Part shown: positions 1 to 64,000 of the stretch, in pieces | Layout: every line of letters starts with the position of its first letter | Position numbering within the stretch: the stretch's first letter is position 1 | Program-made: the position numbers and the translations under genes | Origin: Haliotis rufescens | Lineage: Eukaryota | DNA: 64,000 nucleotides | Reading direction: 5' to 3' | NCBI RefSeq assembly: GCF_023055435.1 | Contig: NW_025963868.1 | Coordinates: 19,902,001 to 19,966,000 of the forward strand | Notes under the pieces: generated by a model | The model's input: the letters and a program-made list of their open reading frames with translations, nothing else | Told to the model about the DNA's origin: nothing | The model's database searches: none

Positions 1-980
1 GATGCCAAAATACAGTCTATCCTTTTATAGGGCTCACAACTTTGGGGTTTTAAGTATTATGAACCAATAGAGAAAATACATTTATATGCATGTAAATATG
101 TTTTGAAGACAGGAATATACACTCCAAACTGTATGGTTTATGGCGAATGTGGAAGATATCCGATGTACATTAATGCATATTTTCGTTGTTTAAAATACTG
201 GTTTAAAGTTTTAGAAATGCACGAAGACCGCCTGCCTAGAAAAGCACACAAAATGATACTTAATCTGGACAATCATGGGTACACAACATGGGCATCAAAT
301 ATTCGTTATATGCTATTTTATCATGGTTTCGGTTATATGTAGTTGTATCAAGGTGTCGGTAATAAATAAGATTATTTCATAGAAAGTCACTAGATAGGTT
401 TCAGCAGGATTGGAGATCGACACTTGAAAACAGTTCAAGATATGTTATGTATAGATCATTTAAATCGTTGATTGAACCTGTATTGTATTTAAATATTATA
501 ACATGCAAATCTCTGCGCATAACATATTCAAGATTCCGTCTCGGACTGTCTGAAATAATGGACGACATCGTTCTATACCAAAGCAAATCAGATTGTGTCC
601 TTTCTGTCAAACTTGTATAGAGGATGAACTTCATATACTGCTTGTTTGTACTGTTTATACTGATTTAAGGGAAGCACATATTCCACAGAAATACCTGCGT
701 TTACCAAATTTGTAATCATGTAAATCTCTGTTGAATTCTAATGATTGAAAAATGTTTTTTAGGTTAGCACTTTTTGTTCATCATGCACTTTCTCGGCGCA
801 AAAATCTTATTGTATATTGAAGTCACTTCGTAAAATAATTGTGTACAACCACTTTGTAACATTGTCTCCACATATGTATTGTATGCAGTACATCTCTCTA
901 GTTGTTTTGTACTCACGGATATGTACTTTTTTTTGTATATGGACCGAAGGCCTAAAGTACGATAAAACCTCTTGATCTTG
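1..980 (+). mobile_element. 3' portion of a decayed non-LTR retrotransposon (RTE-X-like LINE): post-RT region, C-terminal CCHC motif, 3' UTR
   Basis: TPNCMVYGECGRYP...KYWFK...DRLPRK...WASNIR (103-342); CPFCQTCIEDELHILLVCTVY at ~594-660; ends in ATAAAA plus TCTTGA-TCTTGA tail at ~962-981; contains stops and frameshifts. Confidence 0.75.
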
Positions 981-2205
981 AACTGACTCAAATTTGAACA
1001 CAGGGCATTCAGGGCAGTAAGAACATTTGATGGTAGCATCACAAACAGAGCCTTCATGGTCTCGATCTCCACAACGATGACATACAACATGATTTCTGCA
1101 TGAAATGTGACCATGAGCAAACTGTTGGCATTTGAAGCAGCGGATAGGACGTGGTATGAACAAATCAATCTTCATAGCAAAGCAACCTACCTTTAAACGT
1201 TCTGACAGTTTAGGTGTATCAAACGTCAAGAGGTAAGTGTTGGAAGGTGAAATCTTTCTTTAACGTGAAACGTTTTGCTTCAATAACACCTTGATCTCTG
1301 AGCTCAGAAACAATGTCATCAACTGATAGATTTAAACTATGATGATGATCCCTTTGTTGAGTGATTTATGTGCATAACCTTTGATCCTGATATCTGCAAG
1401 TTTAGTGGATTCAAGAAGGGTAGCAGATTGTTTGTGAGATTTGCATACCACTAGAAGAGCGCCAAACGTCAATTTCGTTACATCAGAGACTTCCCCAACT
1501 TTACCTATTATTGCTTTTTCTAATAGAAAGGGTGAGTAAGATGTTAATTTGCGTTCTTCAGTGGCTTCAAGCACGATTAACTTGGGCCAAGTGTCTCTCT
1601 CTGAATAACACAATCGACCAACTGTTTCATCATCCGAGGAGTCAAGTTCACTTTCTGAATCAGAATGTGTTATTTGCGCCTTTTTTAGAATTTGTTTTGG
1701 GTGCCATGGTTAACAGAATAAGTTTCATCAATCCTGTTCCGCGCCCACCACGGAGCGACTATACTGGCGATGTTCAATGTCAATGGATCTCCAGCAGACA
1801 AACACCAAGAGGTTACAGGATAGATTTACTCCAGTAGGGAAACGCACTAGATTGGCTCATGAACCACCGCCTTCAAGAAATTCAAGTACAAAATCATTTG
1901 GCCAAGTCAACAACAGATCTCAACAGTTTTCATAAATATATATTTCTTTAGTTGAACAAACATGTGCAATATAATAGTAATGCACAGTGCTTGGCATGAC
2001 CAGCGGATTGATAGGACCGGCCCAAAGTGGGCGAAGTAAGGGTCGAAGTGGTGTATTGGCCAAAGGGATACTATTCCTGTAACCAGTGCCCTCAACCACC
2101 AGACTCGCGTCCTCCGCCGACCCAGGGGCGCAAGCCACGGCAAACGGGTTGCCCAATTCGGTCGCCTTTAACGACCAGCAATGGGGTGCTGAGGACACAG
2201 TTTAA
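981..2205 (-). mobile_element. 5' UTR and ORF1 (gag-like, CCHC zinc knuckles) of a decayed I/Nimb-clade LINE, interrupted at ~980
   Basis: WPKLIVLEATEERKLTSYSPFLLEKAI...GALLVVC (1332-1613) and FIPRPIRCFKCQQFAHGHISC...CHRCGDRDH (807-1229); likely ATG near 1707; GC-richer 5' UTR to ~2205. Confidence 0.8.
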
Positions 2206-2559
2206 TCTACCCCGGATCCCCATGGGGGTGGGGGGTCGTGGAAGAGGAGGAGGAGAGGTGTTGGTCACCAACTACCCAAGGTCCTAAGTAGTTTTTGTCA
2301 ACGAACTCGTGTGACAGATATTGCCAATGCAAAGCTGCAATCTGATTTGTCGCCAGGGCTACTATCAAGTTTTATAACAGGGTAAAGACGACTTCACCAT
2401 AGCTCCCATACCTTTACATAGACTTACGACAGTCGTCGCGCTAAGGTTGTTTTGTACAGGAACATTCCATGTTACGTCATCGCAAGGTATATCATACTTC
2501 ATGTATTTCAACAACTGTTATCTGTTTGGCGTCCGTCACAAGACGCACATGTAAATTTA

Positions 2560-2930
2560 CAGACTGATCAGTTTATTATTGGTGTAAACGAAAACTGTGA
2601 AACCTTCGCTGACTTTAAGGGGCGAAATTCAAAGACTGTTAGCGGCGTCGTTGACAGCAAATACACACCCAAATCTAGCAGGCAGATCTAACTAACCTTG
2701 TCTGCGTTGTGCCAATCTACGAGAAGTATTTATCACTCGCCAAACCTGGGCGATTCTACAAACGACCGATGTCAAGCAAGGGAGAAAACGGGTTTCGTCA
2801 CAGCCAGTTGGTGTTAACAAACTTTCTCAATATATTACTGACGTTTAAATCTGCATCTTTTGACTTCAAGAACCAGCAGGTGAATATCACAAACCAAAGA
2901 GGTAAAGTTACAAGTATAGTTCAGTCATTC
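2560..2930 (+). pseudogene. Degenerate Crypton/DUF3504-type tyrosine recombinase fragment
   Basis: FKGRNSKTVSG, IYEKYLS...FYKRP and ITNQRGKVTS align by eye with YTEDASKTNHGG, LFEKYRS, FYFTP and ANHSLRAT of the Crypton at 48.7-51.1 kb. Confidence 0.55.
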
Positions 2931-3273
2931 AACACGGAATGTGTGTGCAATCTGTCAATGATCTCTTATTGCGTGTAGGTAATATTCTGTTTAACCATGT
3001 TGTTTGTATAATGTTAAATTAAATGCTGACGAGTTTTCAACTCCAGTTTATGCCAGTAATATCACTCTCAGTCAGATGCGTCTGGATTCCCTGATTACTG
3101 ATTGATTGTTGATAGTTGTGTTCAGGTGTGTCTGTCAATACATGTCGTGAACGTGATCAAAGGCGGTGTCATAGATGTAAACATGTAAATGAACGAGTGA
3201 AGACCTTGTTTTTACGTTACACTGTATGTTACGACTGGGGGTTAGTTAATTTGGTTATACACTATGCGTGTGA

Positions 3274-3400
3274 AGGTCAAAGAGCCACCACAGTCAGTAT
3301 CCCAACGTGAACATTATCGAAGCTGGGCCAGGTGATTTCAGAGCAACGTCCCACGACGTCGGGTACGATGATGCAATCCCTTGTCGATTTACGCGCCTCA
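3274..3400 (+). pseudogene. Possible relic of a receptor cytoplasmic-tail exon with Tyr motifs
   Basis: Frame reads SQYPNV (3292-3309)...DVGYDDAIP; YDDA also occurs in the gene A tail relics; preceded by a stop. Confidence 0.3.
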
Positions 3401-3709
3401 CAGGGACCGACTATTTGCTATTCTCGGGGGAGGGGCTGGGATTTTGTATGGTGACTACATGTAGCTGCTTTTCTTAAGCTGCATCTGCAAAACCAGATAT
3501 TTTTTTTCACTAAAAACAACTTGCAACTATGTATTTGTTGTGCCCCCGACCCAGGATATCAAACGGTTGGTCCCTTGAGATCCGCAGAGAATACTGGATA
3601 CCTACTCTAACCCGGAAGTACCACCTCTGTGAAGAACATGATCAGGCTGAGGAATAAGGAGTTTTTCCATATTGCTAGATCGAATTCAAGGTCCATGATT
3701 TGCTTTGCC

Positions 3710-3813
3710 ATGTGTCAGATTGATTGTGACGGACTACTTTCCTGATTGTAATGCATTGATATGTGTCAGATTGATTATGACGGACTACTTTCCTGATTGT
3801 AAAGCATTGACAT
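3710..3813. repeat. 51-bp tandem duplication
   Basis: atgtgtcagattgatt(g/a)tgacggactactttcctgattgtaa(t/a)gcattga occurs twice. Confidence 0.9.
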
Positions 3814-4334
3814 GTTCCTCGTGCTTCAGTCGAATTCACCAACGTCTGTGTTGAAGCTTCGTAGTTTTAGAGTGTTAATAAAATAAATGTTCTTTGATCT
3901 TGTCTAGTTTGCATTTTCATCACCGCCTTGATAATCCATAGATATGGCGGAAACGCTTTTGGTGGAATGTTTGAAGGTGTCAGTAGTAAGCAAGCGTTAT
4001 GTGAATGTATTAGTAACATATGCATCGATTCCATGCTAAAATGGTGTGATTTCAAGGTGTGTAAGAAACCTAATACTGCATACGTGTTTATCATTGGTCT
4101 TACAACTCGTTGTTACAAAGCGTATCTAGGTTAATATGTAAGATAAACGGTATCCTGACAGACATTCGTCTAGTAATCTCTACATATCCGGTTGACCTAG
4201 CAGCTCAAGCTTACGACCACGACCTTACTATATGTGAACGTGGCATTGTCGGGCGTCTTGGTTTCTGCACGTGGAGACTCAGGTGCGGTTGTCCACTTAG
4301 AAACCTATTATGTGGGTATCGCCATTATGAAAAG

Positions 4335-5145
4335 ATGTGTTTTCTGCCAATGGTAAAACCTGGGAAGAGGTCTTACATTTTTACCAAAACCCTGGGATGA
4401 GGTTTTTGTAAATTTAGTAAAACCTCATCCCAGGGTCTTTGTCAAAAGGTAAGACCTCCATACCAGGTCTCGCCACTGAAAAAATACATTCCCGATACAC
4501 ACTGATTTGTTATCACAGGGTCTTAGTTAAAGGCACATACCCGGACATCTGCACAAAGACAACAGAAAACAACAGCCAGTAACATCCTTTAATGAAAGTT
4601 ATATGTAAAGTAGAGAGACCCTTTTTGGGATAGACCTTCCAGACTTGCCTCAGTCGATGAGTCTACAGAGGTACCTGCCGACGTACCTGCAGAAGCAGCT
4701 GTCTCAGTTGCGGAAGTAGTTGTCTCAGTCACTGAAGTTGGTGATAATCATAAAATATTGGTAAAGGACTGTCCTATACATTGAACTAAACTTACCAGGT
4801 TGTTCGCAAATCTGCTGCTCGCTTACTTCCAGGAATAGGTCTCCGCCTTCCTCCTCGCTCGACATCTCGAACTCAACTGAGAAAGACAACCACGTGCATC
4901 CGACGTGCACGGTTCGGGTTCTTTCTATACGCTTATCCTGGCAATAGCGAGGTAGTAAATCCCCGTTATAGTGCCCTAAATGGGAGACAATTAAATTTAC
5001 AGTAATTCGAAACGTTTAACGGTTTCTAAGCCGGATTAAACACTCCTCCTCGGTTTTGGTAGAGAATGTTAAACCTCGGGAGTCGGGAAATCCCTCCTCC
5101 CGAGGTTTTACATTCTCTACCAAAACCTCTGAGTCGTGTTTTCCC
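4335..5145 (-). mobile_element. Non-autonomous, internally deleted Crypton derivative with a two-exon 70-aa open frame (4865-4796, 4731-4589)
   Basis: 5' motif aaaaccgagg..gtgttt..atcc..ctta is shared with the 48.7-kb Crypton; MSSEEEGGDLFL resembles its N-terminus MDADDDNLFL; YFTYNFH* resembles its C-terminus TLNFNFN*; GT-AG intron; short repeats at the 3' end. Confidence 0.6.
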
Positions 5146-5281
5146 CATTACATAACACCTGTGTAAGAGTCACACTGTGCGCCCCGACAAGTGAGTTCTG
5201 TACACGTGTCACGCAGCCTTGTGCTGTATGTCACTCATACGTCGGTGTGGTATGTGCCGGGCGCAAGGTGCAGGTGCTTCC

Positions 5282-5855
5282 GTGAAGGATAAAACACGAC
5301 TCCGAGGTTATAATTGACCTCGTAAAACCTGAGGGAAGCAGTGATCAAGATAGTAAAACTGACGGCGTTAGCCCGATAATTTTCTAGCGAGGTCAGTGCT
5401 GTCTGAAGGGGTTACTGTGTCAACCAAAACCGAGGAGAAGTGTTTTTATCCGACTTATGAACCGTGGAAACAACCTTTATCAGTACTTAATTACGATTAT
5501 GCACGCAAGTGCGTTTCGACAGTCTAAAGAAGCGCTTATAAAATACATCATGCTGAGAAATATTCGCTGAACATGATACCTTCCCACGAACCACATATCT
5601 TCATCCAGTTCTGTGCTCTAGTGGTGAGAGTGCCTGACTACTGAACATGAGTTTGTGGGCTCATTTCTTGTCTTCGAATTTAGAGCGTCGGACGTTTGAC
5701 ACATGAAGTCCAAACTGCATCCGCTTCTTTTATTGTCAGGTCTTACCAGGAAAACGTAAAACCTCCTACACGGTCTGACTTGTAAAAAGTAAAGATTCAT
5801 ACCCGACCTGAGGTCTTACTAAGAAAAAGTAAAACCTCCTGAGAGGTTACACCAA
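5282..5855 (+). mobile_element. Second non-coding Crypton-like derivative, head-to-head with the previous one
   Basis: ggataaaacacgactccgagg and ccaaaaccgaggagaagtgtttttatccg are inverted matches to 5032-5145; aggtcttac/gtaaaacctc repeats at the far end resemble 4350-4470. Confidence 0.55.
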
Positions 5856-6209
5856 ACAAACCAACTAACGCCCAAATCAATAGTCAATATCTGTGACGGG
5901 TTTTGAAACTCCTGATCACCAACACAGGTTTGGCTACAAATGACTTTAAGTAACGACTGTGAGTTTTGATACAACACAGCACAGTCAGACTATCAGTCCA
6001 CAGTGCTGAACAGGAAGTACTAAACACAGCTAACTCCGGTCGAGGGATACTTTAAAGAAGAAAACCGACTTTTAGCTGCTACCAGCTGGCTTGAATTATT
6101 ACTGTTTTTGTAAGTGTTAACATAATACAACACTGCACAATATGCATCCTCGGATGCATGAACAAAAAAATGCAATTTTTGTTGTTGTAACATCAAGATT
6201 TAAATTGTA

Positions 6210-6560
6210 AACATCTGCGAAACCGTAACCCATCTAACTGAATTCTCTCTTTGAGCCACTGTGGTGCTTCATTTTTCAGATCATGCTCAAGCACACCATC
6301 CCAGTCCATGTCTGACAACCACAGTTTTTGCATGGTAAGTTTTGCCCTTATGAAGCATGGAAACAAGGGGGAGCAAACAATTTGGCTGTTTCTCCTTTAT
6401 CAGGTAAGCATATATTCCGAAATGTTGTGTTCATCATAATGGAAGTTGACATCCAAAAATTCTCTTCCTTACACTGATACTTCAACTAACTGTTTCTCTA
6501 AGAAACACTCTCTTCTGTCCAATAACCTAACCCCCCTGGAGCAAAGAAGCTGCTTAACTT
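6210..6560 (-). pseudogene. BEL/Pao LTR-retrotransposon pol fragment
   Basis: AKLF...AKLTMQKLWLSDMDWDGVL...QWLKE...LRFRRC resembles the Pao K..MQ.LW...DWD motif; 6393-6481 is re-duplicated at ~6790-6880. Confidence 0.6.
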
Positions 6561-6904
6561 GGGATACCATTATCTAACATGCATAACCAGCTGCAAACAA
6601 AAAGTGGATAACGTCCACGTCCACCTTATACCATATGATACCTAAATTCCACATAAAATTCTCTTTGTCTGTACAGAGGCATTCAGCGTCTGGTTATTCC
6701 ACGAAAGAGTTTAAGGATATACAACTCCTAAATACTTATTTGAAGAGAATTTATGGATGTCAGGAACATGTTTCGGAGTATAGTCTTACTCCTTTATCAG
6801 GTAAGTATATATTCCGAAATGTTGTGTTCATCATAATAAAGAAGTTGACATCCATAAATTCTCTTCCTTACACTGATACTGTCACTACTTTAACTACTGC
6901 TATT

Positions 6905-7137
6905 GCACCCGGGTTGGGACTCCTGGAAAAGAATAGGCCCCCAGCAAGCTACATGTATCCTGGTCGTAAGAGCCGACTTAATGGAGGGATCGGGTGGTTT
7001 GGTTGAATGCGTGTCATCGTATTCTAATTGCGAGGATCGATGCTCATAGAGTCAATCACTGGATTGTCAGGCGAATATTAAATTACTTACCGCCGTCATA
7101 TAGCTGTACTATTGCTGAATGCCGCGTTTAGCAACAA
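6905..7137 (+). mobile_element. SINE family 1 (Nin-like core), diverged copy
   Basis: gtcgtaagagccgact...gggatcgggtgg...gatcgatgctcat...ccgccgtcatatagctg. Confidence 0.8.
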
Positions 7138-7429
7138 AGAAATGTGTGAATTTTCATTTAACTGACATTCCTCTAAGCATACCCAAGACGCAAAAAGTAA
7201 AAACAGCAGCAGATGAAAGTAATACTGGCTAAACTTCATGAGATGGCTATGGGAGGGGTTTATTAGGCGTCAATAAATCTGTGACCTGTCAGGTGTTATA
7301 AGGGACACAAGAGTGGGTAGTCCACGATAAGTAAAAGACGAAGTAACGATGATGTTGTTGAAAATGTTAACTATAATACTACAATTTGCATTTCTTGGTC
7401 GTTCATTTGATTTTACTGGTGCACTTCAG

Positions 7430-8445
7430 CAGATCGTCCACATCGTCGTTGGAGAAGCAGCTGCAGTTGTTGTTGTCGCCGGCGTTCTGTATGTTAGGAG
7501 AAAAATGGATGGTGTTCGTTCAACAAGGATAAATTGGTCATTTACATTATCAGGCATACAATTTGATTCTTTGATTTAATATGCAATGTCCATAATGAAT
7601 GATTTACAGGATATATAAATGTGTATTCACAATTCGGGCGTCCACAGCAATTCCAGAAATACATTTTATGTCCTTTTGGAACGACTAACCTGAACGCAGG
7701 AACGAAAAAAATAGCCTCTTACAAAGGTATTTGTATTTCAAGTATAAGATCTTGGTAGGTTTAAATTGTTTGAAGTATGTATCATAACCCGTTCAAAGAA
7801 ATTCGACTGATGGTTTGCATAAAGGCCGTGTTTTTGTTGAAAGTTTCCTACATGTACATGGGCGGAATGTCTGTAGTTTTCAGTAAGTAAATATATTTGT
7901 TATTGAAACCTATGACAAAAATCGCAGTCCATACAAAATACAAGACTCTCTGCAATTCAATTTTGCATCATTTGATTTATTCACCTGAAACCCGAATCCA
8001 ACAATATGAAATGTTCTGTCGCTTGTTATGTTATGCAGTTTTATGCAAGAAATTCCTGATAGGATATTTTCGATTGTCTGCTAAAGATGCATGTCATATG
8101 TTAAATATTTGTCCTTATGATGTTTTAGAAACCTGGAGTTACAATACCACAACGATCTTGATAAAGTAAATGGTAGCTTCCTTAAATATATTCTGCTTTT
8201 GATCTGATGTTTCAAAACCAACAAATCATGCATATACTACAATTAACATACTCGGCATTGCACATATACGACCTACTTGAAGTTCTAAATCTTGTCTTTG
8301 CGAAGCACACATAACCACAATACAAACATCCAAGAACAAATGCATTCAGAGGAAATTTGTATATTTTCTAGTGGATAATGACATATACGTTGGTCACAGT
8401 TCATATGACGCCGATTCAAGAGAATGGTCTTCAGGCAAGTCACTG
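7430..8445 (+). pseudogene. Gene C: remnant paralogue of the TM receptors (TM-like segment 7430-7511, candidate exon 7610-7726, VDNDIY exon 8372-8434/8445)
   Basis: IVHIVVGEAAAVVVVAGVLYVRRK resembles the gene A TM; tttctag|TG GAT AAT GAC ATA TAC GTT GGT encodes VDNDIYVG, matching VDNVCYVG of gene B in the same phase. Confidence 0.55.
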
Positions 8446-8724
8446 GTAAGGTTCTCTGATCAAATTCTATTTACGATCCAGTCTCTGCAATTTGTGTGCT
8501 CCCCATATGAGGGTAATGAAGCGAAAACATGTAAAAATTTATAAGGTTACCATTTATTAGTGACATACAGCGCCTTTATGAATGTAGGTAAATGTCGGGG
8601 ATACTCGGAGGCTTCTCCTGTCCCTGAGATGATCTGAAAGTGATACCGGAAGCTAATATTAAAAGGGAGATAAATCCGACTTTCGTGTAAATGAGGGAGC
8701 ATATGTTGTGGCAGAAATATATCG

Positions 8725-8769
8725 CACACACGCACACGCACACGCACACGCACACAAACACACACACAC
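8725..8769. repeat. (CA)n/(CACACG)n microsatellite
   Basis: Directly visible. Confidence 0.95.
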
Positions 8770-9080
8770 GAAATCTGAGAAAAATGCATATATGATTGAA
8801 AATAAGAGATGTTATTATATATGTCAATTATGCAGACAAGTATTAAATGATGATAAAGTTTCATACACACCCCTATATAATGCGGATATATTTATACGCA
8901 CGCACACAAAACCATATATATGTAGTCGCATACACATAAGGTTAGTAGTAATAATTAAGTGAAGAATATCAAAACAATGAAATAAGTATGTGACGAAAAA
9001 ATGTGTATTGGTTACAAAAGCCTTCCCAATGTGCCAGAGGGGTTGTGAGTGGTGATAATCATTGTGAGTGGTGATAATCA

Positions 9081-11710
9081 TTACAATATCATGAAACTTG
9101 GACTTGACAAAATGTGCAGATCGCCTTTCTTCAGATCATCAAATAATATGAATGTGTACACTTTTTCTGGTTCGTTGTCATACACAATTATATTGTTATT
9201 GTGCCATTTTAAATAACCTGGTACTTGGGAAATGACCATCCCCATAAACCATTGTAAATTACCCTCCACATCCCATACATGATTCACCCTCTCTCCCACA
9301 AGAATACTCCTAGAGGAACCCTCACCAGTGTTGTTAGAAGCTGCCAGAGATATTAAACATTTTAGATTGTTAGTGAGAGTTGAAAGGTCAAATGTTTATT
9401 TTGTATTGTTTGAAAACTGTAAGAGAAGGGGATTTTCTGGTTTTTGTTTTAGAACATTATTTCGGAAACGAATTTGACACTTCAGTGCCTCCATACGCTC
9501 CTTCTTTGACCGATATTGATTAAAACGGTTGTCCACTTCACTGTGTATTTATGTATCATTATTGATTCTAGGTTGGCATCATGTTTACTTTGCTGTCTTT
9601 ATGTTTACGAGCAACTTCCTCTTGTTTGTGTTTGAGGGCATCCTGCTTTTGTTGCTGAATAATTAATTTGCGAAGTTAAAATTGGGTGAGGGATATTTTT
9701 GTAAGTTTTGAGGCATGGTTGAGGACATTCTGTTGGGAACCATGTGATAGAGTGACTATCCACTCATTACCCCTGTTGAAATTGAGAATTGATGTGTGAT
9801 TCCTGTGTGTAAACGGATGAAGATGGTTTGTGGTGCTTTATATAATGGAAACTGGAACTGACCAAATAGAGATTCCGTGAGTTTGTTGTGTTTTAAAAAC
9901 GAACTTCAATGTGGATGTGATTGTGAAGTTTTGTTCCAATGTATGCCTCCAGGGAGCTGATCTGCCAGAAGCCGCTGTAGAAGTGATGTGATGTATGGTG
10001 TGATATTCTCCAAGATGAGGTGGGTGGTGAGTCATTATTGCATGACGTTGTGAGCGCTTCAAGCACAGAATCAGGCTGATCTGTGAGTTTCAACACGTAT
10101 GGAAGAACCTCGACATCCCCTCTCATAAAACTTGGGAGCCGGGTAATAAGTGTGTCATATAAAATATTCATATCTAGGATTGTCCAGTCCTTGGGACCCG
10201 TGAGGATTCCGGGGTAGAATAGGTCTTCAGCAACCCATGCTTGCCGTAAAAGGCGACTCACGGGATCGGGTGGTCAGGCTCGCTGACTTGGTTGATGCAT
10301 GTCATCGATCCCAATTGCGTGGATCGATGCTCATGATATTAATCATTGGATTGTCTGGTCCAGACTCGACTATTAACAGACCGCCGTCATATCGCTGGAA
10401 TAGTGCTGAGTGCGGCGTTAAACAACAAACCAACCAACCAACCTGTCCTTGGCCTCAAGAATACGCCAAAGTGGATTCGTCAGCAACTTATCCAAGAGAC
10501 CAAGGGCACGACATCCGGATATGCAGAGCTCTGATGCCAATAATGTTGAAATGGATGTCAAAAGACGGTTCCTTGTTTCTGGAGTGAAACATGTATGTAA
10601 AAAATCTTTAAGGTCATCATATACATGGTACACTACAGCTGCATTGTGAAAGAGGATGTTAAAGTCGATTGCCACGAAAGTTGGTAAAATTCGTTTTCCT
10701 ACCTCTAGAAGTAAGAAATATGTTGACAGTTTCAAAGCAACCGCTTTTCTAAACCCCTCCTCTTGAAAAAGCTTTGCACGTCATGCGGACCAAGTCTATG
10801 ACAGATGATGTTTGAAGTTTGGTATTTTGATTCAAAAGTAGAGTGTTGGCGCATTGGTCTGCGATGTTCACAAAAAGATGAAGTCCACAAAAATAGTTGT
10901 CAATGTGGCCCATATCTACTTGTTTCTCCTGGGACAATGAATCCCACTCACTTTCAATGACAGGGAACACGTCTCTTTGTATTCTTGTAATGATACATTG
11001 AAAGCCTTCTCTGTGGCTGCGCTGTCTGACGTTGTATGTTTGATGTTAGCAATGATAGATGACCCTTTACCAGATATGACATTGACGTCATCAATGATTT
11101 CTTTCAGTGTGTCTACGGTTGCCTGCGCGGATTTGTTTGGAATTTCACGCATTCAAAGGATTGTTGGGTTTAGGTGCTGATTGGTAAGCACATACGTCTG
11201 ATATTGTTGTCCATGTTTGGATGTCTCGTCAGCGTACAGGGTGGTATGACTTTCCTTGTTGAAGGTAGCATCCATATGGGCATGGCTCAGGGGGCAATGT
11301 CATTGCTGCTATGTCAGCTACACAGGTTGGTGAGGGAAGGGCGTTTGCTTTTAATCCAACGAGATTAAATACGGTTTCATTACGTTATGGACGTGATCAT
11401 ACCCTACATTTCCCGAGAGAAGAGTCAAAACACACATCTTTGTGTCATTGCTATAGCTCTTACCGTTCTTTAAGGAAATCATGCCTCTGTGGAAAGTGAC
11501 ATCTTCGACATGTTTTCTTCACAAATAGTTTTCTCTATATCTTGTCGCAACTTACAGCAGTTTGTGCATTTCTGCGTAAAGGTCTGTGTTTGTTTACAAC
11601 TTTGTAAAGAACCTTTCACCTTTTCATTTGTTATTTCTTTTAGTTTCAAAAGTCTCTTTCGGTAAATACTTACTTGATTAGATTTACAAATAACTTGTGC
11701 CTTCATTTTC
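9081..11710 (-). mobile_element. Decayed hAT-like DDE transposase gene with a C-terminal Spindlin (Spin/Ssty)-like Tudor domain; element ends not resolved
   Basis: TLYADETSK (~11216-11242), TTSDSAATEKAFN, YFCGLH (CxxH), FNILFHNA, CRALGLLDKLLTNPLWR, LKCQIRFRNNVLKQ, then VGERVNHVW...WFMGMVISQVP...VYD...VYTFILFDDLKKGDLHIL (9081-9299). Confidence 0.75.
10196..10444 (+). mobile_element. SINE family 1, near-complete, inserted in the transposase
   Basis: Full consensus with (AACC)n tail; GTCCTTGG flanks both sides (10187-10194, 10445-10452). Confidence 0.9.
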
Positions 11711-13689
11711 TGGTTCTGGTTTTAGTCAACTCGAGTTGGACACTTTCTGTACATGGTGTAAGTTCATGTATTTGAACTTGAGGAGAAAACATTGTTTATT
11801 TTTGTATGGTACCATGTTCTGGTCTTATCTGCACTAGAGGTTCTGTTTGGGGGATAATTTATTGGGTGTACGTCTATATGCTTCGAGTTGGTAGCGTTCT
11901 CTGTGCTTTTACAATAGGCATGGTCTGGTGCATTGGTGCATAGTGATGCAAGGGAGTGAATTCAGGTAGTGATACATATAAAGTGAAATGTTGTATTTAC
12001 AGTTGCAATTGCGTAGAACAGGATGCTCTTTGATCTCTGGAACTTGGGTATGATGGGATAACGGTATTCAAGAATCTAAAACACCAAGAATAATATACCA
12101 TTAGGTTTCTAACATAGGCAACATTTTAATGCTCCTTATCTCCGTATATACATGTGTATTATAAATATGATTCTGATGTCGTTTTCTATTATGTCCACAA
12201 TACCTTATTGTTTGTTTTCATGTTGTACAAAGCCAGGAAACAGTTAGGAGAATCTGAAATAATACCGACAGATTTTAATAACGTTCAGAAATGTTGCTAC
12301 GGCCAAATGTAAAGAACACTTTCATTTATGGAGTTAAATTAATGTTTAGGAATATATGTGTTATTTTGAAAAGTATATTCCAAAATTCTTTGTAATAAAA
12401 TTAAAAAATGTATCAATATACGTTTGCCTTTGGCAAATGCAGTTTCCGAAGTAGACGTTAAGGGTTGTAGGTGGTACACACGTGTAACGCCTGAATAATA
12501 TGTGGAATTGTTTTATTGTTTATGAGAACATTGTCTCGATTGTTTCGATGTCGGATTGTATTTCAGCAGTTAGGAATAATTACTACAATTTTTATTTTGC
12601 AGTTTGTTGAATTGTTAGCATTGACGAATAACCCTCCTTGAAAATGAAATATATTATATATCAACATGTGTTAGCGTGTGAACACCGCTCTCAACTACAG
12701 GTTGGTCAATACACAATGACAGATGTTGTGGTGGTTGTGGTAATTCAGTCTTTGTCTTTGCGTCAATATTCAGATCACAACTACAGGGCACTGACAGCAA
12801 ATATAGTGCCCCGGTGATAATACAGTAAAACAATATTCGTATAATTTTCAATTACTTTTTTGTTCCCTATAATATCGATATAAGTGTTTTCAATGAACGT
12901 GTCGTTTTTGCATTCCTTAATAATACATGGACTTTTAGGGATATTTTATTTCAGTTTAAAAAAGCATAATACCTTGCAGTGCGTTTATCCTCATACACAT
13001 ATGATGATGCACCTTTGACATATTATCTTGCCCTACATATTATCTTCATTTCTTAACAACGTCTTCATGTACCCTCAATCGCCAAAAAATATATTTCATA
13101 GGTTGTCGAATTATCCGTGTTTTTACGTGCGATTCAAACAATTTACAAATAATGACTGCTCCCCGTTCAAGTGCATGCGTATAACGGCGCTGGAACAGGT
13201 GAGACACAACATACAAAACGGATATTAAGAAGACTTATTTGGTAAGTAATTCAATAACTTGGGGTGTTACATTGTTTTCATTGTATTTACACTCGTTAGA
13301 CAAGGAAAATGGCCTGTAGCTTGGCGGAACAAGTGCAGAATTGCTATAACATATGCTTCTCAGTGGTCTCTCCGACTGAGGTTGTCAGCATTTGCATGTT
13401 CGTCAGAGCACAGTTCGTCTGTCTCGTGCGCCACGTAATAACGTCTGGGTTGAGGTTAAATATCATTTCCATATTCAATCGGATGTACTTTATACGTCAT
13501 CATTTCATTCAGGTGTCATTTGCCAGCGGAATCCCTACTTTGACCCTAACTTCATCTAGACGTGCGGTAGAATGGGCCTGATTCTATCAATCGGCTGGTC
13601 ACGCCATGCCCTGTGCATGGACAACTTGAATTTTAAAACAATGTAATAGCAATGGTTTTGAACATGGCATATTGTGATCTTAAGTACCA

Positions 13690-13935
13690 TATTATATAAA
13701 TCATTTTGCCTAGAATCCTCTGCCAGAAGGCGGTGGCTCATGGGTCAATCTAGCATTATTGACCTTCATGTTCTATTTGTCTTCAGGTGACCGTCTGGGG
13801 CAGAACCAGCCTGACCTTTACCTTGTTTGACTACAATAGCTACCTGTGTCCTTTTTGCTTGAGTATGGCACCCCTGTAGCCCTGCTGTTTGTGGTCGGTT
13901 TCCAGTTCAACGCCATTCTTGCAGATATTCCATGT
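13690..13935 (+). mobile_element. Relic 5' UTR of an I-clade LINE
   Basis: gaaggcggtggctcatgggtcaatctag matches the reverse complement of ~1847-1874. Confidence 0.5.
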
Positions 13936-14029
13936 TGGTTGGGTTGTTGAATATATACTGAGTCAAATTAATTACATTTAGTACTAACTACTAAATGACT
14001 TTATCGCGCGTATCCAAACCATGGGCTAA

Positions 14030-17000
14030 TTACGTCTGTAACCCAATCACCCCCCGTAACTCAATCACCCCGGGCCACCACTCGGCACCGTGCCCGGGGA
14101 ATAATCCCGCGCAAGCATCATCCCGCCTTTGTTAGTCCGTCATTCGCGAACAGCCCTTCCCCAAGTACACACGTGTGTCACTGTATCTAATCGCTTTTGC
14201 TTTGAATACCACCTATTTCAGCACTCGCCGTATCGCATTTATTCCGTTCTACTCCCGAACTTCACCCTCGGGACAATTTTACGCTTGTGGAATACCAACT
14301 CACCACCTCGACCTTCGTGATGCCTCCCAAGAGAAGAGCACCCGTCAACCACAAACTTGTGAGGGGAGCCAAGCAGGCCAGGACAACCAGAAGACAAACC
14401 CCGGGAGTGCACATTATGCAGGAGGCAACAGCTGATGGTGAGTCTGCCAATTACGGAAATATCGAAGGGGGCAACAGAATTAACGTACAATCGGCGCAGC
14501 TTGTAAATGCCGCGCAGGCTGCCAACTCGGCTACCCAGGTAAACGAGGAACTGGAAAAAATACTCCAGTTGCAGGAACATTCAGCGCCCGGCCCGGTTAG
14601 CGCAAACCAACAGGTAAGGCTTGGTTTTAGTTCTCCCGCCATTTCGCCCAACATAGGGAGAATCCCCGATGCTTACAACGAGGTATTCATTTTCATCGTA
14701 GTGTCATAGCGACCGAATTGGGACAAAGACTAATTACCCTGCAGCCATGATGTGTATATGTCTAGAATCTAGAAATGGATTAGTAAACAATCGAAGCGCT
14801 TATGTTAATACCACTTCATTACCCATAAGACACGATGCAATAAATACATCAGCGAACGTTAGATTAACAAATGAATTGCACATGCCAAGCTAGATGTGTG
14901 TATATGAGAAATATATTTGCAGTTTATGTTAAACAATTCATTTAATTGAACATCTGCCAGTTTTTAATACGAAGTTTTGAATAGAAGCTAATGTTTGGAT
15001 TTGCTCTTCTTTACTCAAATGCGAATTTCTGCATAGCACTGTGTGTAAAAAATAACCTTGTTGGTAAAAATACATTTCATTTCGAAGAACTTAGTAGTTT
15101 GTACACACAAAAGTGTAAAGCATGCTCGGTATGATATCCACAGGAACAGGTTTTAGTATGCAATATGTCTATCATACTGATCTGCGTTAAGATCGCTGCA
15201 GACAAGCCTGATGCGAATCTGAATAATTTGACATGCTAATTGCCATTGTTAATCCAGAAGTATTGTACATGGACTGTCTGCCATCCTGAACGAGCTGTGC
15301 AACTTTGACATTGTTTATTTCCATAAATAACCACTCACAGTGGTACATGGACATAAATGCAAGAAATAGATAACGGAGGCATTCACCAAATTGCATCCAT
15401 CGAATATGTTAGCGATCGTACATCTCCATCAGTATGTCCTTACCTGAGAGTTGTGCGTCGGGGTGCATGGCAGTATAGAATGGAAGTCGTTAGTTAGTTA
15501 CTTGAATGGCAGTCCGGGGGTCCTGTCGCTATATACTTGTCCGACATGAAATGACAGGTTTTAGGGTTTGTGATTTAGTTAGTGTGGGTGATTTTAAGAG
15601 CGTTTGTTGAATGGGTGATAATTACTGCTGACGCTATAGATGTAAACATTCATATAATGATGGCAGCAAAGGACAGCCGAGGAGACAATGGCGTTGCCAC
15701 CACGAGACATATGTATGCCTTTTACGAGACGGCTAAGGGTATAATTCACTATGTCTATAAATGTTATGTAATCAGTCCTGTAGCGAATCCTTTTCTGAGC
15801 AACAGACTGTGTCATTGCATGATTTATTGTGGGCACAATGGAATGGGACTGTAGGCACGTGTAGCTCTTAATCCCATATGAAAACACCAACTTTAGATTC
15901 GCGTTGTATCTCTGGTACCACATTCTTTTCTGTAACGCAGATGGCCTAGGTTATGATGATAGTTCGGATAACATTCGTAGAAAATATAGACTGAATGACA
16001 CGACAGAGTGAGAGCCGTTTAACGCCGCTTTTAACAGCATGCCGGTTAGCGAGGCCGACGGTGACGCGGCTTGGCCAGCCAATCACATCGCAGTATACGG
16101 GGATTCCCTTTCCTTCCGTGCGGATGGAATAGACGCGCACGTCAAACAAACGGTGAGGGAAAAAATCTGGCGTGGCGAGTATGTCGACCTCGGCACAATC
16201 CTACCAAACACCGAGGGAGGTCACGAGGACGGTACGATTACCATGGCGTACGACTCCTCAGGTTAGGTAATTTTTAAACCAATAAAGCAGCAACCAAAGC
16301 GCCTGTCCCTGGCAAGCTGGACTTCAGCTTTCCACATTTTCATGTGTATATATGTTAGTAGGCACTCCGAGGTCCGCACAACCCAGGGGTTGCTGTCCTA
16401 CATGGAAACCATAAGAACGGCGGCACTTCGATTCGGGGGGATGCCCGGTCAACCTACGACCAACAATTCCGACACAGAATGTCAAGGGACCCCTTCACGA
16501 CGCTGGGACAACATCGACGGGGAGTTGTGGCTGAAGTACATGGTAACACAGCCGGTACTACAACCACAATCAGGCGGACGGGGCGCAATGACACGCGTAC
16601 AGGGGGACATCGCCAGTCAGGTATGCTGGGATTTCAATAAATTTGGCTGTAGCAGGGTCAACTGTAAGTACACTCACAAATGCGGTAAGTGTGGCAAACA
16701 TTCCCATAGCTCTAGGACCTGCAGATCAGAATCCCAGAGTCCAAGATCAAGGAGGTGACAAGGGAAATCCAAGACATCCTGTCAACAGGTAACATCAAGG
16801 TCACAAAAAGGGCCCTTCAGTCCCTCATAGGCAAGCTTAACTTTATGTGCAGGGCTATACCAATGGCAAGGGCATTCAGCCGCAGGCTAACCGATCTGCT
16901 TAGCAAAGGTAAGCAACCATTTCACCACATTAGGATTACCAGCTGGGTCAAGGAAGACCTACAAATGTGGTTAACATTTCTTACGAGTTATAAAGGCATT

Positions 17001-18215
17001 TCAGTGTTTCAGGACCAACTATGGGTGGACAGCGATTTCCTCCAGCTGTTTTCAGACGCAGCGGGTGGCGCCGGCTTTGGGGCCTACATGCAGGGCAAAT
17101 GGTTTAACGGCGCATGGCCACCCCAGTGGGTGACAGATGGAACTACACGGGACTTGACGCTACCTTGACATGGTGGCATCAACCCTTCGGATACAACCCC
17201 AGCTTCCTGACACCAAGATCATCGTGTCCTCAATGCTGCACAGGCGCTACTGGCACGATGCCAGGGACCCACTAAAGATCGAGGGGATGCGGAAGAATAT
17301 CAACCGTCGACTGGCCAACCGAGTCAAAGAGCTCGGCGGTACAATGGTGCCACATACCCAGATCCTGGCATCAGACAAGACATGGTACGCCTGGGAGGGC
17401 GTCCACCTCAGTGACAAAGGACTCTGTGTGTTTACAGACAATTTATTGCATGCCCTGGCGCTTGTTATCTCCACAGGTTTGCGTTTCCTTTCAGTACATA
17501 GGCAAGCCGGGCAACAATGCTATCTCCGCGTATCGCGTGGCCGTGGGTGTGGGGGTAGCACTCTGGTGCTTTGTGGCGGGGTTCTTGTGGGCTACACTGC
17601 TAGTAACAAATTAACTTGCTTCCAAATTAATACTCGTGCTTAAGGCTACCTGCTTTTCAGCGGGAACCTTTCCGGGGTTACCTGCTTCTCAGTGGGAACC
17701 TTGTCTTTCCCGACTTTTCAGCCGGGGAATCGTAAAATAACATACGTTGGGGCAAACAATTGCCACGTATATGGGCCCGGCGGCGGAAGTCGTCTTGTCA
17801 AGCGGTAGCTGACAGTTGGGTCCGCGGCGTGGGAGCCGCACAATGGTTTTGCTAATGGGGCCGGGCAGTGGGATCTGCTTTGGCCGGCTACCTGGGGCCG
17901 GGCAGCGGTAGTCTGACTTAGGCCAGCAACGTGGAGCTGCTTTTGGCAGCGTGGGAGTTGCCAAGCAATGGTAGCGGTTAAATATGCTACCGTGGGGGCC
18001 GGACAGCGGAAGCAGTCTCAGGCCAGCAGCGCTAGCTGCAATCGCCGTTGGCCACGCGCGTGGCCATGGCAACGGTAGCATTTTGGTATACACAATTAGC
18101 AGCTAAGTAGCCCACTAGTACCTGCACACCCTCGGCCATTTAACCCAATCTCATCTTCTGTTTTTATTTTAGGCACGGGCATCCACGGCTCGGTGGCCCG
18201 TGCCTCTCCTTGGCA
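14030..18215 (+). mobile_element. Internally deleted Ngaro/DIRS-group retrotransposon: gag with CCCH finger, RT C-terminus/RNase H fragment, SGNH-hydrolase fragment
   Basis: KIWRGEYVDLGTIL, WTSAFHIF, RWDNIDGELW, CWDFNKFGCSRVNCKYTHKC; LQSLIGKLNF...EDLQMW...LFSDAAG...GFGAY...WFNGAWP; IIVSSML...EGVHLSDKG; no RT core or tyrosine recombinase. Confidence 0.8.
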
Positions 18216-18224
18216 TATCGCGGG

Positions 18225-19504
18225 ATAATGGCACACAAGTTCAGTAGCGTGTATGGCCACCATGTACGTTGACAACTGCCACACAACGCCTCCGCATGGA
18301 CCTTGTGAACACATGATTGGGAAGACGACGCCATTGTTACTGCAAAATGGTGCCAAGATCTAGCAAATTCTGTGGTTGGTTCTAGAGAGTGCGCAGACTT
18401 CTGCCAAGAGCATCCCAGACGTGTTCGATGGGATTAAGGTCGGGAGACCTTGACGGCCAGTCCATGACGTTGACTCCCGCATTCCGAAGGAAATTCCTTG
18501 TCAAAATTGCTGTGTGGGGTCTGGCATTGTCGTGTTGGAAGATTAAACCGGGTCCATGTGCTGCCATAAAAGGCAGATGTTCTGGTGCCAGTACCTGGTC
18601 GCGGTAAGCAGCAGCGTTGAGGTTGCCACGGATGACAAGAAGCCTGGATCGTGCATTGCCACTGTCAACTTCCTGTACACAACACTGGGCGTAACGTTCA
18701 TGACCGCGCCTCCACACTATCGCCCTACCATCAGCAAATCGAAGATTAAATCGGGATTCATCACTGAAGACGACTTGATTCCAATTCCTCTGAGTACTAC
18801 GTACTTTGTAAGTGTCGCTGTGCCCACAATTGACGTTGACGTCTGTGTAATTGAGTCAGAATCGGCCCGCAGTATGGCCGTCGTGCTTGAAGGTGAGCAG
18901 TTCTCAGACGGTTTCGAACAGTTTGCGCACTCAGTCTACCCCTAAACAGTTCATTTCTGGTTGATGTAGCCGTCAAAAATCGGCTACGGAGGTGACGTAA
19001 AGACAGTCTATCGATCCTCTGCATGTGACGTCACACGTGGTCGACCTGGCCGAGGGCGATCAGCGGTGGTACCCGTTTGCTGTAGACGCGTCTGTAAATC
19101 ACAAACAGTCCGTCGACTACAACCCATCGTCCTTGCGACTTCAGCTACGGACGTTCCCGTCTTCAACATGCCGATGGCACGTTCACGTTGCACATTTGGA
19201 AGGCGTGGCATGACAAATGGCCTTAAAGACTTTTGTTTTCTTGTGTTTTTCTTTTTTTGTTAATGACTGCTATGGCTGAAAACATGTGCGGTATTATGGC
19301 CACGTGACCAGTTGCACGTGAAAAAACACTTTTGCCACTATAGTGCTGTGCACATGATTTTGATCGATTCACCTGCACAGAAACGGGTGTTATCTGAAGA
19401 CAATACGTGGCCATTACTGTTTAAATACACAATAAGGGCCCACAATGATAACTGCTCAAAATGTTAAAATTTTAGGATTGTGAAGTTTTTAATTTGGTTC
19501 AGTA
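18225..19504 (-). mobile_element. Tc1-like transposon 1 (transposase 19211-18241, disrupted; 3' TIR missing)
   Basis: MPRL...RPGRPRVT; FQHDNARPH; WPSRSPDLNPIEHVW; GGHTRY*; 5' end TACTGAACC abuts (TA)n. Confidence 0.92.
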
Positions 19505-19554
19505 TATATATATATATATATAGATATATATATCTATATATATATATATATATA
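19503..19554. repeat. (TA)n microsatellite
   Basis: Directly visible. Confidence 0.95.
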
Positions 19555-19729
19555 TCATAACATAACTATGGACGAGCGTTATATGCTCAATATGATATAT
19601 CTAAATTCTTTGATATTTTAATGAACTTAGTGTCTCATAGGCAAGTATGGCCGGGTATTGCTTGCATATTTTATGCTTTTATGCCTGTTTCATCGTGCAT
19701 AGCGATATGTGACACTCAAATAAACTACT

Positions 19730-19881
19730 ACTTGGTTGATGCATGTCATCGTATCCCTATTGCGTAGATCTATACTCATGATGTCAATCACTGGATTGCC
19801 TGGTCCAGACTCGATTATGTGCAGACCGCCGTCATATATTTGGAATATTGCTGAGTGCGCGTTAAACAACAAACAAACAAA
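19730..19881 (+). mobile_element. SINE family 1, 5'-truncated
   Basis: Matches the 3' half of 10196-10444. Confidence 0.85.
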
Positions 19882-20195
19882 AGTAAGGCTGATTCCTGAG
19901 GTTTCATACAGGACGTTGATCCCACCCCATACCGAGACACAGGTGATAAACTACGGTGTCTTTGCGGCGTTGAAACCACAAACAAACAAAAAGTTATAAT
20001 TAAAGAGTGTCAATTGCAAAGCTTCCGCTGTCGTGTCAGGTTTCAACCTTGTGGTTTTCCGTGTAGCAAGTGCACTACAGTCCCTCCGACTCACGGCGGA
20101 CGAGACAGCCTGTGGTGAAGCGGCCTTCGTAATAAAACTTGCACCGACTGTAGACATGGTAGACTTGCGACAAGACAGATTGCACTCAGTGAGTG

Positions 20196-20453
20196 AGTTG
20201 GTTGGTTGGTTTGTTGTTTGACGCCGCACTCAGCAATATTCCAGCTATATGACGGCGGTCTGTAAATAATCGAGTCTGGACCAGACAATCCAGTGATTGA
20301 TATCATGAGCATCGATCCACGCAATTGCGATTGATGACATGCATCAACCAAGTCAGCGAGCCTGACCACCCGATCCCGTTAGTCGTCTTTTACGCCAAGC
20401 ATAGTCACCTTTTACGGCAAGCATGGGTTGCTGAAGACCTATTCTACCCCGGA
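20196..20453 (-). mobile_element. SINE family 1 with duplicated 22-bp core
   Basis: Reverse complement of consensus; the tagtcg..ttacg.caagca unit occurs twice. Confidence 0.9.
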
Positions 20454-20848
20454 ATGTCTCAGTCAGGTGCGTTGGTACAGTACTCGTAGCTTGTATTTAG
20501 TGACATTGCAATCACTTGCTCGAGAGCATAATTCTTTTCAGTTGAGTTGTTTAGAATTACTCGGCGGCTATCACATTCATGAGTCAATTCCAGCGACACT
20601 TATCGCCACGAGGTCGTTTTATTATAAGGACAAACTGCCTTCCAGAAAGTAAACAAGAGCTACTAGATTAATGTACACGTTTCTTCTGTCAGATTCAGGA
20701 ATGGGAAAAACAGAATGTCGACAAAAAGTTTCAGAACTAACCACAGTCAGTAAATGACTGAAACTTCCAGGGAGGATATTAATGGAAAGTGTCAGAGGAT
20801 CTGCAATATTCCATCTGCAACTGCATTGTTTAAAATAACCAGCCAGGC

Positions 20849-21157
20849 AACAGATGCTTGACAACATGGGTGAGATATGTCGGGGCACGTTGGGATACTG
20901 TCAGCCAGGTCACACAGTGTTACCAACAAATGCTTGACAACATGGGTGAGACATGTCGGGGCACGTGGGGACACTGTCAGTCAGGTCACACAGTGTAACC
21001 TACAAATGCTTGACAACATGGGTGAGATATGTCGGGGCACGTGGGGACACTGTCAGTCAAGTCACACAGTGTAACCTACAAATGCTTGACAACATGGGTG
21101 AGATATGTCGGGGCACGTGGGGACACTGTCAGTCAGGTCACACAGTGTAACCTACAA
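20849..21157. repeat. 76-bp minisatellite, ~4 copies
   Basis: caaatgcttgacaacatgggtgagatatgtcggggcacg... repeats; ORF starts are spaced by 76 nt. Confidence 0.95.
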
Positions 21158-21652
21158 CTCCAGTTTAGTCAACAAACCTTGATCCCACGTCACAGACAGA
21201 ATAGACAAAGGTCAGGGTTGACATCAAACAAACTTACTGTATTTAAATAACGAAGCAGTTCAACTCACAAAGTCACAATACTGGTTCTGAATAATTTATC
21301 TATTCCAAATTCATGAAATAAATAATATTGCAATATGCAGTACAGTGCCAGGTACGTGATCATGCAATGGTGCTATGGAAGATAATTAACAAGGTATGAT
21401 ATGTCTTTGATTTGTCTATGAACTTATCAAAATAGGATTCCAGTCAGTGTGTAAACAAACACGCCGATTCCCACACACTGGATACACAACACAACTGCGT
21501 GTGCGCCTTCTGTTCAGCCACCAGTTGTCATACAAACACCTGGCTTGGTAAACGTACAGTTAACTTACACGCTACCAACACACAGACGTTAAATTCCATG
21601 AAACCAGACGTTACCGATATCAATGGAATCAATACTCTTCAATATGATAGTC

Positions 21653-21983
21653 ACCCGTGAAGATCCGGATTAAGAATTGGTCTTCATTAGCTCATGCTTG
21701 TCGTAAGAGGCAATGTCGTGTCATCGTATCCCATTTTTGCGTGTATTGATGCTCATGATGTCAATCACTGGATTGTCGGGTCCAGACTCGATTAGTCACA
21801 TAGCTAGAATATTGCTGAGTGCGGCGTTACACAACAACGGTCGGGTAGCCTAGTGGTTAAAGCGTTCGCTCGTCACGCCGAAGACCCGGGTCCGATTCCC
21901 GACATGGGTACAAAATGTGAAGTCCCCGCCGTGATATTGCTGGAATATTGCTAAAAGCGGCGTAAAACCATACTCACTCACTC
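21653..21983 (+). mobile_element. SINE family 1 copy (21653-21836) directly followed by tRNA-headed SINE family 2 (21837-21983)
   Basis: A box tagcctagtggttaaagcg, B box gggtccgattccc, tail aaaagcggcgtaaaaccatactcactc. Confidence 0.85.
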
Positions 21984-23438
21984 GTCGCTATATGGTTGAA
22001 AGAAGCTTCCTCACTGATAAATTTTTAGGAGACAAAAGTGACATTTTTAGCAATATCGGGAAAAAATGCCGAAAATGCCACAGAATAAAAAATCACAGTA
22101 GTATTCGTCGTAAAGGTGTTGCGTCTGGGTATGAGTGGGTTCCTTAAATACCTGGACGGTGTGATAGTCCAGTAGTTAAAGCGTTGCCTGGCCATGGTGT
22201 TTGAGGCTTAGTGATGGTGTAGCGGTATAGCGGGGATATTGTGACAGTAGCGTATGTACGCTGTTCTTACACTTCTACCGTGCACACACAAAAATAATAT
22301 CACCCCATGGGGCGTGGATATAGGTGAAAGCATTTTTCAGTAATTGTCACTGGGCATTATGACGTTTGCTTCATGCTGATTGGATAGTTCGCATCAATTG
22401 TTCCATTGTTTTCATCGTTTGCGAAGAGGTTCACGACAACGTGCGTCACTGAACACATTGTCGCATGTCACTGAGGATGGCGTCATCATAGCACAACATC
22501 ATTCACTCGGGGCAGATAACCCGTGAATCCTCGTAGCACGGAGGTTATCCTCCTATTGTTTCATAAGGTCCTCGCTGATTAGCCCTACTGGAGTAGCATC
22601 ATAATCATCATCATCCCGTTAGACAGCTTCTGAAAATATATTATTAGTATATAATACTTATAATGTATTGTACAACTTTGTGAGGTGAATCTTTGTAGCC
22701 AGTCGTCTTCCTGTTGATTCTAGGATAGAGGTGTTACTCATGCTATCAATCGCTATTCAGAGTCAGCTATGTAAAGACTGCTGGATATATGCAATATCTC
22801 GCATATTATTATGGTATCAATGCACATATTCATAAACATATATTAGAAAGTAAGAACAGTTTACCACACATGCAGAGATTACAATTAAAGGGAGAGAACC
22901 TGTTATCGTCGGAGCTTCAGGGAGTACCGACTCAGTCAAAGTGACTATTCTACACACACTATCCCAGACCAGCATCGAACACATTGCGTGCGCTGGACCT
23001 CGGGTTGTCCATCCACAAGATGGGGTGTGGTTCTAACGAGTACAGGCCATGGACATACCGCTTAAAAGGAATTTCCGTTTATAAATACAGGAACGATATG
23101 TGATCTGAAATTTGCTTTGAACAGTATTTCAGGTCTATCACTGCACGTCCAAATCAAACCGATGCGTTGGTGAATGACACAAGCACGGGTTAGACACAGA
23201 TCGTTGACAATATATGATTCCAACCCAAATGGTTCACTAACTCGTGTATTCTGCCTGTTTTGGAACTAAAATGTGAAAAATATCAAAATTAAAATTTACC
23301 TCTATCTTGGTGTTCCTCATCCTAGTGTTATTTTGTCTTCGGTTTCATCACCTGGACGTGCACATCTGACAACAGCAAGTAAAAGTGTAGACAAGTCGTA
23401 ATATAGTTTACCGACAGCTAGCATTACATGCAAATCTA

Positions 23439-23737
23439 AGAGTGAGTGAGTGAGTGAGTGAGTGAGTGAGTTGGGTTTAACGCCGCTTTTAACAGTATTC
23501 CAGTTATATCGCGGCGTGTCAGCTTAATGTGGGGGGAAAGCCCGAAGTGATGCAGGTCTCAGACGTTTACCACTTCGGTGAAACCCACGAGCACGGGTAT
23601 GGTGCTGACAAACCTAGAAACATAATCGGGGAGAACCGGGATTCAAACCCACAATCATAGGTTTCTGGCGTGCCCAAAGGACGCAACTCTGCACCGAAAA
23701 TCGCGCCGCCTTAGACAACAGGGCCACCCATGCCCCC
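23439..23737 (-). mobile_element. SINE family 3 (tRNA-like head with long A-B box spacing, (TCAC)n tail)
   Basis: GGTGGCCCTGTTGTCTAAGGCG...GTGGGTTTGAATCCC; further copies at ~46143-46390, 47767-48014, 51698-51905 and a degenerate one at 29476-29680. Confidence 0.8.
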
Positions 23738-24154
23738 TGCACTTGTAAGATCTGCAAGTGAACTAAACATATTTTTTAGGTGTAACGGTATTAAAATTCA
23801 ATAACAAGGTATGATATTAAAGACCACACTGCACAGCAGACATCATTTGAACTTTCGTAGAAAAGCATGAGTACTCAAATGATTACATTTCATATTTTTC
23901 GAAATATATTTTTTAAAATCTAACAGCTGGCGGAATGCTTACTCATTTATGTGGAGAATTGAATCCACTTACTTATGCATCATGGCTCGACTAGCTAATT
24001 ATGTACAACTCGGGGTTGGGGTGGGATCGGGGGAAACTCTGTACCTTGCGCCACTGGTTCCCTGTACTGTGTGGGGGCATCCGCTGATAAACATTCTGAT
24101 GACACTGTGTATAGCATGTTGTCCCGCATGGCTGAAACATAATATATCATAATT

Positions 24155-24294
24155 ATGAGTAGTAGAAGTTGTTGTAGTTTTAGCATTAGTTGCAGTAGTA
24201 GTTGCAGCAGCAGTAGTAGTAGTTGCAGTAGCAGAAGTAGTAGCAGTAGCTGTAGCAGTGGAAGTAGTAGCATCGCTATTATTATTATCATTAT
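24155..24294. repeat. Imperfect (GTA/GCA)n plus (ATT)n microsatellite
   Basis: Directly visible. Confidence 0.9.
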
Positions 24295-25007
24295 GTAGGC
24301 CGTATCATCACAAACTAGTCATTCGTTGACATTCTCTGTAATGAAACCTGTATATAACAAACGCACGTTTTAGCAGGTGTCCTCCCATTAGTTAGACGTC
24401 CCAATAGTTAGACAGCTTATAACAACACTTTAAACGGTTGAGTGCACACTAATCCTTATGCTTGTTACCTCAGACTTTAAAATGGAATAGTCCAGATAAG
24501 ATCTTACAAACAAAGCAAAGCAGCTTTAAATAGATACTTTAATATTATACTTAACATTTAATGACACTTTACATTTGATAAATTTTGTACAGTTTGTAAG
24601 AACACTTTGTGCCAGTTTTTGGTAATGTACACTTTACATTTAATAACTTTTACAGTTTATTTATCCCAGACGAAGCAAGTGTGCTAGGTGAGCCGCAAGT
24701 CACACACTTTGCATTATTAAACAAGAATTTCTTCATTGCCTCACGCCGAGCGACAATACTCCTGTGGCCTGTAAACAATTAAGTCCAGACAAGACACTCC
24801 AGCGTGTTTACTGATTTTGTTGAAGCTATGGTGGATGCTGGGTTGCTGCGGACTTCAGTCAACCAGCAGGGCCATCGACTGTTTTAGCGTCATCATAATT
24901 ACTGTATTATTTCCTGTAAAAATATCGCACATGTCAACAACTTTAAACAAATGCCAAAGAACCTGACTGATGAAAAGGTTGTAAATGAACACACTCTGTT
25001 CTTATTG

Positions 25008-25008
<1 letters not shown>

Positions 25009-25058
<50 letters not shown>
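25009..25058. repeat. (TA)n microsatellite
   Basis: Directly visible. Confidence 0.95.
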
Positions 25059-25064
<6 letters not shown>

Positions 25065-25869
25065 AGTACTGGTTCACGTCATATGATTCAAGTAATTAGA
25101 TAAATTAATTGAAATGGTACTCAAATAACTAATGTCATCCAACAGTTATGCAAAGTTTTATTGGATTCTTGATGTATATATTATGTTATAGTAAATGCGT
25201 GATCAGTCAATGTGTAAAATGACATTTGAGAAATTTACAAAACGCCAAAATATTTAAGTTATTTTTCAATTATTTTCCTATTTATTTCTGAATTCAAAAC
25301 ACTTCAATGCTCTATTTCTTTACGCGGTGATTGAAAATGTTTAAAAGAAAACGAAAGTCAATGTATATTTTAAAATTTTCTTTTGCTTCTAATCCTAGCA
25401 ACATCAACGTCTTTTTGGATGCTTTTAAGACCTTTTGAACTTATCAATACCTTTCAGTCAATCTGGCGGGAAATTTCAGTCATTTTACACATTGTACACA
25501 TAAGTGTATGCTTGTGTGTATGTGCGTGTGTGTGTGCGTTTGCTTGTCTTAGTGTGGACCTTTATCAGTTTTATAGGTCTAGCTTACTGAGATAGCATGC
25601 TAGTTTAACATAGATATATGACGCAAATACTCGAATCTTGACAGACAATCCATGATTATTGACAACGATCCAAGCCGTTGTGGTACGATGACACACAATC
25701 AACCAAATCACTGACACTGATGACCCGATCCATTAATCGCCTCCTAGGATATACATGGGTGACTGAGGACAACACTCAATGGAAACTCCAAAGTGGTAAA
25801 CAGCTATTATGTAGCAGGGATGCAGGGGCTCCAGTCGCCTTATTTACTATATACATGTGGGGGAGCTCT

Positions 25870-26160
25870 TCAATTTCAGGCCATGTAACATTTTTTTGCA
25901 ATGTGATGACAAGCCACATGGTACCTTATAACCATGTGGTGAGACGTCTTCTATATCAGGCCATGTAACATTACAATGTGATGACAAAGCACATCTTACA
26001 TTATTACGATGTGATGAGAGGTCTTCAATATATGATGACAAAGCACATTTTACCTTATAACCATGTGGTGAGAGGTCTTCAATATATGATGACAAACACA
26101 TTTTACCTTATAACCATGTGGTGAGAGGTCTTCAATATATGATGACAAACACATTTTACA
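25870..26160. repeat. ~50-bp imperfect tandem repeat
   Basis: gatgacaaagcacattttaccttataaccatgtggtgagaggtcttcaatatat repeats ~5 times. Confidence 0.85.
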
Positions 26161-26425
26161 TGAGTAGATAATCTAAACTCAACTCCTTCAACTGATCATA
26201 CAGTAAGACAATTAAGCTACTCCATAGTTTACATAGTTAATCTCATGCCTATTGAACCTGTGCTGAGAGTAAGGTAATTTAGGTTAATTAAACGAAATTA
26301 TAACATATATACTCCCTAAACTGTGAGTATCCCTATGGGATATAACCTTTTAGTATGTACATTTTTAACATGGTTATGTAATACTCATGAAATACACAAA
26401 GAAACGTTACTTTATCATGTCTTAC

Positions 26426-26539
26426 CTCCTGATGTGCGACGCCTTCTTCTTATAAATAGAACGACGACTACACCGACGAGGACAACAACTGCACAGGCAG
26501 ACCCTGCAGCTATGTAAACAACAGTCCTGCCACCCAAGT
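26426..26539 (-). CDS. Gene A exon 4: transmembrane helix and basic stop-transfer
   Basis: ctgttcag|AC...GGA G|gtaag; (D)LGGRTVVYIAAGSACAVVVLVGVVVVLFIRRRRRTSG; phase 1-1. Confidence 0.85.
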
Positions 26540-26651
26540 CTGAACAGAGGAGAAATTACAATATCTTTATAAGGCAGTTATCGTCATGCCGCTGTCACCA
26601 TAATGATGATTGTGAATAGTAAATCATGAAGCGCTGGTCTCCGCGTCACGG

Positions 26652-27180
26652 CATCTTCCCGAGGCAAGGGCGTAAACTGACTAGAAAAGTCCAGTCCCCA
26701 CCCTTGCCGAAATAGGCTGCAATTTCCAGGCTCGATCGTAGCGCCACCAGTGGCTATTACAAGTTATGCCCCTTCTATGTCCCTCCTATTGACCAATCAG
26801 ATTCCATCACTCATATCACTTGCAGTTGCTTCCAACAAAATGGCGGCACCCAATCAAAACGATCTGATCGATAATCAAGATCCATATTTGTAATATGACG
26901 GGTCTTACGCCGCGAAGTGTATCAAATCACGTGAGCACCTTGATTAAAAACATGAAATGCAAAATATCTGTCGACGCCCAGTTGGCGGTACACACGGTTT
27001 GCAAATCCTGCAAACGACCGAAATCTGCACGTTGAAATCCATGTAGTTCCCTACGCGATTTTTGGACTATGCATAGACTCGTTAGTCCAGCCAAAATGTA
27101 ACTCCGGAATACCAGCCTAGTTCGGCAAGGGTGGAAACTGGACTTTCGTAGTCAGTTAACGCCCTTGCCTCGGGAAGATG
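26652..27180. mobile_element. 529-bp MITE with ~68-bp TIRs and 8-bp TSD (hAT/P-type)
   Basis: CATCTTCCCGAGGCAAGGGCG...CGCCCTTGCCTCGGGAAGATG; flanked by CGTCACGG / CGTAACGG. Confidence 0.85.
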
Positions 27181-27183
27181 CGT

Positions 27184-29237
27184 AACGGCGGCTGATAAGT
27201 GTGCACTCCAGTTGTATTCTGAACTCCATTGGATGAATACAACCAAACTGACATTTAGGCATAAGAAGGTTTTAAATTCACCCTGCCATCTCATCCTACC
27301 GGATACCCATTCACTGATGGCTTGAGGCAAATGTCGAAGACACATTATGATTATAACGCCGTCAACAAAATAATGATGATGAATGTGTTATTGTGATGCG
27401 CTGGACTCCACGTCACGGACTAGTGTACACTCCAATTGTATTCTGAACCCCCTGAGGAGAATACAACCATAGTGACTACAAGGCACAATGCGGTTTCGTC
27501 ATGCCATGTAACGATTCGATGCTGGGTGAACTTAAGCATATGTCTAACTTGAAAGACACCGTGTCTCGGTATGGGGTAGGATGGACGTCTTGTGTGAAAT
27601 ATCAGGAACCAGCCTTACTTGCTCAACGCCGCACTCAGCAATATTCCAACTAAATGACGGCGTTCTGTGAATACACGAGTCTGGATCAGACAATCCAGTG
27701 ATTGACACCACATGAGCATCGATCTACGCAATTGGGATACGATGACATGCATCTACCAAGTCAGTGAGCCTGACCACCCGATCCCGTTAGTCGCCTCTTA
27801 CGGCAAGAATGGGTTGCTGAAGATAAATTCTAACCTGAATCTTCACAGATGGTCAACCTTACTGGTTATAAAGTTTGACGGTGCTGATTGTGTGTCCAGG
27901 GGACCAATGGTGTGATGAGATATCAACTTGCTATACAGAGTTGCCTCCCTTGTTCTTCACTTTTGTTTTTTCTTCCACATTGACACATTGACACGCACTG
28001 ATACAACCGAATACTGCTCACAGCAGAGATAATTAACTCACTCACACAAACTCAAAATAAACAAAACAACGGCATTTATTATTATTTTGTTGTTGTTAAT
28101 GTAAATGTTTTTAGTCATCATTCGTCTTATTTACCGTTTTATGAATTACAATTTAGACCAATAATAGTACATCGCCATTTCGACCATTTCCCCAATTCTG
28201 ATTATGTTTCAACGGCGGCTGATAAGTGTGCACTCCAGTTGTATTCTGAACTCCATTGGATGAATACAACCAAACTGACATTTAGGCATAAGAAGGTTTT
28301 AAATTCACCCTGCCATCTCATCATACCGGATACCCATTCACTGATGGCTTGAGGCAAATGTCGAAGACACATTATGATTATAACGCCGTCAACAAAATAA
28401 TGATGATGAATGTGTTATTGTGATGCGCTGGACTCCACGTCACGGACTAGTGTACACTCCAATTGTATTCTGAACCCCCTGAGGAGAATACAACCATAGT
28501 GACTACAAGGCACAATGCGGTTTCGTCATGCCATGTAACGATTCGATGCTGGGTGAACTTAAGCATATGTCTAACTTGAAAGACACCGTGTCTCGGTATG
28601 GGGTAGGATGGACGTCTTGTGTGAAATATCAGGAACCAGCCTTACTTGCTCAACGCCGCACTCAGCAATATTCCAACTAAATGACGGCGTTCTGTGAATA
28701 CACGAGTCTGGATCAGACAATCCAGTGATTGACACCACATGAGCATCGATCTACGCAATTGGGATACGATGACATGCATCTACCAAGTCAGTGAGCCTGA
28801 CCACCCGATCCCGTTAGTCGCCTCTTACGGCAAGAATGGGTTGCTGAAGATAAATTCTAACCTGAATCTTCACAGATGGTCAACCTTACTGGTTATAAAG
28901 TTTGACGGTGCTGATTGTGTGTCCAGGGGACCAATGGTGTGATGAGATATCAACTTGCTATACAGAGTTGCCTCCCTTGTTCTTCACTTTTGTTTTTTCT
29001 TCCACATTGACACATTGACACGCACTGATACAACCGAATACTGCTCACAGCAGAGATAATTAACTCACTCACACAAACTCAAAATAAACAAAACAACGGC
29101 ATTTATTATTATTTTGTTGTTGTTAATGTAAATGTTTTTAGTCATCATTCGTCTTATTTACCGTTTTATGAATTACAATTTAGACCAATAATAGTACATC
29201 GCCATTTCGACCATTTCCCCAATTCTGATTATGTTTC
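27184..29237. repeat. Near-identical 1027-bp tandem duplication (27184-28210, 28211-29237), each unit with a minus-strand SINE family 1 copy
   Basis: Identical ORFs at 27712 and 28739; only one substitution seen by eye. Confidence 0.95.
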
Positions 29238-29380
29238 ATACTTTTTCCTTCAGCTGTGTGTCACACTTCTGAACGAAAATGTTTCATGCGATAAGTAATT
29301 ATTCATAGAAGAATGTCTTTATTTCAGTGGGACATGAGATATCAACCGTCATACAAATTTTACATAAGTTTTGTATTTAC

Positions 29381-29446
29381 CGTTATCTTTAGCTTCGCGG
29401 TTAGGAACTCGTGACAGATCAGCATACCTTCCAAGCCTTGCAGTAA
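29381..29446 (-). CDS. Gene A exon 3: short stalk
   Basis: ctgttccag|TT...AAC G|gtaaat; 66 nt, phase 1-1, open: (L)TARLGRYADLSRVPNREAKDN. Confidence 0.6.
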
Positions 29447-30139
29447 CTGGAACAGATCAGTGTAAGTTCATTGCAGTGAGTGTGTAAGTTGGGTTTAACG
29501 CCGCTTTAAACATGGCTCAGTTCTGCCACGGTGTTAGTTTAACGTGGAGAGCCCCAAATGACGGAGGTTCGAGACCTTAACGCACGTTCATGGGTATAGT
29601 GCTGACAAACTAGGGCCATGATCAGGGCGATACTGGGATTCGAACCCATGATCTTTAAGTTCTATCACGTGTTACGGGCGCAACACCAAATTCTGATAAC
29701 AGTATTGGAACAAAAATATTAAGACTGACAAGCCAAGGCTCCTGACACCTAAAATCACCAACATATTATCAAAGGGGTGAGATTGATATCAAATGAAATA
29801 GTTTGCTTCGTTTAAGTAAAAAGATCAATTTAACCACAAAGTGCATTACAAGAATGTATGAAAACAAACTACACGTTGAACACCCAGCATCCCTATACGT
29901 TCCGCATTCCTGCTACATATATCAGCGGCCGGTAAACAACCCAACCAGTGCTAGCCAAACCAGTGATTCATATTATGTGCAACACTGTACGTCGTACGAT
30001 GACACGCAATAAACCAAGTCATCTGGACTGACCAGCCTATCCACTTTCTGTCGCCTTTTACGACCAGAAACAGAAACAGTGCTGAGAGCCTCCTAGTCTA
30101 ACCTGTGTCCCAAACGGGTTCAGATCTGTCAACAAACTC

Positions 30140-30371
30140 TTTGTTTGTTAGTTGTTTAACGCCGCTATTACAGATAAATGACGGCGGTCTGTAAATAATC
30201 GAGTCTGGAATAGGCAATCCAGTAATTGACATCATGAGCATCGATTCACGCAATTTGGATACAATGGCATGCATCAACCATGTCAGCGAGTCTGACCACT
30301 AGATCCCGTTAGTCACCTCCTACCACAAGCAGCGGTTACTGAAGACCTATTCTAACCCGGGTATTCACGGT
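30140..30371 (-). mobile_element. SINE family 1
   Basis: Reverse complement of consensus. Confidence 0.85.
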
Positions 30372-30991
30372 ATCAACAAACACTGAATACCTATATTCAA
30401 CTGGTATCCAGTTAATGGAAATTCAATGTATGTATAATCCTAAACAATATACACACTGCGTAAATTGACTTGTGAACTGAAAACACATATTTTCTTTTCT
30501 TCATTTTCTAAGAAAGAAGACTGTGGATAATGTATACTGGTGGAAAAGCATCAACGCCAAATTAAACGTAGCAAAAGGAATGCGGAAAGTGCACGCAGAA
30601 GGCACACATGCATGTTGGCCACGATGGTTCCCGTGTCTTTGTCAATACATGACAATAGCGCACAAAGGCAAATGATGTAAGCCAGTGTTTTTCAAGGTTA
30701 TGTAATTTGTACAAGCAAACTGGTTATCTGGAAATGCGGCAATGTCGTGGAATACGTTATGTCAAAAGGGTTCATTATTGTGGAAGTACCCTTTACGGGC
30801 GGGGAAGATTGAACGTCAGTTTGAATTCCATCCATGGAGATCAATTTGGTAAATTACCGATTACGCTATTTGAATAGAGGCAGTGTCTCACTTACACACA
30901 CAACACTTATCACAACGCATAGACCTACCCGTCATACCTTGGAGCAAAGCCCTTCTTTAACAAACAACAACAACAACAACACTTGACTCAC

Positions 30992-31321
30992 GTAATGTAA
31001 TGTGGTTGCTTGTCTCGCTCTTCACAGTATCCTTACACCACCACACAGAGCCTCTGTCAATGGTAGCGTTGATCATGAGAGTCACATTGTGTTGGAGGAC
31101 ATTACAGCTGACACTGACACGCCCTGACAAGTACTTGCTATAGATGTAAGGGTTGGATATGGCCGCTTTACTGAAAGTGGACAGAGACTGCGTAGTACGG
31201 AAGATGACGTTATCATCCCTGAACCAGTATCGGTTCACTTCGCCCCAGCTACTGCTGCAGATCAGAGTGATGGCTTGTCCGTCGGTTGCTGTTGGTGGAG
31301 AACTTGTCAGTACGAGAGAAC
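30992..31321 (-). CDS. Gene A exon 2: V-set-like immunoglobulin domain
   Basis: ttttgtgtag|GT...TTA C|gtgagt; 330 nt, phase 1-1; GQAITLIC...YWFR...YLSGRVSVS...VTLMI...DRGSVWWC with 73 residues between the Cys. Confidence 0.85.
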
Positions 31322-31929
31322 CTACACAAAATGATATTAGAAACAAAAACTCTTGAAACATATTTTAGATAAATGATAATCATGGTTGTACCTACAAAAA
31401 TCATTTTGGTAGGCCTACTGCAATATACGTATAATAAGGATCATCATTTTATCATTTAAGCTGGTGGCGGTTGGGTAACCTTGTGGTTAAAACATTCGCT
31501 CGTTTGGCTGAAGGCCCGTGTTTGATGTCCCTAATAAGTACAATGTGTGCAGACACTTTTTGGTGTCCCTTGCAGTGATATTTTTTTAATAGTACTAAAA
31601 TCGGCTTAAAACTATATCCACTCACTAATTTAAGCTGACCTAATTATATTGTTTCTCGCTTCTGTTGGTACTATTTGAATTATGAATGTGCTCTTTAACA
31701 TCGTCGATAATGTGGTGTTTAAAATGTTCGCTCGTCACGTCGAAGACACGGGTTCGATTCCCCACATCTGGTGTTAAACATGTTAGACATTGAGGGAAAT
31801 ACATACATTCGCACACGGATATATAGATATTATGATGCTTACTGACAGTTAAATGTCTTATTCATGTGTGGTTTAAATGTTAAATAATGTACTACTAATT
31901 ACACGGTTCATGATTTTCATATAGGAACA

Positions 31930-32092
31930 CAAGCGTTTAAGAGTCCCGCTTGTATAGGATAAAATGTGAATTTGGCGCGATATGCATAGCACAATAAATG
32001 CACATTCATCCACTTCTGTTGTTTTGACAGTATTCTAGAAATAGATTTTAGTCATCGACTCAAAAGAGACAAGCGGGACTCTTAAACTCTTG
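31930..32092. mobile_element. Small MITE-like element with ~24-bp inverted termini
   Basis: caagcgtttaagagtcccgcttgt...acaagcgggactcttaaactcttg; no clear TSD. Confidence 0.65.
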
Positions 32093-32319
32093 CACATGTC
32101 ATAAATATGTATCTGTGACAAGTGAACATTAGTGCATTCTGTATTCGTTTTGAAAAATAATGCTGTCAATGAAAATTAATTTTCTTAACCTACTGAAGAA
32201 GAGAAATACTTCACACTTTGCACACTTAAAGGCTTCAAGGAATGTCTTGTTATTGTAACTGTCTACAATATGGCACAACTGTATAACGCACTAGGTATTA
32301 ATATAGAGGAAAGGCTTAC

Positions 32320-32389
32320 CTTCGAGTTTTATGAATTGAAGCAGGAACGCCAGCACGAACACGGCACTCTTCAACAATCTGCACCCCAT
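32320..32389 (-). CDS. Gene A exon 1: signal peptide
   Basis: MGCRLLKSAVFVLAFLLQFIKLE G|gtaag; phase 1 matches the Ig exon. Confidence 0.85.
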
Positions 32390-33909
32390 ACTTTCCAGTA
32401 TCAACATATGAATTTACTTACCTAATATAACAACTTTGATCTATACATTAATTACGAACGTGTGACATTCACCAACATTTGCGGGATAAAGACAAACAAC
32501 ACTTGCCACACCTGAGCGTCTCATCGCCCAATGAACTGACAGACGTGTGTACACGTAACAGTGAGATACGCATATTTCTGTAAATTCCCGTGTCCCCACA
32601 TCTAACTAGGACTTGGCTGTGTGGAAAAGCTATCAGTGTGTACACATCTTTGTATAGCTATATATTGAAAGGTCCAGAGCCACGAATGTTGATGACTTGA
32701 TGACATTGTTTTTCCTACTAGGAAGTTATGTTGGGTTTAATCTAGATTCGCCTTAATTCTACAAAAATGACATTTTTTTACCCGAGTAAGTGGCTGTTGT
32801 TATATGACCAATCAGTGAATAAGAAGAAAAACTGTTAAGCAACTGATCATAAATATTATACCGCATGTCGGCAAAGAAATGGTGCTTCTGTCAAATACAC
32901 GCCACATACAAATATAAACTGACATCCAACAATTAGGTCTGTTTATTCGCCAAAAATCATACGATCATATAGGTATGAATACGATTGTGTACACTGGATT
33001 GTTTGTTAAAACAAAATATTTATCCAGTGCGGTGTGTTTCAGTATTAGGACCATGACTAGAAATAAAAGTATAATCTATTAGCTGATCAGTTAAAGTTGT
33101 TAAACGCTGCAGTTTGATACATCCCAACTGTACACCTACTGTGAATACTATTTAGTGAGTCTGGACCAGACAGACCAGTGACCAAAGGCAAACACCTGTA
33201 CCATCGGGCTACAAGGTGTCGCAGTCAGCCAAGGTACAGAGCCTGACCACCCAACCCCCATAAAAACCCGGCAACATTGAGTGGGGTTAAATGTAACGTC
33301 GTTTAACAAATCTTAGGTACATTATGTTCATGAAAAACTATTTGGGGTGTTATAGTGTCCATGTTTTCGGCTATTGTAACATTTGACCCTGAACTAACCA
33401 GCTTGTCTGGAGGTGGGCCAACTTGTCACAGAAACGCATCACTTTCAGGAGCAGTCTGATATTCTCTGTCCTCTTTCTCTATGGAGGACGGCTCCAGCGG
33501 CAGCAATAACTGCAATTTAACATTTACGCCTTCTCCGCCAACGACTTGTGCAGCCAGTAGAACAAACTCACTCCGTCAGTCTTGTTGTTTGTGAGATCTA
33601 ATATAACCTATGGTATGTGGTATTTATCATATTTGTGAGCAGATATGCATACAAATCCACCTTTGATCAATAAGCACTATAGACGCGACAACGATATTGA
33701 CACCGGGTTATTATTTAAGCATAAACGTCAACACCAGTGTCAAGATTATCCCAAGAAACAGATTCCATTTAGCTCACAATGCAAAATGGCTGTGACGATT
33801 ATGTGAATGGATCACTGAAAATCAGTGGTGGCACCCGGGGTTCGCGGTAAGCATGTCCTGCCACTCGCCATTCACACAGGGAGTATAACAAGTAAGTGTA
33901 AACCATCCA

Positions 33910-34072
33910 ATTGGGATCCGGGTAAGAATCTACATCCCCCACTAACCTAAGCTTGTCGCAATAGCGTGGATCGATGCTCATGATGTCGATAACTGGGTTG
34001 TCTGGTCCAGGCTCGATTATTTATAGATTGCCGTCATACAGCTGGAATGTTACTGTGTTGAACAACAAACAA
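33910..34072 (+). mobile_element. SINE family 1, internally deleted
   Basis: gatcgatgctcatgatgtc...ctggtccag...ccgtcatacagctgg. Confidence 0.75.
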
Positions 34073-36254
34073 TACACGTAAACCATGTTTAGAGAAAAAC
34101 ATGCCTGTCATCTGTTGCACGTGTTGCCACACGATTACAAAAAAACACAGCATGAATCACGTGAATCACGTGCAGGACTATGACAGACGATACACTTCTC
34201 AGTTTGATCGTGACTGAAATAGCATCGTGAAAAAGACATACCTATCACTAATCATTAATCATTTTGTTTGATCAGCTCGATCTGGAAAAGACCTAAAACG
34301 AATGACATATTCGATTTTGATATCGAGTTAGTGGTATCTTTATGTAGTATGGAGAGTAATGATAATATATTCATCTACCCTGAAACAGGTCATGAACCCT
34401 CATTTTCTATTACAGCAACGGATGCTAAAGTCCCGGACCGCATCTCGTTACTACGAGGCATATTCTAGTTGCTGTACAAACCTGAACTTGGAGAAGCGAT
34501 GCTGATTTTATCTCGGAATTCGTGAACGTAAGTAAGCGAGTGATGTTTAGGAAACGCCGCTATCAACATTTGTGAAGCTAGAACACAGTCTGCAAATAAT
34601 CTTTTCCGGCCATGCAAACTAGTGATTGATAGCATGAGCAGCGGTCACAACAGTTGTCTACGGATGACACACAATCAACCGGGTCACATATGATATCCAA
34701 CTTTACCTTTGATCGCGTGTTTATGTTGGAGGGGTGGGGTGGGGGTGGGTTACCGTACTTATGTTGTGGGATAACGTCTCTGATCTCTGCTGCAATGGTC
34801 TTTCTTGCGGATTAAGCTGACACACCGTGATTTAACTATAATACTGTTCAAATGGCGTTAAACCCTTCTCACTTCCTTATGATAACAACAGTCAAACAAC
34901 CCTGTGGGTCATCGCTGGATCAAACTCCAATTAATAAAGGAATAGCCGGGATACCAAGCAACCTACAACGTCAAAACGAATCTTATCTCATGTGTATACA
35001 TGTTTCTATATAGGCACACGGAGTTGGGTTTAAACACGTTTACAACGTTCATTGTGAGCGCATACATTGTACATCCGGATAACTGTGGTGTCGAGAACAC
35101 CTAGAGATACCAAGATGTCGTTGTGATGCAACCAGACGTGACTAAACAGCTGACGTAATGCACCCTGAAAACTTCCGAAGAGGTAGTATGCTATAAACAA
35201 ACCAATTATATTATCTTCAAAGAATGACTCCTCGTGATTGAATGTTGTCTGGCCGCCCTACGTAGGAACAATGTGTAGTTGTTCTCACTGGCAAGGCCTC
35301 TCATAAAACAAAGTTTATATGTCAGCATCACTACATTAATTGTTGAATCAAAGAACTTGGTACAAGTGACATATCAAAACATGCCACGTATAAGGCCAAA
35401 ACCACGCGGGTGTTCGATTCATGACATGGGAATAATGTGTGAAGCCCATTTCTGGTGTCCACCGCCGTGATATTGATGGAAGATTGCTAAAAGCGGCGTA
35501 AAGTTAAACGCACTCAATCACAAGAGCACCATACAAATCCATACAAAGAGAGATATATTGACGGGTCCAAATGTACCAGCAAATCCATGCCTCACAGATT
35601 TTATAACAAGAATCCTTTTTTTCAATCGACTTTACAGTAACAGAAAGTATTTGTGACAAGTGGAATTATTTCTAAAATAGTCAAGGATTTGCGTGACCTT
35701 TTGCAATCCCAGAACACAACACAGTTTAATCATGTCAGAACATTTGATTTTACAAGTTTGTAAGCACTATCCCACAAGCTTAACTGAAGGAACTTCCTTG
35801 AGCTACGGGGCATTTGTTACTAAGCGAGGTGTTCATATATACATACAGTTGCATCTCCATCTTCAGGAGATGAAGACAAACACGAACACAACTGTCATCT
35901 GAAGTTTATTGAGATAACAATATGTGAAATGCTGGACTTGCTCATAAATTACACACATCCATGTGGAACTTATGGATATGACATTTAGGCAAGAAGCTGG
36001 CATCATTTTTGGCACCAACTATGTTCACCTTTCTGTTTATATGTTTTTGTATGCCATTAAATCGAATTTCTGCTCTGATTGGCAAAATGAAAACACGGAA
36101 ATTTGGCCAAGAAGTTTAACTTTAAAGCTTCAGGTATATCGATTATCTGATATTGTTCAATAACCACCAAATGGTCTATTCCCGTCCACTGATTTACCCA
36201 CCTGAACTAGATCTAAAATCGACTAGTGAAACCGCCTCATCAAAGACCTATGTA

Positions 36255-37758
36255 TACTGAGAGGCACAAATAACGCATACTCAAATTTAAGTGTCAATAA
36301 TTTTTTACTGAAATGAAATCTACAAATGACAATCAAAACAAATGACTAATTAAAGATTACACTGATGAATTTCATGAACAGTTAGTGTGTGACAAAGAAT
36401 TAATGTCTATGAAAATGACGTCAAAGGCGAGTGGTGTCAATAACGAGTATGTCCTCCTTGTGCAGCAATGCACGCTTGAAGCCGGCGAGGCATTGAGAGA
36501 CACAGTCGACGAATTGCAGCCTGAGGAATACGTCTCCAATGATGCAGAAGAGCTTGAGTCAGTTGTGGAACCGTCTGTGGAGGATTTTGTTGACGTCGGA
36601 CACGGCGGCCAAGTTCATCCCACAAATGTTCTATAGGGTTCAAATCTGGGGACCTTGAAGGTCAGTCCAACACATTAACGTTGTTCTGTTGCAAGAAGGC
36701 GTCTGTTATCCTGGCAGTGTGAGGCCTTGCATTGTCATGTCGAAAGACATGGCGACGTAAACCACGTTGAGTCAGTAATGGCAGCAGAACAGGCTGTAGA
36801 ACGTTTACGATGTAACGTCTGGCATTAAGGTTCCCCTGAATAACAACAAGATCCGAGCGGAAATTTGCATTGATTTCTCCCAAAACCATAACACCTCCAC
36901 CTCCAAACCGATCACGTTCAATAACACATGGTTGTGTAAATCGTTCATGTTGGCGTCGGTATACACGTAAACGTCCATCAGGGTAGCTGACTGTGAAACG
37001 TGATTCATCAGAAAAAAACAACTTGTCACCAATCTCTACCACCGAGATGACCTCCACCAGCTGCCCATCGCTGCCGTGCTAGCCTGTTTGCCTGAGTCAA
37101 GATTTGTCCACGGTAGGGTCGTCGACCCCTCAAATTCCTGGCAGCAAGACGACGACGCACTGTACGGTCACTGATGTGTCTTCCACGGAGACCAATGGTT
37201 GCATATGCCGTTGACCTGGCAGACGTGAAGCGATTTCTGAGGTGGCTGTTAACGATTTGACGATCTTGTCTCTGTGACGTCACAGGCGGTGCACCTGGTC
37301 GAGGACGGTCCCTTACGCTGCCTGTGGTTCTGAACCGCTCATGTAATCTCGATATTATCGTTTGATGGCAATGGAAATGAACAGCAACTTGTTCTTGGGT
37401 ACGACCAGCATTTAACATCCCCATGCTTCATTACGCTGATCTTGCGTTAACCGTGGCATTGTGTAGGCAAGTGACGGCAAACTGTCATGTTTTGCATTTA
37501 TAGGGTCTACCTTTGAGGTTTGCACGTGTATCATGCCTTTCACAAAATGTGCATCGATAGCAGCATTCCCAGTGGTGTGTTGCGTTTTGGTGATTGGCTT
37601 CGTTTCCAGAAACAGTTTTTGTTTGCAACCCATATGACATGTTTACAGTAATAACCAACAATGGACAGTGTCAACAAGGTAAAATGTAAACGGACCTCAT
37701 ATGTTCTTAAAAAAATTATATCTTAAAATTGAGTATGCGTTTCTAATGCCTCTCAGTA
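36255..37758 (-). mobile_element. Full-length Tc1-like transposon 2 (transposase 37459-36437, several frameshifts)
   Basis: TIRs TACTGAGAGGCA...AACGCATACTCAA at both ends, TA TSD; FSDESRF, HDNARPH, DLNPIEHLW, GGHTRY*. Confidence 0.95.
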
Positions 37759-37819
37759 TATAATGACTAGGAGTGACAGAAAGCTCTGTATGACAAGAGG
37801 GATGACTTCAACTTTCCAA

Positions 37820-38000
37820 GTCAACTTTCCCTTTATGTTGAGTAGTATTCCAGCAGCTCCAGACTTTGGTGTCTTTTGAGGTACAATCGAGTATGCTCTT
37901 TCTGTGCATATTTCAAACGACTCTTGCTCATACATTTTATCAGGGTTACATCATTCAAGGTCACAGGAAAGTTTTTAAAACTATTTATGGTAGACATGTT
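37820..38000 (+). pseudogene. Penelope-like retroelement fragment (post-RT region)
   Basis: SSIPAAPDFGVF...QGY...FKTIYGRH resembles SNIPAAPAYG...QGY...KFYGRH. Confidence 0.55.
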
Positions 38001-40717
38001 GTGGTCCTCTCGGACAAGGAAGTACAGGAAGTGACACTTTCCTCATTGATATAGTAGAGAATATGAAATACTGAGTGTTGACAAATAATGCTTTTGCTCT
38101 GACCTTTTACGATATATACGTTTAAACTGTTGCAAATGTTGGTATTGTATCAGACAAGTGTAGATTAATATGCATGAGGAAGGAAAATCACAATTATATT
38201 GGTATTTAAATTTTATTTCCCTTCACAAATTACACTGTTCTAATCCGTGCTTGTATTTGCTTAAAAGGCTATTAACTTCTGTCTGATTGAGGGGAAAAAC
38301 GGTACACATACAACACATACCATTTTTTCATATTCCAGCGTTGCAGACACTACAACATGATTCGATATAATGTACATGAACATATTTCTATCCACGAATC
38401 ATTTTGTGTAAGAAAAATGATGTTCTCAACTTTTGGGACTGAAAGAAATGAGTATTCGAATGTGTGAAAGAAAGGAATAATCCACGTGATTCTGACTCTA
38501 ATGTCACTTAATTTTGCCATGAAATACATTTTTTTAGCTACGCCATAAAAGGATGACGTCATGCCGCTGTTCAAATACCCTCCCCCTTGATATAATGTAT
38601 CCATGGTAACACTGTTTAATCATTCTTGACGATCAAGATGGTCCGCACCAGACATACATCGTTGAAATAGTTTCTTTAAACTTGTTGAATAATTGCATAA
38701 TTTTTATTATTATTCCATGGAATGAAAAATTTCAAGGTATATCAAATATCTCTCCATGCCGCGTTTTCGTGCTTAACTATTAAATACAATGCCCATGGGG
38801 GTAGAACAAACTGTTATTTAATCTGCCGACATTTTACTAACTTGTGACCTAGGACCTGCATGAGAGAAAAGAATAACAGAAGATAGTTGGATGACGCTAA
38901 ACGTCACTTTTGCAGTTGTCAGGTGGGGATTCCCTAAGTTTGTAAAGGCTAACAAAAAGGAATTTTTTCTCGGGAATCGTCGCGTCAATCCTGCACGTCA
39001 ATAATATTATTTTGCAGGAATAAATATTTTCAGATATACCGTTTTTTTAAGAAGCGGACTCACACACGTGGCCCAGTCGACTAAGGCAACGGAATTCGCT
39101 GTGCATAATTGTGTCCTTTAGGCCGAACCCTTAGAAACGCTAAGGAGTTCTGGTGCCGCACAGTCACCCATCCACCTATTCTATGCAACCAACACTGTTA
39201 CCCATCCATTTACTCTACGCGACCAGCCCCAGTCCACTATAAACATACTCCAACTTGTAAAACTGCACAGCAAACATTGTGTCTATAGCTTACCCACAGA
39301 GTAACGCTGTGTAATGTTCCATCATAACTCAGGCTGGTTAAATTTTTAATAATCACAGTATTCATTGTTCTTAGGAATAACATTACTTCCAGTAGTGGAT
39401 AAACGTGGCTGGAAGATTATTTCTCTATTTCTATACAGGTGTTGGCCGCGCATGTCAGTGTGACGTTGTCTCGGTCTTGTACGTTTCGTGACAATCTGTC
39501 GAAAACTGGAGAGTAGATCTGGTCAGTTTATTTCTTCAGAGAGGTTGTTTATTTAAAACGAAGATTGTGTGAAATAACAAGAACACTTTTCACTGTCATC
39601 ATTTGAACTCTCAGAGGTGTACATATGCTAATCGTATACATACATGCATCAACTAACCTGTATAGACCGTCTGACTGAATGAAACACATCAGTGTGTGAG
39701 TGAGTTTTATTATGCGTTTGGTAATATTCCAACAATATTTCGGCGTGGGACACCAGAAACGAGCTTTACACATTGATATCATTGCGTGGGATCGAATTCT
39801 TCGGCATATGGCTTTCACCACTAGGATATCCCATGCAACGTCCCCCCAAAACGCGTTGACGTTGCCATGGAATGCATCCTTGCAGAAGCTTAGTAATTGA
39901 AGGTCAATTGAAGTTGAAATTAAAACTGTTATTTTTGGAAGTACCTCTGAACGCAGCGATTAACAATTTAATCTGTTAACTTACTTATGTTCATCCCAGG
40001 CTTCAAATGAACAAGCTACTTTTATCTGCCACCAAGGGGAAGCGATACAGCTCACTGGCATCCGCTGTGAACGGCAACACTTGACACACGCGGTGCATGT
40101 AGCTTTTTCAAGTTGCTAGGTTTACAGGAAATGTGGCTGTGATGCATGCTGCATGTCAATGCAAGTAAACTGATGAACTGCCCAGTGTGATTACTTATTA
40201 TTCAGTGCAATAACTCTTGTGTACTAACGTAAGTTTCACATTGATAACTTGGAAATAAATGTTGTCATTAACACGCTGTAAATAGGGAGGTGAGAATTAT
40301 TGTTATGAAGAGGACTGTTCCTTCAATATCACATGCATGTATACATGTTACACTTTCATCTTGCATGTAACGTCCACGCACATCTTATGGAGGTGCTCAA
40401 TGTCACGCGCATTTGTCGGTTAACACATATTACAGTTTGACACAAAGATTATTATTTTATTTTTTTTATTATCATTATTATTATTATTATTAGTAGTAGT
40501 ATATACCTTTACGTTGTTAAGAACATAGATACATGTGTATGTGTGCATACACGTTACCGAGCATTGTCAGATCTTGATGCTGAGTATTATTTCCTGGTAG
40601 TTGATGATAATTTTCTTCTAATGATATACCAGTTGTCGGCGACTTGGAACATTGCAGGGATGTTGTAGTTGTCTTTTACAGCCAGGGTGACTGCGTCAAT
40701 GCATAATCAAAGCTATC

Positions 40718-40782
40718 TTACTCATTCGTGTCTGAACAGTTGCCATGTGTCTGAACCTTATGATGTCCTGGAACTCGGTGGT
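40718..40782 (-). CDS. Gene B candidate terminal exon; Tyr-motif relics continue past the stop to ~40558
   Basis: gtttacag|AC CAC...; (D)HRVPGHHKVQTHGNCSDTNE*, then DSFDYAL and ENYHQL in the same frame. Confidence 0.45.
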
Positions 40783-41070
40783 CTGTAAACATACATGTCA
40801 TGTATTTAGCTTTCGAAAAGCATATTGATATTCACATTAAAATCAGTATCTTGCAATTTTGATCAGATAAATTCACAAACCGTTACAAATATCTTCACAC
40901 GTGTTGTTGATCTGCATGGAACCAGAAGACTTTGAAAGATGTATCGATGCAGATAAGCATGAACATTTTATTGTTGTTAATAGTCCTGACGAAAGTTCTT
41001 TTAAAGAATCAAAAGGCATACTCTACTTACTAGTTTGTTAGACATTGTATTGCTCAGTCGTTCTTCTCTG

Positions 41071-41255
41071 GGTTCTGGTTGGGGTCATATTGTTCATTCG
41101 TCTTTCACACAGTGATGGTTGGGGTCATATTGTCCATTCGTCTTTCACACAGTAATGGTTGGGGTCATATTGTCCATTCGTCTTTCACACAGTGATGGTT
41201 GGGGTCATATTGTTCATACGTTTTGCAATGGGTTCTGGTTGGGGTAACATTTTTC
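41071..41255. repeat. 40-bp minisatellite, ~4.5 copies, interrupted by Tc1 element 3
   Basis: ggttggggtcatattgtccattcgtctttcacacagtgat; a further degenerate unit resumes at ~42770-42800. Confidence 0.9.
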
Positions 41256-41260
41256 ATATA

Positions 41261-42766
41261 TACTCTTCAAAAAAAGAAACGTGACATAGATGTAAAACCC
41301 CTTTTTGCCAAATATCTAAAATAATTACATTAAATGAGAACCAAATAAGTCAAACAGAAAGATGATGTGTCTATAATTCGCGAAAACACATGCAAAGCAC
41401 ATAAATGTAGCGTTTGGGGATCAATTTTACAGCTTCACCCAAAAGCAACCGCCTGTAAAAAACGTGCAGCACAGGATCATGCATTTAGGCATGCAGGCAC
41501 CCCTGCTGAATGGGTATTAAAATCCACATAAACGGCTGTTCATACAGTCCTTATAACGGCAGTAGAGGCGGTGACAGAATGCCAAGACTGAATGCAGCTC
41601 AACGGAACAACGCAATTGGGAGATTACAAGCTGGAGCAACTCAGCAAGAAGTGGCCAGGCACTTTGGCGTATTCAGACAGACAATCTCTGCACTGTGGAC
41701 CCAATACAACAACACCAACAGAGTTGACGACAGACCAAGGTCAGGAAGACCAAGGGTGACAACCCAAGCACAAGATCGATACATCCGGCTGCGACACCTC
41801 CGAGACCGCACTACCACAGCTACGTCTACAACCACACAGGTCCCTGGGGTACGCAGAATATCAGATCAAACGGTACGCAACAGACTGAGGGAGGCTGGAC
41901 TTTTTGCACGAAGACCTGTTCGACGTCATGTATTGACCCCACGTCATCTGGCGGACCGTCTCCTTTGGTGCCAACAGAGGGTTAGATGGGCACGTGCAAG
42001 GTGGAGAAATGTACTGTTTACTGACGTTTCCTACTCACACGTGCTGATGGGCGCGCACGTGTCTACAGACGTCGGGGTGAACGTTACGCCCCCAACTGTG
42101 TGCAGCAGGTTGTCCCATTTGGCGGCGGGAGTGTCATGGTATGGGCCGGAATTCATCACGGTGGTAGGACGCCTCTCGTGCATGTGGCAGGTGCATTAAC
42201 AGGTGTGCGTTACAGAGACTTGATCCTACAGCCTTACGTTCTTCCTTACGTTCAAGGCGGACAGTTCCAGCAGGACAACGCTCGACCGCATATTGCACGT
42301 GTTTGTCAGGACTTCTTACAGCACAACAACATCCAGACATTACCTTGGCCAGCCCTGTCACCAGATTTGTCCCCGATTGAGCATCTGTGGGACGAGTTGG
42401 ATCGACGCGTTCGCAGAAGGAATCCACCGCCCAAAACACTTCCGGCGCTTCTTGATGCACTTCAGCATGAATGGCAGCACATCCAACAGCGTGTTAATGA
42501 CAACTTGATTGCATCTATGGGTCGTCGGTGTCAAGAGGTGATTGATGCACGTGGTGGGCACAACCAATACTGACATTATCTGTACCCCTGTGCCATTAAC
42601 TGTATCGTGTACGTGTGTCTGTCTAGGTGACACGATTAATGTTTTGAACATTGTGTACATTGATCTTCAAACAGTGTTTCAATTATGGTTTATGTGTCCT
42701 ATTTCGAAACAATCGCATTATAATACATTTTGAAAGTCAGTGTCAAGTTTCTTTTTTTGAAGAGTA
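41261..42766 (+). mobile_element. Full-length Tc1 (DD34E) transposon 3 (transposase 41579-42573, one frameshift)
   Basis: 26-bp TIRs TACTCTTCAAAAAAAGAAAC(G/T)TGACA, TA TSD; VLFTD; QQDNARPH...SPIE with 34 residues between D and E. Confidence 0.96.
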
Positions 42767-42929
42767 TATTTTTCACGGGGTATTGGTTGGAGTCATATTG
42801 TCTTCCTCACAAACGTCGAATTCATTTCCATGTTTTACGTTTCCCGTCATTGTTCTCCAGTCTCCTGTCTAGCTATCCCTCAACGAAAAATTTAAAAGAA
42901 ATAGAACAATCGAATATTGTATACTTTAC

Positions 42930-42995
42930 CGTCTTTATGGCAATGAATCTTCTCCACATCGTCAAAGCCGACGTAACATACATTGTCGACCATCA
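42930..42995 (-). CDS. Gene B tail exon (second VDNxxY type)
   Basis: gtttttag|TG ATG...GAC G|gtaaag; (V)MVDNVCYVGFDDVEKIHCHKD; phase 1-1. Confidence 0.7.
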
Positions 42996-43699
42996 CTAAA
43001 AACAAAGATATTTTGTAATCCAACGTTGAAATGCAACGATAAATGAAGCACTTTTAGGCTTGTTAGAATGACCAAAAAAAACACACTGTGGACTGTGGTC
43101 AGAGGACTGACTATTTGAAAGATTTCAAAAGTATGGTAAACCTAGGTTAAAAACAGCAAAATAATGTGTGTTTTCTTAACTAGTCTAGCTTTCAAACAAC
43201 AAACATTCGTTTAGCTACTGGACACTTTCCTGTTGCAATTGATGTGATCCAAAGATAAAAAGAAAAATAGAGAAATCGTGTTAATAGATGATAGAATCAT
43301 GATGTCATAGCATCAGAATCATAACACACAGCAACATTTTGTAAGGATTAGTTCTATCTCACTAGTATTATTAACCTGTATTTGATGTCAAATATGTTCA
43401 ATTGATTTTAAACTTTCACTTCGGTATGTTGCAGCATGAACAACAGCTGCATGTGAATAAACGTACCAGAAAGACAACTGGATTGTGTTTCCCTGTATTA
43501 TTCCTGAATACACCATGAATAAATGCTGATATTAAAAATCAAAACAGGAAATAACATTAAAGTAATGCTATCTACTATTGCAGATGTAAAATGAATACGG
43601 AAACGCAAAAGTGAGAAACACAAATTAATTTAAAGAAAGTACCAAAAAGTAAACTAACCAAGCGTTTCATCCTCGCTCTCTGTATGGCCATCTTGAGTG

Positions 43700-44423
43700 C
43701 TACTGAAACATTACATGTAACAATACAGCCACGTGATATTGAAACATTATACGAAACAGTACAGCCACGCGCTACCGAAACATTATACGTAACATTACAG
43801 CCATGTGTTCTTGAAACATTACATGTAACAATACAGTCATGTGCTACTGAAACATTACATGTGTCAATACGACTATGTTGCATGGAATCATTGCAGTACC
43901 ATAGAGCCACGTACTAACGGAAACATTACGTGTAACAATACAGCAATGTTATGTTGTAACATTACACGTTACAATACAGCCCTGTGCTACAGAAACATTA
44001 CACGTTACAATACAGCCCTGTGCTACAGAAACATTACACGTTACAATACAGCCCTGTGCTACAGAGACATTACACGTTACAATACAGCCCTGTGCTACAG
44101 AAACATTACACGTTACAATACAGCCCTGTGCTACAGAAACATGACACGTTACAATACAGCCCTGTGCTACAGAAACATTACACGTTACAATACAGCCCTG
44201 TGCTACAGAAACATTACACGTTACAATACAGCCCTGTGCTACAGAAACATTACACGTTACAATACAGCCCTGTGCTACAGAAACATTACACGTTACAATA
44301 CAGCCCTGTGCTACAGAAACATTACACGTTACAATACAGCCCTGTGCTACAGAGACATTACACGTTACAATACAGCCCTGTGCTACAGTAACATTACACG
44401 TAACTATACAGCCACGTGCTACT
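43700..44423. repeat. 36-bp minisatellite, ~19 copies, homogeneous centre and degenerate left edge
   Basis: gaaacattacacgttacaatacagccctgtgctaca. Confidence 0.97.
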
Positions 44424-45625
44424 TTTATCTAACTATATATAGACCAGTTCACGAAAGATTTTTACATTTTATAAATAAATTGTTTATACACGTGCTCCTC
44501 TGAGGGAGATATATCTATACTACATCCTGATTTCAAATGAGAGTTGTTGTTTTCAGTTCATTTAAATCAGATTCTATATGTTCTCATTTACACAATGACC
44601 ACCCGATCCCGTTAGTCGACTCTTACGACAAGCATAGTCGCCTTTTAGGGCAAACATGGGTTGCTGAAGACCTATTCTAACCAGGATCTTCACGGGTCAC
44701 GTGCTACTGTAACATTTAACGTAACAATACAACCATGTGTTCACTGTCAATCCCTGGATTGTCTGGTTTATTATTTACAGACCACCGACACAAAACTAGA
44801 CTGGTGGGTTAAACAACAAACAGACGATGTAATCTTACTGTTAGCAAGGCCTCATAATCAGATGTGTTCCTATATCGATCGGGATCGGGTGGTTTGGCTC
44901 GCCGACTTGGTTAATGCACGTCATCGTATCCCAATTGCGTGGATCTATGCTCATGATGTCAATCACTGGAATGTCTGGTCCAGGCTCGATTATTCACAGA
45001 CCGCCGTCATATAGCTGGAATATTGCTGAGTGCGGCGTTAAATAACAAACAAACAAATCCTATATCGATACCCCATACTGATTTCATGTGCGCATAGTTG
45101 TTTACAGTTCATTAAAATGTATACGTTCTCATACATACAATGTCAATTTAACACTTACATCTCTTCTTCCAGGCGCTCTGAGTCTGTAGATGTCATCAAC
45201 ACCTGAATTGTGGAGGTCCCTGCTGGTTACAATATATCAGGATGAAAACTACAAGTAAATGTATTGCATAATACAGCTTTGTTGTGAAATGTATATATAT
45301 ATCAACATATATACCAATCAAATATAGGACTAAACACAGTGGTGTGTCTAAGTGTTTCTGTGGGATCAGACAATGGTAATATTTCCATGATCAACTCCGG
45401 TGAAACAAAAAAGAAGCTTCTTGACAGCATTCATGTCCCTTCAGCCGCGTGCATATACTCCTGGAAAAAGACTAAGCACCGTGTATTATGTATTTCCTTG
45501 TAAAAACTTTATTGTAACAAATCATATCCTGTGTCAATATTCTGACGAAACAAAGAAAAGTGAAACTTGGACTTAAGTAAGTGAACAAATTGCATAAGGG
45601 TTCCTTGTATACGAGTGTATCTGAC

Positions 45626-45694
45626 CTTCTGTTTGTCCAAGATCCTGCTCTTCCTCCTCCAGAAACCCGATGTAACAGACGTTGTCCACCATAA
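45626..45694 (-). CDS. Gene B duplicated VDNVCY exon (copy 1); companion 47-nt exon at 46059-46105
   Basis: ctgtttcag|TT ATG GTG GAC AAC GTC TGT TAC...GAA G|gtcaga. Confidence 0.5.
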
Positions 45695-47249
45695 CTGAAA
45701 CAGTATTTATTATTATGTAATGTTGTTTCAGTCATTAGTCAGAAAACAGAGTATAATGTTATCTACTGTTTGATGGTTATATAGAAGTGTGTCGAGGGCT
45801 TTGTTTCATATTGTATATGTTACTTAAAAAAGGAACATGTCAAAATTATATTTTTCTCATTCTGTCCTGTATTTGTATACACTCACATATTAGTACGCAT
45901 GCACTAAAGTACACAGGCACACATCTGTATACATATTGCATATTATAAATGTGTTTGCATATCATTTCAATACGGCAGTAAAATATTAAAAATGTATCGG
46001 TTAATACAATGTTTCAAGTGAAAATCAATGACATCAATAGAAAAAATCAAAGACTTACCCAAGCTATCGTCGATGTGACTTTCTGTATGCTCAATCTCCT
46101 CAGACCTGCAACATTCGTCAATGCTGAAGTTATTCGTTTTCCCTAAGGCGCCGAGATTCGCTGTGCAGAGTTGCGTCCCTTGGGCACGCCAGAAACCTAT
46201 GATTGTGGGTTCGAATTCCAGTTCGCCCCGATTATGTTTCTAGGTGTGTCAGCACCATACCCGTGCTCGTGGGTTTTACCGAAGTGGTAAACATCTGAGA
46301 CCTGCATCAATTCGGCCTTCTTCCCACATTAAGCTGACACGCCGTGATGTAACTGGAATACTGTTAAAAGCGGCGTTAAACCGTACTCACAATTCGTTTT
46401 CCCTTTGTGATTACTCCTACAAAGATGCATTGGCTCCATTCAAATAGGTACATGTAATTGCAAAGATGCACCCGAGGCTTACACAATTTGATGAATGGTT
46501 AATCTTTACTGAGAGCAGACCTTTTAGACTAGTATATGTGTTCAAAGCCTGGGCCGTTGTTGTTGCTGTTGTTTAACGCCGCACTCAGCAATGTTCCAGC
46601 TATGTACTCGATTATTCACAGACCGCCGTCATATAGCTGGAATATTGCTGAGTGCGGCGTTAAACAACAAACAAACAAATCCTATATCGATACTCCATAC
46701 TGATTTCATGTGCGCATAGTTGTTTACAGTTCATTAAAATGTATACGTTCTCATACATACAATGTCAATTTAACACTTACATCTCTTCTTCCAGGCGCTC
46801 TGAGTCTGTAGATGTCATCAACACCTGAATTGTGGAGGTCCCTGCTGGTTACAATATATCAGGATAAAAAAACTACAAGTAAATGTATTGCATAATACAG
46901 CTTTGTTGTGAAATGTATACATATATCAACATATATACCAATCAGATATAGGACTAAACACAGTGGTGTGTCTAAGTGTTTCTGTGGGATCAGACAATGG
47001 TAATATTTCCATGATCAACTCCGGTGAAACAAAAAAGAAGCTTCTTGACAGCATTCATGTCCCTTCAGCCGCGTGCATATACTCCTGGAAAAAGACTAAG
47101 CACCGTGTATTATGTATTTCCTTGTAAAAACTTTATTGTAACAAATCATATCCTGTGTCAATATTCTGACGAAACAAAGAAAAGTGAAACTTGGACTTAA
47201 GTAAGTGAACAAATTGCATAAGGGTTCCTTGTATACGAGTGTATCTGAC

Positions 47250-47318
47250 CTACTGTTTGTCCAAGATCCTGCTCTTCCTCCTCCAGAAACCCGATGTAAC
47301 AGACGTTGTCCACCATAA
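47250..47318 (-). CDS. Gene B duplicated VDNVCY exon (copy 2); companion 47-nt exon at 47683-47729
   Basis: As copy 1 with one substitution (E>V). Confidence 0.5.
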   Translation of the reverse strand, partial: LWWTTSVTSGFWRRKSRILDKQ

Positions 47319-48706
47319 CTGAAACAGTATTTATTATTATGTAATGTTGTTTCAGTCATTAGTCAGAAAACAGAGTATAATGTTATCTACTGTTTGATGG
47401 TTATATAGAAGTGTGTCGAGGGCTTTGTTTCATATTGTATATGTTACTTAAAAAAGGAACATGTCAAAATTATATTTTTCTCATTCTGTCCTGTATTTGT
47501 ATACACTCACATATTAGTACGCATGCACTAAAGTACACAGGCACACATCTGTATACATATTGCATATTATAAATGTGTTTGCATATCATTTCAATACGGC
47601 AGTAAAATATTAAAAATGTATCGGTTAATACAATGTTTCAAGTGAAAATCAATGACATCAATAGAAAAAATCAAAGACTTACCCAAGCTATCGTCGATGT
47701 GACTTTCTGTATGCTCAATCTCCTCAGACCTGCAACATTCGTCAATGCTGAAGTTATTCGTTTTCCCTAAGGCGCCGAGATTCGCTGTGCAGAGTTGCGT
47801 CCCTTGGGCACGCCAGAAACCTATGATTGTGGGTTCGAATTCCAGTTCGCCCCGATTATGTTTCTAGGTGTGTCAGCACCATACCCGTGCTCGTGGGTTT
47901 TACCGAAGTGGTAAACATCTGAGACCTGCATCAATTCGGCCTTCTTCCCACATTAAGCTGACACGCCGTGATGTAACTGGAATACTGTTAAAAGCGGCGT
48001 TAAACCGTACTCACAATTCGTTTTCCCTTTGTGATTACTCCTACAAAGATGCATTGGCTCCATTCAAATAGGTACATGTAATTGCAAAGATGCACCCGAG
48101 GCTTACACAATTTGATGAATGGTTAATCTTTACTGAGAGCAGACCTTTTAGACTAGTATATGTGTTCAAAGCCTGGGCCGTTGTTGTTGCTGTTGTTTAA
48201 CGCCGCACTCAGCAATGTTCCAGCTATGTACTCGATTATTCACAGACCGCCGTCATATAGCTGGAATATTGCTGAGTGCGGCGTTAAACAACAAACAAAC
48301 AAATCCTATATCGATACTCCATACTGATTTCATGTGCGCATAGTTGTTTACAGTTCATTAAAATGTATACGTTCTCATACATACAATGTCAATTTAACAC
48401 TTACATCTCTTCTTCCAGGCGCTCTGAGTCTGTAGATGTCATCAACACCTGAATTGTGGAGGTCCCTGCTGGTTACAATATATCAGGATAAAAAAACTAC
48501 AAGTAAATGTATTGCATAATACAGCTTTGTTGTGAAATGTATACATATATCAACATATATACCAATCAGATATAGGACTAAACACAGTGGTGTGTCTAAG
48601 TGTTTCTGTGGGATCAGACAATGGTAATATTTCCATGATCAACTCCGGTGAAACAAAAAAGAAGCTTCTTGACAGCATTCATGTCCCTTTAGCCGCGTGC
48701 ATATAC

Positions 48707-51120
48707 GTGTAGGATCAAAACCGAGGGCAAGTTTTTGATCTCACTTATATGAACTGATCAAAGATATGATTTAGAAATAATTTTACTAATTGGTATTAAC
48801 ATGAATTCATTGATATTTACTCTTGAGAATTTAACTGCAATACGCGGGGAGTACATCCGCGCGCTGCACGTGCTTCAGGCCCGTTGTAACAATGAGCGCA
48901 CGTGGTTCAAGCCAGTCGAGTGAATTCCACTGAAGAGGATGGACGCAGACGACGACAATTTATTTCTGACGCAGTCAGTTTTTAAAGAATCGATTCTGTG
49001 CTGAAGAAGACAAGGAAAGTGATGACTTTAAATTCCGTTTTGGAGATCCACTCTCCGAGCGTGAAATAACCAAGAAAATTTAGATCTGTGTCCCTAGAAA
49101 AACACGTTATAAAAATGACTGGGCATTCTCAACATTTAAACGGTGGCAAGAAGAACGCAAGTCACGGTCAATTGCGGACAATTTGGAATTACCGCAAAAG
49201 TGCTTGACAGAGGATATAGTCGAAATGAGCCTATCTACTATGAACACCGCTTTCAAATATTTACTTTTTGAGGCGAGGAAACAGGACGGCACCCAGTACA
49301 TGGCGGATACTGTACATCGACTGTTTACCGCTCTTCAGAGTGGCTTGAGGCTTAAAGGGCGAAAGAACATTAATTTGTTCGAGGATCAACAGTTTGAAGA
49401 GAGCAGAACATGTCTGGACGCTTTAATGAAGGAACTTTCTGGGGACTGGGCAGCTCTGCCAGGAAGAAAACTGAAACTATATCAATGGACGACGAAGAGC
49501 GCTTGTGGAGTAGCGGTTCATTAGGCGAAGACGACCCCCAGCAACTTGTGGATACGGTTCTTTATCTTACCGGTAAGTAAAGTAAACCACACAGTTGTTT
49601 TTCTTTATATCTTCGAAAATTACTTTTACAAATAGTATAAACTAAATCATTGGAATTTGTTCATTCACATATAAAATTGAAATATTAATGTGTGAACCTT
49701 TTTAAACACAAAAGTTTAACAGTTTGTTGAAATAATTAACTGAATTTTCATTATTGTTCATATTTGCCTTTGTCTAAAATACACATTTTCAAAACATTTA
49801 CACAGGTTTGCATTTCGCACTGCGAGGAGGAAGAGAGCATACAGCGCTGAGGCTGTTCTCGAACCCCCAAATAACAGGTCCCCACACTGACGATAATGGC
49901 AGAAAGTATCTACTCTACACGGAAGACGCGTCAAAGACTAATCACGGCGGCCTGAAGCACAGGAAGCTGGTACCGAAACAAGTTCGAGCGTATGAGAACA
50001 CGGACAACCTTAAAAGATGTTTTGTGCGTCTCTTTGAAAAGTACAGGTCATTGTGGTAAGTGTTAAAAAACACCAATGCAAATTGCATGTATTACCTACG
50101 TTTATTTAGGGGTTTGGGAATTATGTATTTGATAATCGCTTTATATAAATCTTGACTACATTCTAAATTTTGAATGAAATTTTCAGAAGGTGGAGTATCA
50201 GCCCACTCAATACATTGTTTCACAAAAACAAATATTACAAGTGTCCCTTTCTATGTTATTTCCCCCAGCAAACCTGGTCAACATACTGAATACTTCTACT
50301 TCACTCCAAGAAGGACTAGAACGTCGAAAGACTGGTATACTGCAAATGCCATCGGCCACAACACCTTACAAGTTACCGTCAAAAGACTGTGCAAGACGTC
50401 CGGTATTCAGGGCATGAAGGCAAACCATTCCTTGAGAGCCACGGCAGCCACTCGACTGTATCAAGGTGACGTTGATGAACAAATGATTTGCGAAATTACC
50501 GGTAGGTTGATAAACATTATAGTCTTGCAGTAATAAGAAATTGTTATTCAGCAAAAGTCATAACATATCAAAGAAATATTTTTTCCAAACCAGTAAGAAG
50601 GTCTTTTTTATTTATGATATATATGGTAATATTGGTGTTTTTGGAATCTGTAATAGTTTTTAAGTGTATTTGTATGCTGTATGTGTAATACTTTCGAAAT
50701 TACAAGAGAACTTCCGACAACCAAAAGGCAACGGTCTCTGACATACTTAGTATGTCGAAAAAAATGAACTCGCCATCACGTGAAGAAGCTGATCCGAAAA
50801 GAGCAGATGACCAAAGACCTGAAGACAAACTAAATCGAACTGTGACGCTCAATTTCAATTTCAACTAATATCAATAAATAGTTGAGCCATGTTCTGTTGT
50901 TTTTTTCTTGCAGAAGGGTAGTTCAATACAGAGGGTATTCTTCGGGACAAAAACCAGGCTTTCAGTAGAAAATCTCCCGGGATTTCTTGCAGAAAGCCCG
51001 GGGCTTACCCTAGGAATGCCCGGGGCTTACCCTGGGAATGCCCTGTAAACTACCTGTAGAAGTTTAGTCGGTAAAAGAAGACCCTTGCGAGACAATAGAG
51101 TGACGTCACTAGAGGTTTAT
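48707..51120 (+). mobile_element. Crypton (CryptonA/DUF3504-like) tyrosine-recombinase DNA transposon, four-exon gene, disrupted
   Basis: Exons ~48939-49571, 49806-50055, 50269-50501, ~50695-50868 with GT-AG introns; EARKQDGTQY, HFALRGGREH (R), SKTNHGGL (K), NHSLRAT (HxxR), EITG, RNYKRTS (Y); frameshifts in exon 1 and the HRS segment is missing. Confidence 0.9.
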
Positions 51121-51171
51121 AAGTAAGTGAACAAATTGCATAAGGGTTCCTTGTATACGAGGGTATCTGAC

Positions 51172-51240
51172 CTTCCGTTTGTCCAAGATCCTGCTCTTCC
51201 TCCTCCAGAAACCCGATGTAACAGACGTTGTCCACCATCA
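51172..51240 (-). CDS. Gene B tail exon (VDNVCY)
   Basis: (V)MVDNVCYIGFLEEEEQDLGQTE; 69 nt, phase 1-1. Confidence 0.65.
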
Positions 51241-51605
51241 CTGAAACAGTATTTATTATTATGTAATGTTGTTTCAGTCATTAGTTAGAAAACAGAGTAT
51301 ATTGTTATCTACTGTTTGATGGTTATATAGAAGTGTGTCGAGGGCTTTGTTTCATATTTTATAAAAAGGTTTAGCAAAATGTTACTAAAAATAGTAACAT
51401 GTCAAAATTATATTTTTCTCATTCTGTCCTGTATTTGTATACACTCACATATTAGTACGCATGCACTAAAGCACACAGGCACACATCTGTATACATATTT
51501 GCATATTATAATTTCAATACGGCAGTAAAATATTAAAAATGTATCGGTTAATACAATGTTTCAAGTGAAAATCAATGACATCAATAGAAAAAATCAAAGA
51601 CTTAC

Positions 51606-51652
51606 CCAAGCTATCGTCGATGTGACTTTCTGTATGCTCAATCTCCTCAGAC
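51606..51652 (-). CDS. Gene B tail exon
   Basis: gttgcag|G TCT...TTG G|gtaagt; (R)SEEIEHTESHIDDSL; phase 2-1. Confidence 0.7.
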
Positions 51653-52600
51653 CTGCAACATTTCCATACTCGTCAATGCTGAAGTTATTCGTTTTCCCTA
51701 AGGCGCCGAGATTCGCTGTGCAGAGTTGCGTCCCTTGGGCACGCCAGAAACCTATGATTGTGGGTGCGAATTCCAGTTCGCCCCGATTATGTTTCTAGGT
51801 TTGTCAGCACCATACCCGTGCTCGTGGGTTTCACCGAAGTGGTTAAGCTGACACGCCGTGATGTAACTGGGATACTGTTAAAAGCGGCGTTAAACCGTAC
51901 TCACTATTCGTTTTCCCTTTGTGATTACTCCTACAAAGGTGCATTGGCTCCATTCAAATAGGTACATGTAATTGCAAAGATGCACCCGAGGCTTACACAT
52001 TTTGATGAATGGTTAATCTTTACTGAGAGCAGATCCTTTAGACTAGTATATGTGTTCAAAGCCTGGGCCGTTGTTGTTGCTGTTGTTTAACGCCGCACTC
52101 ACCAATGTTCCAGTTATGTAATATTACTCTGTAAATAATCGAGTCTGGACCAGACAGGTCAGTGATACCATAATCATCTGTCCACGTAATATGACTGGGC
52201 AACGGTGACATGCATCAACCGAGTCACCTGGATCTTTAAGTCGCCTCTTGAGACAAGCAAAGGTTGCTGGAGAATATATTCTTACCCGGAATTACCACGG
52301 ATATACAGCAAGAATGCTATAAGTGTCACACACGACATTTTAGCATAATTTGAAGATAACTGCAACATTTAATTTGTTAATATACAGGATATGAAATGAA
52401 CGATAGGTTTACTGGTACAAGAACAACGTCATTATGTCGGAGAGATGACGCATGCCATTTAGACGAACATGTAAACAATGCAGAAAAACAGCGTGACACA
52501 AACGTGACACTAACAACTACTGCTTTTGTGTATGTTTAGGACAGTTATTGTAGTGAATATTGCAATTGCTTACAGATAAATCTATTTTCGGGGAGATTAC

Positions 52601-52631
52601 CTTTTCATGTTCTGACCCTCATGATCATAAC
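52601..52631 (-). CDS. Gene B juxtamembrane exon
   Basis: ttttgccacag|GT TAT...AAA AG|gtaatc; (S)YDHEGQNMK(R); phase 1-2 bridges the TM exon and 51652. Confidence 0.65.
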
Positions 52632-53070
52632 CTGTGGCAAAAGAACACACCATTATGTTAGGAGTATGCCCAGATTACGGTACACGTCAACACTATATAC
52701 ACGCTGAGTTTTAAATCTGAGGTACAAAGATTACTTACTTCCCTCATTTCACGCCGACAGAGTGACCCTTCCACATCTAGGACCACGTATTAACACACAG
52801 ACACTCTACAGGGTATCCAAGCAATACTTGTACCGATACAGAGAGAGTATTTCTAATATATATACTTTCTTCTTGGTGCTCTTTTACGTCTATAATTCTA
52901 TTGGTTTCATTGTTGATTTTGACTACTCGTATCTATGACACGTCTTATCAATACACTGTTTTGAATTATTGAATATGATGTCAATCATTGACTTCACATA
53001 GCGATTTCATGTGATAGGTCAACTAACCTTGAACGTTAGTGTCCGAACATGTTGCTGGTAAACCACTTAC

Positions 53071-53190
53071 TGACTCTAGAATGATCTCTCCTTCTCTTCC
53101 TCACACACCAAATGATGACAGCGATGATGACGATGGCAACCACTGCACCTGCTGGTGTTCCTGTGCTGGCCGCTATAACGATTGTTTCAT
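53071..53190 (-). CDS. Gene B transmembrane exon
   Basis: cttgtcacag|AT...GTC A|gtaagt; ETIVIAASTGTPAGAVVAIVIIAVIIWCVRKRRRDHSRV; phase 1-1. Confidence 0.85.
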
Positions 53191-53875
53191 CTGTGACAAG
53201 AAACAGTGGGAAAGAAGAATAAATAATCTAAACGCGGGGCACGGTTACATCATTCCGACGAATAAAAATGGTCAACACGATATCGAAGGGTGAAGACCAA
53301 AATGGAATTCAATGTTCAGTTTTTAGGCCAGTCATTTTTTTGCTTTGTTTGTACATTCAACAGTTTTCAAACAAGATGAACCACTTGTCACGTTTCTTAC
53401 ACAAATGCATCAAATGAAAAAGTTGAGGTATCCAAAGGGATGTTCATTTTATTCTTCTCATCAAAGCTTCCCGTTACTGTGTTTGCAAACTGAAAAAATT
53501 ATACATGCAAGTGTACAAGTATTTTCCCGACATGTTCGATTTCGCGAATGGCTGGCAGTATTGCTAAAACACAATATTTGCACACTCACTCGTGTCAAGA
53601 GACTTCAGTGTTCTGGGAAATGAAATGAAGACAGCTGTGGGAGGCCTATACAATGCATGTCCATCATGCGAGGTGGGAAGCTTTGCTTTGAACTGAGTGA
53701 ATAGTGCATATGCGGGATACTGATATAAATACATGCGTCAAGGAAAGTAACTCTGCACATCGAACTGAGGCGCCTTTAAAAACTTCGCCACCCGTACCTC
53801 AAATGTATTTCATAAACAGCACATATTATGACACTATCATGACTATGACATATCCTGTTATATGTTACCTTTTAA

Positions 53876-54653
53876 GTTGTTGTTTAACGCCGCACTCAGC
53901 ATTGTTCCAGCTATATGACTACAGTCTGTAAATAATGGAATCTGGACCAGACAATCCAGTGATTGATATTATGAGCATCGATCCACGCAATTGGGATACG
54001 ATGACATGAATCAACCAAGTCAACGAGCCTGGCCACCCGATCCCGTTAGTCACCTCTTACGACAAGCATAGTCTCCTCTTACGACAAGCATAGTCGCCTC
54101 TTACGACAAGCATAGTCTCCCCTTACGACAAGCATAGTCTCCCCTTACGACAAGCATAGTCGGCTCTTACGACAGGCATAGTCGCCTCTTACGACAAGCA
54201 TAGTCTCCCCTTACGACAAGCATAGTCTCCCCTTACGATAAGCATAGTCGCCTCTTACGACAAGCATAGACTCCCCTTACGACAAGCTTAGTCTCCCCTT
54301 ACGACAAGCATAGTCGCCTCTTACGACAAGCATAGTCTCCTCTTACGACAAGCATAGTCGCCTCTTACGACAAGCATAGTCGGCTCTTACGACAAACATA
54401 GTCTCCCCTTACGACAAGCATAGTCTCCTCTTACGACAAGCATAGTCTCCTCTTACAAGCATAGTCTCCTGTTACGACAAGCATAGTCGCCTCTTACGAC
54501 AAGCATAGTCTCCTCTTAAGACAAGCATAGTCTCCTCTTACGACAAGCAAAGTCTCCTCTTACGACAAGCATAGTCTCCCCTTACGACAAGCATAGTCGC
54601 CTCTTACGGCAAGCATATGTTGCTGGTCACATATATTCCAACCCGGATCTTCA
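53876..54653 (-). mobile_element. SINE family 1 whose 22-bp core has expanded into a minisatellite (~54047-54617, ~25 copies)
   Basis: SINE sequence continues on both sides of the (cttacgacaagcatagtc[t/g]cc[t/c])n array. Confidence 0.95.
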
Positions 54654-57249
54654 GTTTAGTCACATCACAGCGACCGGTGTAACGTGCTCAATGACATACA
54701 CAATATACAAACAATTCTAAATGACACAAATGAACATAGAGGGAAAGTGTATGCCATAATTATGTGAAAGGTTTTCCAGGAGTGCATCATGAAAGTAGGT
54801 TATTCTTTAATCTAAATTGTGTCTAAATGAGAATAACGTCACTTAATTGTTTTGGTTTCATCACGGTGTATGTATACATTCATACACGGAAATATAGTTT
54901 AATGATAGAAAAATCCATTGAAATATTGTTTAAAATCCAGATCCAGATGGAAAATTTCCCAGATTTCCTTGAACTGTCGATGAATTATTCAGTGAAAGGG
55001 ATACATATTCCGAGATTTTTCAACACATTGAAGGAAAATGAGATTTACCTAAGACCATTAGAGACACAAAACACGAAAGAACTTGGACTTGATCAAAGGA
55101 TAAAACAAAACAAATGCAGTTTCTAAGGCAGAAAATAGTTAGGACTTTCATGCACCCACATAAGTGTGTTATTAGGATTACTAACAACACTTGCTGAAGC
55201 TGAAAAGCTTTCTGAGACGGACCCTGAAATGCATCCACCGTCCTCGAAGGGCCCGATGTAAAATATCAAGTAGGTTAATCATTTCCCTGTCTTGACTGGC
55301 TTGGACAGTGTAACATCGGCAAATTTTGCAATTATATTATGACGAGATTTACCCCAATCTGAAACTTACATCGGCGGTCTTAACGCTAAATGATAAAAAG
55401 ATTAACGTACATTTATAAAAAAACCATTATAGACCTATTTACTGTCATATGTGTGCCCTGAACAAGGTCCGCGTTTCACTTCGTGAATGGCTTGGTGGAC
55501 AGAGGTTTGAGCCAGGCTGCCACGTGCATATTACATAACATACATTTTATTACATTATACATTCACCACATCAGATCTGGATACGTAACCCATTCGAAGA
55601 TTAAATAATTACCACAGACACGATGCGAACCATTGAGTGCTTCATTACCTTGACAACCTCACAGACAGTTTTGTCGGGTAAGTCTGAGTAGTTTTACCAC
55701 TAATTATACCTGTAATACAGTCATTAACTGAGCATCAAGTGAATAAAGACAAATACACAGGTGGAGGGTTATACCATGAGATATGGACGACAGGAGGAGA
55801 GAAGTAATTGGTGTATTATATGCAATTTGCCTGAAAAATAAGGGTCGTTGCTGCTGTGTATATGAACTGAATTTCATTGTTACAAAAGTAATATGTACAC
55901 ATAATTTCTGTATACCGAACTACATAACTGTACATCCACATTTACACACGCAGATGAATTTGCAAGGTGAAAGGTTATTGTATGAATCATCCACTTAATG
56001 CGAGGATTCAAGGGGATGAACCCTCGCTGTCGACGAGGTTTTCCAGTTCGCCATTCGCTGGTCAGAAGCCCCATTTGTTGCCGGCACTAATTGGTTTCCG
56101 GTGATGACGTGGGCTAATGAAAATGGCACCGGCTAGACAACTGAAAGTTTTCCTTTAAGAATGATTTGTATTGTCATTTCTTCTGACAAAGGGGCGCGAC
56201 AACGTGACCGCCATTTTTTGGTAAAATGAAGCATCTTAATCAGAGTACCTTGCAACCATGTCATGCAGACTGCCGAAGGTAAGCACGAGGAAACATCGAT
56301 TTTTAAATAACTCTCATGTTGCAATGTCAAATATTTCGTTTTGTAACATTAGCATGATGTTATGCTGAATTGATGTACTGAAATATTTATCTTCTATATT
56401 CATCTATTATGGTTATTCCAACAAGTCAATATATGAATACAAGCACACTACTCACACTTAAAAAATGGTCCCATATCCGAGATCACACAGATGGAAGTCA
56501 CTTCAACATGCAGTTGTGCTATGTTTAATATTCTCTACTTCTTATGAAACGATAATTATGAGGACGTTGAAACCTTTGCAATAACCCAAATAAACGCACA
56601 GTAATGTTCTCGTCGAAACTGTTGCAAGCTATGTCCTCCTTTTCATTTATAGGATTTGTATGGACAGGAAAAACGACACTGTTAATATCGTTATCCTAAC
56701 TTCCAGCACTGGTTGTACCTTTCTAGATGTATGTGTTCGTCCCTAAACGATGCAGTGAAGGACTAATTGTGGAGTTGTATATGTTTATGTGCTCACATGT
56801 TCATGCTAAAACATGCTAAGAGTAAATATGTAGATATTCAATGAAAGGAAAGCAATATGTATTGTTGATCAAGAGATGCCACCAGTAGTAAGCAAATATG
56901 TGAAGGACACAACTCCTAAGGTACGGGTTTCACAATAATTATAACAAATATAAGCGACAAAACGCTTTTCATATTCATAACATATCTCTGCCAAAAGCAG
57001 GGTCGATTTACGATTCCGACTATAACACGAGCCTGTGTTTATTAATAACTATAAAATAGTGATGATAAAAAGTGTTCGCGAAAAGGTAAACGTTTCCCGC
57101 CCAACCGGTGGCGTCCGTCACAAACACATGCAAAGGCAAGTCCATTGTTCACCTAAAAAAACACGGGAACATAGAGTACAAGTCAAAATACGGAATTTGT
57201 ATCGGGCATAATTTTTGTCTTTGTTGCGTCTAATTTATTTGCCTCTACA

Positions 57250-57430
57250 CGTCTACCATAAAACAGTTTGAAAGCTTTGCTGAGTCCTTGAATATTGTAA
57301 ACTTTGATCAAACAACTCTTTGAAATGTTCACAGAAAGAGCGTGCTCGACTGTTCCTCAAAAGTTGGGAAAAGGGAACACCAAATGCTGGAGCTGCAGGA
57401 ATATTGTTCGACTTGAAAGGAACGTTGACC
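57250..57430 (-). pseudogene. Penelope-like retroelement fragment
   Basis: VNVPFKSNNIPAAPAFGVPFSQLLRNSRA. Confidence 0.6.
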
Positions 57431-57493
57431 CAAAACCTACAAATGTCTTCGTGTCTGGCCTTCAGTGTGGTGGTTTGTCCACCGGCACCAGTC

Positions 57494-57582
57494 ATGCGAC
57501 GTCTCATCCTCCCATTGCTGTTGTTGACAACTCTTATTCTATCCGTCCACAACGGCCTGCGCCAATCGTCGGAGGCTAAGAG
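57494..57582 (+). CDS. Candidate signal-peptide/signal-anchor first exon of an antisense gene
   Basis: MRRLILPLLLLTTLILSVHNGLRQSSEAK AG|gtaagt (consensus donor). Confidence 0.4.
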
Positions 57583-57758
57583 GTAAGTGGTAGTTGATGT
57601 CGTCTGAACACGCAAATCACCCAAGTATATCCCAAAGTTGTCCACAGCGACTGACATCCAATGCAAAATATTGGTATTGGATTATACGATGTCGCTGGTG
57701 CAGGTTCTAGCAACATGTTGACATGCATTTTCGTGGTGAAACATCACGTTCGACCACT

Positions 57759-59404
57759 ATGATAAGGTATTTCGATCCCTGCCAGGTCCCCCGCACGATG
57801 TTAAGGTATTTCGATCCTTGCCAGGTCCCCCGCACGATGTTAAGGTATTTCCATCCCTGCCAGGTCCCCTGCACGATGTTAAGGTATTTCCATCCCTGTC
57901 AGGCCCCCCGCATTATGTAAAGGTATTTCCATCCCTGTCAGGTCCCCCGCACGATGTTAAGGTATTTCCATCCCTGTCAGGTCCCCCGCACGATGTTAAG
58001 GTATTTCCATCCCTGTGAGGCCCCCCGCACGATGTTAAGGTATTTCGATCCCTGTGAGGCCCCCCGCACGATGTTAAGGTATTTCCATCCCTGTGAGGCC
58101 CCCCGCACGATGTTAAGGTATTTCGATCCCTGCGAGGCCCCCCGCACGATGTTAAGGTATTTCGATCCCTGTCAGGTCCCTCGCACGATGTTAAGGTATT
58201 TCGATCCCTGTGAGGCCCCCCGCACGATGTTAAGGTGTTTCGATCCCTGTGAGGCCCCCCGCACGATGTTAAGGTATTTCGATCCCTGTCAGGTCCCCCG
58301 CACGATGTTAAGGTATTTCGATCCCTGTGAGGCCCCCCGCACGATGTTAAGGTATTTCGATCCCTGTCAGGTCCCCCGCATTATGTTAAGGTATTTCGAT
58401 CCCTGTCAGGTCTGTGGTACGATGTTAAGGTATTTTGACCTCTGTCAGTTCTGTAGCAGGATGTTAAGGTATTTCGGCCTCAGTCAGGTCTGTGGTACGA
58501 TGGTAAGGTATTTCGGCCTCTGTCAGGTCTGTGGCACAATGTTAAGGTATTTCGACCTCTGTCAGGTCTGTGGCACGATGTTAAGGTATTTCGATCCCTG
58601 TCAGGTCTGTGGCACAATGTTAAGGTATTTCGACCTCTGTCAGGTCTGTGGCACAATGTTAAGGTAGTTTGACCACTGTCAGGTCTGTAGCACGATGTTA
58701 AGGTATTTGGGCCTCAGTCAGGGCTGTGGTACGATGTTAAGGTATTTGGGCCTCGGTCAGGTCTGTGGCACATTGTTAAGATATTTCGACCTGTGTCAGG
58801 TCTGTAGCATGATGTTAATGTATTTCGGCCTCTGTCAGGCCTGTGGTACGATGTTAAGGTATTTCGACCTCTGTCAGGTCTGTGGCACAATGTTAAGGTA
58901 TTTCGACCTCTGTCAGGTCTGTGGCATAATGTTAAGGTATTTCGACCTCTGTCAGGTCTGTGGCACAATGTTAAGGTATTTCGACCTCTGTCAGGTCTGT
59001 TGCACAATGTTAAGGAATTTCGACCTCTGTCAGGTCTGTAGCACAATGTTAAGGTATTTCGACCTCTGTCTTGTCTGTAGCACAATGTTAAGGTATTTCG
59101 ACCTCTGTCAGGTCTGTGGCACAATGTTAAGGTATTTCGACCTCTGTCAGGTCTGTAGCACAATGTTAAGGTATTTCGACCTCTGTCAGGTCTGTGGCAC
59201 AATGTTAAGGTATTTCGACCTCTGTCAGGTCTGTGGCACAATGTTAAGGTATTTCGACCTCTGTCAGGTCTGTAGCACAATGTTAAGGTATTTCGACCTC
59301 TGTCAGGTCTGTAGCACAATGTTAAGGTATTTCGACATCTGTCAGGTCTGTGGCACAATGTTAAGGCAGTTTGACCACTGTCAGGTCTGTGGCACAATGT
59401 TTAA
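57759..59404. repeat. 39-bp minisatellite, ~42 copies, two variant domains
   Basis: atgttaaggtatttcga(tccc/cctc)tgtcaggtc(ccccgcacg/tgtggcaca). Confidence 0.97.
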
Positions 59405-59619
59405 GGGATGTGCACATCTATAGTTTCCTCTTGCCCTCTCACGTGACGCTGTAATCCATGTACAACATGCAACAAGTTCACAGTAAAGTAAGGGCCGACA
59501 TTCAGACAGAAATGATATTCAGGTCCATCGAAGAAGCTGACGTGCCATCAAAGACCTTGACTGAGATTGAACATTCTAACAGGACGACGAGCTCTCATGC
59601 TGTGGTGTTGTGATTGGTT

Positions 59620-62185
59620 CTGAACTGTCTGGTGTGGATACTGAACAGTCTGGTGTGGATACTGAACTGACTGGGGTGGATACTGAACAGTCTGGAATGG
59701 ATACTGAACAGTCTGGAATGGATACTGAACTGTCTGGAGTGGGCACTGAACTGTCTGGATTGGATATTGAACTGACTGGAGTGGATACTGAACTGTCTGG
59801 AGTGGATACTGAACAGTCTGGGGTGGATACTGAACAGTCTGGAGTGGATACTGAAATGACCGAAGTGGATACTGAACAGTCTGGAGTGGATACTGAACTG
59901 ACTGGAGTGGATACTGAACTGTCTGGATCGGGTACTGAACAGTCTGGAGCGGATACTGAACTGTCTGGAGTGGATACTGAACTGTCTGGAGTGGATACTG
60001 AACAGTCTGGAGTGGGCACTGAACTGTCTGGGGTGGATACTGAACTGTCTGGAGTGGACACTGAACTGTCTGGAATGGATACTGAGCTGTCTGGAATGGA
60101 TACTGAACTGTCTAGAACGGATGCTGAACTGACTGGAGTGGATACTGAACTGTCTGGAGTGGATACTGAACAGTCTGGAGTGGATACTAAACAGCCTGGA
60201 ATGGATACTGAACTGACTGGAGTGGGCACTGAACTGTCTGCAGCGGATACTGAACAGTCTGGAGTGGATACTGAACTAACTGGAGAGGATACTGAACTGT
60301 CTGGAGCGGATACTGAACAGCCTGGAGCGGATACTTAACACAATCTGGAGCGGATACTGAACAGTCTGAAGCGGATACTGAACTGTCTACAACGGATGCT
60401 GAACTGACTGGAGTGGATACTGAACTGTCTGGAGTGGATACTGAACAGTCTGGAGTGGATACTAAACAGTCTGGAATGGATACTGAACTGACTGGAGTGG
60501 GCACTGAACTGTCTGCAGCGGATACTGAACAGTCTGGAGTGGATACTGAACTAACTGGAGAGGACTGAACTGTCTGGACCGGATACTGAACAGTCTGGAG
60601 CGGATACTGAACACAATCTGGAACGGATACTGAACAGTCTGGAGCGGATACTGAACTGTCTAGGGCTGATACTGAACAGTCTGGAATGGATGCTGAACTG
60701 ACTGTAGTAGGTACTTAACAGTCTGGAATGGATACTGAACAGTCTGGAGTGGATACTGAACTGTATGGAGTGGATACTGAACCGTCTGGAACGGATACTG
60801 AACTGTCTGGAATGGATACTGAACAGTCTGGAGTGGATACTGAACTGTCTGGAGTGGATACTGAACTCTCTGGAGTGGATACTGAGCTGTCTGGAGTGGA
60901 TACTAAAGAGTCTGCAGTGGATACTGAACTGTCTGGGATGGATACTGAACTGTCTGGTGTGGACACTGAACTGTCTGGAGTGGATACTGAACAGTCTGGT
61001 ATGAATACTGAACTGTCTGGAGTGGATACTGAGCTGTCTGGACTGGACACTGAACTGTCTGGAGTGGGTATTGAACTGTCTGGAGTGGATACTGAGCTGT
61101 CTGGAGGGGATATTGAGCTGTCTGGGGTGGATGCTGAACAATCTGGAGCGGATACTGAGCTGTCTGGAGTGGATACTGAGCTGTTTGGAATGGATGCTGA
61201 ACAGTCTGGAGTGGATGCTGAACTGACTGGAGTGGATACTGAACTGTCTGGAATGGATACTGAGTTGTCTGGGGTGGATACTGGACAGTCTGGAGTGGAT
61301 CCTGAACTGTCTGGAGTGGATTCTGAACTGTCTGGTGTGGATACTGAACAGACTGGAATGGATACTGAACTGTCTGGAGGGGAAACTGAGTTGTCTGGGG
61401 TGGATGCTGAACAGTCTGGAGTGGAAACTGAACTGTCTGGAGCGGATACTTAACTGTCTAGAATGAATACTGAACTGTCTGGAGTGGATACTGAGCTGTC
61501 TGGACTGGACACTGAACTGTCTGGAGCGGATAATGAGCTGTCTGGAGTGGATACTGAACTATCTGGAGTGGATACTGTACTGTCTTGAGTGGACACTGAA
61601 CTGTCTGGAGCGGATACAGAACTGACTGGGCTGGACACTGAACTGTCTGGAGGGGATACTGAGCTGTCTGGGGTGGATGCTGAACTGTCTGGAGTGGATA
61701 CTGAGCTGTCTGGAGTGGATACTGAGCTGTCAGGAGTGGATGCTGAACAGTCTGGAATGGATGCTGAACTGACTGGAGTTGATACTGAACTGTCTGGAAT
61801 GGATACTGAACTGTCTGGTGTGGATACTGAACATACTAGAATGGATACTGAACTGTCTGGAGTGGATACTGAACTGTCTGGAGCGGATACTGAACTGTCT
61901 GGAATGAATACTGAACTGTCTGGGGTGGATACTGAACTGTCTGGAGTGGATACTGAACTGTCTGGAGTGGATTCTGAACTGTCTGGTGTGGATACTGAAC
62001 AGACTAGAATGGATACTGAACTGTCTGGAGTGGATACTGAACTGTCTGGAGCGGATACTGAACTGTCTGGAATGAACACTGAACAGTCTGGAGTGGATAC
62101 TGAACTGTCTGGAGTGGATATTGAACTGTCTGAAGCGGATACTCAACAGTCTGGAGTGGATACTGAACTGTCTGGCGAGGACACT
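59620..62185. repeat. 21-bp minisatellite, ~120 copies
   Basis: gtggatactgaactgtctgga variants; frameshifts and stops in all frames. Confidence 0.97.
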
Positions 62186-62702
62186 GCCTGTTGGAACCTG
62201 TTACGAAGGTTTGCAGTAAAGATATAACATGTAACATGTTACGTCGGAGTAGTACTTCACCATTTAAGCTTAAAGTTATATAATTACTTTTTCGTTGTCA
62301 GTTCCTACCTTGCCACCACTCGAGTGTAGGCTTTCTGTAAAGGGTTCTACAATGTTGAAGTGTGCAATAAAAAGTGACTGTTTTGCTAGGTACATTTCAT
62401 CAGGATGCTGTACAGCTGATTTGGGCCAAAGGGAATTCCATTGTGAAGTAATTAGGTCAGTTGTTACGTTAAATCTCCGAGCCTTTTAGTATGATTCGAT
62501 GACTATCTCTAATCTATCGTTTGCTTCTCCGGTAACGTTAAGCTTGCAGTGAGCATGACTCAAACCGGGAATAGTTGTGCTGGATTAAAACATAGTTTAG
62601 ACAACGTGTGGGTAAGTGTAGTATCATTTTAAAAAACGTATTACCACATTACTCCCTATTTTGACTTGTGTTATATCTTTCCGTGTCATTTCATTATTAC
62701 AT

Positions 62703-62750
62703 CTCACTCACTCACTCACTCACTCACTCACTCACTCACTCACTTACTCA
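62703..62750. repeat. (CTCA)n microsatellite
   Basis: Directly visible. Confidence 0.95.
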
Positions 62751-63304
62751 TAAAGATACAAGTCACGTGCTGGAACTGAAACCACTCAGTGCCTCATATC
62801 AAACACTATATCGAGGATATATCGCCATAATTTAACACAACCACGTCCCGGCAGCCACACAGATGTTGAAAATGCTCATTCGCTAGAGTTATAATGAAAG
62901 TAATCGAAAATGAAAAAAGAACAACTTTCATTTCCTTGATTTACATGCGACGTATTTAGGTCAATATTGTGTATTCAAAACCTACTTCAATACTTTGCTT
63001 GTTGGTTTTCAGTTTTCTACCCAGTGTCCTCCTCTGCTTGCACTTTATACAGGGAAATAATGTACATGCATAATGTTACTTGTATGTATTAACCACACGG
63101 AGATTAGGGTCAGACAGTATTTCCACCGGTCTAGCAATTGTCCAGCAGAGTGTACCGATGTACCGATATTCCAAGACTGGGAGAGCACAATAGATACTGT
63201 TTATCAATATGGTAATATTTACGATACGGCTAATACACTCATATTCTCTTTGTATCTCATGCAAATGAATTAGAATTTTATTATCATAACTATTCCTATC
63301 AAAA

Positions 63305-63445
63305 TAGGTTTTCGCTTGTGACGTCGAGAGTGCGGGTTCGATTCCCCGGATAGGTACACTGTGTGAAGAACAGTTCTCGTATCCTCCGCATTCATATTGC
63401 CGGCATATTTTTAAAAGCGGCGTAAAACCATTTTCACCCAATCAC
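63305..63445 (+). mobile_element. SINE family 2, diverged (other relics at ~31465-31625, 31710-31770, 35405-35520, 39695-39830)
   Basis: gggttcgattcccc...aaaagcggcgtaaaacc. Confidence 0.7.
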
Positions 63446-63591
63446 TAGTCTCATAATGCACTTTTAAAATCTGACATTATGATAATATGAACTTACCTAT
63501 CGTTATGCCATTACTTATGTCACGTGCATCCATATTGGCGCATTTCTACTCTAAATTCCTGTCGATGCTGGCATTTATCCTCAGATCCACA

Positions 63592-63713
63592 GATCGATGC
63601 TCATGATGTCAATCATCGGGTTGTCTGGTCCAGACTCCATTATTTACAGACCGCCGTCATATAGCTGGAATATTGCTGAGTGCGGCGTTAAACAACACAC
63701 AAACAAACAAACA
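63592..63713 (+). mobile_element. SINE family 1, 3' half
   Basis: Consensus with (AAAC)n tail. Confidence 0.85.
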
Positions 63714-64000
63714 AGCGCAAAACGTTGAGTGTAGGACAAAAGCCCCTGTGGATAAAAGCCTCAAACGCCCCGAAGGTCAAAAGCCCACCCGGACTTCACC
63801 CTTATCAGATAAAAGCCCCACTAAGATAAAAGTTCTTTATTTGTTAAGGAAGCGTACAACATGTACACACATATGTGAAGTGTTGACAAAAACAACATTA
63901 TTGGAGTACCATATCCTGGTGAGTAGTTCTTACACCAATTTAATTCATTTTTATCATCCAAAACTGGCTCCCACAGGAGATATCGCTTGTATGCGAATGT

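What the first reader, a model, noticed from the sequence alone, without database searches (positions are those of the whole stretch)
7430..53190. Hidden cluster of paralogous Ig-type single-pass receptors with Tyr-motif tails, in different states of decay
Seen: three TM segments of similar design (small-residue G/A stretch, Val/Ile run, basic cluster) at 26426-26539 (-), 53071-53190 (-) and 7430-7511 (+). A small phase-1 VDNxxY[VI]G exon is shared by genes B and C. Gene A has a full signal-Ig-stalk-TM chain. Established: clustered Ig receptors with Tyr-based tails that evolve by birth and death are typical of immune and allorecognition loci (vertebrate CD300/TREM/NITR, Hydractinia Alr). Inference: this is a fast-evolving, probably poorly described invertebrate immune or self-recognition receptor locus. 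Only gene A's ectodomain is visible, so Ig membership of B and C is inferred.
Basis: partly seen in the sequence, partly recalled or inferred. Interest (0 to 1): 0.85.

Follow-up and report, generated by a model that had tools for sequence, protein, structure and literature searches.

The report
Abalone Ig receptor gene plus two relics
This stretch of abalone chromosome holds one intact, already annotated single-Ig membrane receptor gene and two decayed relatives, all from a large abalone-only gene family that nobody has studied and whose function is unknown.

Summary
The three transmembrane-plus-basic-cluster segments are the only ones in all six frames (0.04 expected by chance). The small [DE]NxxY exon is real and is a hallmark of the whole family.

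- **Gene A** is RefSeq LOC124147988 (Haliotis rufescens, 240 aa, 100% identical). Its Ig domain is strongly conserved between abalone species; its tail is not.
- **Gene B** keeps an intact TM exon and four NxxY exons, three of them in a 99-100% identical 1,624-bp tandem triplication. Its likely Ig exon is broken by stop codons and a SINE insertion. No RNA-like contig covered its exons.
- **Gene C** is only a 1.2-kb fragment copied from a paralogue 131 kb away. It has lost its donor site and carries frame-breaking indels.

The family has more than 100 Ig exons in the genome, mostly in tandem clusters on this chromosome. All hits whose source was looked up are Haliotis proteins, mostly named "uncharacterized"; no paper was found. 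Paralogue Ig exons diverge at pN/pS about 1.

So birth-and-death in an undescribed Ig receptor family is supported. Immune or self-recognition function remains inference, and canonical ITIM/ITAM motifs are absent from A, B and C. The scan's other notes on this lie on this same window, not on other DNA.

The parts
32320..32407 (-). Gene A exon 1: start codon and signal peptide, ends in phase 1
   Evidence: 100% match to residues 1-30 of P0002; GT donor
30992..31321 (-). Gene A exon 2: V-type Ig domain, phase 1-1
   Evidence: 100% match to P0002; pLDDT above 90, and Foldseek top hits are TCR V-beta and antibody V domains; splice sites
29381..29446 (-). Gene A exon 3: short stalk, phase 1-1
   Evidence: Match to P0002 residues 140-161; AG and GT sites
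26426..26539 (-). Gene A exon 4: transmembrane helix and RRRRR stop-transfer cluster, phase 1-1
24045..24131 (-). Gene A exon 5: tail exon with the RDNMLY (NxxY) motif and the invariant QY-x-x-P tyrosine, phase 1-1
   Evidence: Match to P0002 residues 200-228; splice sites; conservation
23328..23365 (-). Gene A exon 6: last tail motif (His where relatives have Tyr) and the stop codon
   Evidence: 100% match to P0002 residues 229-240
63480..63960 (-). Gene B: probable decayed Ig exon. Collinear family-like pieces (W-Y-x-N-N-V strand C; L-R-I-N-A-S-I-D...C strands E-F; S-N-G-I-T-I strand G) with several stop codons, one in the Trp-Trp doublet just before the second conserved Cys
   Evidence: tblastn hits; family HMM score 5.9, reached by 1 of 60 shuffled windows; translation
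63590..63712 (.). High-copy SINE-like element inserted inside the Ig relic
   Evidence: 2,763 first-look candidates genome-wide; the 40 scored are 86-96% identical; boundaries
59552..62256 (-). 21-nt minisatellite reading VSTPDSS on the gene B strand. It may be a former mucin-like stalk, or it may be unrelated
   Evidence: the frame is broken by 3 stops and a frameshift; no codon-position signal; only low-complexity matches elsewhere
53071..53190 (-). Gene B TM exon, phase 1-1, with intact AG and GTAAGT sites
   Evidence: 54% identical to the TM exon region of P0006; unique in the genome at DNA level
51172..51240 (-). Gene B NxxY (MVDNVCY) exon, copy 1, phase 1-1
   Evidence: lies in the 1,624-bp repeat
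47250..47318 (-). Gene B NxxY exon, copy 2
45626..45694 (-). Gene B NxxY exon, copy 3
42930..42995 (-). Gene B diverged fourth NxxY exon, phase 1-1, 69% identical to the tail of P0062. No terminal exon was found downstream
44985..52120 (.). Local tandem triplication of a 1,624-bp unit (99-100% identity). A Crypton-like element at about 48800-51120 interrupts the third copy
   Evidence: the unit is found nowhere else in the genome; QRICH1 and Phage_integrase hits
7315..8484 (+). Gene C: a 1.2-kb fragment paralogue (TM exon, intron, NxxY exon) of the family gene at C90:19777648-19778893
   Evidence: 70% identity over 1,270 aligned columns; no homology beyond the fragment; exon identity equals intron identity at 75-77%
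7430..7511 (+). Gene C TM relic: a 16-19 nt indel at the 5' end puts it in the wrong phase, a +1 frameshift follows RRK, the ancestral donor GT is now AT, and there is a Glu in the helix
8372..8445 (+). Gene C NxxY (VDNDIY) exon relic, with a 10-nt deletion relative to the paralogue
   Evidence: (56% identical to the P0024 tail)

Best explanation
The window is one edge of a Haliotis-restricted multigene family of type I membrane proteins. Each protein has a signal peptide, one V-type Ig domain, a Ser/Thr-rich stalk of variable length, one TM helix with a basic stop-transfer cluster, and a cytoplasmic tail built from small symmetrical (phase 1-1) exons. Each tail exon carries a tyrosine motif (NxxY, YxxV, YxxP or YxN). 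The locus shows birth and death directly. Gene A (LOC124147988) is intact and conserved across abalone species. Gene B keeps spliceable TM and tail exons, one of them just triplicated, but has lost its ectodomain to stop codons and a SINE insertion. Gene C is a dead 1.2-kb partial duplicate of a neighbouring paralogue. Inferred, not shown: intact members bind a ligand through the V domain and signal through tyrosine phosphorylation of the tail motifs, which recruit PTB- and SH2-type adaptors.
For: Gene A matches XP_046374840.2 at 100% and has six exons with consensus splice sites. It has orthologues in H. cracherodii (95%) and H. asinina (61% overall, Ig exon 81%). V-type Ig evidence: invariant Cys51 and Cys125, Trp62 and D-x-G-x-x-W-x-C across 43 relatives; AlphaFold pLDDT above 90 with TCR and antibody V domains as top folds; a profile hit to antibody V domains at 1.5e-8. 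The genome holds 106 matches to the Ig exon, in tandem clusters. All 29 hits with the family's one-or-few-Ig architecture whose source was seen are Haliotis proteins. The TM design and the [DE]NxxY exon recur across relatives. Gene C's decay was read off an alignment to its paralogue. For gene B. Seven independent closest paralogue pairs give a pooled pN/pS of 1.05 in the Ig exon.
Against: There is no transcript evidence for any of the three units. The one read-laying run, on gene B, showed only repeats and transposon copies, and the run search found no run on record as RNA. Gene B's Ig relic is statistically weak: HMM score 5.9, about 1 in 60 by chance. The 21-nt repeat shows no coding signature, so B's former ectodomain is not proven. 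The Ig domain falls below Pfam gathering scores. The tail motifs are not canonical ITIM or ITAM, and no kinase or adaptor link was tested. Only 39 of the 76 hits had their source looked up, so restriction to Haliotis is not exhaustive.
Confidence: 0.78

Rival explanations
1. Gene B is still a working gene. Its intact TM and NxxY exons would be spliced to ectodomain exons I did not recognise, inside or beyond the window, and the Ig-like relic at 63.5-64.0 kb would be coincidence.
For: The TM exon and all four NxxY exons have open frames and good AG/GT sites in the family's phase. The Ig relic's score is weak. Contigs cannot show absence of expression.
Against: No family Ig exon other than the relic lies within 20 kb upstream on that strand. 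The relic is on the right strand and in the right order, with collinear pieces. No terminal exon with a stop codon was found after the last NxxY exon. No contig covers the exons in four runs.
Confidence: 0.12
2. The family is not immune or allorecognition machinery. It would instead be ordinary cell-surface adhesion or glycocalyx proteins (Ig plus mucin), or reproductive or developmental recognition proteins. The tyrosine motifs would then serve sorting or endocytosis (YxxPhi, NxxY) rather than immunoreceptor signalling.
For: Gene A's Ig domain is strongly conserved between species, as expected for a fixed endogenous ligand. Relatives are auto-named mucin-like or serine-rich adhesin-like. A, B and C have no canonical ITIM or ITAM. 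NxxY and YxxPhi are also sorting signals (established knowledge).
Against: The family is large and lineage-specific, sits in tandem clusters, shows pN/pS near 1 in the Ig exon, and has variable tails including tail-less and TM-less forms. This pattern is typical of immune-type receptor families. None of it is decisive.
Confidence: 0.4
3. The TM-like segments and motif exons of B and C are chance open frames in repeat-rich DNA.
For: The window is full of transposons and minisatellites with long open frames.
Against: Three segments were found against 0.04 expected. C aligns over 1.2 kb to a family gene. B's exons match family TM and tail exons at 54-69% identity and have family-phase splice sites. 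B's repeat unit is local, not a dispersed element.
Confidence: 0.02

Closest known systems
RefSeq 'uncharacterized protein LOC124147988' (Haliotis rufescens) and its Haliotis paralogues (LOC124121873, LOC124125591, LOC124118994, some auto-named mucin-22-like or MTL1-like)
   Same: Gene A is this protein (100%). B and C match the TM and tail exons of paralogues.
   Different: These are computer annotations without any described function, and no paper mentions them. B and C are not represented by any protein I could find.
Vertebrate TIM (T-cell Ig and mucin, HAVCR) family
   Same: Type I architecture with one N-terminal V-type Ig domain, a mucin-like Ser/Thr stalk, a TM helix and a tyrosine-bearing tail. 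The genes are clustered.
   Different: The only sequence relationship is generic Ig similarity. Here there are 2-3 cysteines in the V domain, whereas TIM V domains have six (own knowledge). The tail motifs differ, and the family is more than ten times larger.
Single-V immunoreceptor clusters (CD300, TREM, NITR, PILR)
   Same: A single V domain, tandem clusters, birth-and-death evolution with pseudogenes, and members with long tyrosine tails next to short-tailed or secreted ones.
   Different: The A, B and C tails have no canonical ITIM or ITSM. Intact members have no charged TM residue for adaptor pairing. No DAP12- or FcR-gamma-like partner is known in molluscs (own knowledge).
Invertebrate IgSF recognition loci (Hydractinia Alr, Botryllus fester, Biomphalaria FREPs)
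   Same: Lineage-specific, clustered and rapidly diversifying Ig-domain genes in invertebrates.
   Different: FREPs are secreted Ig-fibrinogen fusions. Allodeterminants are highly polymorphic, while gene A's ectodomain is conserved across species.

Membership tests
Immunoglobulin superfamily, V-type domain | Two cysteines about 65-75 residues apart forming the core disulfide, with a Trp 10-13 residues after the first | tested here: met
   Cys51 and Cys125 are invariant and Trp62 nearly invariant in 43 relatives
Immunoglobulin superfamily, V-type domain | D-x-G-x-Y-x-C motif before the second Cys, and an Arg that pairs with the Asp | tested here: met
   D118, G120, W123 (in place of Tyr), C125 and R97 are invariant or at least 90% conserved
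Immunoglobulin superfamily, V-type domain | Score above the Pfam gathering cut-off for an Ig family | tested here: not met
   Ig_2 scored 22.9 bits against a cut-off of 27, and V-set 20.3 against 26. Only 11 of 43 relatives hit Ig_2 at E below 0.01
Immunoglobulin superfamily, V-type domain | Beta-sandwich fold with C' and C'' strands, matching solved V domains | tested here: met
   AlphaFold pLDDT is 90-98 over residues 31-140, with nine strands. Foldseek top 50 hits are TCR V-beta, antibody V and nanobody domains at probability 1.00, with target TM-scores mostly 0.6-0.73. Profile against PDB antibody V domains gave E 1.5e-8
Haliotis single-Ig/stalk/TM/Tyr-tail family (LOC124147988-like) | Family Ig exon | tested here: met
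   Verdict is for gene A (100%). Gene B has a relic only, inconclusive at HMM score 5.9. Gene C has none within 27 kb upstream
Haliotis single-Ig/stalk/TM/Tyr-tail family (LOC124147988-like) | Phase 1-1 TM exon with a small-residue stretch, a Val/Ile run and a basic cluster | tested here: met
   A and B are intact. C is recognisably homologous but broken
Haliotis single-Ig/stalk/TM/Tyr-tail family (LOC124147988-like) | Phase 1-1 tail exon starting h-[MVL]-x-[DE]-N-x-x-Y | tested here: met
   Found in A, B (four copies) and C. The same motif occurs in relatives P0006, P0011, P0014, P0019, P0025, P0039 and P0062
ITIM/ITAM immunoreceptors (CD300, KIR, NITR type) | Canonical ITIM [SIVL]xYxx[IVL], ITSM TxYxx[VI] or ITAM in the tail | tested here: not met
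   A has M-L-Y-T-V-S and Q-Y-R-E-P. B has V-C-Y-I-G-F. C has D-I-Y-V-G-H. Of 48 TM-bearing relatives, 8 have an ITIM pattern and 4 an ITAM-like pattern
ITIM/ITAM immunoreceptors (CD300, KIR, NITR type) | Activating forms carry a charged TM residue that pairs with a signalling adaptor | tested here: not met
   A, B and the listed relatives have no charged residue in the TM helix. The Glu in C sits in a dead fragment
TIM (HAVCR) family | Six-cysteine V domain with a metal-dependent ligand pocket (own knowledge) | tested here: not met
   Only Cys51, Cys102 and Cys125 are present in gene A, and only two are invariant in the family
Hydractinia Alr / allorecognition loci | Extreme allelic polymorphism of the ectodomain within a species | not testable with these tools
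   No population data were available. Between species, gene A's Ig domain is conserved

The most novel reading that the evidence does not exclude
The more than 100-member Haliotis family would be a lineage-specific immune-type recognition system, convergent with vertebrate TIM/CD300/NITR receptors. In this reading the V domains diversify between paralogues, and signalling strength is tuned by gain, loss and duplication of modular phase-1 tyrosine-motif exons. Gene B's fresh triplication and gene A's eroding tail would be snapshots of that process, including decoy or paired forms.
Probability: 0.2. Interest if true: 0.7.

Novelty: new member of a known kind. Interest (0 to 1): 0.48.

Why it matters
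Molluscs lack antibodies, and their candidate diversified receptors are known mainly from snails (FREPs) and oysters. An abalone-only family of more than 100 single-V-domain membrane receptors has not been described. It has exon-modular tyrosine tails, tandem clusters, pN/pS near 1 between paralogues and visible pseudogene relics. It would be a concrete candidate set for abalone haemocyte recognition, which is relevant to withering syndrome and herpesvirus in farmed abalone. It would also be a clean case of how signalling tails evolve by exon duplication and loss. For this window alone the result is more modest: one annotated gene plus two relics.

Tried and rejected
- **RNA evidence.** The look-up of sequencing runs listed no run on record as RNA. 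The single read-laying run, on gene B (48900-54000, four runs guessed to be RNA), gave zero depth over the TM exon and almost none over the NxxY exon. It gave huge depth only on SINE-like repeats, and low depth on divergent copies of the Crypton-like element. These runs are contigs, so this is no evidence of silence.
- **The 21-nt repeat as gene B's mucin stalk.** It reads as a Ser/Thr/Pro-rich heptad on the right strand. However, it has 3 stops and a frameshift, no third-position excess of variation, and only low-complexity matches genome-wide. This is left open.
- **A fourth relic on the minus strand at 4.6-5.6 kb.** An S/T-rich piece at 4640-4744 and a weak Ig-like hit at 5445-5621 have E-values of 0.01-0.08 and no supporting structure. 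Rejected as unsupported.
- **An Ig exon for gene C.** None was found in the window or in the 20 kb upstream of it.
- **Literature.** Searches by locus names and by topic found no description of the family.
Full report
**What is at the stated coordinates**

Translating the three places gives hydrophobic helices of 19-23 residues. Each has a short small-residue stretch, a Val/Ile run and a basic cluster. A scan of all six frames looked for a 19-residue window of mean hydropathy at least 2.2 followed by three basic residues. It found exactly these three; 100 dinucleotide-preserving shuffles gave a mean of 0.04 and never more than one. The VDNxxY motif occurs five times, once after the plus-strand helix and four times after the helix at 53 kb.

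**Organism and gene A**

A whole-library HMMER search with the Ig exon (30993-31319, minus strand) returned a 240-aa protein that is 100% identical. That protein is XP_046374840.2, 'uncharacterized protein LOC124147988' of Haliotis rufescens, the red abalone. A 95% identical orthologue exists in H. cracherodii. The window is G000:C90:19902001-19966000.

Mapping the protein back gives six coding exons with consensus splice sites:
- 32320-32407: signal peptide
- 30992-31321: Ig domain
- 29381-29446: stalk
- 26426-26539: TM
- 24045-24131: first tail exon
- 23328-23365: second tail exon

Every internal exon is in phase 1-1. The two tail exons were missed, and the first of them carries the same motif, as RDNMLY. 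A separate first-reader note says gene A had lost its tail; as stated, that is not correct.

**The ectodomain is a V-type Ig domain**

- Pfam Ig models hit only below their gathering scores.
- In an alignment of 43 relatives, Cys51 and Cys125 are invariant. Trp62, Arg97, Asp118, Gly120 and Trp123 are at least 90% conserved. This is the classical V/I-set core.
- AlphaFold2 with this alignment gives pLDDT 90-98 across the domain, with nine strands.
- Foldseek's best PDB matches are TCR V-beta, antibody V and nanobody domains (probability 1.00).
- The family profile hits antibody V domains in PDB sequences at 1.5e-8.

**The family**

The Ig exon has 106 matches in this genome at E below 0.001. 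Most are on the same chromosome, in tandem clusters at 7.5, 11.6, 12.9-13.4, 15.4, 19.75-19.78 and 22 Mb. Further clusters lie on C157, C602 and C268.

Full-length relatives share one plan: signal, one V domain (a few have several), a Ser/Thr-rich stalk of very variable length, the same TM design, and a tail. Tails are modular and fall into types:
- a [DE]NxxY unit followed by repeated D-V-Y-A-x-V-x-K and D-x-Y-A-K-P units
- YxN-rich tails
- very short tails
- forms without a TM helix

Among 48 TM-bearing relatives the motif counts are NxxY in 23, YxxP in 20, YxN in 19 and YxxV in 19. Canonical ITIM occurs in 8 and an ITAM-like pattern in 4.

I saw the source of 39 of the 76 hits. All 29 with the family architecture were from Haliotis (rufescens, cracherodii, rubra, asinina). 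The ten others were long multi-Ig or unrelated proteins from vertebrates, a bacterium or unnamed sources, and match only generically. No paper names these loci or describes such a family.

**Gene C**

The 1.2 kb from 7315 to 8484 aligns at about 70% identity, intron included, to C90:19777648-19778893. That is the TM-to-NxxY part of a family gene 131 kb upstream. Homology stops at both ends of the fragment.

Exon identity (77% and 76%) equals intron identity (75%), which indicates neutral evolution. Relative to the paralogue, the fragment has these defects:
- a 16-19 nt indel at the start of the TM exon, which leaves the helix frame in phase 0 instead of phase 1
- a +1 frameshift after the RRK cluster
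- the donor GT changed to AT
- a 10-nt deletion in the NxxY exon

No Ig exon lies within 27 kb upstream. Gene C is a dead partial duplicate, not a receptor gene.

**Gene B**

*Intact parts.* The TM exon (53071-53190) and four NxxY exons (51172-51240, 47250-47318, 45626-45694, 42930-42995) all have open frames and AG/GT sites in the family's phase 1-1. They match family TM and tail exons at 54% and 69% identity.

*Recent duplication.* Three of the NxxY exons lie in a 1,624-bp tandem unit at 99-100% identity. A Crypton-like element interrupts the third copy. The unit exists nowhere else in the genome. This is therefore a very recent local exon duplication, or possibly an assembly artefact, and not a dispersed repeat.

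*The ectodomain.* Upstream on the same strand, 63480-63960 holds collinear family-like pieces corresponding to strands C, D/E, E-F and G. These are interrupted by several stop codons, one in the Trp-Trp doublet just before the second conserved Cys, and by a 122-bp high-copy SINE-like insertion. The family HMM scores this region 5.9, and one of 60 shuffled windows reached that level. I rate it about 75% likely to be a true relic.

*The possible stalk.* Between the relic and the TM exon lies a 2.6-kb 21-nt minisatellite that reads VSTPDSS on the gene's strand. It could be a former mucin stalk. However, it is broken by stops and a frameshift, shows no codon-position signal, and has only low-complexity matches elsewhere.

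*Missing parts and expression.* No terminal exon follows the last NxxY exon. Contigs of four runs guessed to be RNA did not cover any gene B exon; because these are contigs, this is not evidence of silence. Gene B is most likely a pseudogene whose 3' half is still intact.

**Rates of change**

Gene A's Ig exon differs at 1 of 110 residues from H. cracherodii and is 81% identical to H. asinina. Against H. asinina the stalk (23%), signal (34%) and tail (46%) have diverged much more.

Within the tail, the NxxY tyrosine is His in both other species. The last motif has His in the two close species and Tyr in H. asinina. Only the Q-Y-x-x-P tyrosine is invariant. Gene A thus keeps a constrained ectodomain while its tail motifs erode, which partly rescues the idea of a decoy-like drift.

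In contrast, seven phylogenetically independent closest pairs of paralogous Ig exons, mostly from the 13-Mb cluster, give a pooled pN/pS of 1.05, with single pairs up to 3.4. Variability is higher in predicted loops than in strands (entropy 1.28 against 0.91). This is fast ectodomain divergence. It does not separate positive selection from relaxed constraint.

**Mechanism**

*Shown:* the architecture, the family relationship, the exon modularity and the states of decay.

*Inferred from established knowledge of such motifs:* intact members are cell-surface receptors that bind a ligand through the V domain. Tail tyrosines would be phosphorylated and read by PTB domains (NxxY) and SH2 domains (YxxP of the Crk/Abl type, YxN of the Grb2 type, YxxV). 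Alternatively the motifs serve sorting. Whether the ligands are microbial, self or developmental is unknown.

**Verdict**

However:
- the anchor gene is already annotated
- it is conserved rather than fast-evolving
- the two other 'genes' are relics
- the immune label is analogy only

The wider, undescribed Haliotis family is the interesting part.

**Tool and procedure notes**

Noticed in passing
window 44985-52120: A 1,624-bp unit is present in three tandem copies at 99-100% identity. A Crypton-like tyrosine-recombinase element (QRICH1, Phage_integrase and DUF3504 hits, 49183-50533 +) interrupts the third copy. Such high identity means either a very recent duplication or an assembly artefact.
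   Followed up: partly
window 63590-63712, and at least 15 other places in the window (for example 10322-10442, 20197-20317, 27619-27725, 44942-45057, 53878-53983): A SINE-like element of about 120 bp with thousands of copies genome-wide (2,763 first-look candidates). It is present at very high depth in the RNA-like contig sets of four runs from three organism labels.
   Followed up: partly
window 27080-29080: Tandem duplication with a 1,027-bp period inside gene A's intron between the stalk and TM exons. Identical ORF pieces are seen at 27547-27723 and 28574-28750.
   Followed up: no
window 57755-59406, 59620-62186, 43697-44422, 54047-54617: Four large minisatellites, with period and copy number of 39 nt x 42, 21 nt x 122, 36 nt x 20 and 22 nt x 26. 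They are open in several frames, which produces long spurious ORFs.
   Followed up: partly
window 41510-42573 (+), 36662-37424 (-), 18382-18717 (-): Fragments of Tc1/mariner transposase (HTH_Tnp_Tc3_2 and DDE_3).
   Followed up: yes
G000:C90:19747445-19781015: Three more family Ig exons on the plus strand (19.747, 19.759 and 19.775 Mb) lie 120-155 kb before the window. The third belongs to the gene that gave rise to fragment C. Its Ig match reads through two stop codons, so it may itself be damaged.
   Followed up: partly
P0002 against P0077 and P0086 (gene A orthologues): The NxxY tyrosine of gene A (Tyr207) is His in both H. cracherodii and H. asinina. The last tail motif has Tyr only in H. 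asinina. One tyrosine (Q-Y-x-x-P, Tyr222) is invariant.
   Followed up: yes
window 4640-4744 (-): A short Ser/Thr-rich open frame resembling family stalks (E 0.013), with a weak Ig-like hit at 5445-5621 (-). Together these were too weak to call a fourth relic.
   Followed up: partly

Follow-up and report, generated by a model that had tools for sequence, protein, structure and literature searches.

A divergent hAT-type transposase that ends in a Spindlin-type repeat, decayed in Haliotis rufescens and intact in other animals

A decayed DNA transposon of Haliotis rufescens encodes a hAT-type transposase that runs into a single Spin/Ssty (Spindlin Tudor-like) repeat, and intact relatives of this transposase (i.e., single open reading frames of about 1000 amino acids) end in the same domain. 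The element lies on the minus strand of the 64,000-nucleotide stretch analyzed here (contig NW_025963868.1, positions 19,902,001 to 19,966,000; "the window"). We propose that the repeat would bind methylated H3 tails, likely H3K4me3, and would tether the transposase or transpososome near marked nucleosomes, biasing insertion; for this mechanism as a whole, in which a transposase reads methylated H3 and steers its own insertion, we estimate a probability of about 0.55. If a DNA transposase carries its own histone-mark reader in nature, this would reveal how cut-and-paste elements can choose chromatin, and a reader of about 65 amino acids would be a compact targeting module for gene-delivery vectors. 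A search of paper listings and abstracts found no description of a fusion between a hAT transposase and a Spin/Ssty domain, and a term search of the accessible text of a broad DDE survey (10.1101/2021.09.26.461848) returned none of "spin," "tudor," and "hATw."

BLASTN comparison with copies on eight contigs of the genome (C556, C608, C423, C334, C589, C35, C157, and C2), which have parts of the element in common, placed the window copy at approximately 8485 to 13537. The original prediction had located the feature at 9081 to 11710, where it is indeed found, but the element reaches well beyond that span. At its 5' end, all five matches to other copies stop at the same base of the terminal inverted repeat (TIR) TAGGGATTCCG (13527 to 13537, minus strand, read inward), beyond which the flanks are unrelated. 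The same repeat is present at both ends of the C589 and C556 copies, with one mismatch at one end of each. It begins with TAGGG, in agreement with the hAT TIR consensus (T/C)A(A/G)NG. Homology on the left starts at about 8485, the 3' TIR having been lost from the window copy. A rebuild of the family was expected to yield one open reading frame, TIRs, and a target site duplication (TSD); the first two were recovered (the frame in the intact relatives), but no clean TSD emerged from flank comparison of the C589 and C556 copies. The flanks of the C589 copy, which retains both ends, match at 2 of 8, 5 of 7, 4 of 6, and 4 of 5 positions for lengths of 8, 7, 6, and 5 bp, respectively, and the C556 flanks mismatch. 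The TIR pattern had 80 matches genome-wide (7 in the control), none of the 20 inspected being an element end; many resemble pieces of the SINE-like repeat that interrupts the gene of the window copy (see below). No bracketing TIR pair was recognized in 44 metagenome loci, and the element ends sought for two other subfamilies were not pinned down.

The window copy is inactive. Its identity to three other copies is 86 to 89% and to a fourth 73 to 77%, indicating that the subfamily is old. All copies examined in this genome are decayed, and local insertion preference therefore cannot be read from them. Further decayed subfamilies of the Spin-tailed transposase occur in the same genome (L016, L017, L018, L096, and L097, on contigs C581, C68, C445, and C556). 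The L017 copy contains an internal inversion, and the transposase copy on C581 harbors a young 685-bp repeat (L016, 4512 to 5194) with genome-wide copies that are up to 99% identical.

The transposase coding region of the window copy (9084 to 11829, minus strand) is broken by frameshifts, stop codons, and one SINE-like insertion. A profile built from 95 relatives is co-linear with the window over several frames (profile positions 197 to 937 on 11536 to 9108), and a weak further match (positions 158 to 231) extends to 11829, such that positions 158 to 937 occur in order; tblastn alignments also cover the region. Along the minus strand, the coding region contains the first catalytic Asp (11228 to 11230, in ADETSK; D in 75 of 76 nongap rows of the 95), the second catalytic Asp (11024 to 11026, in TTSDSA; 84/84), the CxxH motif CGLH (10878 to 10889; C in 90/90 and H in 91/91), an RGNR motif (about 10676 to 10665), the catalytic Glu (9873 to 9875, in HNKLTE; 93/93), a helical linker, and the terminal Spin domain. 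These D, D, C, H, R, and E residues are near invariant in the family alignment; the R of the RW motif is kept in 92 of 93 relatives, with the W replaced by F in 77 of 93 rows. The co-linearity of the DETSK, SD, and CxxH motifs with the VGERVNHVW domain, noticed from the sequence of the window, was thus borne out by both the minus-strand positions and the profile order. The SINE-like insertion (10195 to 10441), which splits the gene and has GTCCTTGG on both sides, corresponds to a gap in alignments to the C556 and C423 copies, is missing from the other copies of the element, and has many dispersed matches; we label it a SINE by presumption. A TAA stop codon (9396 to 9398, minus strand) separates the helical linker from the Spin domain. 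It is private to the window copy, being missing from all four other genomic copies aligned, and the core-to-Spin junction is common to these four.

The Spin repeat itself (9111 to 9305, minus strand; VGERVNHVW...DDLKKGDLHIL, 9305 to 9108) matches 17 Spindlin sequences in PDB, human Spindlins among them (E values of 1.9e-10 to 6.6e-8), with no other match at an E value of ≤10. Its alignments to Spindlin confirm the Spin/Ssty similarity that had been predicted. The Pfam check suggested earlier had a divided outcome: the window copy scores 18.5 bits against Spin-Ssty (PF02513), below the cutoff of 25, but of the first 11 relatives recovered, 8 attain or exceed the cutoff, and the 9 complete ones score 24.8 to 47.9 bits. 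A 9-bp duplication (NNI) within a strand of the domain is present in the window copy alone. With SPIN1 numbering checked on the full-length chain 7e9m, the window copy keeps four cage aromatics, i.e., W (9273 to 9275), F (9246 to 9248; W151 equivalent), Y (9180 to 9182), and Y (9156 to 9158), together with the acids equivalent to D184 (9135 to 9137) and D189 (9120 to 9122), all on the minus strand. The cage had been read as W/W/Y/Y; all four residues are aromatic, but the HMMER register pairs W151 with F50 and not with the W49 just before it, giving W/F/Y/Y. Three tandem repeats without a transposase characterize the Spindlin gene family, and the window has one repeat behind a DDE core.

A profile search detected 1507 clusters (50% identity) at an E value of ≤1e-30, and the best 150 of these were examined. 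Twenty of the proteins were looked up; those that carry an organism name are from bivalves, a snail, a sea urchin, amphioxus, and gar (Pinctada, Mytilus, Pecten, Mya, Ruditapes, Littorina, Strongylocentrotus, Branchiostoma, and Lepisosteus) and are labeled "uncharacterized" or "SPIN3-like" in the databases. Among 87 near-full-length relatives (proteins spanning the core, leaving out redundant cluster members and fragments), 63 carry the Spin domain, 5 carry another module, and 19 carry none. The other module (P0103, P0106, P0110, P0133, and P0139) is a small C-terminal domain (YVAVAFD..W..G...F.WP..DD) without a Pfam name, which suggests that the C-terminal module is swappable. Near-identical multicopy relatives were also observed, including 14 members in the cluster of P0007 and two amphioxus records on separate contigs. 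Sixteen of the 63 domain carriers are truncated, and in 15 of these the protein ends at or close to SQV. In 4 of the 44 metagenome loci, the Spin domain is split at SQ|VP by a GT-AG intron and resumes downstream of it, which accounts for the proteins ending at SQV. These introns are in phase 0 (L104, 2613 to 3119; L109, 1518 to 1913; L124, 1823 to 1920; and L135, 1745 to 2045). Their position is consistent with the Spin domain belonging to a spliced transposase mRNA. Most of the proteins cut at SQ|VP sit in one 19-member clade, suggesting a single intron gain. Retention of the intron would remove the reader half. Two tandem Spin repeats were found in P0182 (sea urchin), P0189 (gar), P0074, and P0123 and also in L102 and L136, and these pairs show that the repeat duplicates while on the transposase. 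The paired repeats are divergent, unlike the type closest to Spindlin.

The assignment of the enzyme to hAT-like transposases, part of the original prediction, held up in structural comparisons. The AlphaFold model of the relative P0015 (pLDDT, 87.3) has a predicted Hermes-like RNase H fold with a helical insertion; Hermes is its best match (Z = 16.6; rmsd, 3.8; 337 residues), followed by a match with a Z of 10.2, with the P-element at 9.5, and the top seven Foldseek rows are all Hermes. In addition to the predicted DDE core with its insertion, the family shares with Hermes and other hATs (PDB 8edg, 4d1q, 6dww, and 2bw3) the D, D, CxxH, R, and E motifs in hAT order and a short TIR. The CxxH and RW motifs of the insertion domain are hAT features, and the R of the latter is retained. 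The differences are also substantial: identity to Hermes is just 11 to 13%; for 77 of 93 rows, the residue after the conserved R is F, whereas Hermes has W there; no Pfam match to the N-terminal BED finger or the hAT dimerization domain, which most but not all hATs have, was obtained in scans of 14, 11, and 11 proteins; the family has a long N-terminal coiled coil and a C-terminal helix plus Spin repeat; and the 8-bp TSD usual for hATs was not seen in the copies examined. Fold, motifs, and TIR favor placing the element among the hATs, as a divergent lineage. It resembles in this respect hATw, hAT5, hAT6, and hAT7 (Repbase/RepeatMasker), which have non-8-bp TSDs, as divergent animal hAT lineages. 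The hATw TSD is 7 bp, the length at which our best flank match (5 of 7, in one copy) occurs, and the element may belong to hATw. The accessible text of PMC12730594 gives 5- and 6-bp TSDs for hAT5 and hAT6 and describes hAT7 as fungal.

The tail of the P0015 model has a predicted Spindlin-like fold (Spindlin-4: Z = 9.4; rmsd, 2.1; 65 residues). The closest counterpart is repeat 2 of Spindlin-1 to -4 (PDB 4mzg, 4uy4, and 5a1h), the repeat with which Spindlins read H3K4me3, with an rmsd of 1.1 to 2.1 Å over 63 to 65 residues, about 40% identity, and retention of the cage positions and of D184/D189; the family profile likewise prefers repeat 2 of Spindlin-3 (30.5, 47.3, and 17.5 bits for repeats 1, 2, and 3). 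The transposase repeat differs from Spindlin in being fused to a transposase, in occurring once (twice in some members) rather than three times, in having mostly Tyr/Phe at W151, and in having invertebrate hosts as well. The pocket for R8me2a needs Spindlin repeats 1 and 3, and the transposase repeat would therefore lack it. In the 65 near-complete rows of the 87 aligned, aromatic residues occupy the positions of F141 (51 rows), W151 (57, mostly Tyr), Y170 (64), and Y177 (57), and D/E occupies those of D184 (62) and D189 (46); E142 is not kept. In the clade closest to Spindlin (the SQVP clade), the enzymes of which are only 34 to 41% identical, 19 of 23 domains combine all four aromatics with D/E184; the figures for the other clades are 4/8, 0/8, 4/7, and 3/3, the 0/8 clade often having Cys at F141. 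The window-copy domain scores 85 bits against the SQVP-clade profile; it is likened to this clade by that score, the tree having taken in other proteins. Since the cage and D/E184 are kept in 19 of 23 domains, we infer methyl-lysine reading for the clade that the window-copy domain resembles, and binding of methyl-lysine by the repeat is, on these residues, probable. That the mark is H3K4me3 is a somewhat favored reading of the same alignments, and for target-site bias as the purpose of the repeat we consider the odds to be about even. A prediction of the complex between the Spin domain and an unmethylated H3 tail, run without an alignment, scored 0.02, which counts neither for nor against binding. 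In the P0015 model, the repeat comes after a long helix (residues 789 to 853) and a small helical module, a placement that could bring a nucleosome next to the target DNA within its reach. Chromovirus integrases carry chromodomains and offer a parallel in that a chromatin-reader barrel is C-terminal on a DDE enzyme; they differ in combining a chromodomain with the integrase of an LTR retrotransposon, in contrast to a Spindlin-type Tudor repeat on a cut-and-paste transposase.

The most serious alternative, which we nevertheless regard as unlikely, is that methyl-mark reading by the repeat concerns a different mark or serves another purpose, i.e., to find heterochromatin (H3K9me3 and H4K20me3), to locate the ends of the element itself within chromatin, or to rival host readers that silence it. 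Spindlin structures with H3K9me3 and H4K20me3 peptides exist (according to PDB titles), so the transposase repeat may read a mark other than H3K4me3, and the cage differs between clades; in addition, SPIN1 is described in the accessible text of a preprint (bioRxiv 10.64898/2026.08.20.746118) as binding H3K4me3 plus H3K9me3 on young transposons and silencing them. The best match, however, is to repeat 2, and D184 and D189, which anchor the H3 N terminus in K4 reading, are kept. Less probable still is a generic SH3/Tudor barrel that helps to assemble the transposase, touches DNA, or binds a partner other than histones and reads no histone. Retroviral integrases have such a C-terminal barrel, Spindlin repeat 3 binds protein partners, and both the replacement of the tail in 5 of 87 relatives and the clade lacking the full cage would fit this explanation. 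The joint retention of four aromatics and D184 in the SQVP clade, despite the low identity of its enzymes, argues against it, as do the acidic H3-contact positions of the domain. Finally, that the fusion is accidental (insertion of a separate Spindlin fragment after a dead transposase) or that the proteins are domesticated host genes is very improbable: one stop codon does separate core and domain in the window copy, and domestication is possible for some relatives (gar P0189, for example), but that stop is private, and intact single reading frames in many taxa, TIRs with dispersed decayed copies, the junction common to the other copies, and the Spin matches of the genome, which come after this transposase in seven of seven cases, refute accidental fusion for this family. 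The domain is neither a separate reading frame nor a private insertion, either of which, like the lack of a profile match, would have counted against the original prediction. Steering of insertion by a methylated-H3 reader remains our preferred reading.

We also considered the origin of Spindlin, on which the element had been expected to bear. Profiles built from 8 proteins of each clade were scored on Spindlin PDB chains. The SQVP-clade profile scored 66.0 bits on repeat 2 of Spindlin-3; the profile of a second clade scored 21.3 on repeat 2 of Spindlin-4, and that of a third scored 30.8 on repeat 1 of Spindlin-1 (a basic extension helps) and 14.8 on repeat 2. Held-out members of the SQVP clade (n = 15) scored 49.5 to 102.7 bits against its profile, 18 domains of three divergent clades scored 4.3 to 36.8, and a mixed clade of 8 scored 7.6 to 95.5. 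Spindlin repeat 2, at 66 bits, thus scores inside the span covered by a single transposon clade. All seven Pfam Spin matches in the genome (20 candidates scored) adjoin this transposase, and no multirepeat host Spindlin gene was seen there, although a spliced gene could escape the search. Together, the score range and the location of these matches give a hint that Spindlin came from a transposon. The support for such a link is circumstantial and would fit either direction of transfer: the mixed clade, too, has SQVP-type domains, so this type may be no more than an ancestral form that evolves slowly, and capture of a Spin repeat by the transposase from an old host gene would be a viable alternative. 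The core tree (FastTree, midpoint rooted, with weak deepest nodes) was built from transposases alone, without Spindlins. Spindlins are described in the accessible text of PMC3967050 as conserved in vertebrates, and the Spin repeat sits on transposases of molluscs, sea urchin, and amphioxus. Tentatively, and at somewhat less than even odds, an ancient animal hAT lineage might pick its targets by H3K4me3 via a Spindlin repeat, and the vertebrate Spindlins, now transposon silencers, might be its captured and triplicated tail. If the transposon origin is true, Spindlin would join the list of domesticated transposon genes, with SPIN1 itself acting against young transposons.

Host small RNA matches the transposase. 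A 30-nt RNA with a 5' U, antisense to the coding region (10784 to 10813, plus strand), is represented by reads that begin at 10784, with adapter sequence following 10813 (586 in run X22 and 31 in run X23, with 4 reads in that bin in the third run; three runs of one study with the same species label). An identical 30-mer is present in the C423 copy, so the reads are not tied to one source copy. The RNA is piRNA-like, and the window copy appears to be recognized by such a host small RNA.

The window contains other repeats. Fragments of gag-like, RT/RNase H, and hydrolase-like frames lie at 14206 to 17643 and resemble what we take to be a DIRS-type retroelement; two transposase remnants (18228 to 19511 and 41510 to 42573) are presumably Tc1/mariner-like. 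Long tandem arrays (a 39-bp unit ×42 and a 21-bp unit ×122) occupy 57755 to 62186. Elsewhere in the loci examined, L169 and L170 (contigs C594 and C112) contain big tandem clusters of BTB-like genes at a spacing of about 10 kb.

What the first reader, a model, noticed from the sequence alone, without database searches (positions are those of the whole stretch)
26426..32389. Gene A: four phase-1 exons assemble into an intact single V-like-Ig membrane receptor invisible in the ORF track
Exons 32389-32320, 31321-30992, 29446-29381 and 26539-26426 all have canonical splice sites and join without stops. The Ig domain has V-set spacing (73 residues between Cys), an atypical DRGSVWWC F-strand, an extra Cys and two N-x-T sequons (NVT, NAT). 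The total is roughly 210 aa if it ends at 24855.
Basis: partly seen in the sequence, partly recalled or inferred. Interest (0 to 1): 0.75.

Follow-up and report, generated by a model that had tools for sequence, protein, structure and literature searches.

The report
Abalone single V-type Ig membrane protein
This is a real, transcribed red abalone gene for a small cell-surface protein with one antibody-like domain; public annotation already lists it as uncharacterized, and it belongs to a large receptor family found so far only in abalones.

Summary
The four minus-strand exons are real. Their coordinates, GT-AG sites and phase 1 all hold. Contigs that lack the introns, in two runs, carry e1-e2-e3-e4 joined at exactly these borders with 0 mismatches.

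The Ig exon is predicted to fold as a V-type domain (pLDDT 88.7). It matches antibody, TCR and CD8 V domains at Z 11-12.

The gene is RefSeq XP_046374840.2, "uncharacterized protein LOC124147988" of Haliotis rufescens, 240 aa. That model has six coding exons. After the TM exon come e5 (24131-24045) and e6 (23365-23328), which are homologous to paralogue tails. The proposed 24913-24855 exon is not in the model.

The "extra" Cys is the surviving half of a second, family-specific disulfide.

The own genome holds at least 107 related Ig exons. All 29 homologues whose source names I saw are from Haliotis. None of 10 members tested reaches a Pfam Ig threshold. Five literature searches found no description of the family.

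Gene A is a short-stalk, short-tail member with orthologues in three abalone species. This scan has already noted clusters of abalone-only Ig receptors on other DNA of this genome (s1-816321, s1-811082). Function is untested.

The parts
32320..32407 (-). Coding exon 1: signal-peptide exon. The RefSeq start ATG is at 32407, the first in-frame ATG after a TAA. The exon ends in phase 1 with donor GT at 32319-32318.
   Evidence: P0009 residues 1-30 match 32407-32318 at 100%. X1, X2 and X6 contigs cover 32318-32404/32409 and run about 107-113 nt further upstream.
30992..31321 (-). Coding exon 2: the whole V-type Ig domain (109 full codons). It holds C21, W32, C72, C95, the NVT and NAT sequons and the DRGSVWWC F strand. 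Phase 1-1.
   Evidence: contigs of 4 of 4 runs lie on exactly 30992-31319.
29381..29446 (-). Coding exon 3: short stalk of 21 full codons that is not mucin-like. Phase 1-1. A high-copy repeat abuts its acceptor side (29447-29609).
   Evidence: 66 nt lie between e2 and e4 in X1 record 1 and X2 record 7, and the depth in bin 29210-29409 equals 29 covered bases. X6 record 26 joins e2 to 29446.
26426..26539 (-). Coding exon 4: end of the stalk, the transmembrane helix and an RRRRR stop-transfer. Phase 1-1.
   Evidence: KD 2.88 over 19 residues; contigs of 4 of 4 runs end or are joined at exactly 26426 and 26539, except X6 record 21, which retains 26540-26624.
24045..24131 (-). Coding exon 5: cytoplasmic tail module 1 (28 full codons, with ...DNMLYTVSSE... 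and ...TQYREP...). AG at 24133-24132, GT at 24044-24043, phase 1-1.
   Evidence: It is part of the public protein P0009. It is homologous to the tails of P0010, P0006 and P0028 and to the H. asinina orthologue (E 3e-4). It was not checked by reads.
23328..23365 (-). Coding part of exon 6: tail module 2 (DVHVQVMKPKTK, stop TAA at 23330-23328). It is the counterpart of the family's DVYxQVxKPK motif, with His in place of Tyr.
   Evidence: (100% match to P0009 residues 229-240). It was not checked by reads.
24855..24913 (-). It is an open reading with a plausible acceptor, but it is absent from the public model and has no family homology. It is either an unused site or an untested minor isoform.
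   Evidence: No hit here from 155 family proteins at E<=1e-3.
28951..29380 (-). Part of intron 3 that some transcript contigs retain. Reading through gives 10 more codons and then a stop, which would be a TM-less soluble form if translated.
   Evidence: X6 record 26: e1-e2-e3 runs on to 28951; X5 record 19 covers 28910-29404..

Best explanation
Gene A is a functional, transcribed six-exon gene of the red abalone, RefSeq LOC124147988. It encodes a protein of 234-240 aa.

The protein is a type I membrane glycoprotein. It has an N-terminal signal peptide, one V-type immunoglobulin domain with two N-glycan sequons, a short stalk that is not mucin-like, one transmembrane helix closed by five arginines, and a 49-residue cytoplasmic tail.

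It belongs to a large family seen so far only in Haliotis. That family is built from phase-1 exon modules in the order signal, Ig, stalk, TM, tail exons. Most members carry a Ser/Thr-rich mucin stalk, a second intradomain disulfide and long Tyr-rich tails.

Gene A is a trimmed lineage of the family that is conserved across species. It kept the V domain almost unchanged but has lost three things: the mucin stalk, the partner of Cys72, and, in this species, the Tyr of the DVYxxV tail motif.

Inferred mechanism, not shown: the V domain binds an extracellular or cell-surface ligand. With no canonical ITIM, ITSM or ITAM in the tail, the protein would signal weakly, or act as a co-receptor, adhesion or decoy-type partner of the long-tailed members.
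For: Transcription and splicing:
- X1 record 1 and X2 record 7 join e1, e2, a 66-nt piece and e4 with 0-1 mismatch. Contigs of two other organisms' runs (X5, X6) cover the same exons.
- only one 100% copy of the Ig exon exists in the 1.33-Gb assembly. A retrocopy therefore does not explain the intron-less contigs.

Identity:
- P0009 is XP_046374840.2 and holds all four reader exons plus e5 and e6.

Conservation:
- H. cracherodii has a 95% identical orthologue and H. asinina a 61% identical one, with the same stop position.
- Between red and black abalone, by eye on A2, 1 of 109 Ig-exon residues differs against 7 of 49 tail residues.
- The three orthologues form one clade, SH-aLRT 96 (quick tree).

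Fold:
- pLDDT 88.7 and pTM 0.83.
- Foldseek gave 134 PDB hits at E<=1e-3, and all those listed are V domains.
- VIA Z 12.3, rmsd 2.0 over 97 of 109 residues.
- An unbiased search of 48,161 chains gave 164 at Z>=8. The top 50 are all V-type, and CD8 alpha scores Z 11.4.

Family:
- 107 own-genome matches at E<=0.01.
- 172 hits at E<=1e-3 among 1.84 billion representatives.
- P0006's gene has the same exon order.
- Cys72 and a C'-C'' Cys co-occur: 43 domains have both, 34 neither, 8 only C72 and 0 only C'.
Against: - No Pfam Ig model reaches its curated cut-off on the exon (best Ig_2, 22.9 bits against 27) or on 10 family proteins. Ig membership therefore rests on a predicted structure and weak profile matches (best single-domain E about 1e-3).
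- The runs laid are not on record as RNA ('RNA?' is a guess).
- The e4-e5 and e5-e6 junctions were not seen in reads.
- Nothing shows that the protein is made, glycosylated or on the surface. No ligand or signalling partner is known.
- The tail has no canonical ITIM, YxxHydrophobic or YxN motif, so 'receptor' may be the wrong word.
- Signal peptide and TM were judged by simple hydropathy, not by a trained predictor.
Confidence: 0.85

Rival explanations
1. One reading: e4 splices to 24913 and the protein ends at 24855. That would be about 212 aa with an 18-residue novel tail, a tail-less decoy form.
For: The frame is open to a TGA at 24857-24855 and the acceptor has a pyrimidine tract. An AATAAA lies near 24660. 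X2's contig runs 260 nt past e4, which would fit an end near there. Reads did not test the acceptor.
Against: The RefSeq model uses 24131 instead. e5 and e6 align with paralogue tails and with orthologues of two other species that stop at the same place. The 24913 exon has no homologue among 155 family proteins. X1's contig runs 826 nt past e4. From 24913 that would run through the e5 acceptor into e5.
Confidence: 0.08
2. Gene A is a decaying or non-functional family member that is merely transcribed. It has lost the mucin stalk, a disulfide partner and tail tyrosines.
For: Three family features are missing. Nearby family remnants do decay, for example the Ig pseudo-exon at 63480-63599 with an in-frame stop.
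Against: All six exons are open. Intact orthologues of the same length exist in three Haliotis species, and all three share the 'losses', so these are old and maintained. The Ig domain differs at 1 of 109 residues between two species while the tail differs at 7 of 49. Transcript contigs are present in 4 of 4 runs laid.
Confidence: 0.04
3. Besides the membrane form, the gene makes a secreted single-Ig protein by retaining intron 3. This is not exclusive of the best explanation.
For: X6 record 26 joins e1-e2-e3 and runs 430 nt into intron 3. X5 record 19 covers intron 3 plus e3. Read-through adds 10 codons and then a stop. By my crude hydropathy test, 15 of 68 family proteins lack a TM.
Against: Assembled contigs cannot tell pre-mRNA from a mature isoform. 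Both contigs have low depth (4 and 10) and come from runs of other organisms. The two zero-mismatch contigs (X1, X2) are fully spliced.
Confidence: 0.15

Closest known systems
Abalone-only single-Ig receptor family (RefSeq 'uncharacterized protein', 'mucin-22-like', 'serine-rich adhesin for platelets-like' of Haliotis rufescens, cracherodii, asinina, rubra), for example P0010, P0006, P0004
   Same: The Ig exon is homologous (45-52% identity, full length). The phase-1 exon order is the same: signal, Ig, stalk, TM, tail modules. The hallmarks are shared: C21, W32, W93-x-C95, QHNVT. e5 and e6 are homologous to the ...DN[VI]IY..SS... and DVYxQVxKPK tail modules.
   Different: Gene A's stalk is 33 residues with 9% Ser/Thr, against mostly 40-110 residues at 30-50%. 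Its tail is 49 residues with 2 Tyr, against mostly 70-175 residues with 4-8 Tyr. It has C72 without the C'-C'' partner, as do only 8 of 85 domains. It has His where the family has the Tyr of DVYxQV.
CD8 alpha (vertebrate single V domain, O-glycosylated stalk, TM, short tail)
   Same: It is the best structural match outside the antigen receptors: chicken CD8 alpha-alpha Z 11.4, rmsd 2.5 over 100 of 109 residues; mouse CD8 Z 10.4; bovine 10.3. The overall plan of one V domain, a stalk, a TM and a short tail is the same. The architecture of CD8 is recalled, not taken from a call.
   Different: Sequence identity is only 13-15%, and no sequence-level relation was detected. No abalone homologue of the CD8 partners is implied. 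Gene A has no mucin-like stalk and no stalk Cys. A shared fold does not show a shared function.
Antibody, TCR and nanobody variable domains (Pfam V-set, PF07686)
   Same: The predicted topology is a nine-strand V type with C' and C'' strands and 73 residues between the B and F cysteines. Top matches reach Z 12.3. A profile of the family gives weak V-domain hits in the PDB.
   Different: The domain scores below Pfam's cut-off (20.3 bits against 26). The F-strand Tyr is replaced by Trp in 82 of 85 family domains. The whole domain is in one germline exon with no sign of rearranging segments, and a family-specific second disulfide is present.
Molluscan FREPs (IgSF plus fibrinogen domain, Biomphalaria)
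   Same: They are lineage-expanded molluscan IgSF proteins discussed as immune recognition molecules (PMC7588048, search listing and start of abstract only).
   Different: FREPs are secreted and carry a C-terminal fibrinogen domain. Pfam finds no fibrinogen domain in P0009, and gene A is membrane-anchored.

Membership tests
Immunoglobulin superfamily, V-type domain (Pfam V-set PF07686 / Ig clan) | Score at or above Pfam's curated gathering threshold | tested here: not met
   Ig_2 22.9 bits (cut-off 27), Ig_3 20.8 (30), V-set 20.3 (26); 0 of 10 family proteins reach any Ig cut-off.
Immunoglobulin superfamily, V-type domain (Pfam V-set PF07686 / Ig clan) | B-strand Cys, C-strand Trp and F-strand Cys at V-type spacing | tested here: met
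   C21, W32 and C95, with 73 residues between the cysteines. C21 in 85 of 85, W32 in 83 of 85 and C95 in 84 of 85 family domains.
Immunoglobulin superfamily, V-type domain (Pfam V-set PF07686 / Ig clan) | Two-sheet beta sandwich with C' and C'' strands | tested here: met
   This rests on a predicted model only; nine strands, pLDDT 88.7; all top matches are V domains, Z up to 12.3, rmsd 2.0 over 97 of 109 residues.
Immunoglobulin superfamily, V-type domain (Pfam V-set PF07686 / Ig clan) | Canonical D-x-G/A-x-Y-x-C F-strand motif (motif recalled, not from a call) | tested here: not met
   D-R-G-S-V-W-W-C. Trp stands where Tyr is expected, and there is one extra residue. The Trp is a family hallmark (82 of 85).
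Abalone-only single-Ig receptor family (unnamed) | Homologous Ig exon of full length | tested here: met
   107 own-genome matches, the best at 52% identity over positions 1-109; 60 proteins at E<=1e-10; gene A nests inside the family tree.
Abalone-only single-Ig receptor family (unnamed) | Exon order signal, Ig, stalk, TM, small tail exons | tested here: met
   for gene A. for the gene of P0006 in L017. Only one paralogue gene was mapped this way.
Abalone-only single-Ig receptor family (unnamed) | Ser/Thr-rich mucin-like stalk | tested here: not met
   9% Ser/Thr in gene A's 33-residue stalk. This is the lowest of the 53 TM-bearing members; the next is 11%.
Abalone-only single-Ig receptor family (unnamed) | Second disulfide pair (C'-C'' Cys with C72); a subfamily feature | tested here: not met
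   43 domains have both Cys, 34 neither and 8 only C72. Gene A and its two orthologues are 3 of those 8.
ITIM / ITSM / ITAM immunoreceptors | Consensus tyrosine motif in the tail ([SIVL]xYxx[IVL]; the consensus is recalled) | tested here: not met
   0 ITIM-type, 0 Yxx[IVLM] and 0 YxN matches in gene A's 49-residue tail, which has 2 Tyr in all. ITSM and ITAM patterns were not scanned. By eye on the tail sequence, neither Tyr has the required hydrophobic residue at +3.
TIM (T-cell Ig and mucin) family | IgV with six Cys and a mucin domain (features recalled) | tested here: not met
   three Cys in the domain; no mucin stalk in gene A. The paralogues do have the IgV + mucin + TM + Tyr-tail plan, but no TIM sequence match was seen.
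FREP (fibrinogen-related proteins) | C-terminal fibrinogen domain | tested here: not met
   Pfam finds no fibrinogen family in P0009 at E<=0.01.

The most novel reading that the evidence does not exclude
Gene A is the conserved 'odd partner' of an abalone-only V-type receptor system with more than 100 members. It would be a one-per-species lineage that gave up the mucin stalk, one half of the family's second disulfide and most tail tyrosines. Its now unpaired, surface-exposed Cys72 would link it covalently to another chain, either a homodimer or a heterodimer with a long-tailed member. Gene A would then act as a co-receptor or decoy subunit of an invertebrate paired-receptor system that arose independently of the vertebrate ones.
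Probability: 0.08. Interest if true: 0.65.

Novelty: new member of a known kind. Interest (0 to 1): 0.35.

Why it matters
The gene itself is ordinary: an already annotated, uncharacterized IgSF membrane protein.

Its value is as a clean, transcript-supported example of an abalone-restricted V-type Ig family that standard domain libraries miss and that five searches of the paper library did not find described.

Lineage-specific expansions of Ig-type surface receptors with modular tyrosine tails are how vertebrates build their NK and myeloid receptor clusters. An independent version in a gastropod would interest comparative immunology and abalone disease research.

Gene A is a short, well conserved member with orthologues in three species. 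That makes it a practical first target for expression, structure and ligand work.

Tried and rejected
- tblastn of the four exon translations against the window and against eight paralogue loci. Only the Ig exon finds relatives. Signal, stalk and TM exons are too divergent, so I could not map paralogue gene structures that way. One search, with known proteins, worked for one gene (P0006). P0010 gave only its Ig exon, because its locus was cut at 10 kb.
- Gene B as a paralogue in the window. No family Ig exon lies there. The window holds only a degenerate remnant at 63480-63599. Gene B's repeated exons were not followed up.
- Pfam as a test of Ig identity: sub-threshold everywhere.
- Contig lengths past e4 as a way to choose between the two 3' ends (260 nt in X2, 826 nt in X1). 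They are suggestive but not decisive.
- The careful maximum-likelihood tree did not finish in 300 s. The quick tree was used. It had 77 rows, the first two domains of each protein, on 111 columns, and many forks are open.
- The idea that the unpaired Cys is unique to gene A was rejected. Five other domains (P0011, P0013, P0017, P0031, P0105) share the state.
- The Thr/Ala/Ser-rich frame at 24160-24275 as a relic stalk exon is unresolved.
- Literature. I saw search listings and the starts of abstracts only, and nothing describes this family or LOC124147988. For PMC12627906 I read three passages. It reports enrichment of Ig-domain (PF13895) genes on one abalone chromosome and calls them NCAM-like. 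Its Tables S24-S25 might list relatives, but supplements are closed. The claim 'not in print' rests on these five searches of the CC-licensed library alone.
- ESM Atlas look-alikes (CD7, BTLA, ICOS, CD47 and CD79-like clusters) were kept only as leads.

Full report
OBSERVATION

On the minus strand the four stated exons are present exactly as given. They are 32389-32320, 31321-30992, 29446-29381 and 26539-26426.
- Each exon is preceded by AG, except the first, and each is followed by GT.
- Each is open in the stated frame.
- Exon lengths are 70, 330, 66 and 114 nt. Every intron therefore falls after the first base of a codon, which is phase 1.
- Exon 1 reads as a signal-like peptide with a basic start followed by a hydrophobic run.
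- Exon 2 gives 109 full codons holding C21, W32, C72, C95, the NVT and NAT sequons and DRGSVWWC. There are 73 residues between C21 and C95.
- Exon 4 holds a 19-residue stretch with mean Kyte-Doolittle 2.88, followed by five Arg.

TRANSCRIPTS

One read-laying run was available, and I spent it on window 26410-32409 with four runs.
- X1 record 1 is a 1535-nt contig with 0 mismatches. It lies on 32318-32409, then directly on 30992-31319, then after exactly 66 record letters on 26426-26539. Those 66 letters equal the length of exon 3.
- X2 record 7 (967 nt) does the same.
- The two-base shift at the first junction (32318/31319 instead of 32320/31321) is alignment ambiguity. The intron starts GT and exon 2 starts GT.
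- The bin depths match the exon borders to the base. In X1, 12.8 = 22.5 x 114/200 for exon 4, 3.26 = 22.5 x 29/200 for the part of exon 3 in its bin, and 2.02 = 22.5 x 18/200 for the end of exon 2.
- Runs of two other organisms (X5, X6) also carry contigs on exactly 30992-31319 and 26426-26539.

The runs are only guessed to be RNA. However, the assembly holds a single 100% copy of the Ig exon, at this locus and flanked by introns. Intron-less contigs are therefore best read as mRNA.

Two low-depth contigs retain intron 3: X6 record 26 and X5 record 19. Read-through would add ten codons and a stop. I cannot tell pre-mRNA from an isoform with contigs.

WHAT THE GENE IS

I built a profile from the Ig exon and eleven own-genome paralogue exons (A1) and searched 1.84 billion representative proteins. 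It found only 172 proteins at E<=1e-3, 60 at E<=1e-10 and 15 at E<=1e-30.

One of them, P0009 (240 aa), is gene A itself. It is XP_046374840.2, 'uncharacterized protein LOC124147988 [Haliotis rufescens]'.
- It starts six codons further upstream, at the ATG at 32407. That is the first in-frame ATG after a TAA.
- After the TM exon it continues with two more phase-1 exons. These are e5, 24131-24045 (28 full codons), and e6, 23365-23328 (11 codons and TAA). Both have AG/GT sites.

None of the 155 family proteins hits it at E<=1e-3.

By contrast, e5 and e6 align with the tail modules of paralogues (A2). The paralogue motifs are ...QDNVIYTSSSD... and ...DVYTQVKKVKK.... The H. cracherodii (95% identity) and H. 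asinina (61%) orthologues stop at the same position.

No reads were laid on the e4-e5 and e5-e6 junctions.

FOLD

- AlphaFold2 on A1 gives mean pLDDT 88.7 and pTM 0.83, with nine strands and one short helix.
- Foldseek against the PDB gives at least 500 matches, 134 of them at E<=1e-3. All those listed are antibody, nanobody or TCR variable domains.
- Re-alignment gives Z up to 12.3, with rmsd 2.0 over 97 of 109 residues.
- A search independent of Foldseek over 48,161 representative chains gives 164 at Z>=8. The top 50 are all V-type. The best match outside the antigen receptors is CD8 alpha (chicken Z 11.4, mouse 10.4, bovine 10.3).
- At sequence level the signal is weak. Pfam Ig_2, Ig_3 and V-set are all below their cut-offs. 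None of 10 family proteins passes any Ig cut-off. The profile's single-domain PDB matches reach about E 1e-3, again to V domains.

THE FAMILY

The red abalone assembly (1.33 Gb) has 107 matches to the Ig exon at E<=0.01. That is a lower bound. Most span the full length and have open frames. The best is 52% identical. They are clustered on C90 at 13.0-13.4 Mb and on C157, C602 and C268. Gene A sits apart at C90:19.93 Mb.

All 29 homologues whose source names I saw are from Haliotis (H. rufescens, H. cracherodii, H. asinina, H. rubra). They comprise 6 and 11, and they reach down to E 1.2e-5. The other hits were not named, so 'abalone-only' is what was seen and is not proved.

Of 157 proteins held, 68 have at least one near-full domain. 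By my crude hydropathy test, 53 of these 68 have a TM segment. Stalks are mostly 40-110 residues with 30-50% Ser/Thr. Tails are mostly 70-175 residues with 4-8 Tyr.

The gene of P0006 has the same exon order: Ig, mucin stalk, TM, then several small tail exons.

Family hallmarks over 85 domains are C21 (85), W32 (83), C95 (84) and a Trp two residues before C95 (82).

THE EXTRA CYS

C72 and a Cys in the C'-C'' region co-occur across the 85 domains. 43 have both, 34 have neither, 8 have C72 only and none has the C'-C'' Cys only. That pattern fits a second disulfide, with the caveat that related sequences are not independent.

Gene A and its two orthologues are 3 of the 8 that keep C72 alone.

WHAT IS SPECIAL ABOUT GENE A

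All three orthologues share a short stalk that is not mucin-like (33 residues between domain and TM). At 9% Ser/Thr in the red and black abalone proteins, it is the lowest of the 53 TM-bearing members. They also share the missing Cys partner and a 49-residue tail.

Tail details:
- The Tyr of the DVYxQV module is His in red and black abalone but Tyr in H. asinina.
- The Tyr of the first module is present only in red abalone.
- The one Tyr kept in all three lies in TQYxxP.
- No ITIM-type, Yxx[IVLM] or YxN match is present.

Between red and black abalone the Ig exon differs at 1 of 109 residues, against 4 in the signal region, 1 in the TM and 7 of 49 in the tail. I counted these by eye on A2. The three orthologues form a clade inside the family, SH-aLRT 96 on the quick tree.

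This is the picture of a maintained gene, not a decaying one.

MECHANISM

Shown:
- Transcription and splicing of e1-e4.
- An intact frame conserved in three species.
- Family membership.
- A predicted V-type fold.

Inferred from general knowledge of type I IgSF proteins:
- Cleavage of the signal peptide near the e1/e2 junction.
- An N-glycosylated V domain on the outside.
- A single TM pass held by the Arg run.
- A short cytoplasmic tail.

Inferred more weakly:
- Ligand binding by the V domain.
- Weak or adaptor-dependent signalling, or a co-receptor or decoy role beside the long-tailed paralogues.
- Possible covalent pairing through Cys72.

Immune and adhesive roles cannot be told apart here.

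COMPARISON AND NOVELTY

By fold, and in its overall plan, gene A works like a small single-V surface protein of the CD8 alpha, CD7 or BTLA kind (the architectures are recalled). No sequence relation to any of them was detected.
- It is not a FREP, because it has no fibrinogen domain.
- It does not meet the TIM features.
- It is a member of an abalone-restricted family that Pfam does not recognise.

Five searches of the paper library did not find the family described (listings only). One paper reports enrichment of Ig-domain genes on an abalone chromosome (PMC12627906, three passages read).

The gene is already in RefSeq as uncharacterized. This scan has already noted abalone-only Ig receptor clusters on other pieces of this genome (s1-816321, s1-811082).

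I rate it a new member of a known kind, with interest 0.35.

Noticed in passing
window 63480-63599 (-): A degenerate remnant of the 3' third of a family Ig exon. It reads ...RINASIDR..., has an in-frame stop, and ends ...ITI followed by GT. Upstream it is replaced by SINE-like sequence. It is a dead family exon about 32 kb from gene A.
   Followed up: partly
window 42973-51235 (-): Four near-identical copies of an exon-like open stretch (VMVDNVCY[IV]GF...) at 51235, 47313, 45689 and 42990. The motif resembles the family's ...DN[VI]IY... tail module, but no family Ig exon lies near it in the window.
   Followed up: partly
window 24160-24275 (-), intron 4 just upstream of e5: An imperfect trinucleotide-type repeat (TRF 24188-24267). 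One frame is an open Thr/Ala/Ser-rich run of about 45 aa that looks like the paralogues' mucin stalks. It lies downstream of the TM exon and is not in e5's frame. It may be a relic stalk exon or a microsatellite; this is unresolved.
   Followed up: partly
window 26610-27209, 27610-28009, 28610-29009, 29447-29609, 30010-30409, 31610-31809: Intronic repeats that collect thousands of contigs in all four runs laid, with summed depth of 1e4-1e5. Intron 1 holds a tRNA-like SINE, and a copy ending right at the acceptor of exon 3 has a (CACT)n-type tail that is also seen at 23440-23471.
   Followed up: no
window 25979-26159 and 25009-25058: A 53-bp tandem repeat (3.4 copies, 95% matches) and a (TA)25 run inside intron 4.
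   Followed up: no
window 36839-37021 (-) and 42025-42210 (+): Two stretches match the middle of P0150, a 1008-aa protein, at 46-50% identity. The repeated ...RVYRR..ER... pattern suggests a transposase, but they were not identified.
   Followed up: no
L015 (G000:C90:19747445-19747756, about 185 kb from gene A): A neighbouring family Ig exon lacks both C72 and the F-strand Cys (...SVWQG...). It is probably a decayed copy.
   Followed up: no
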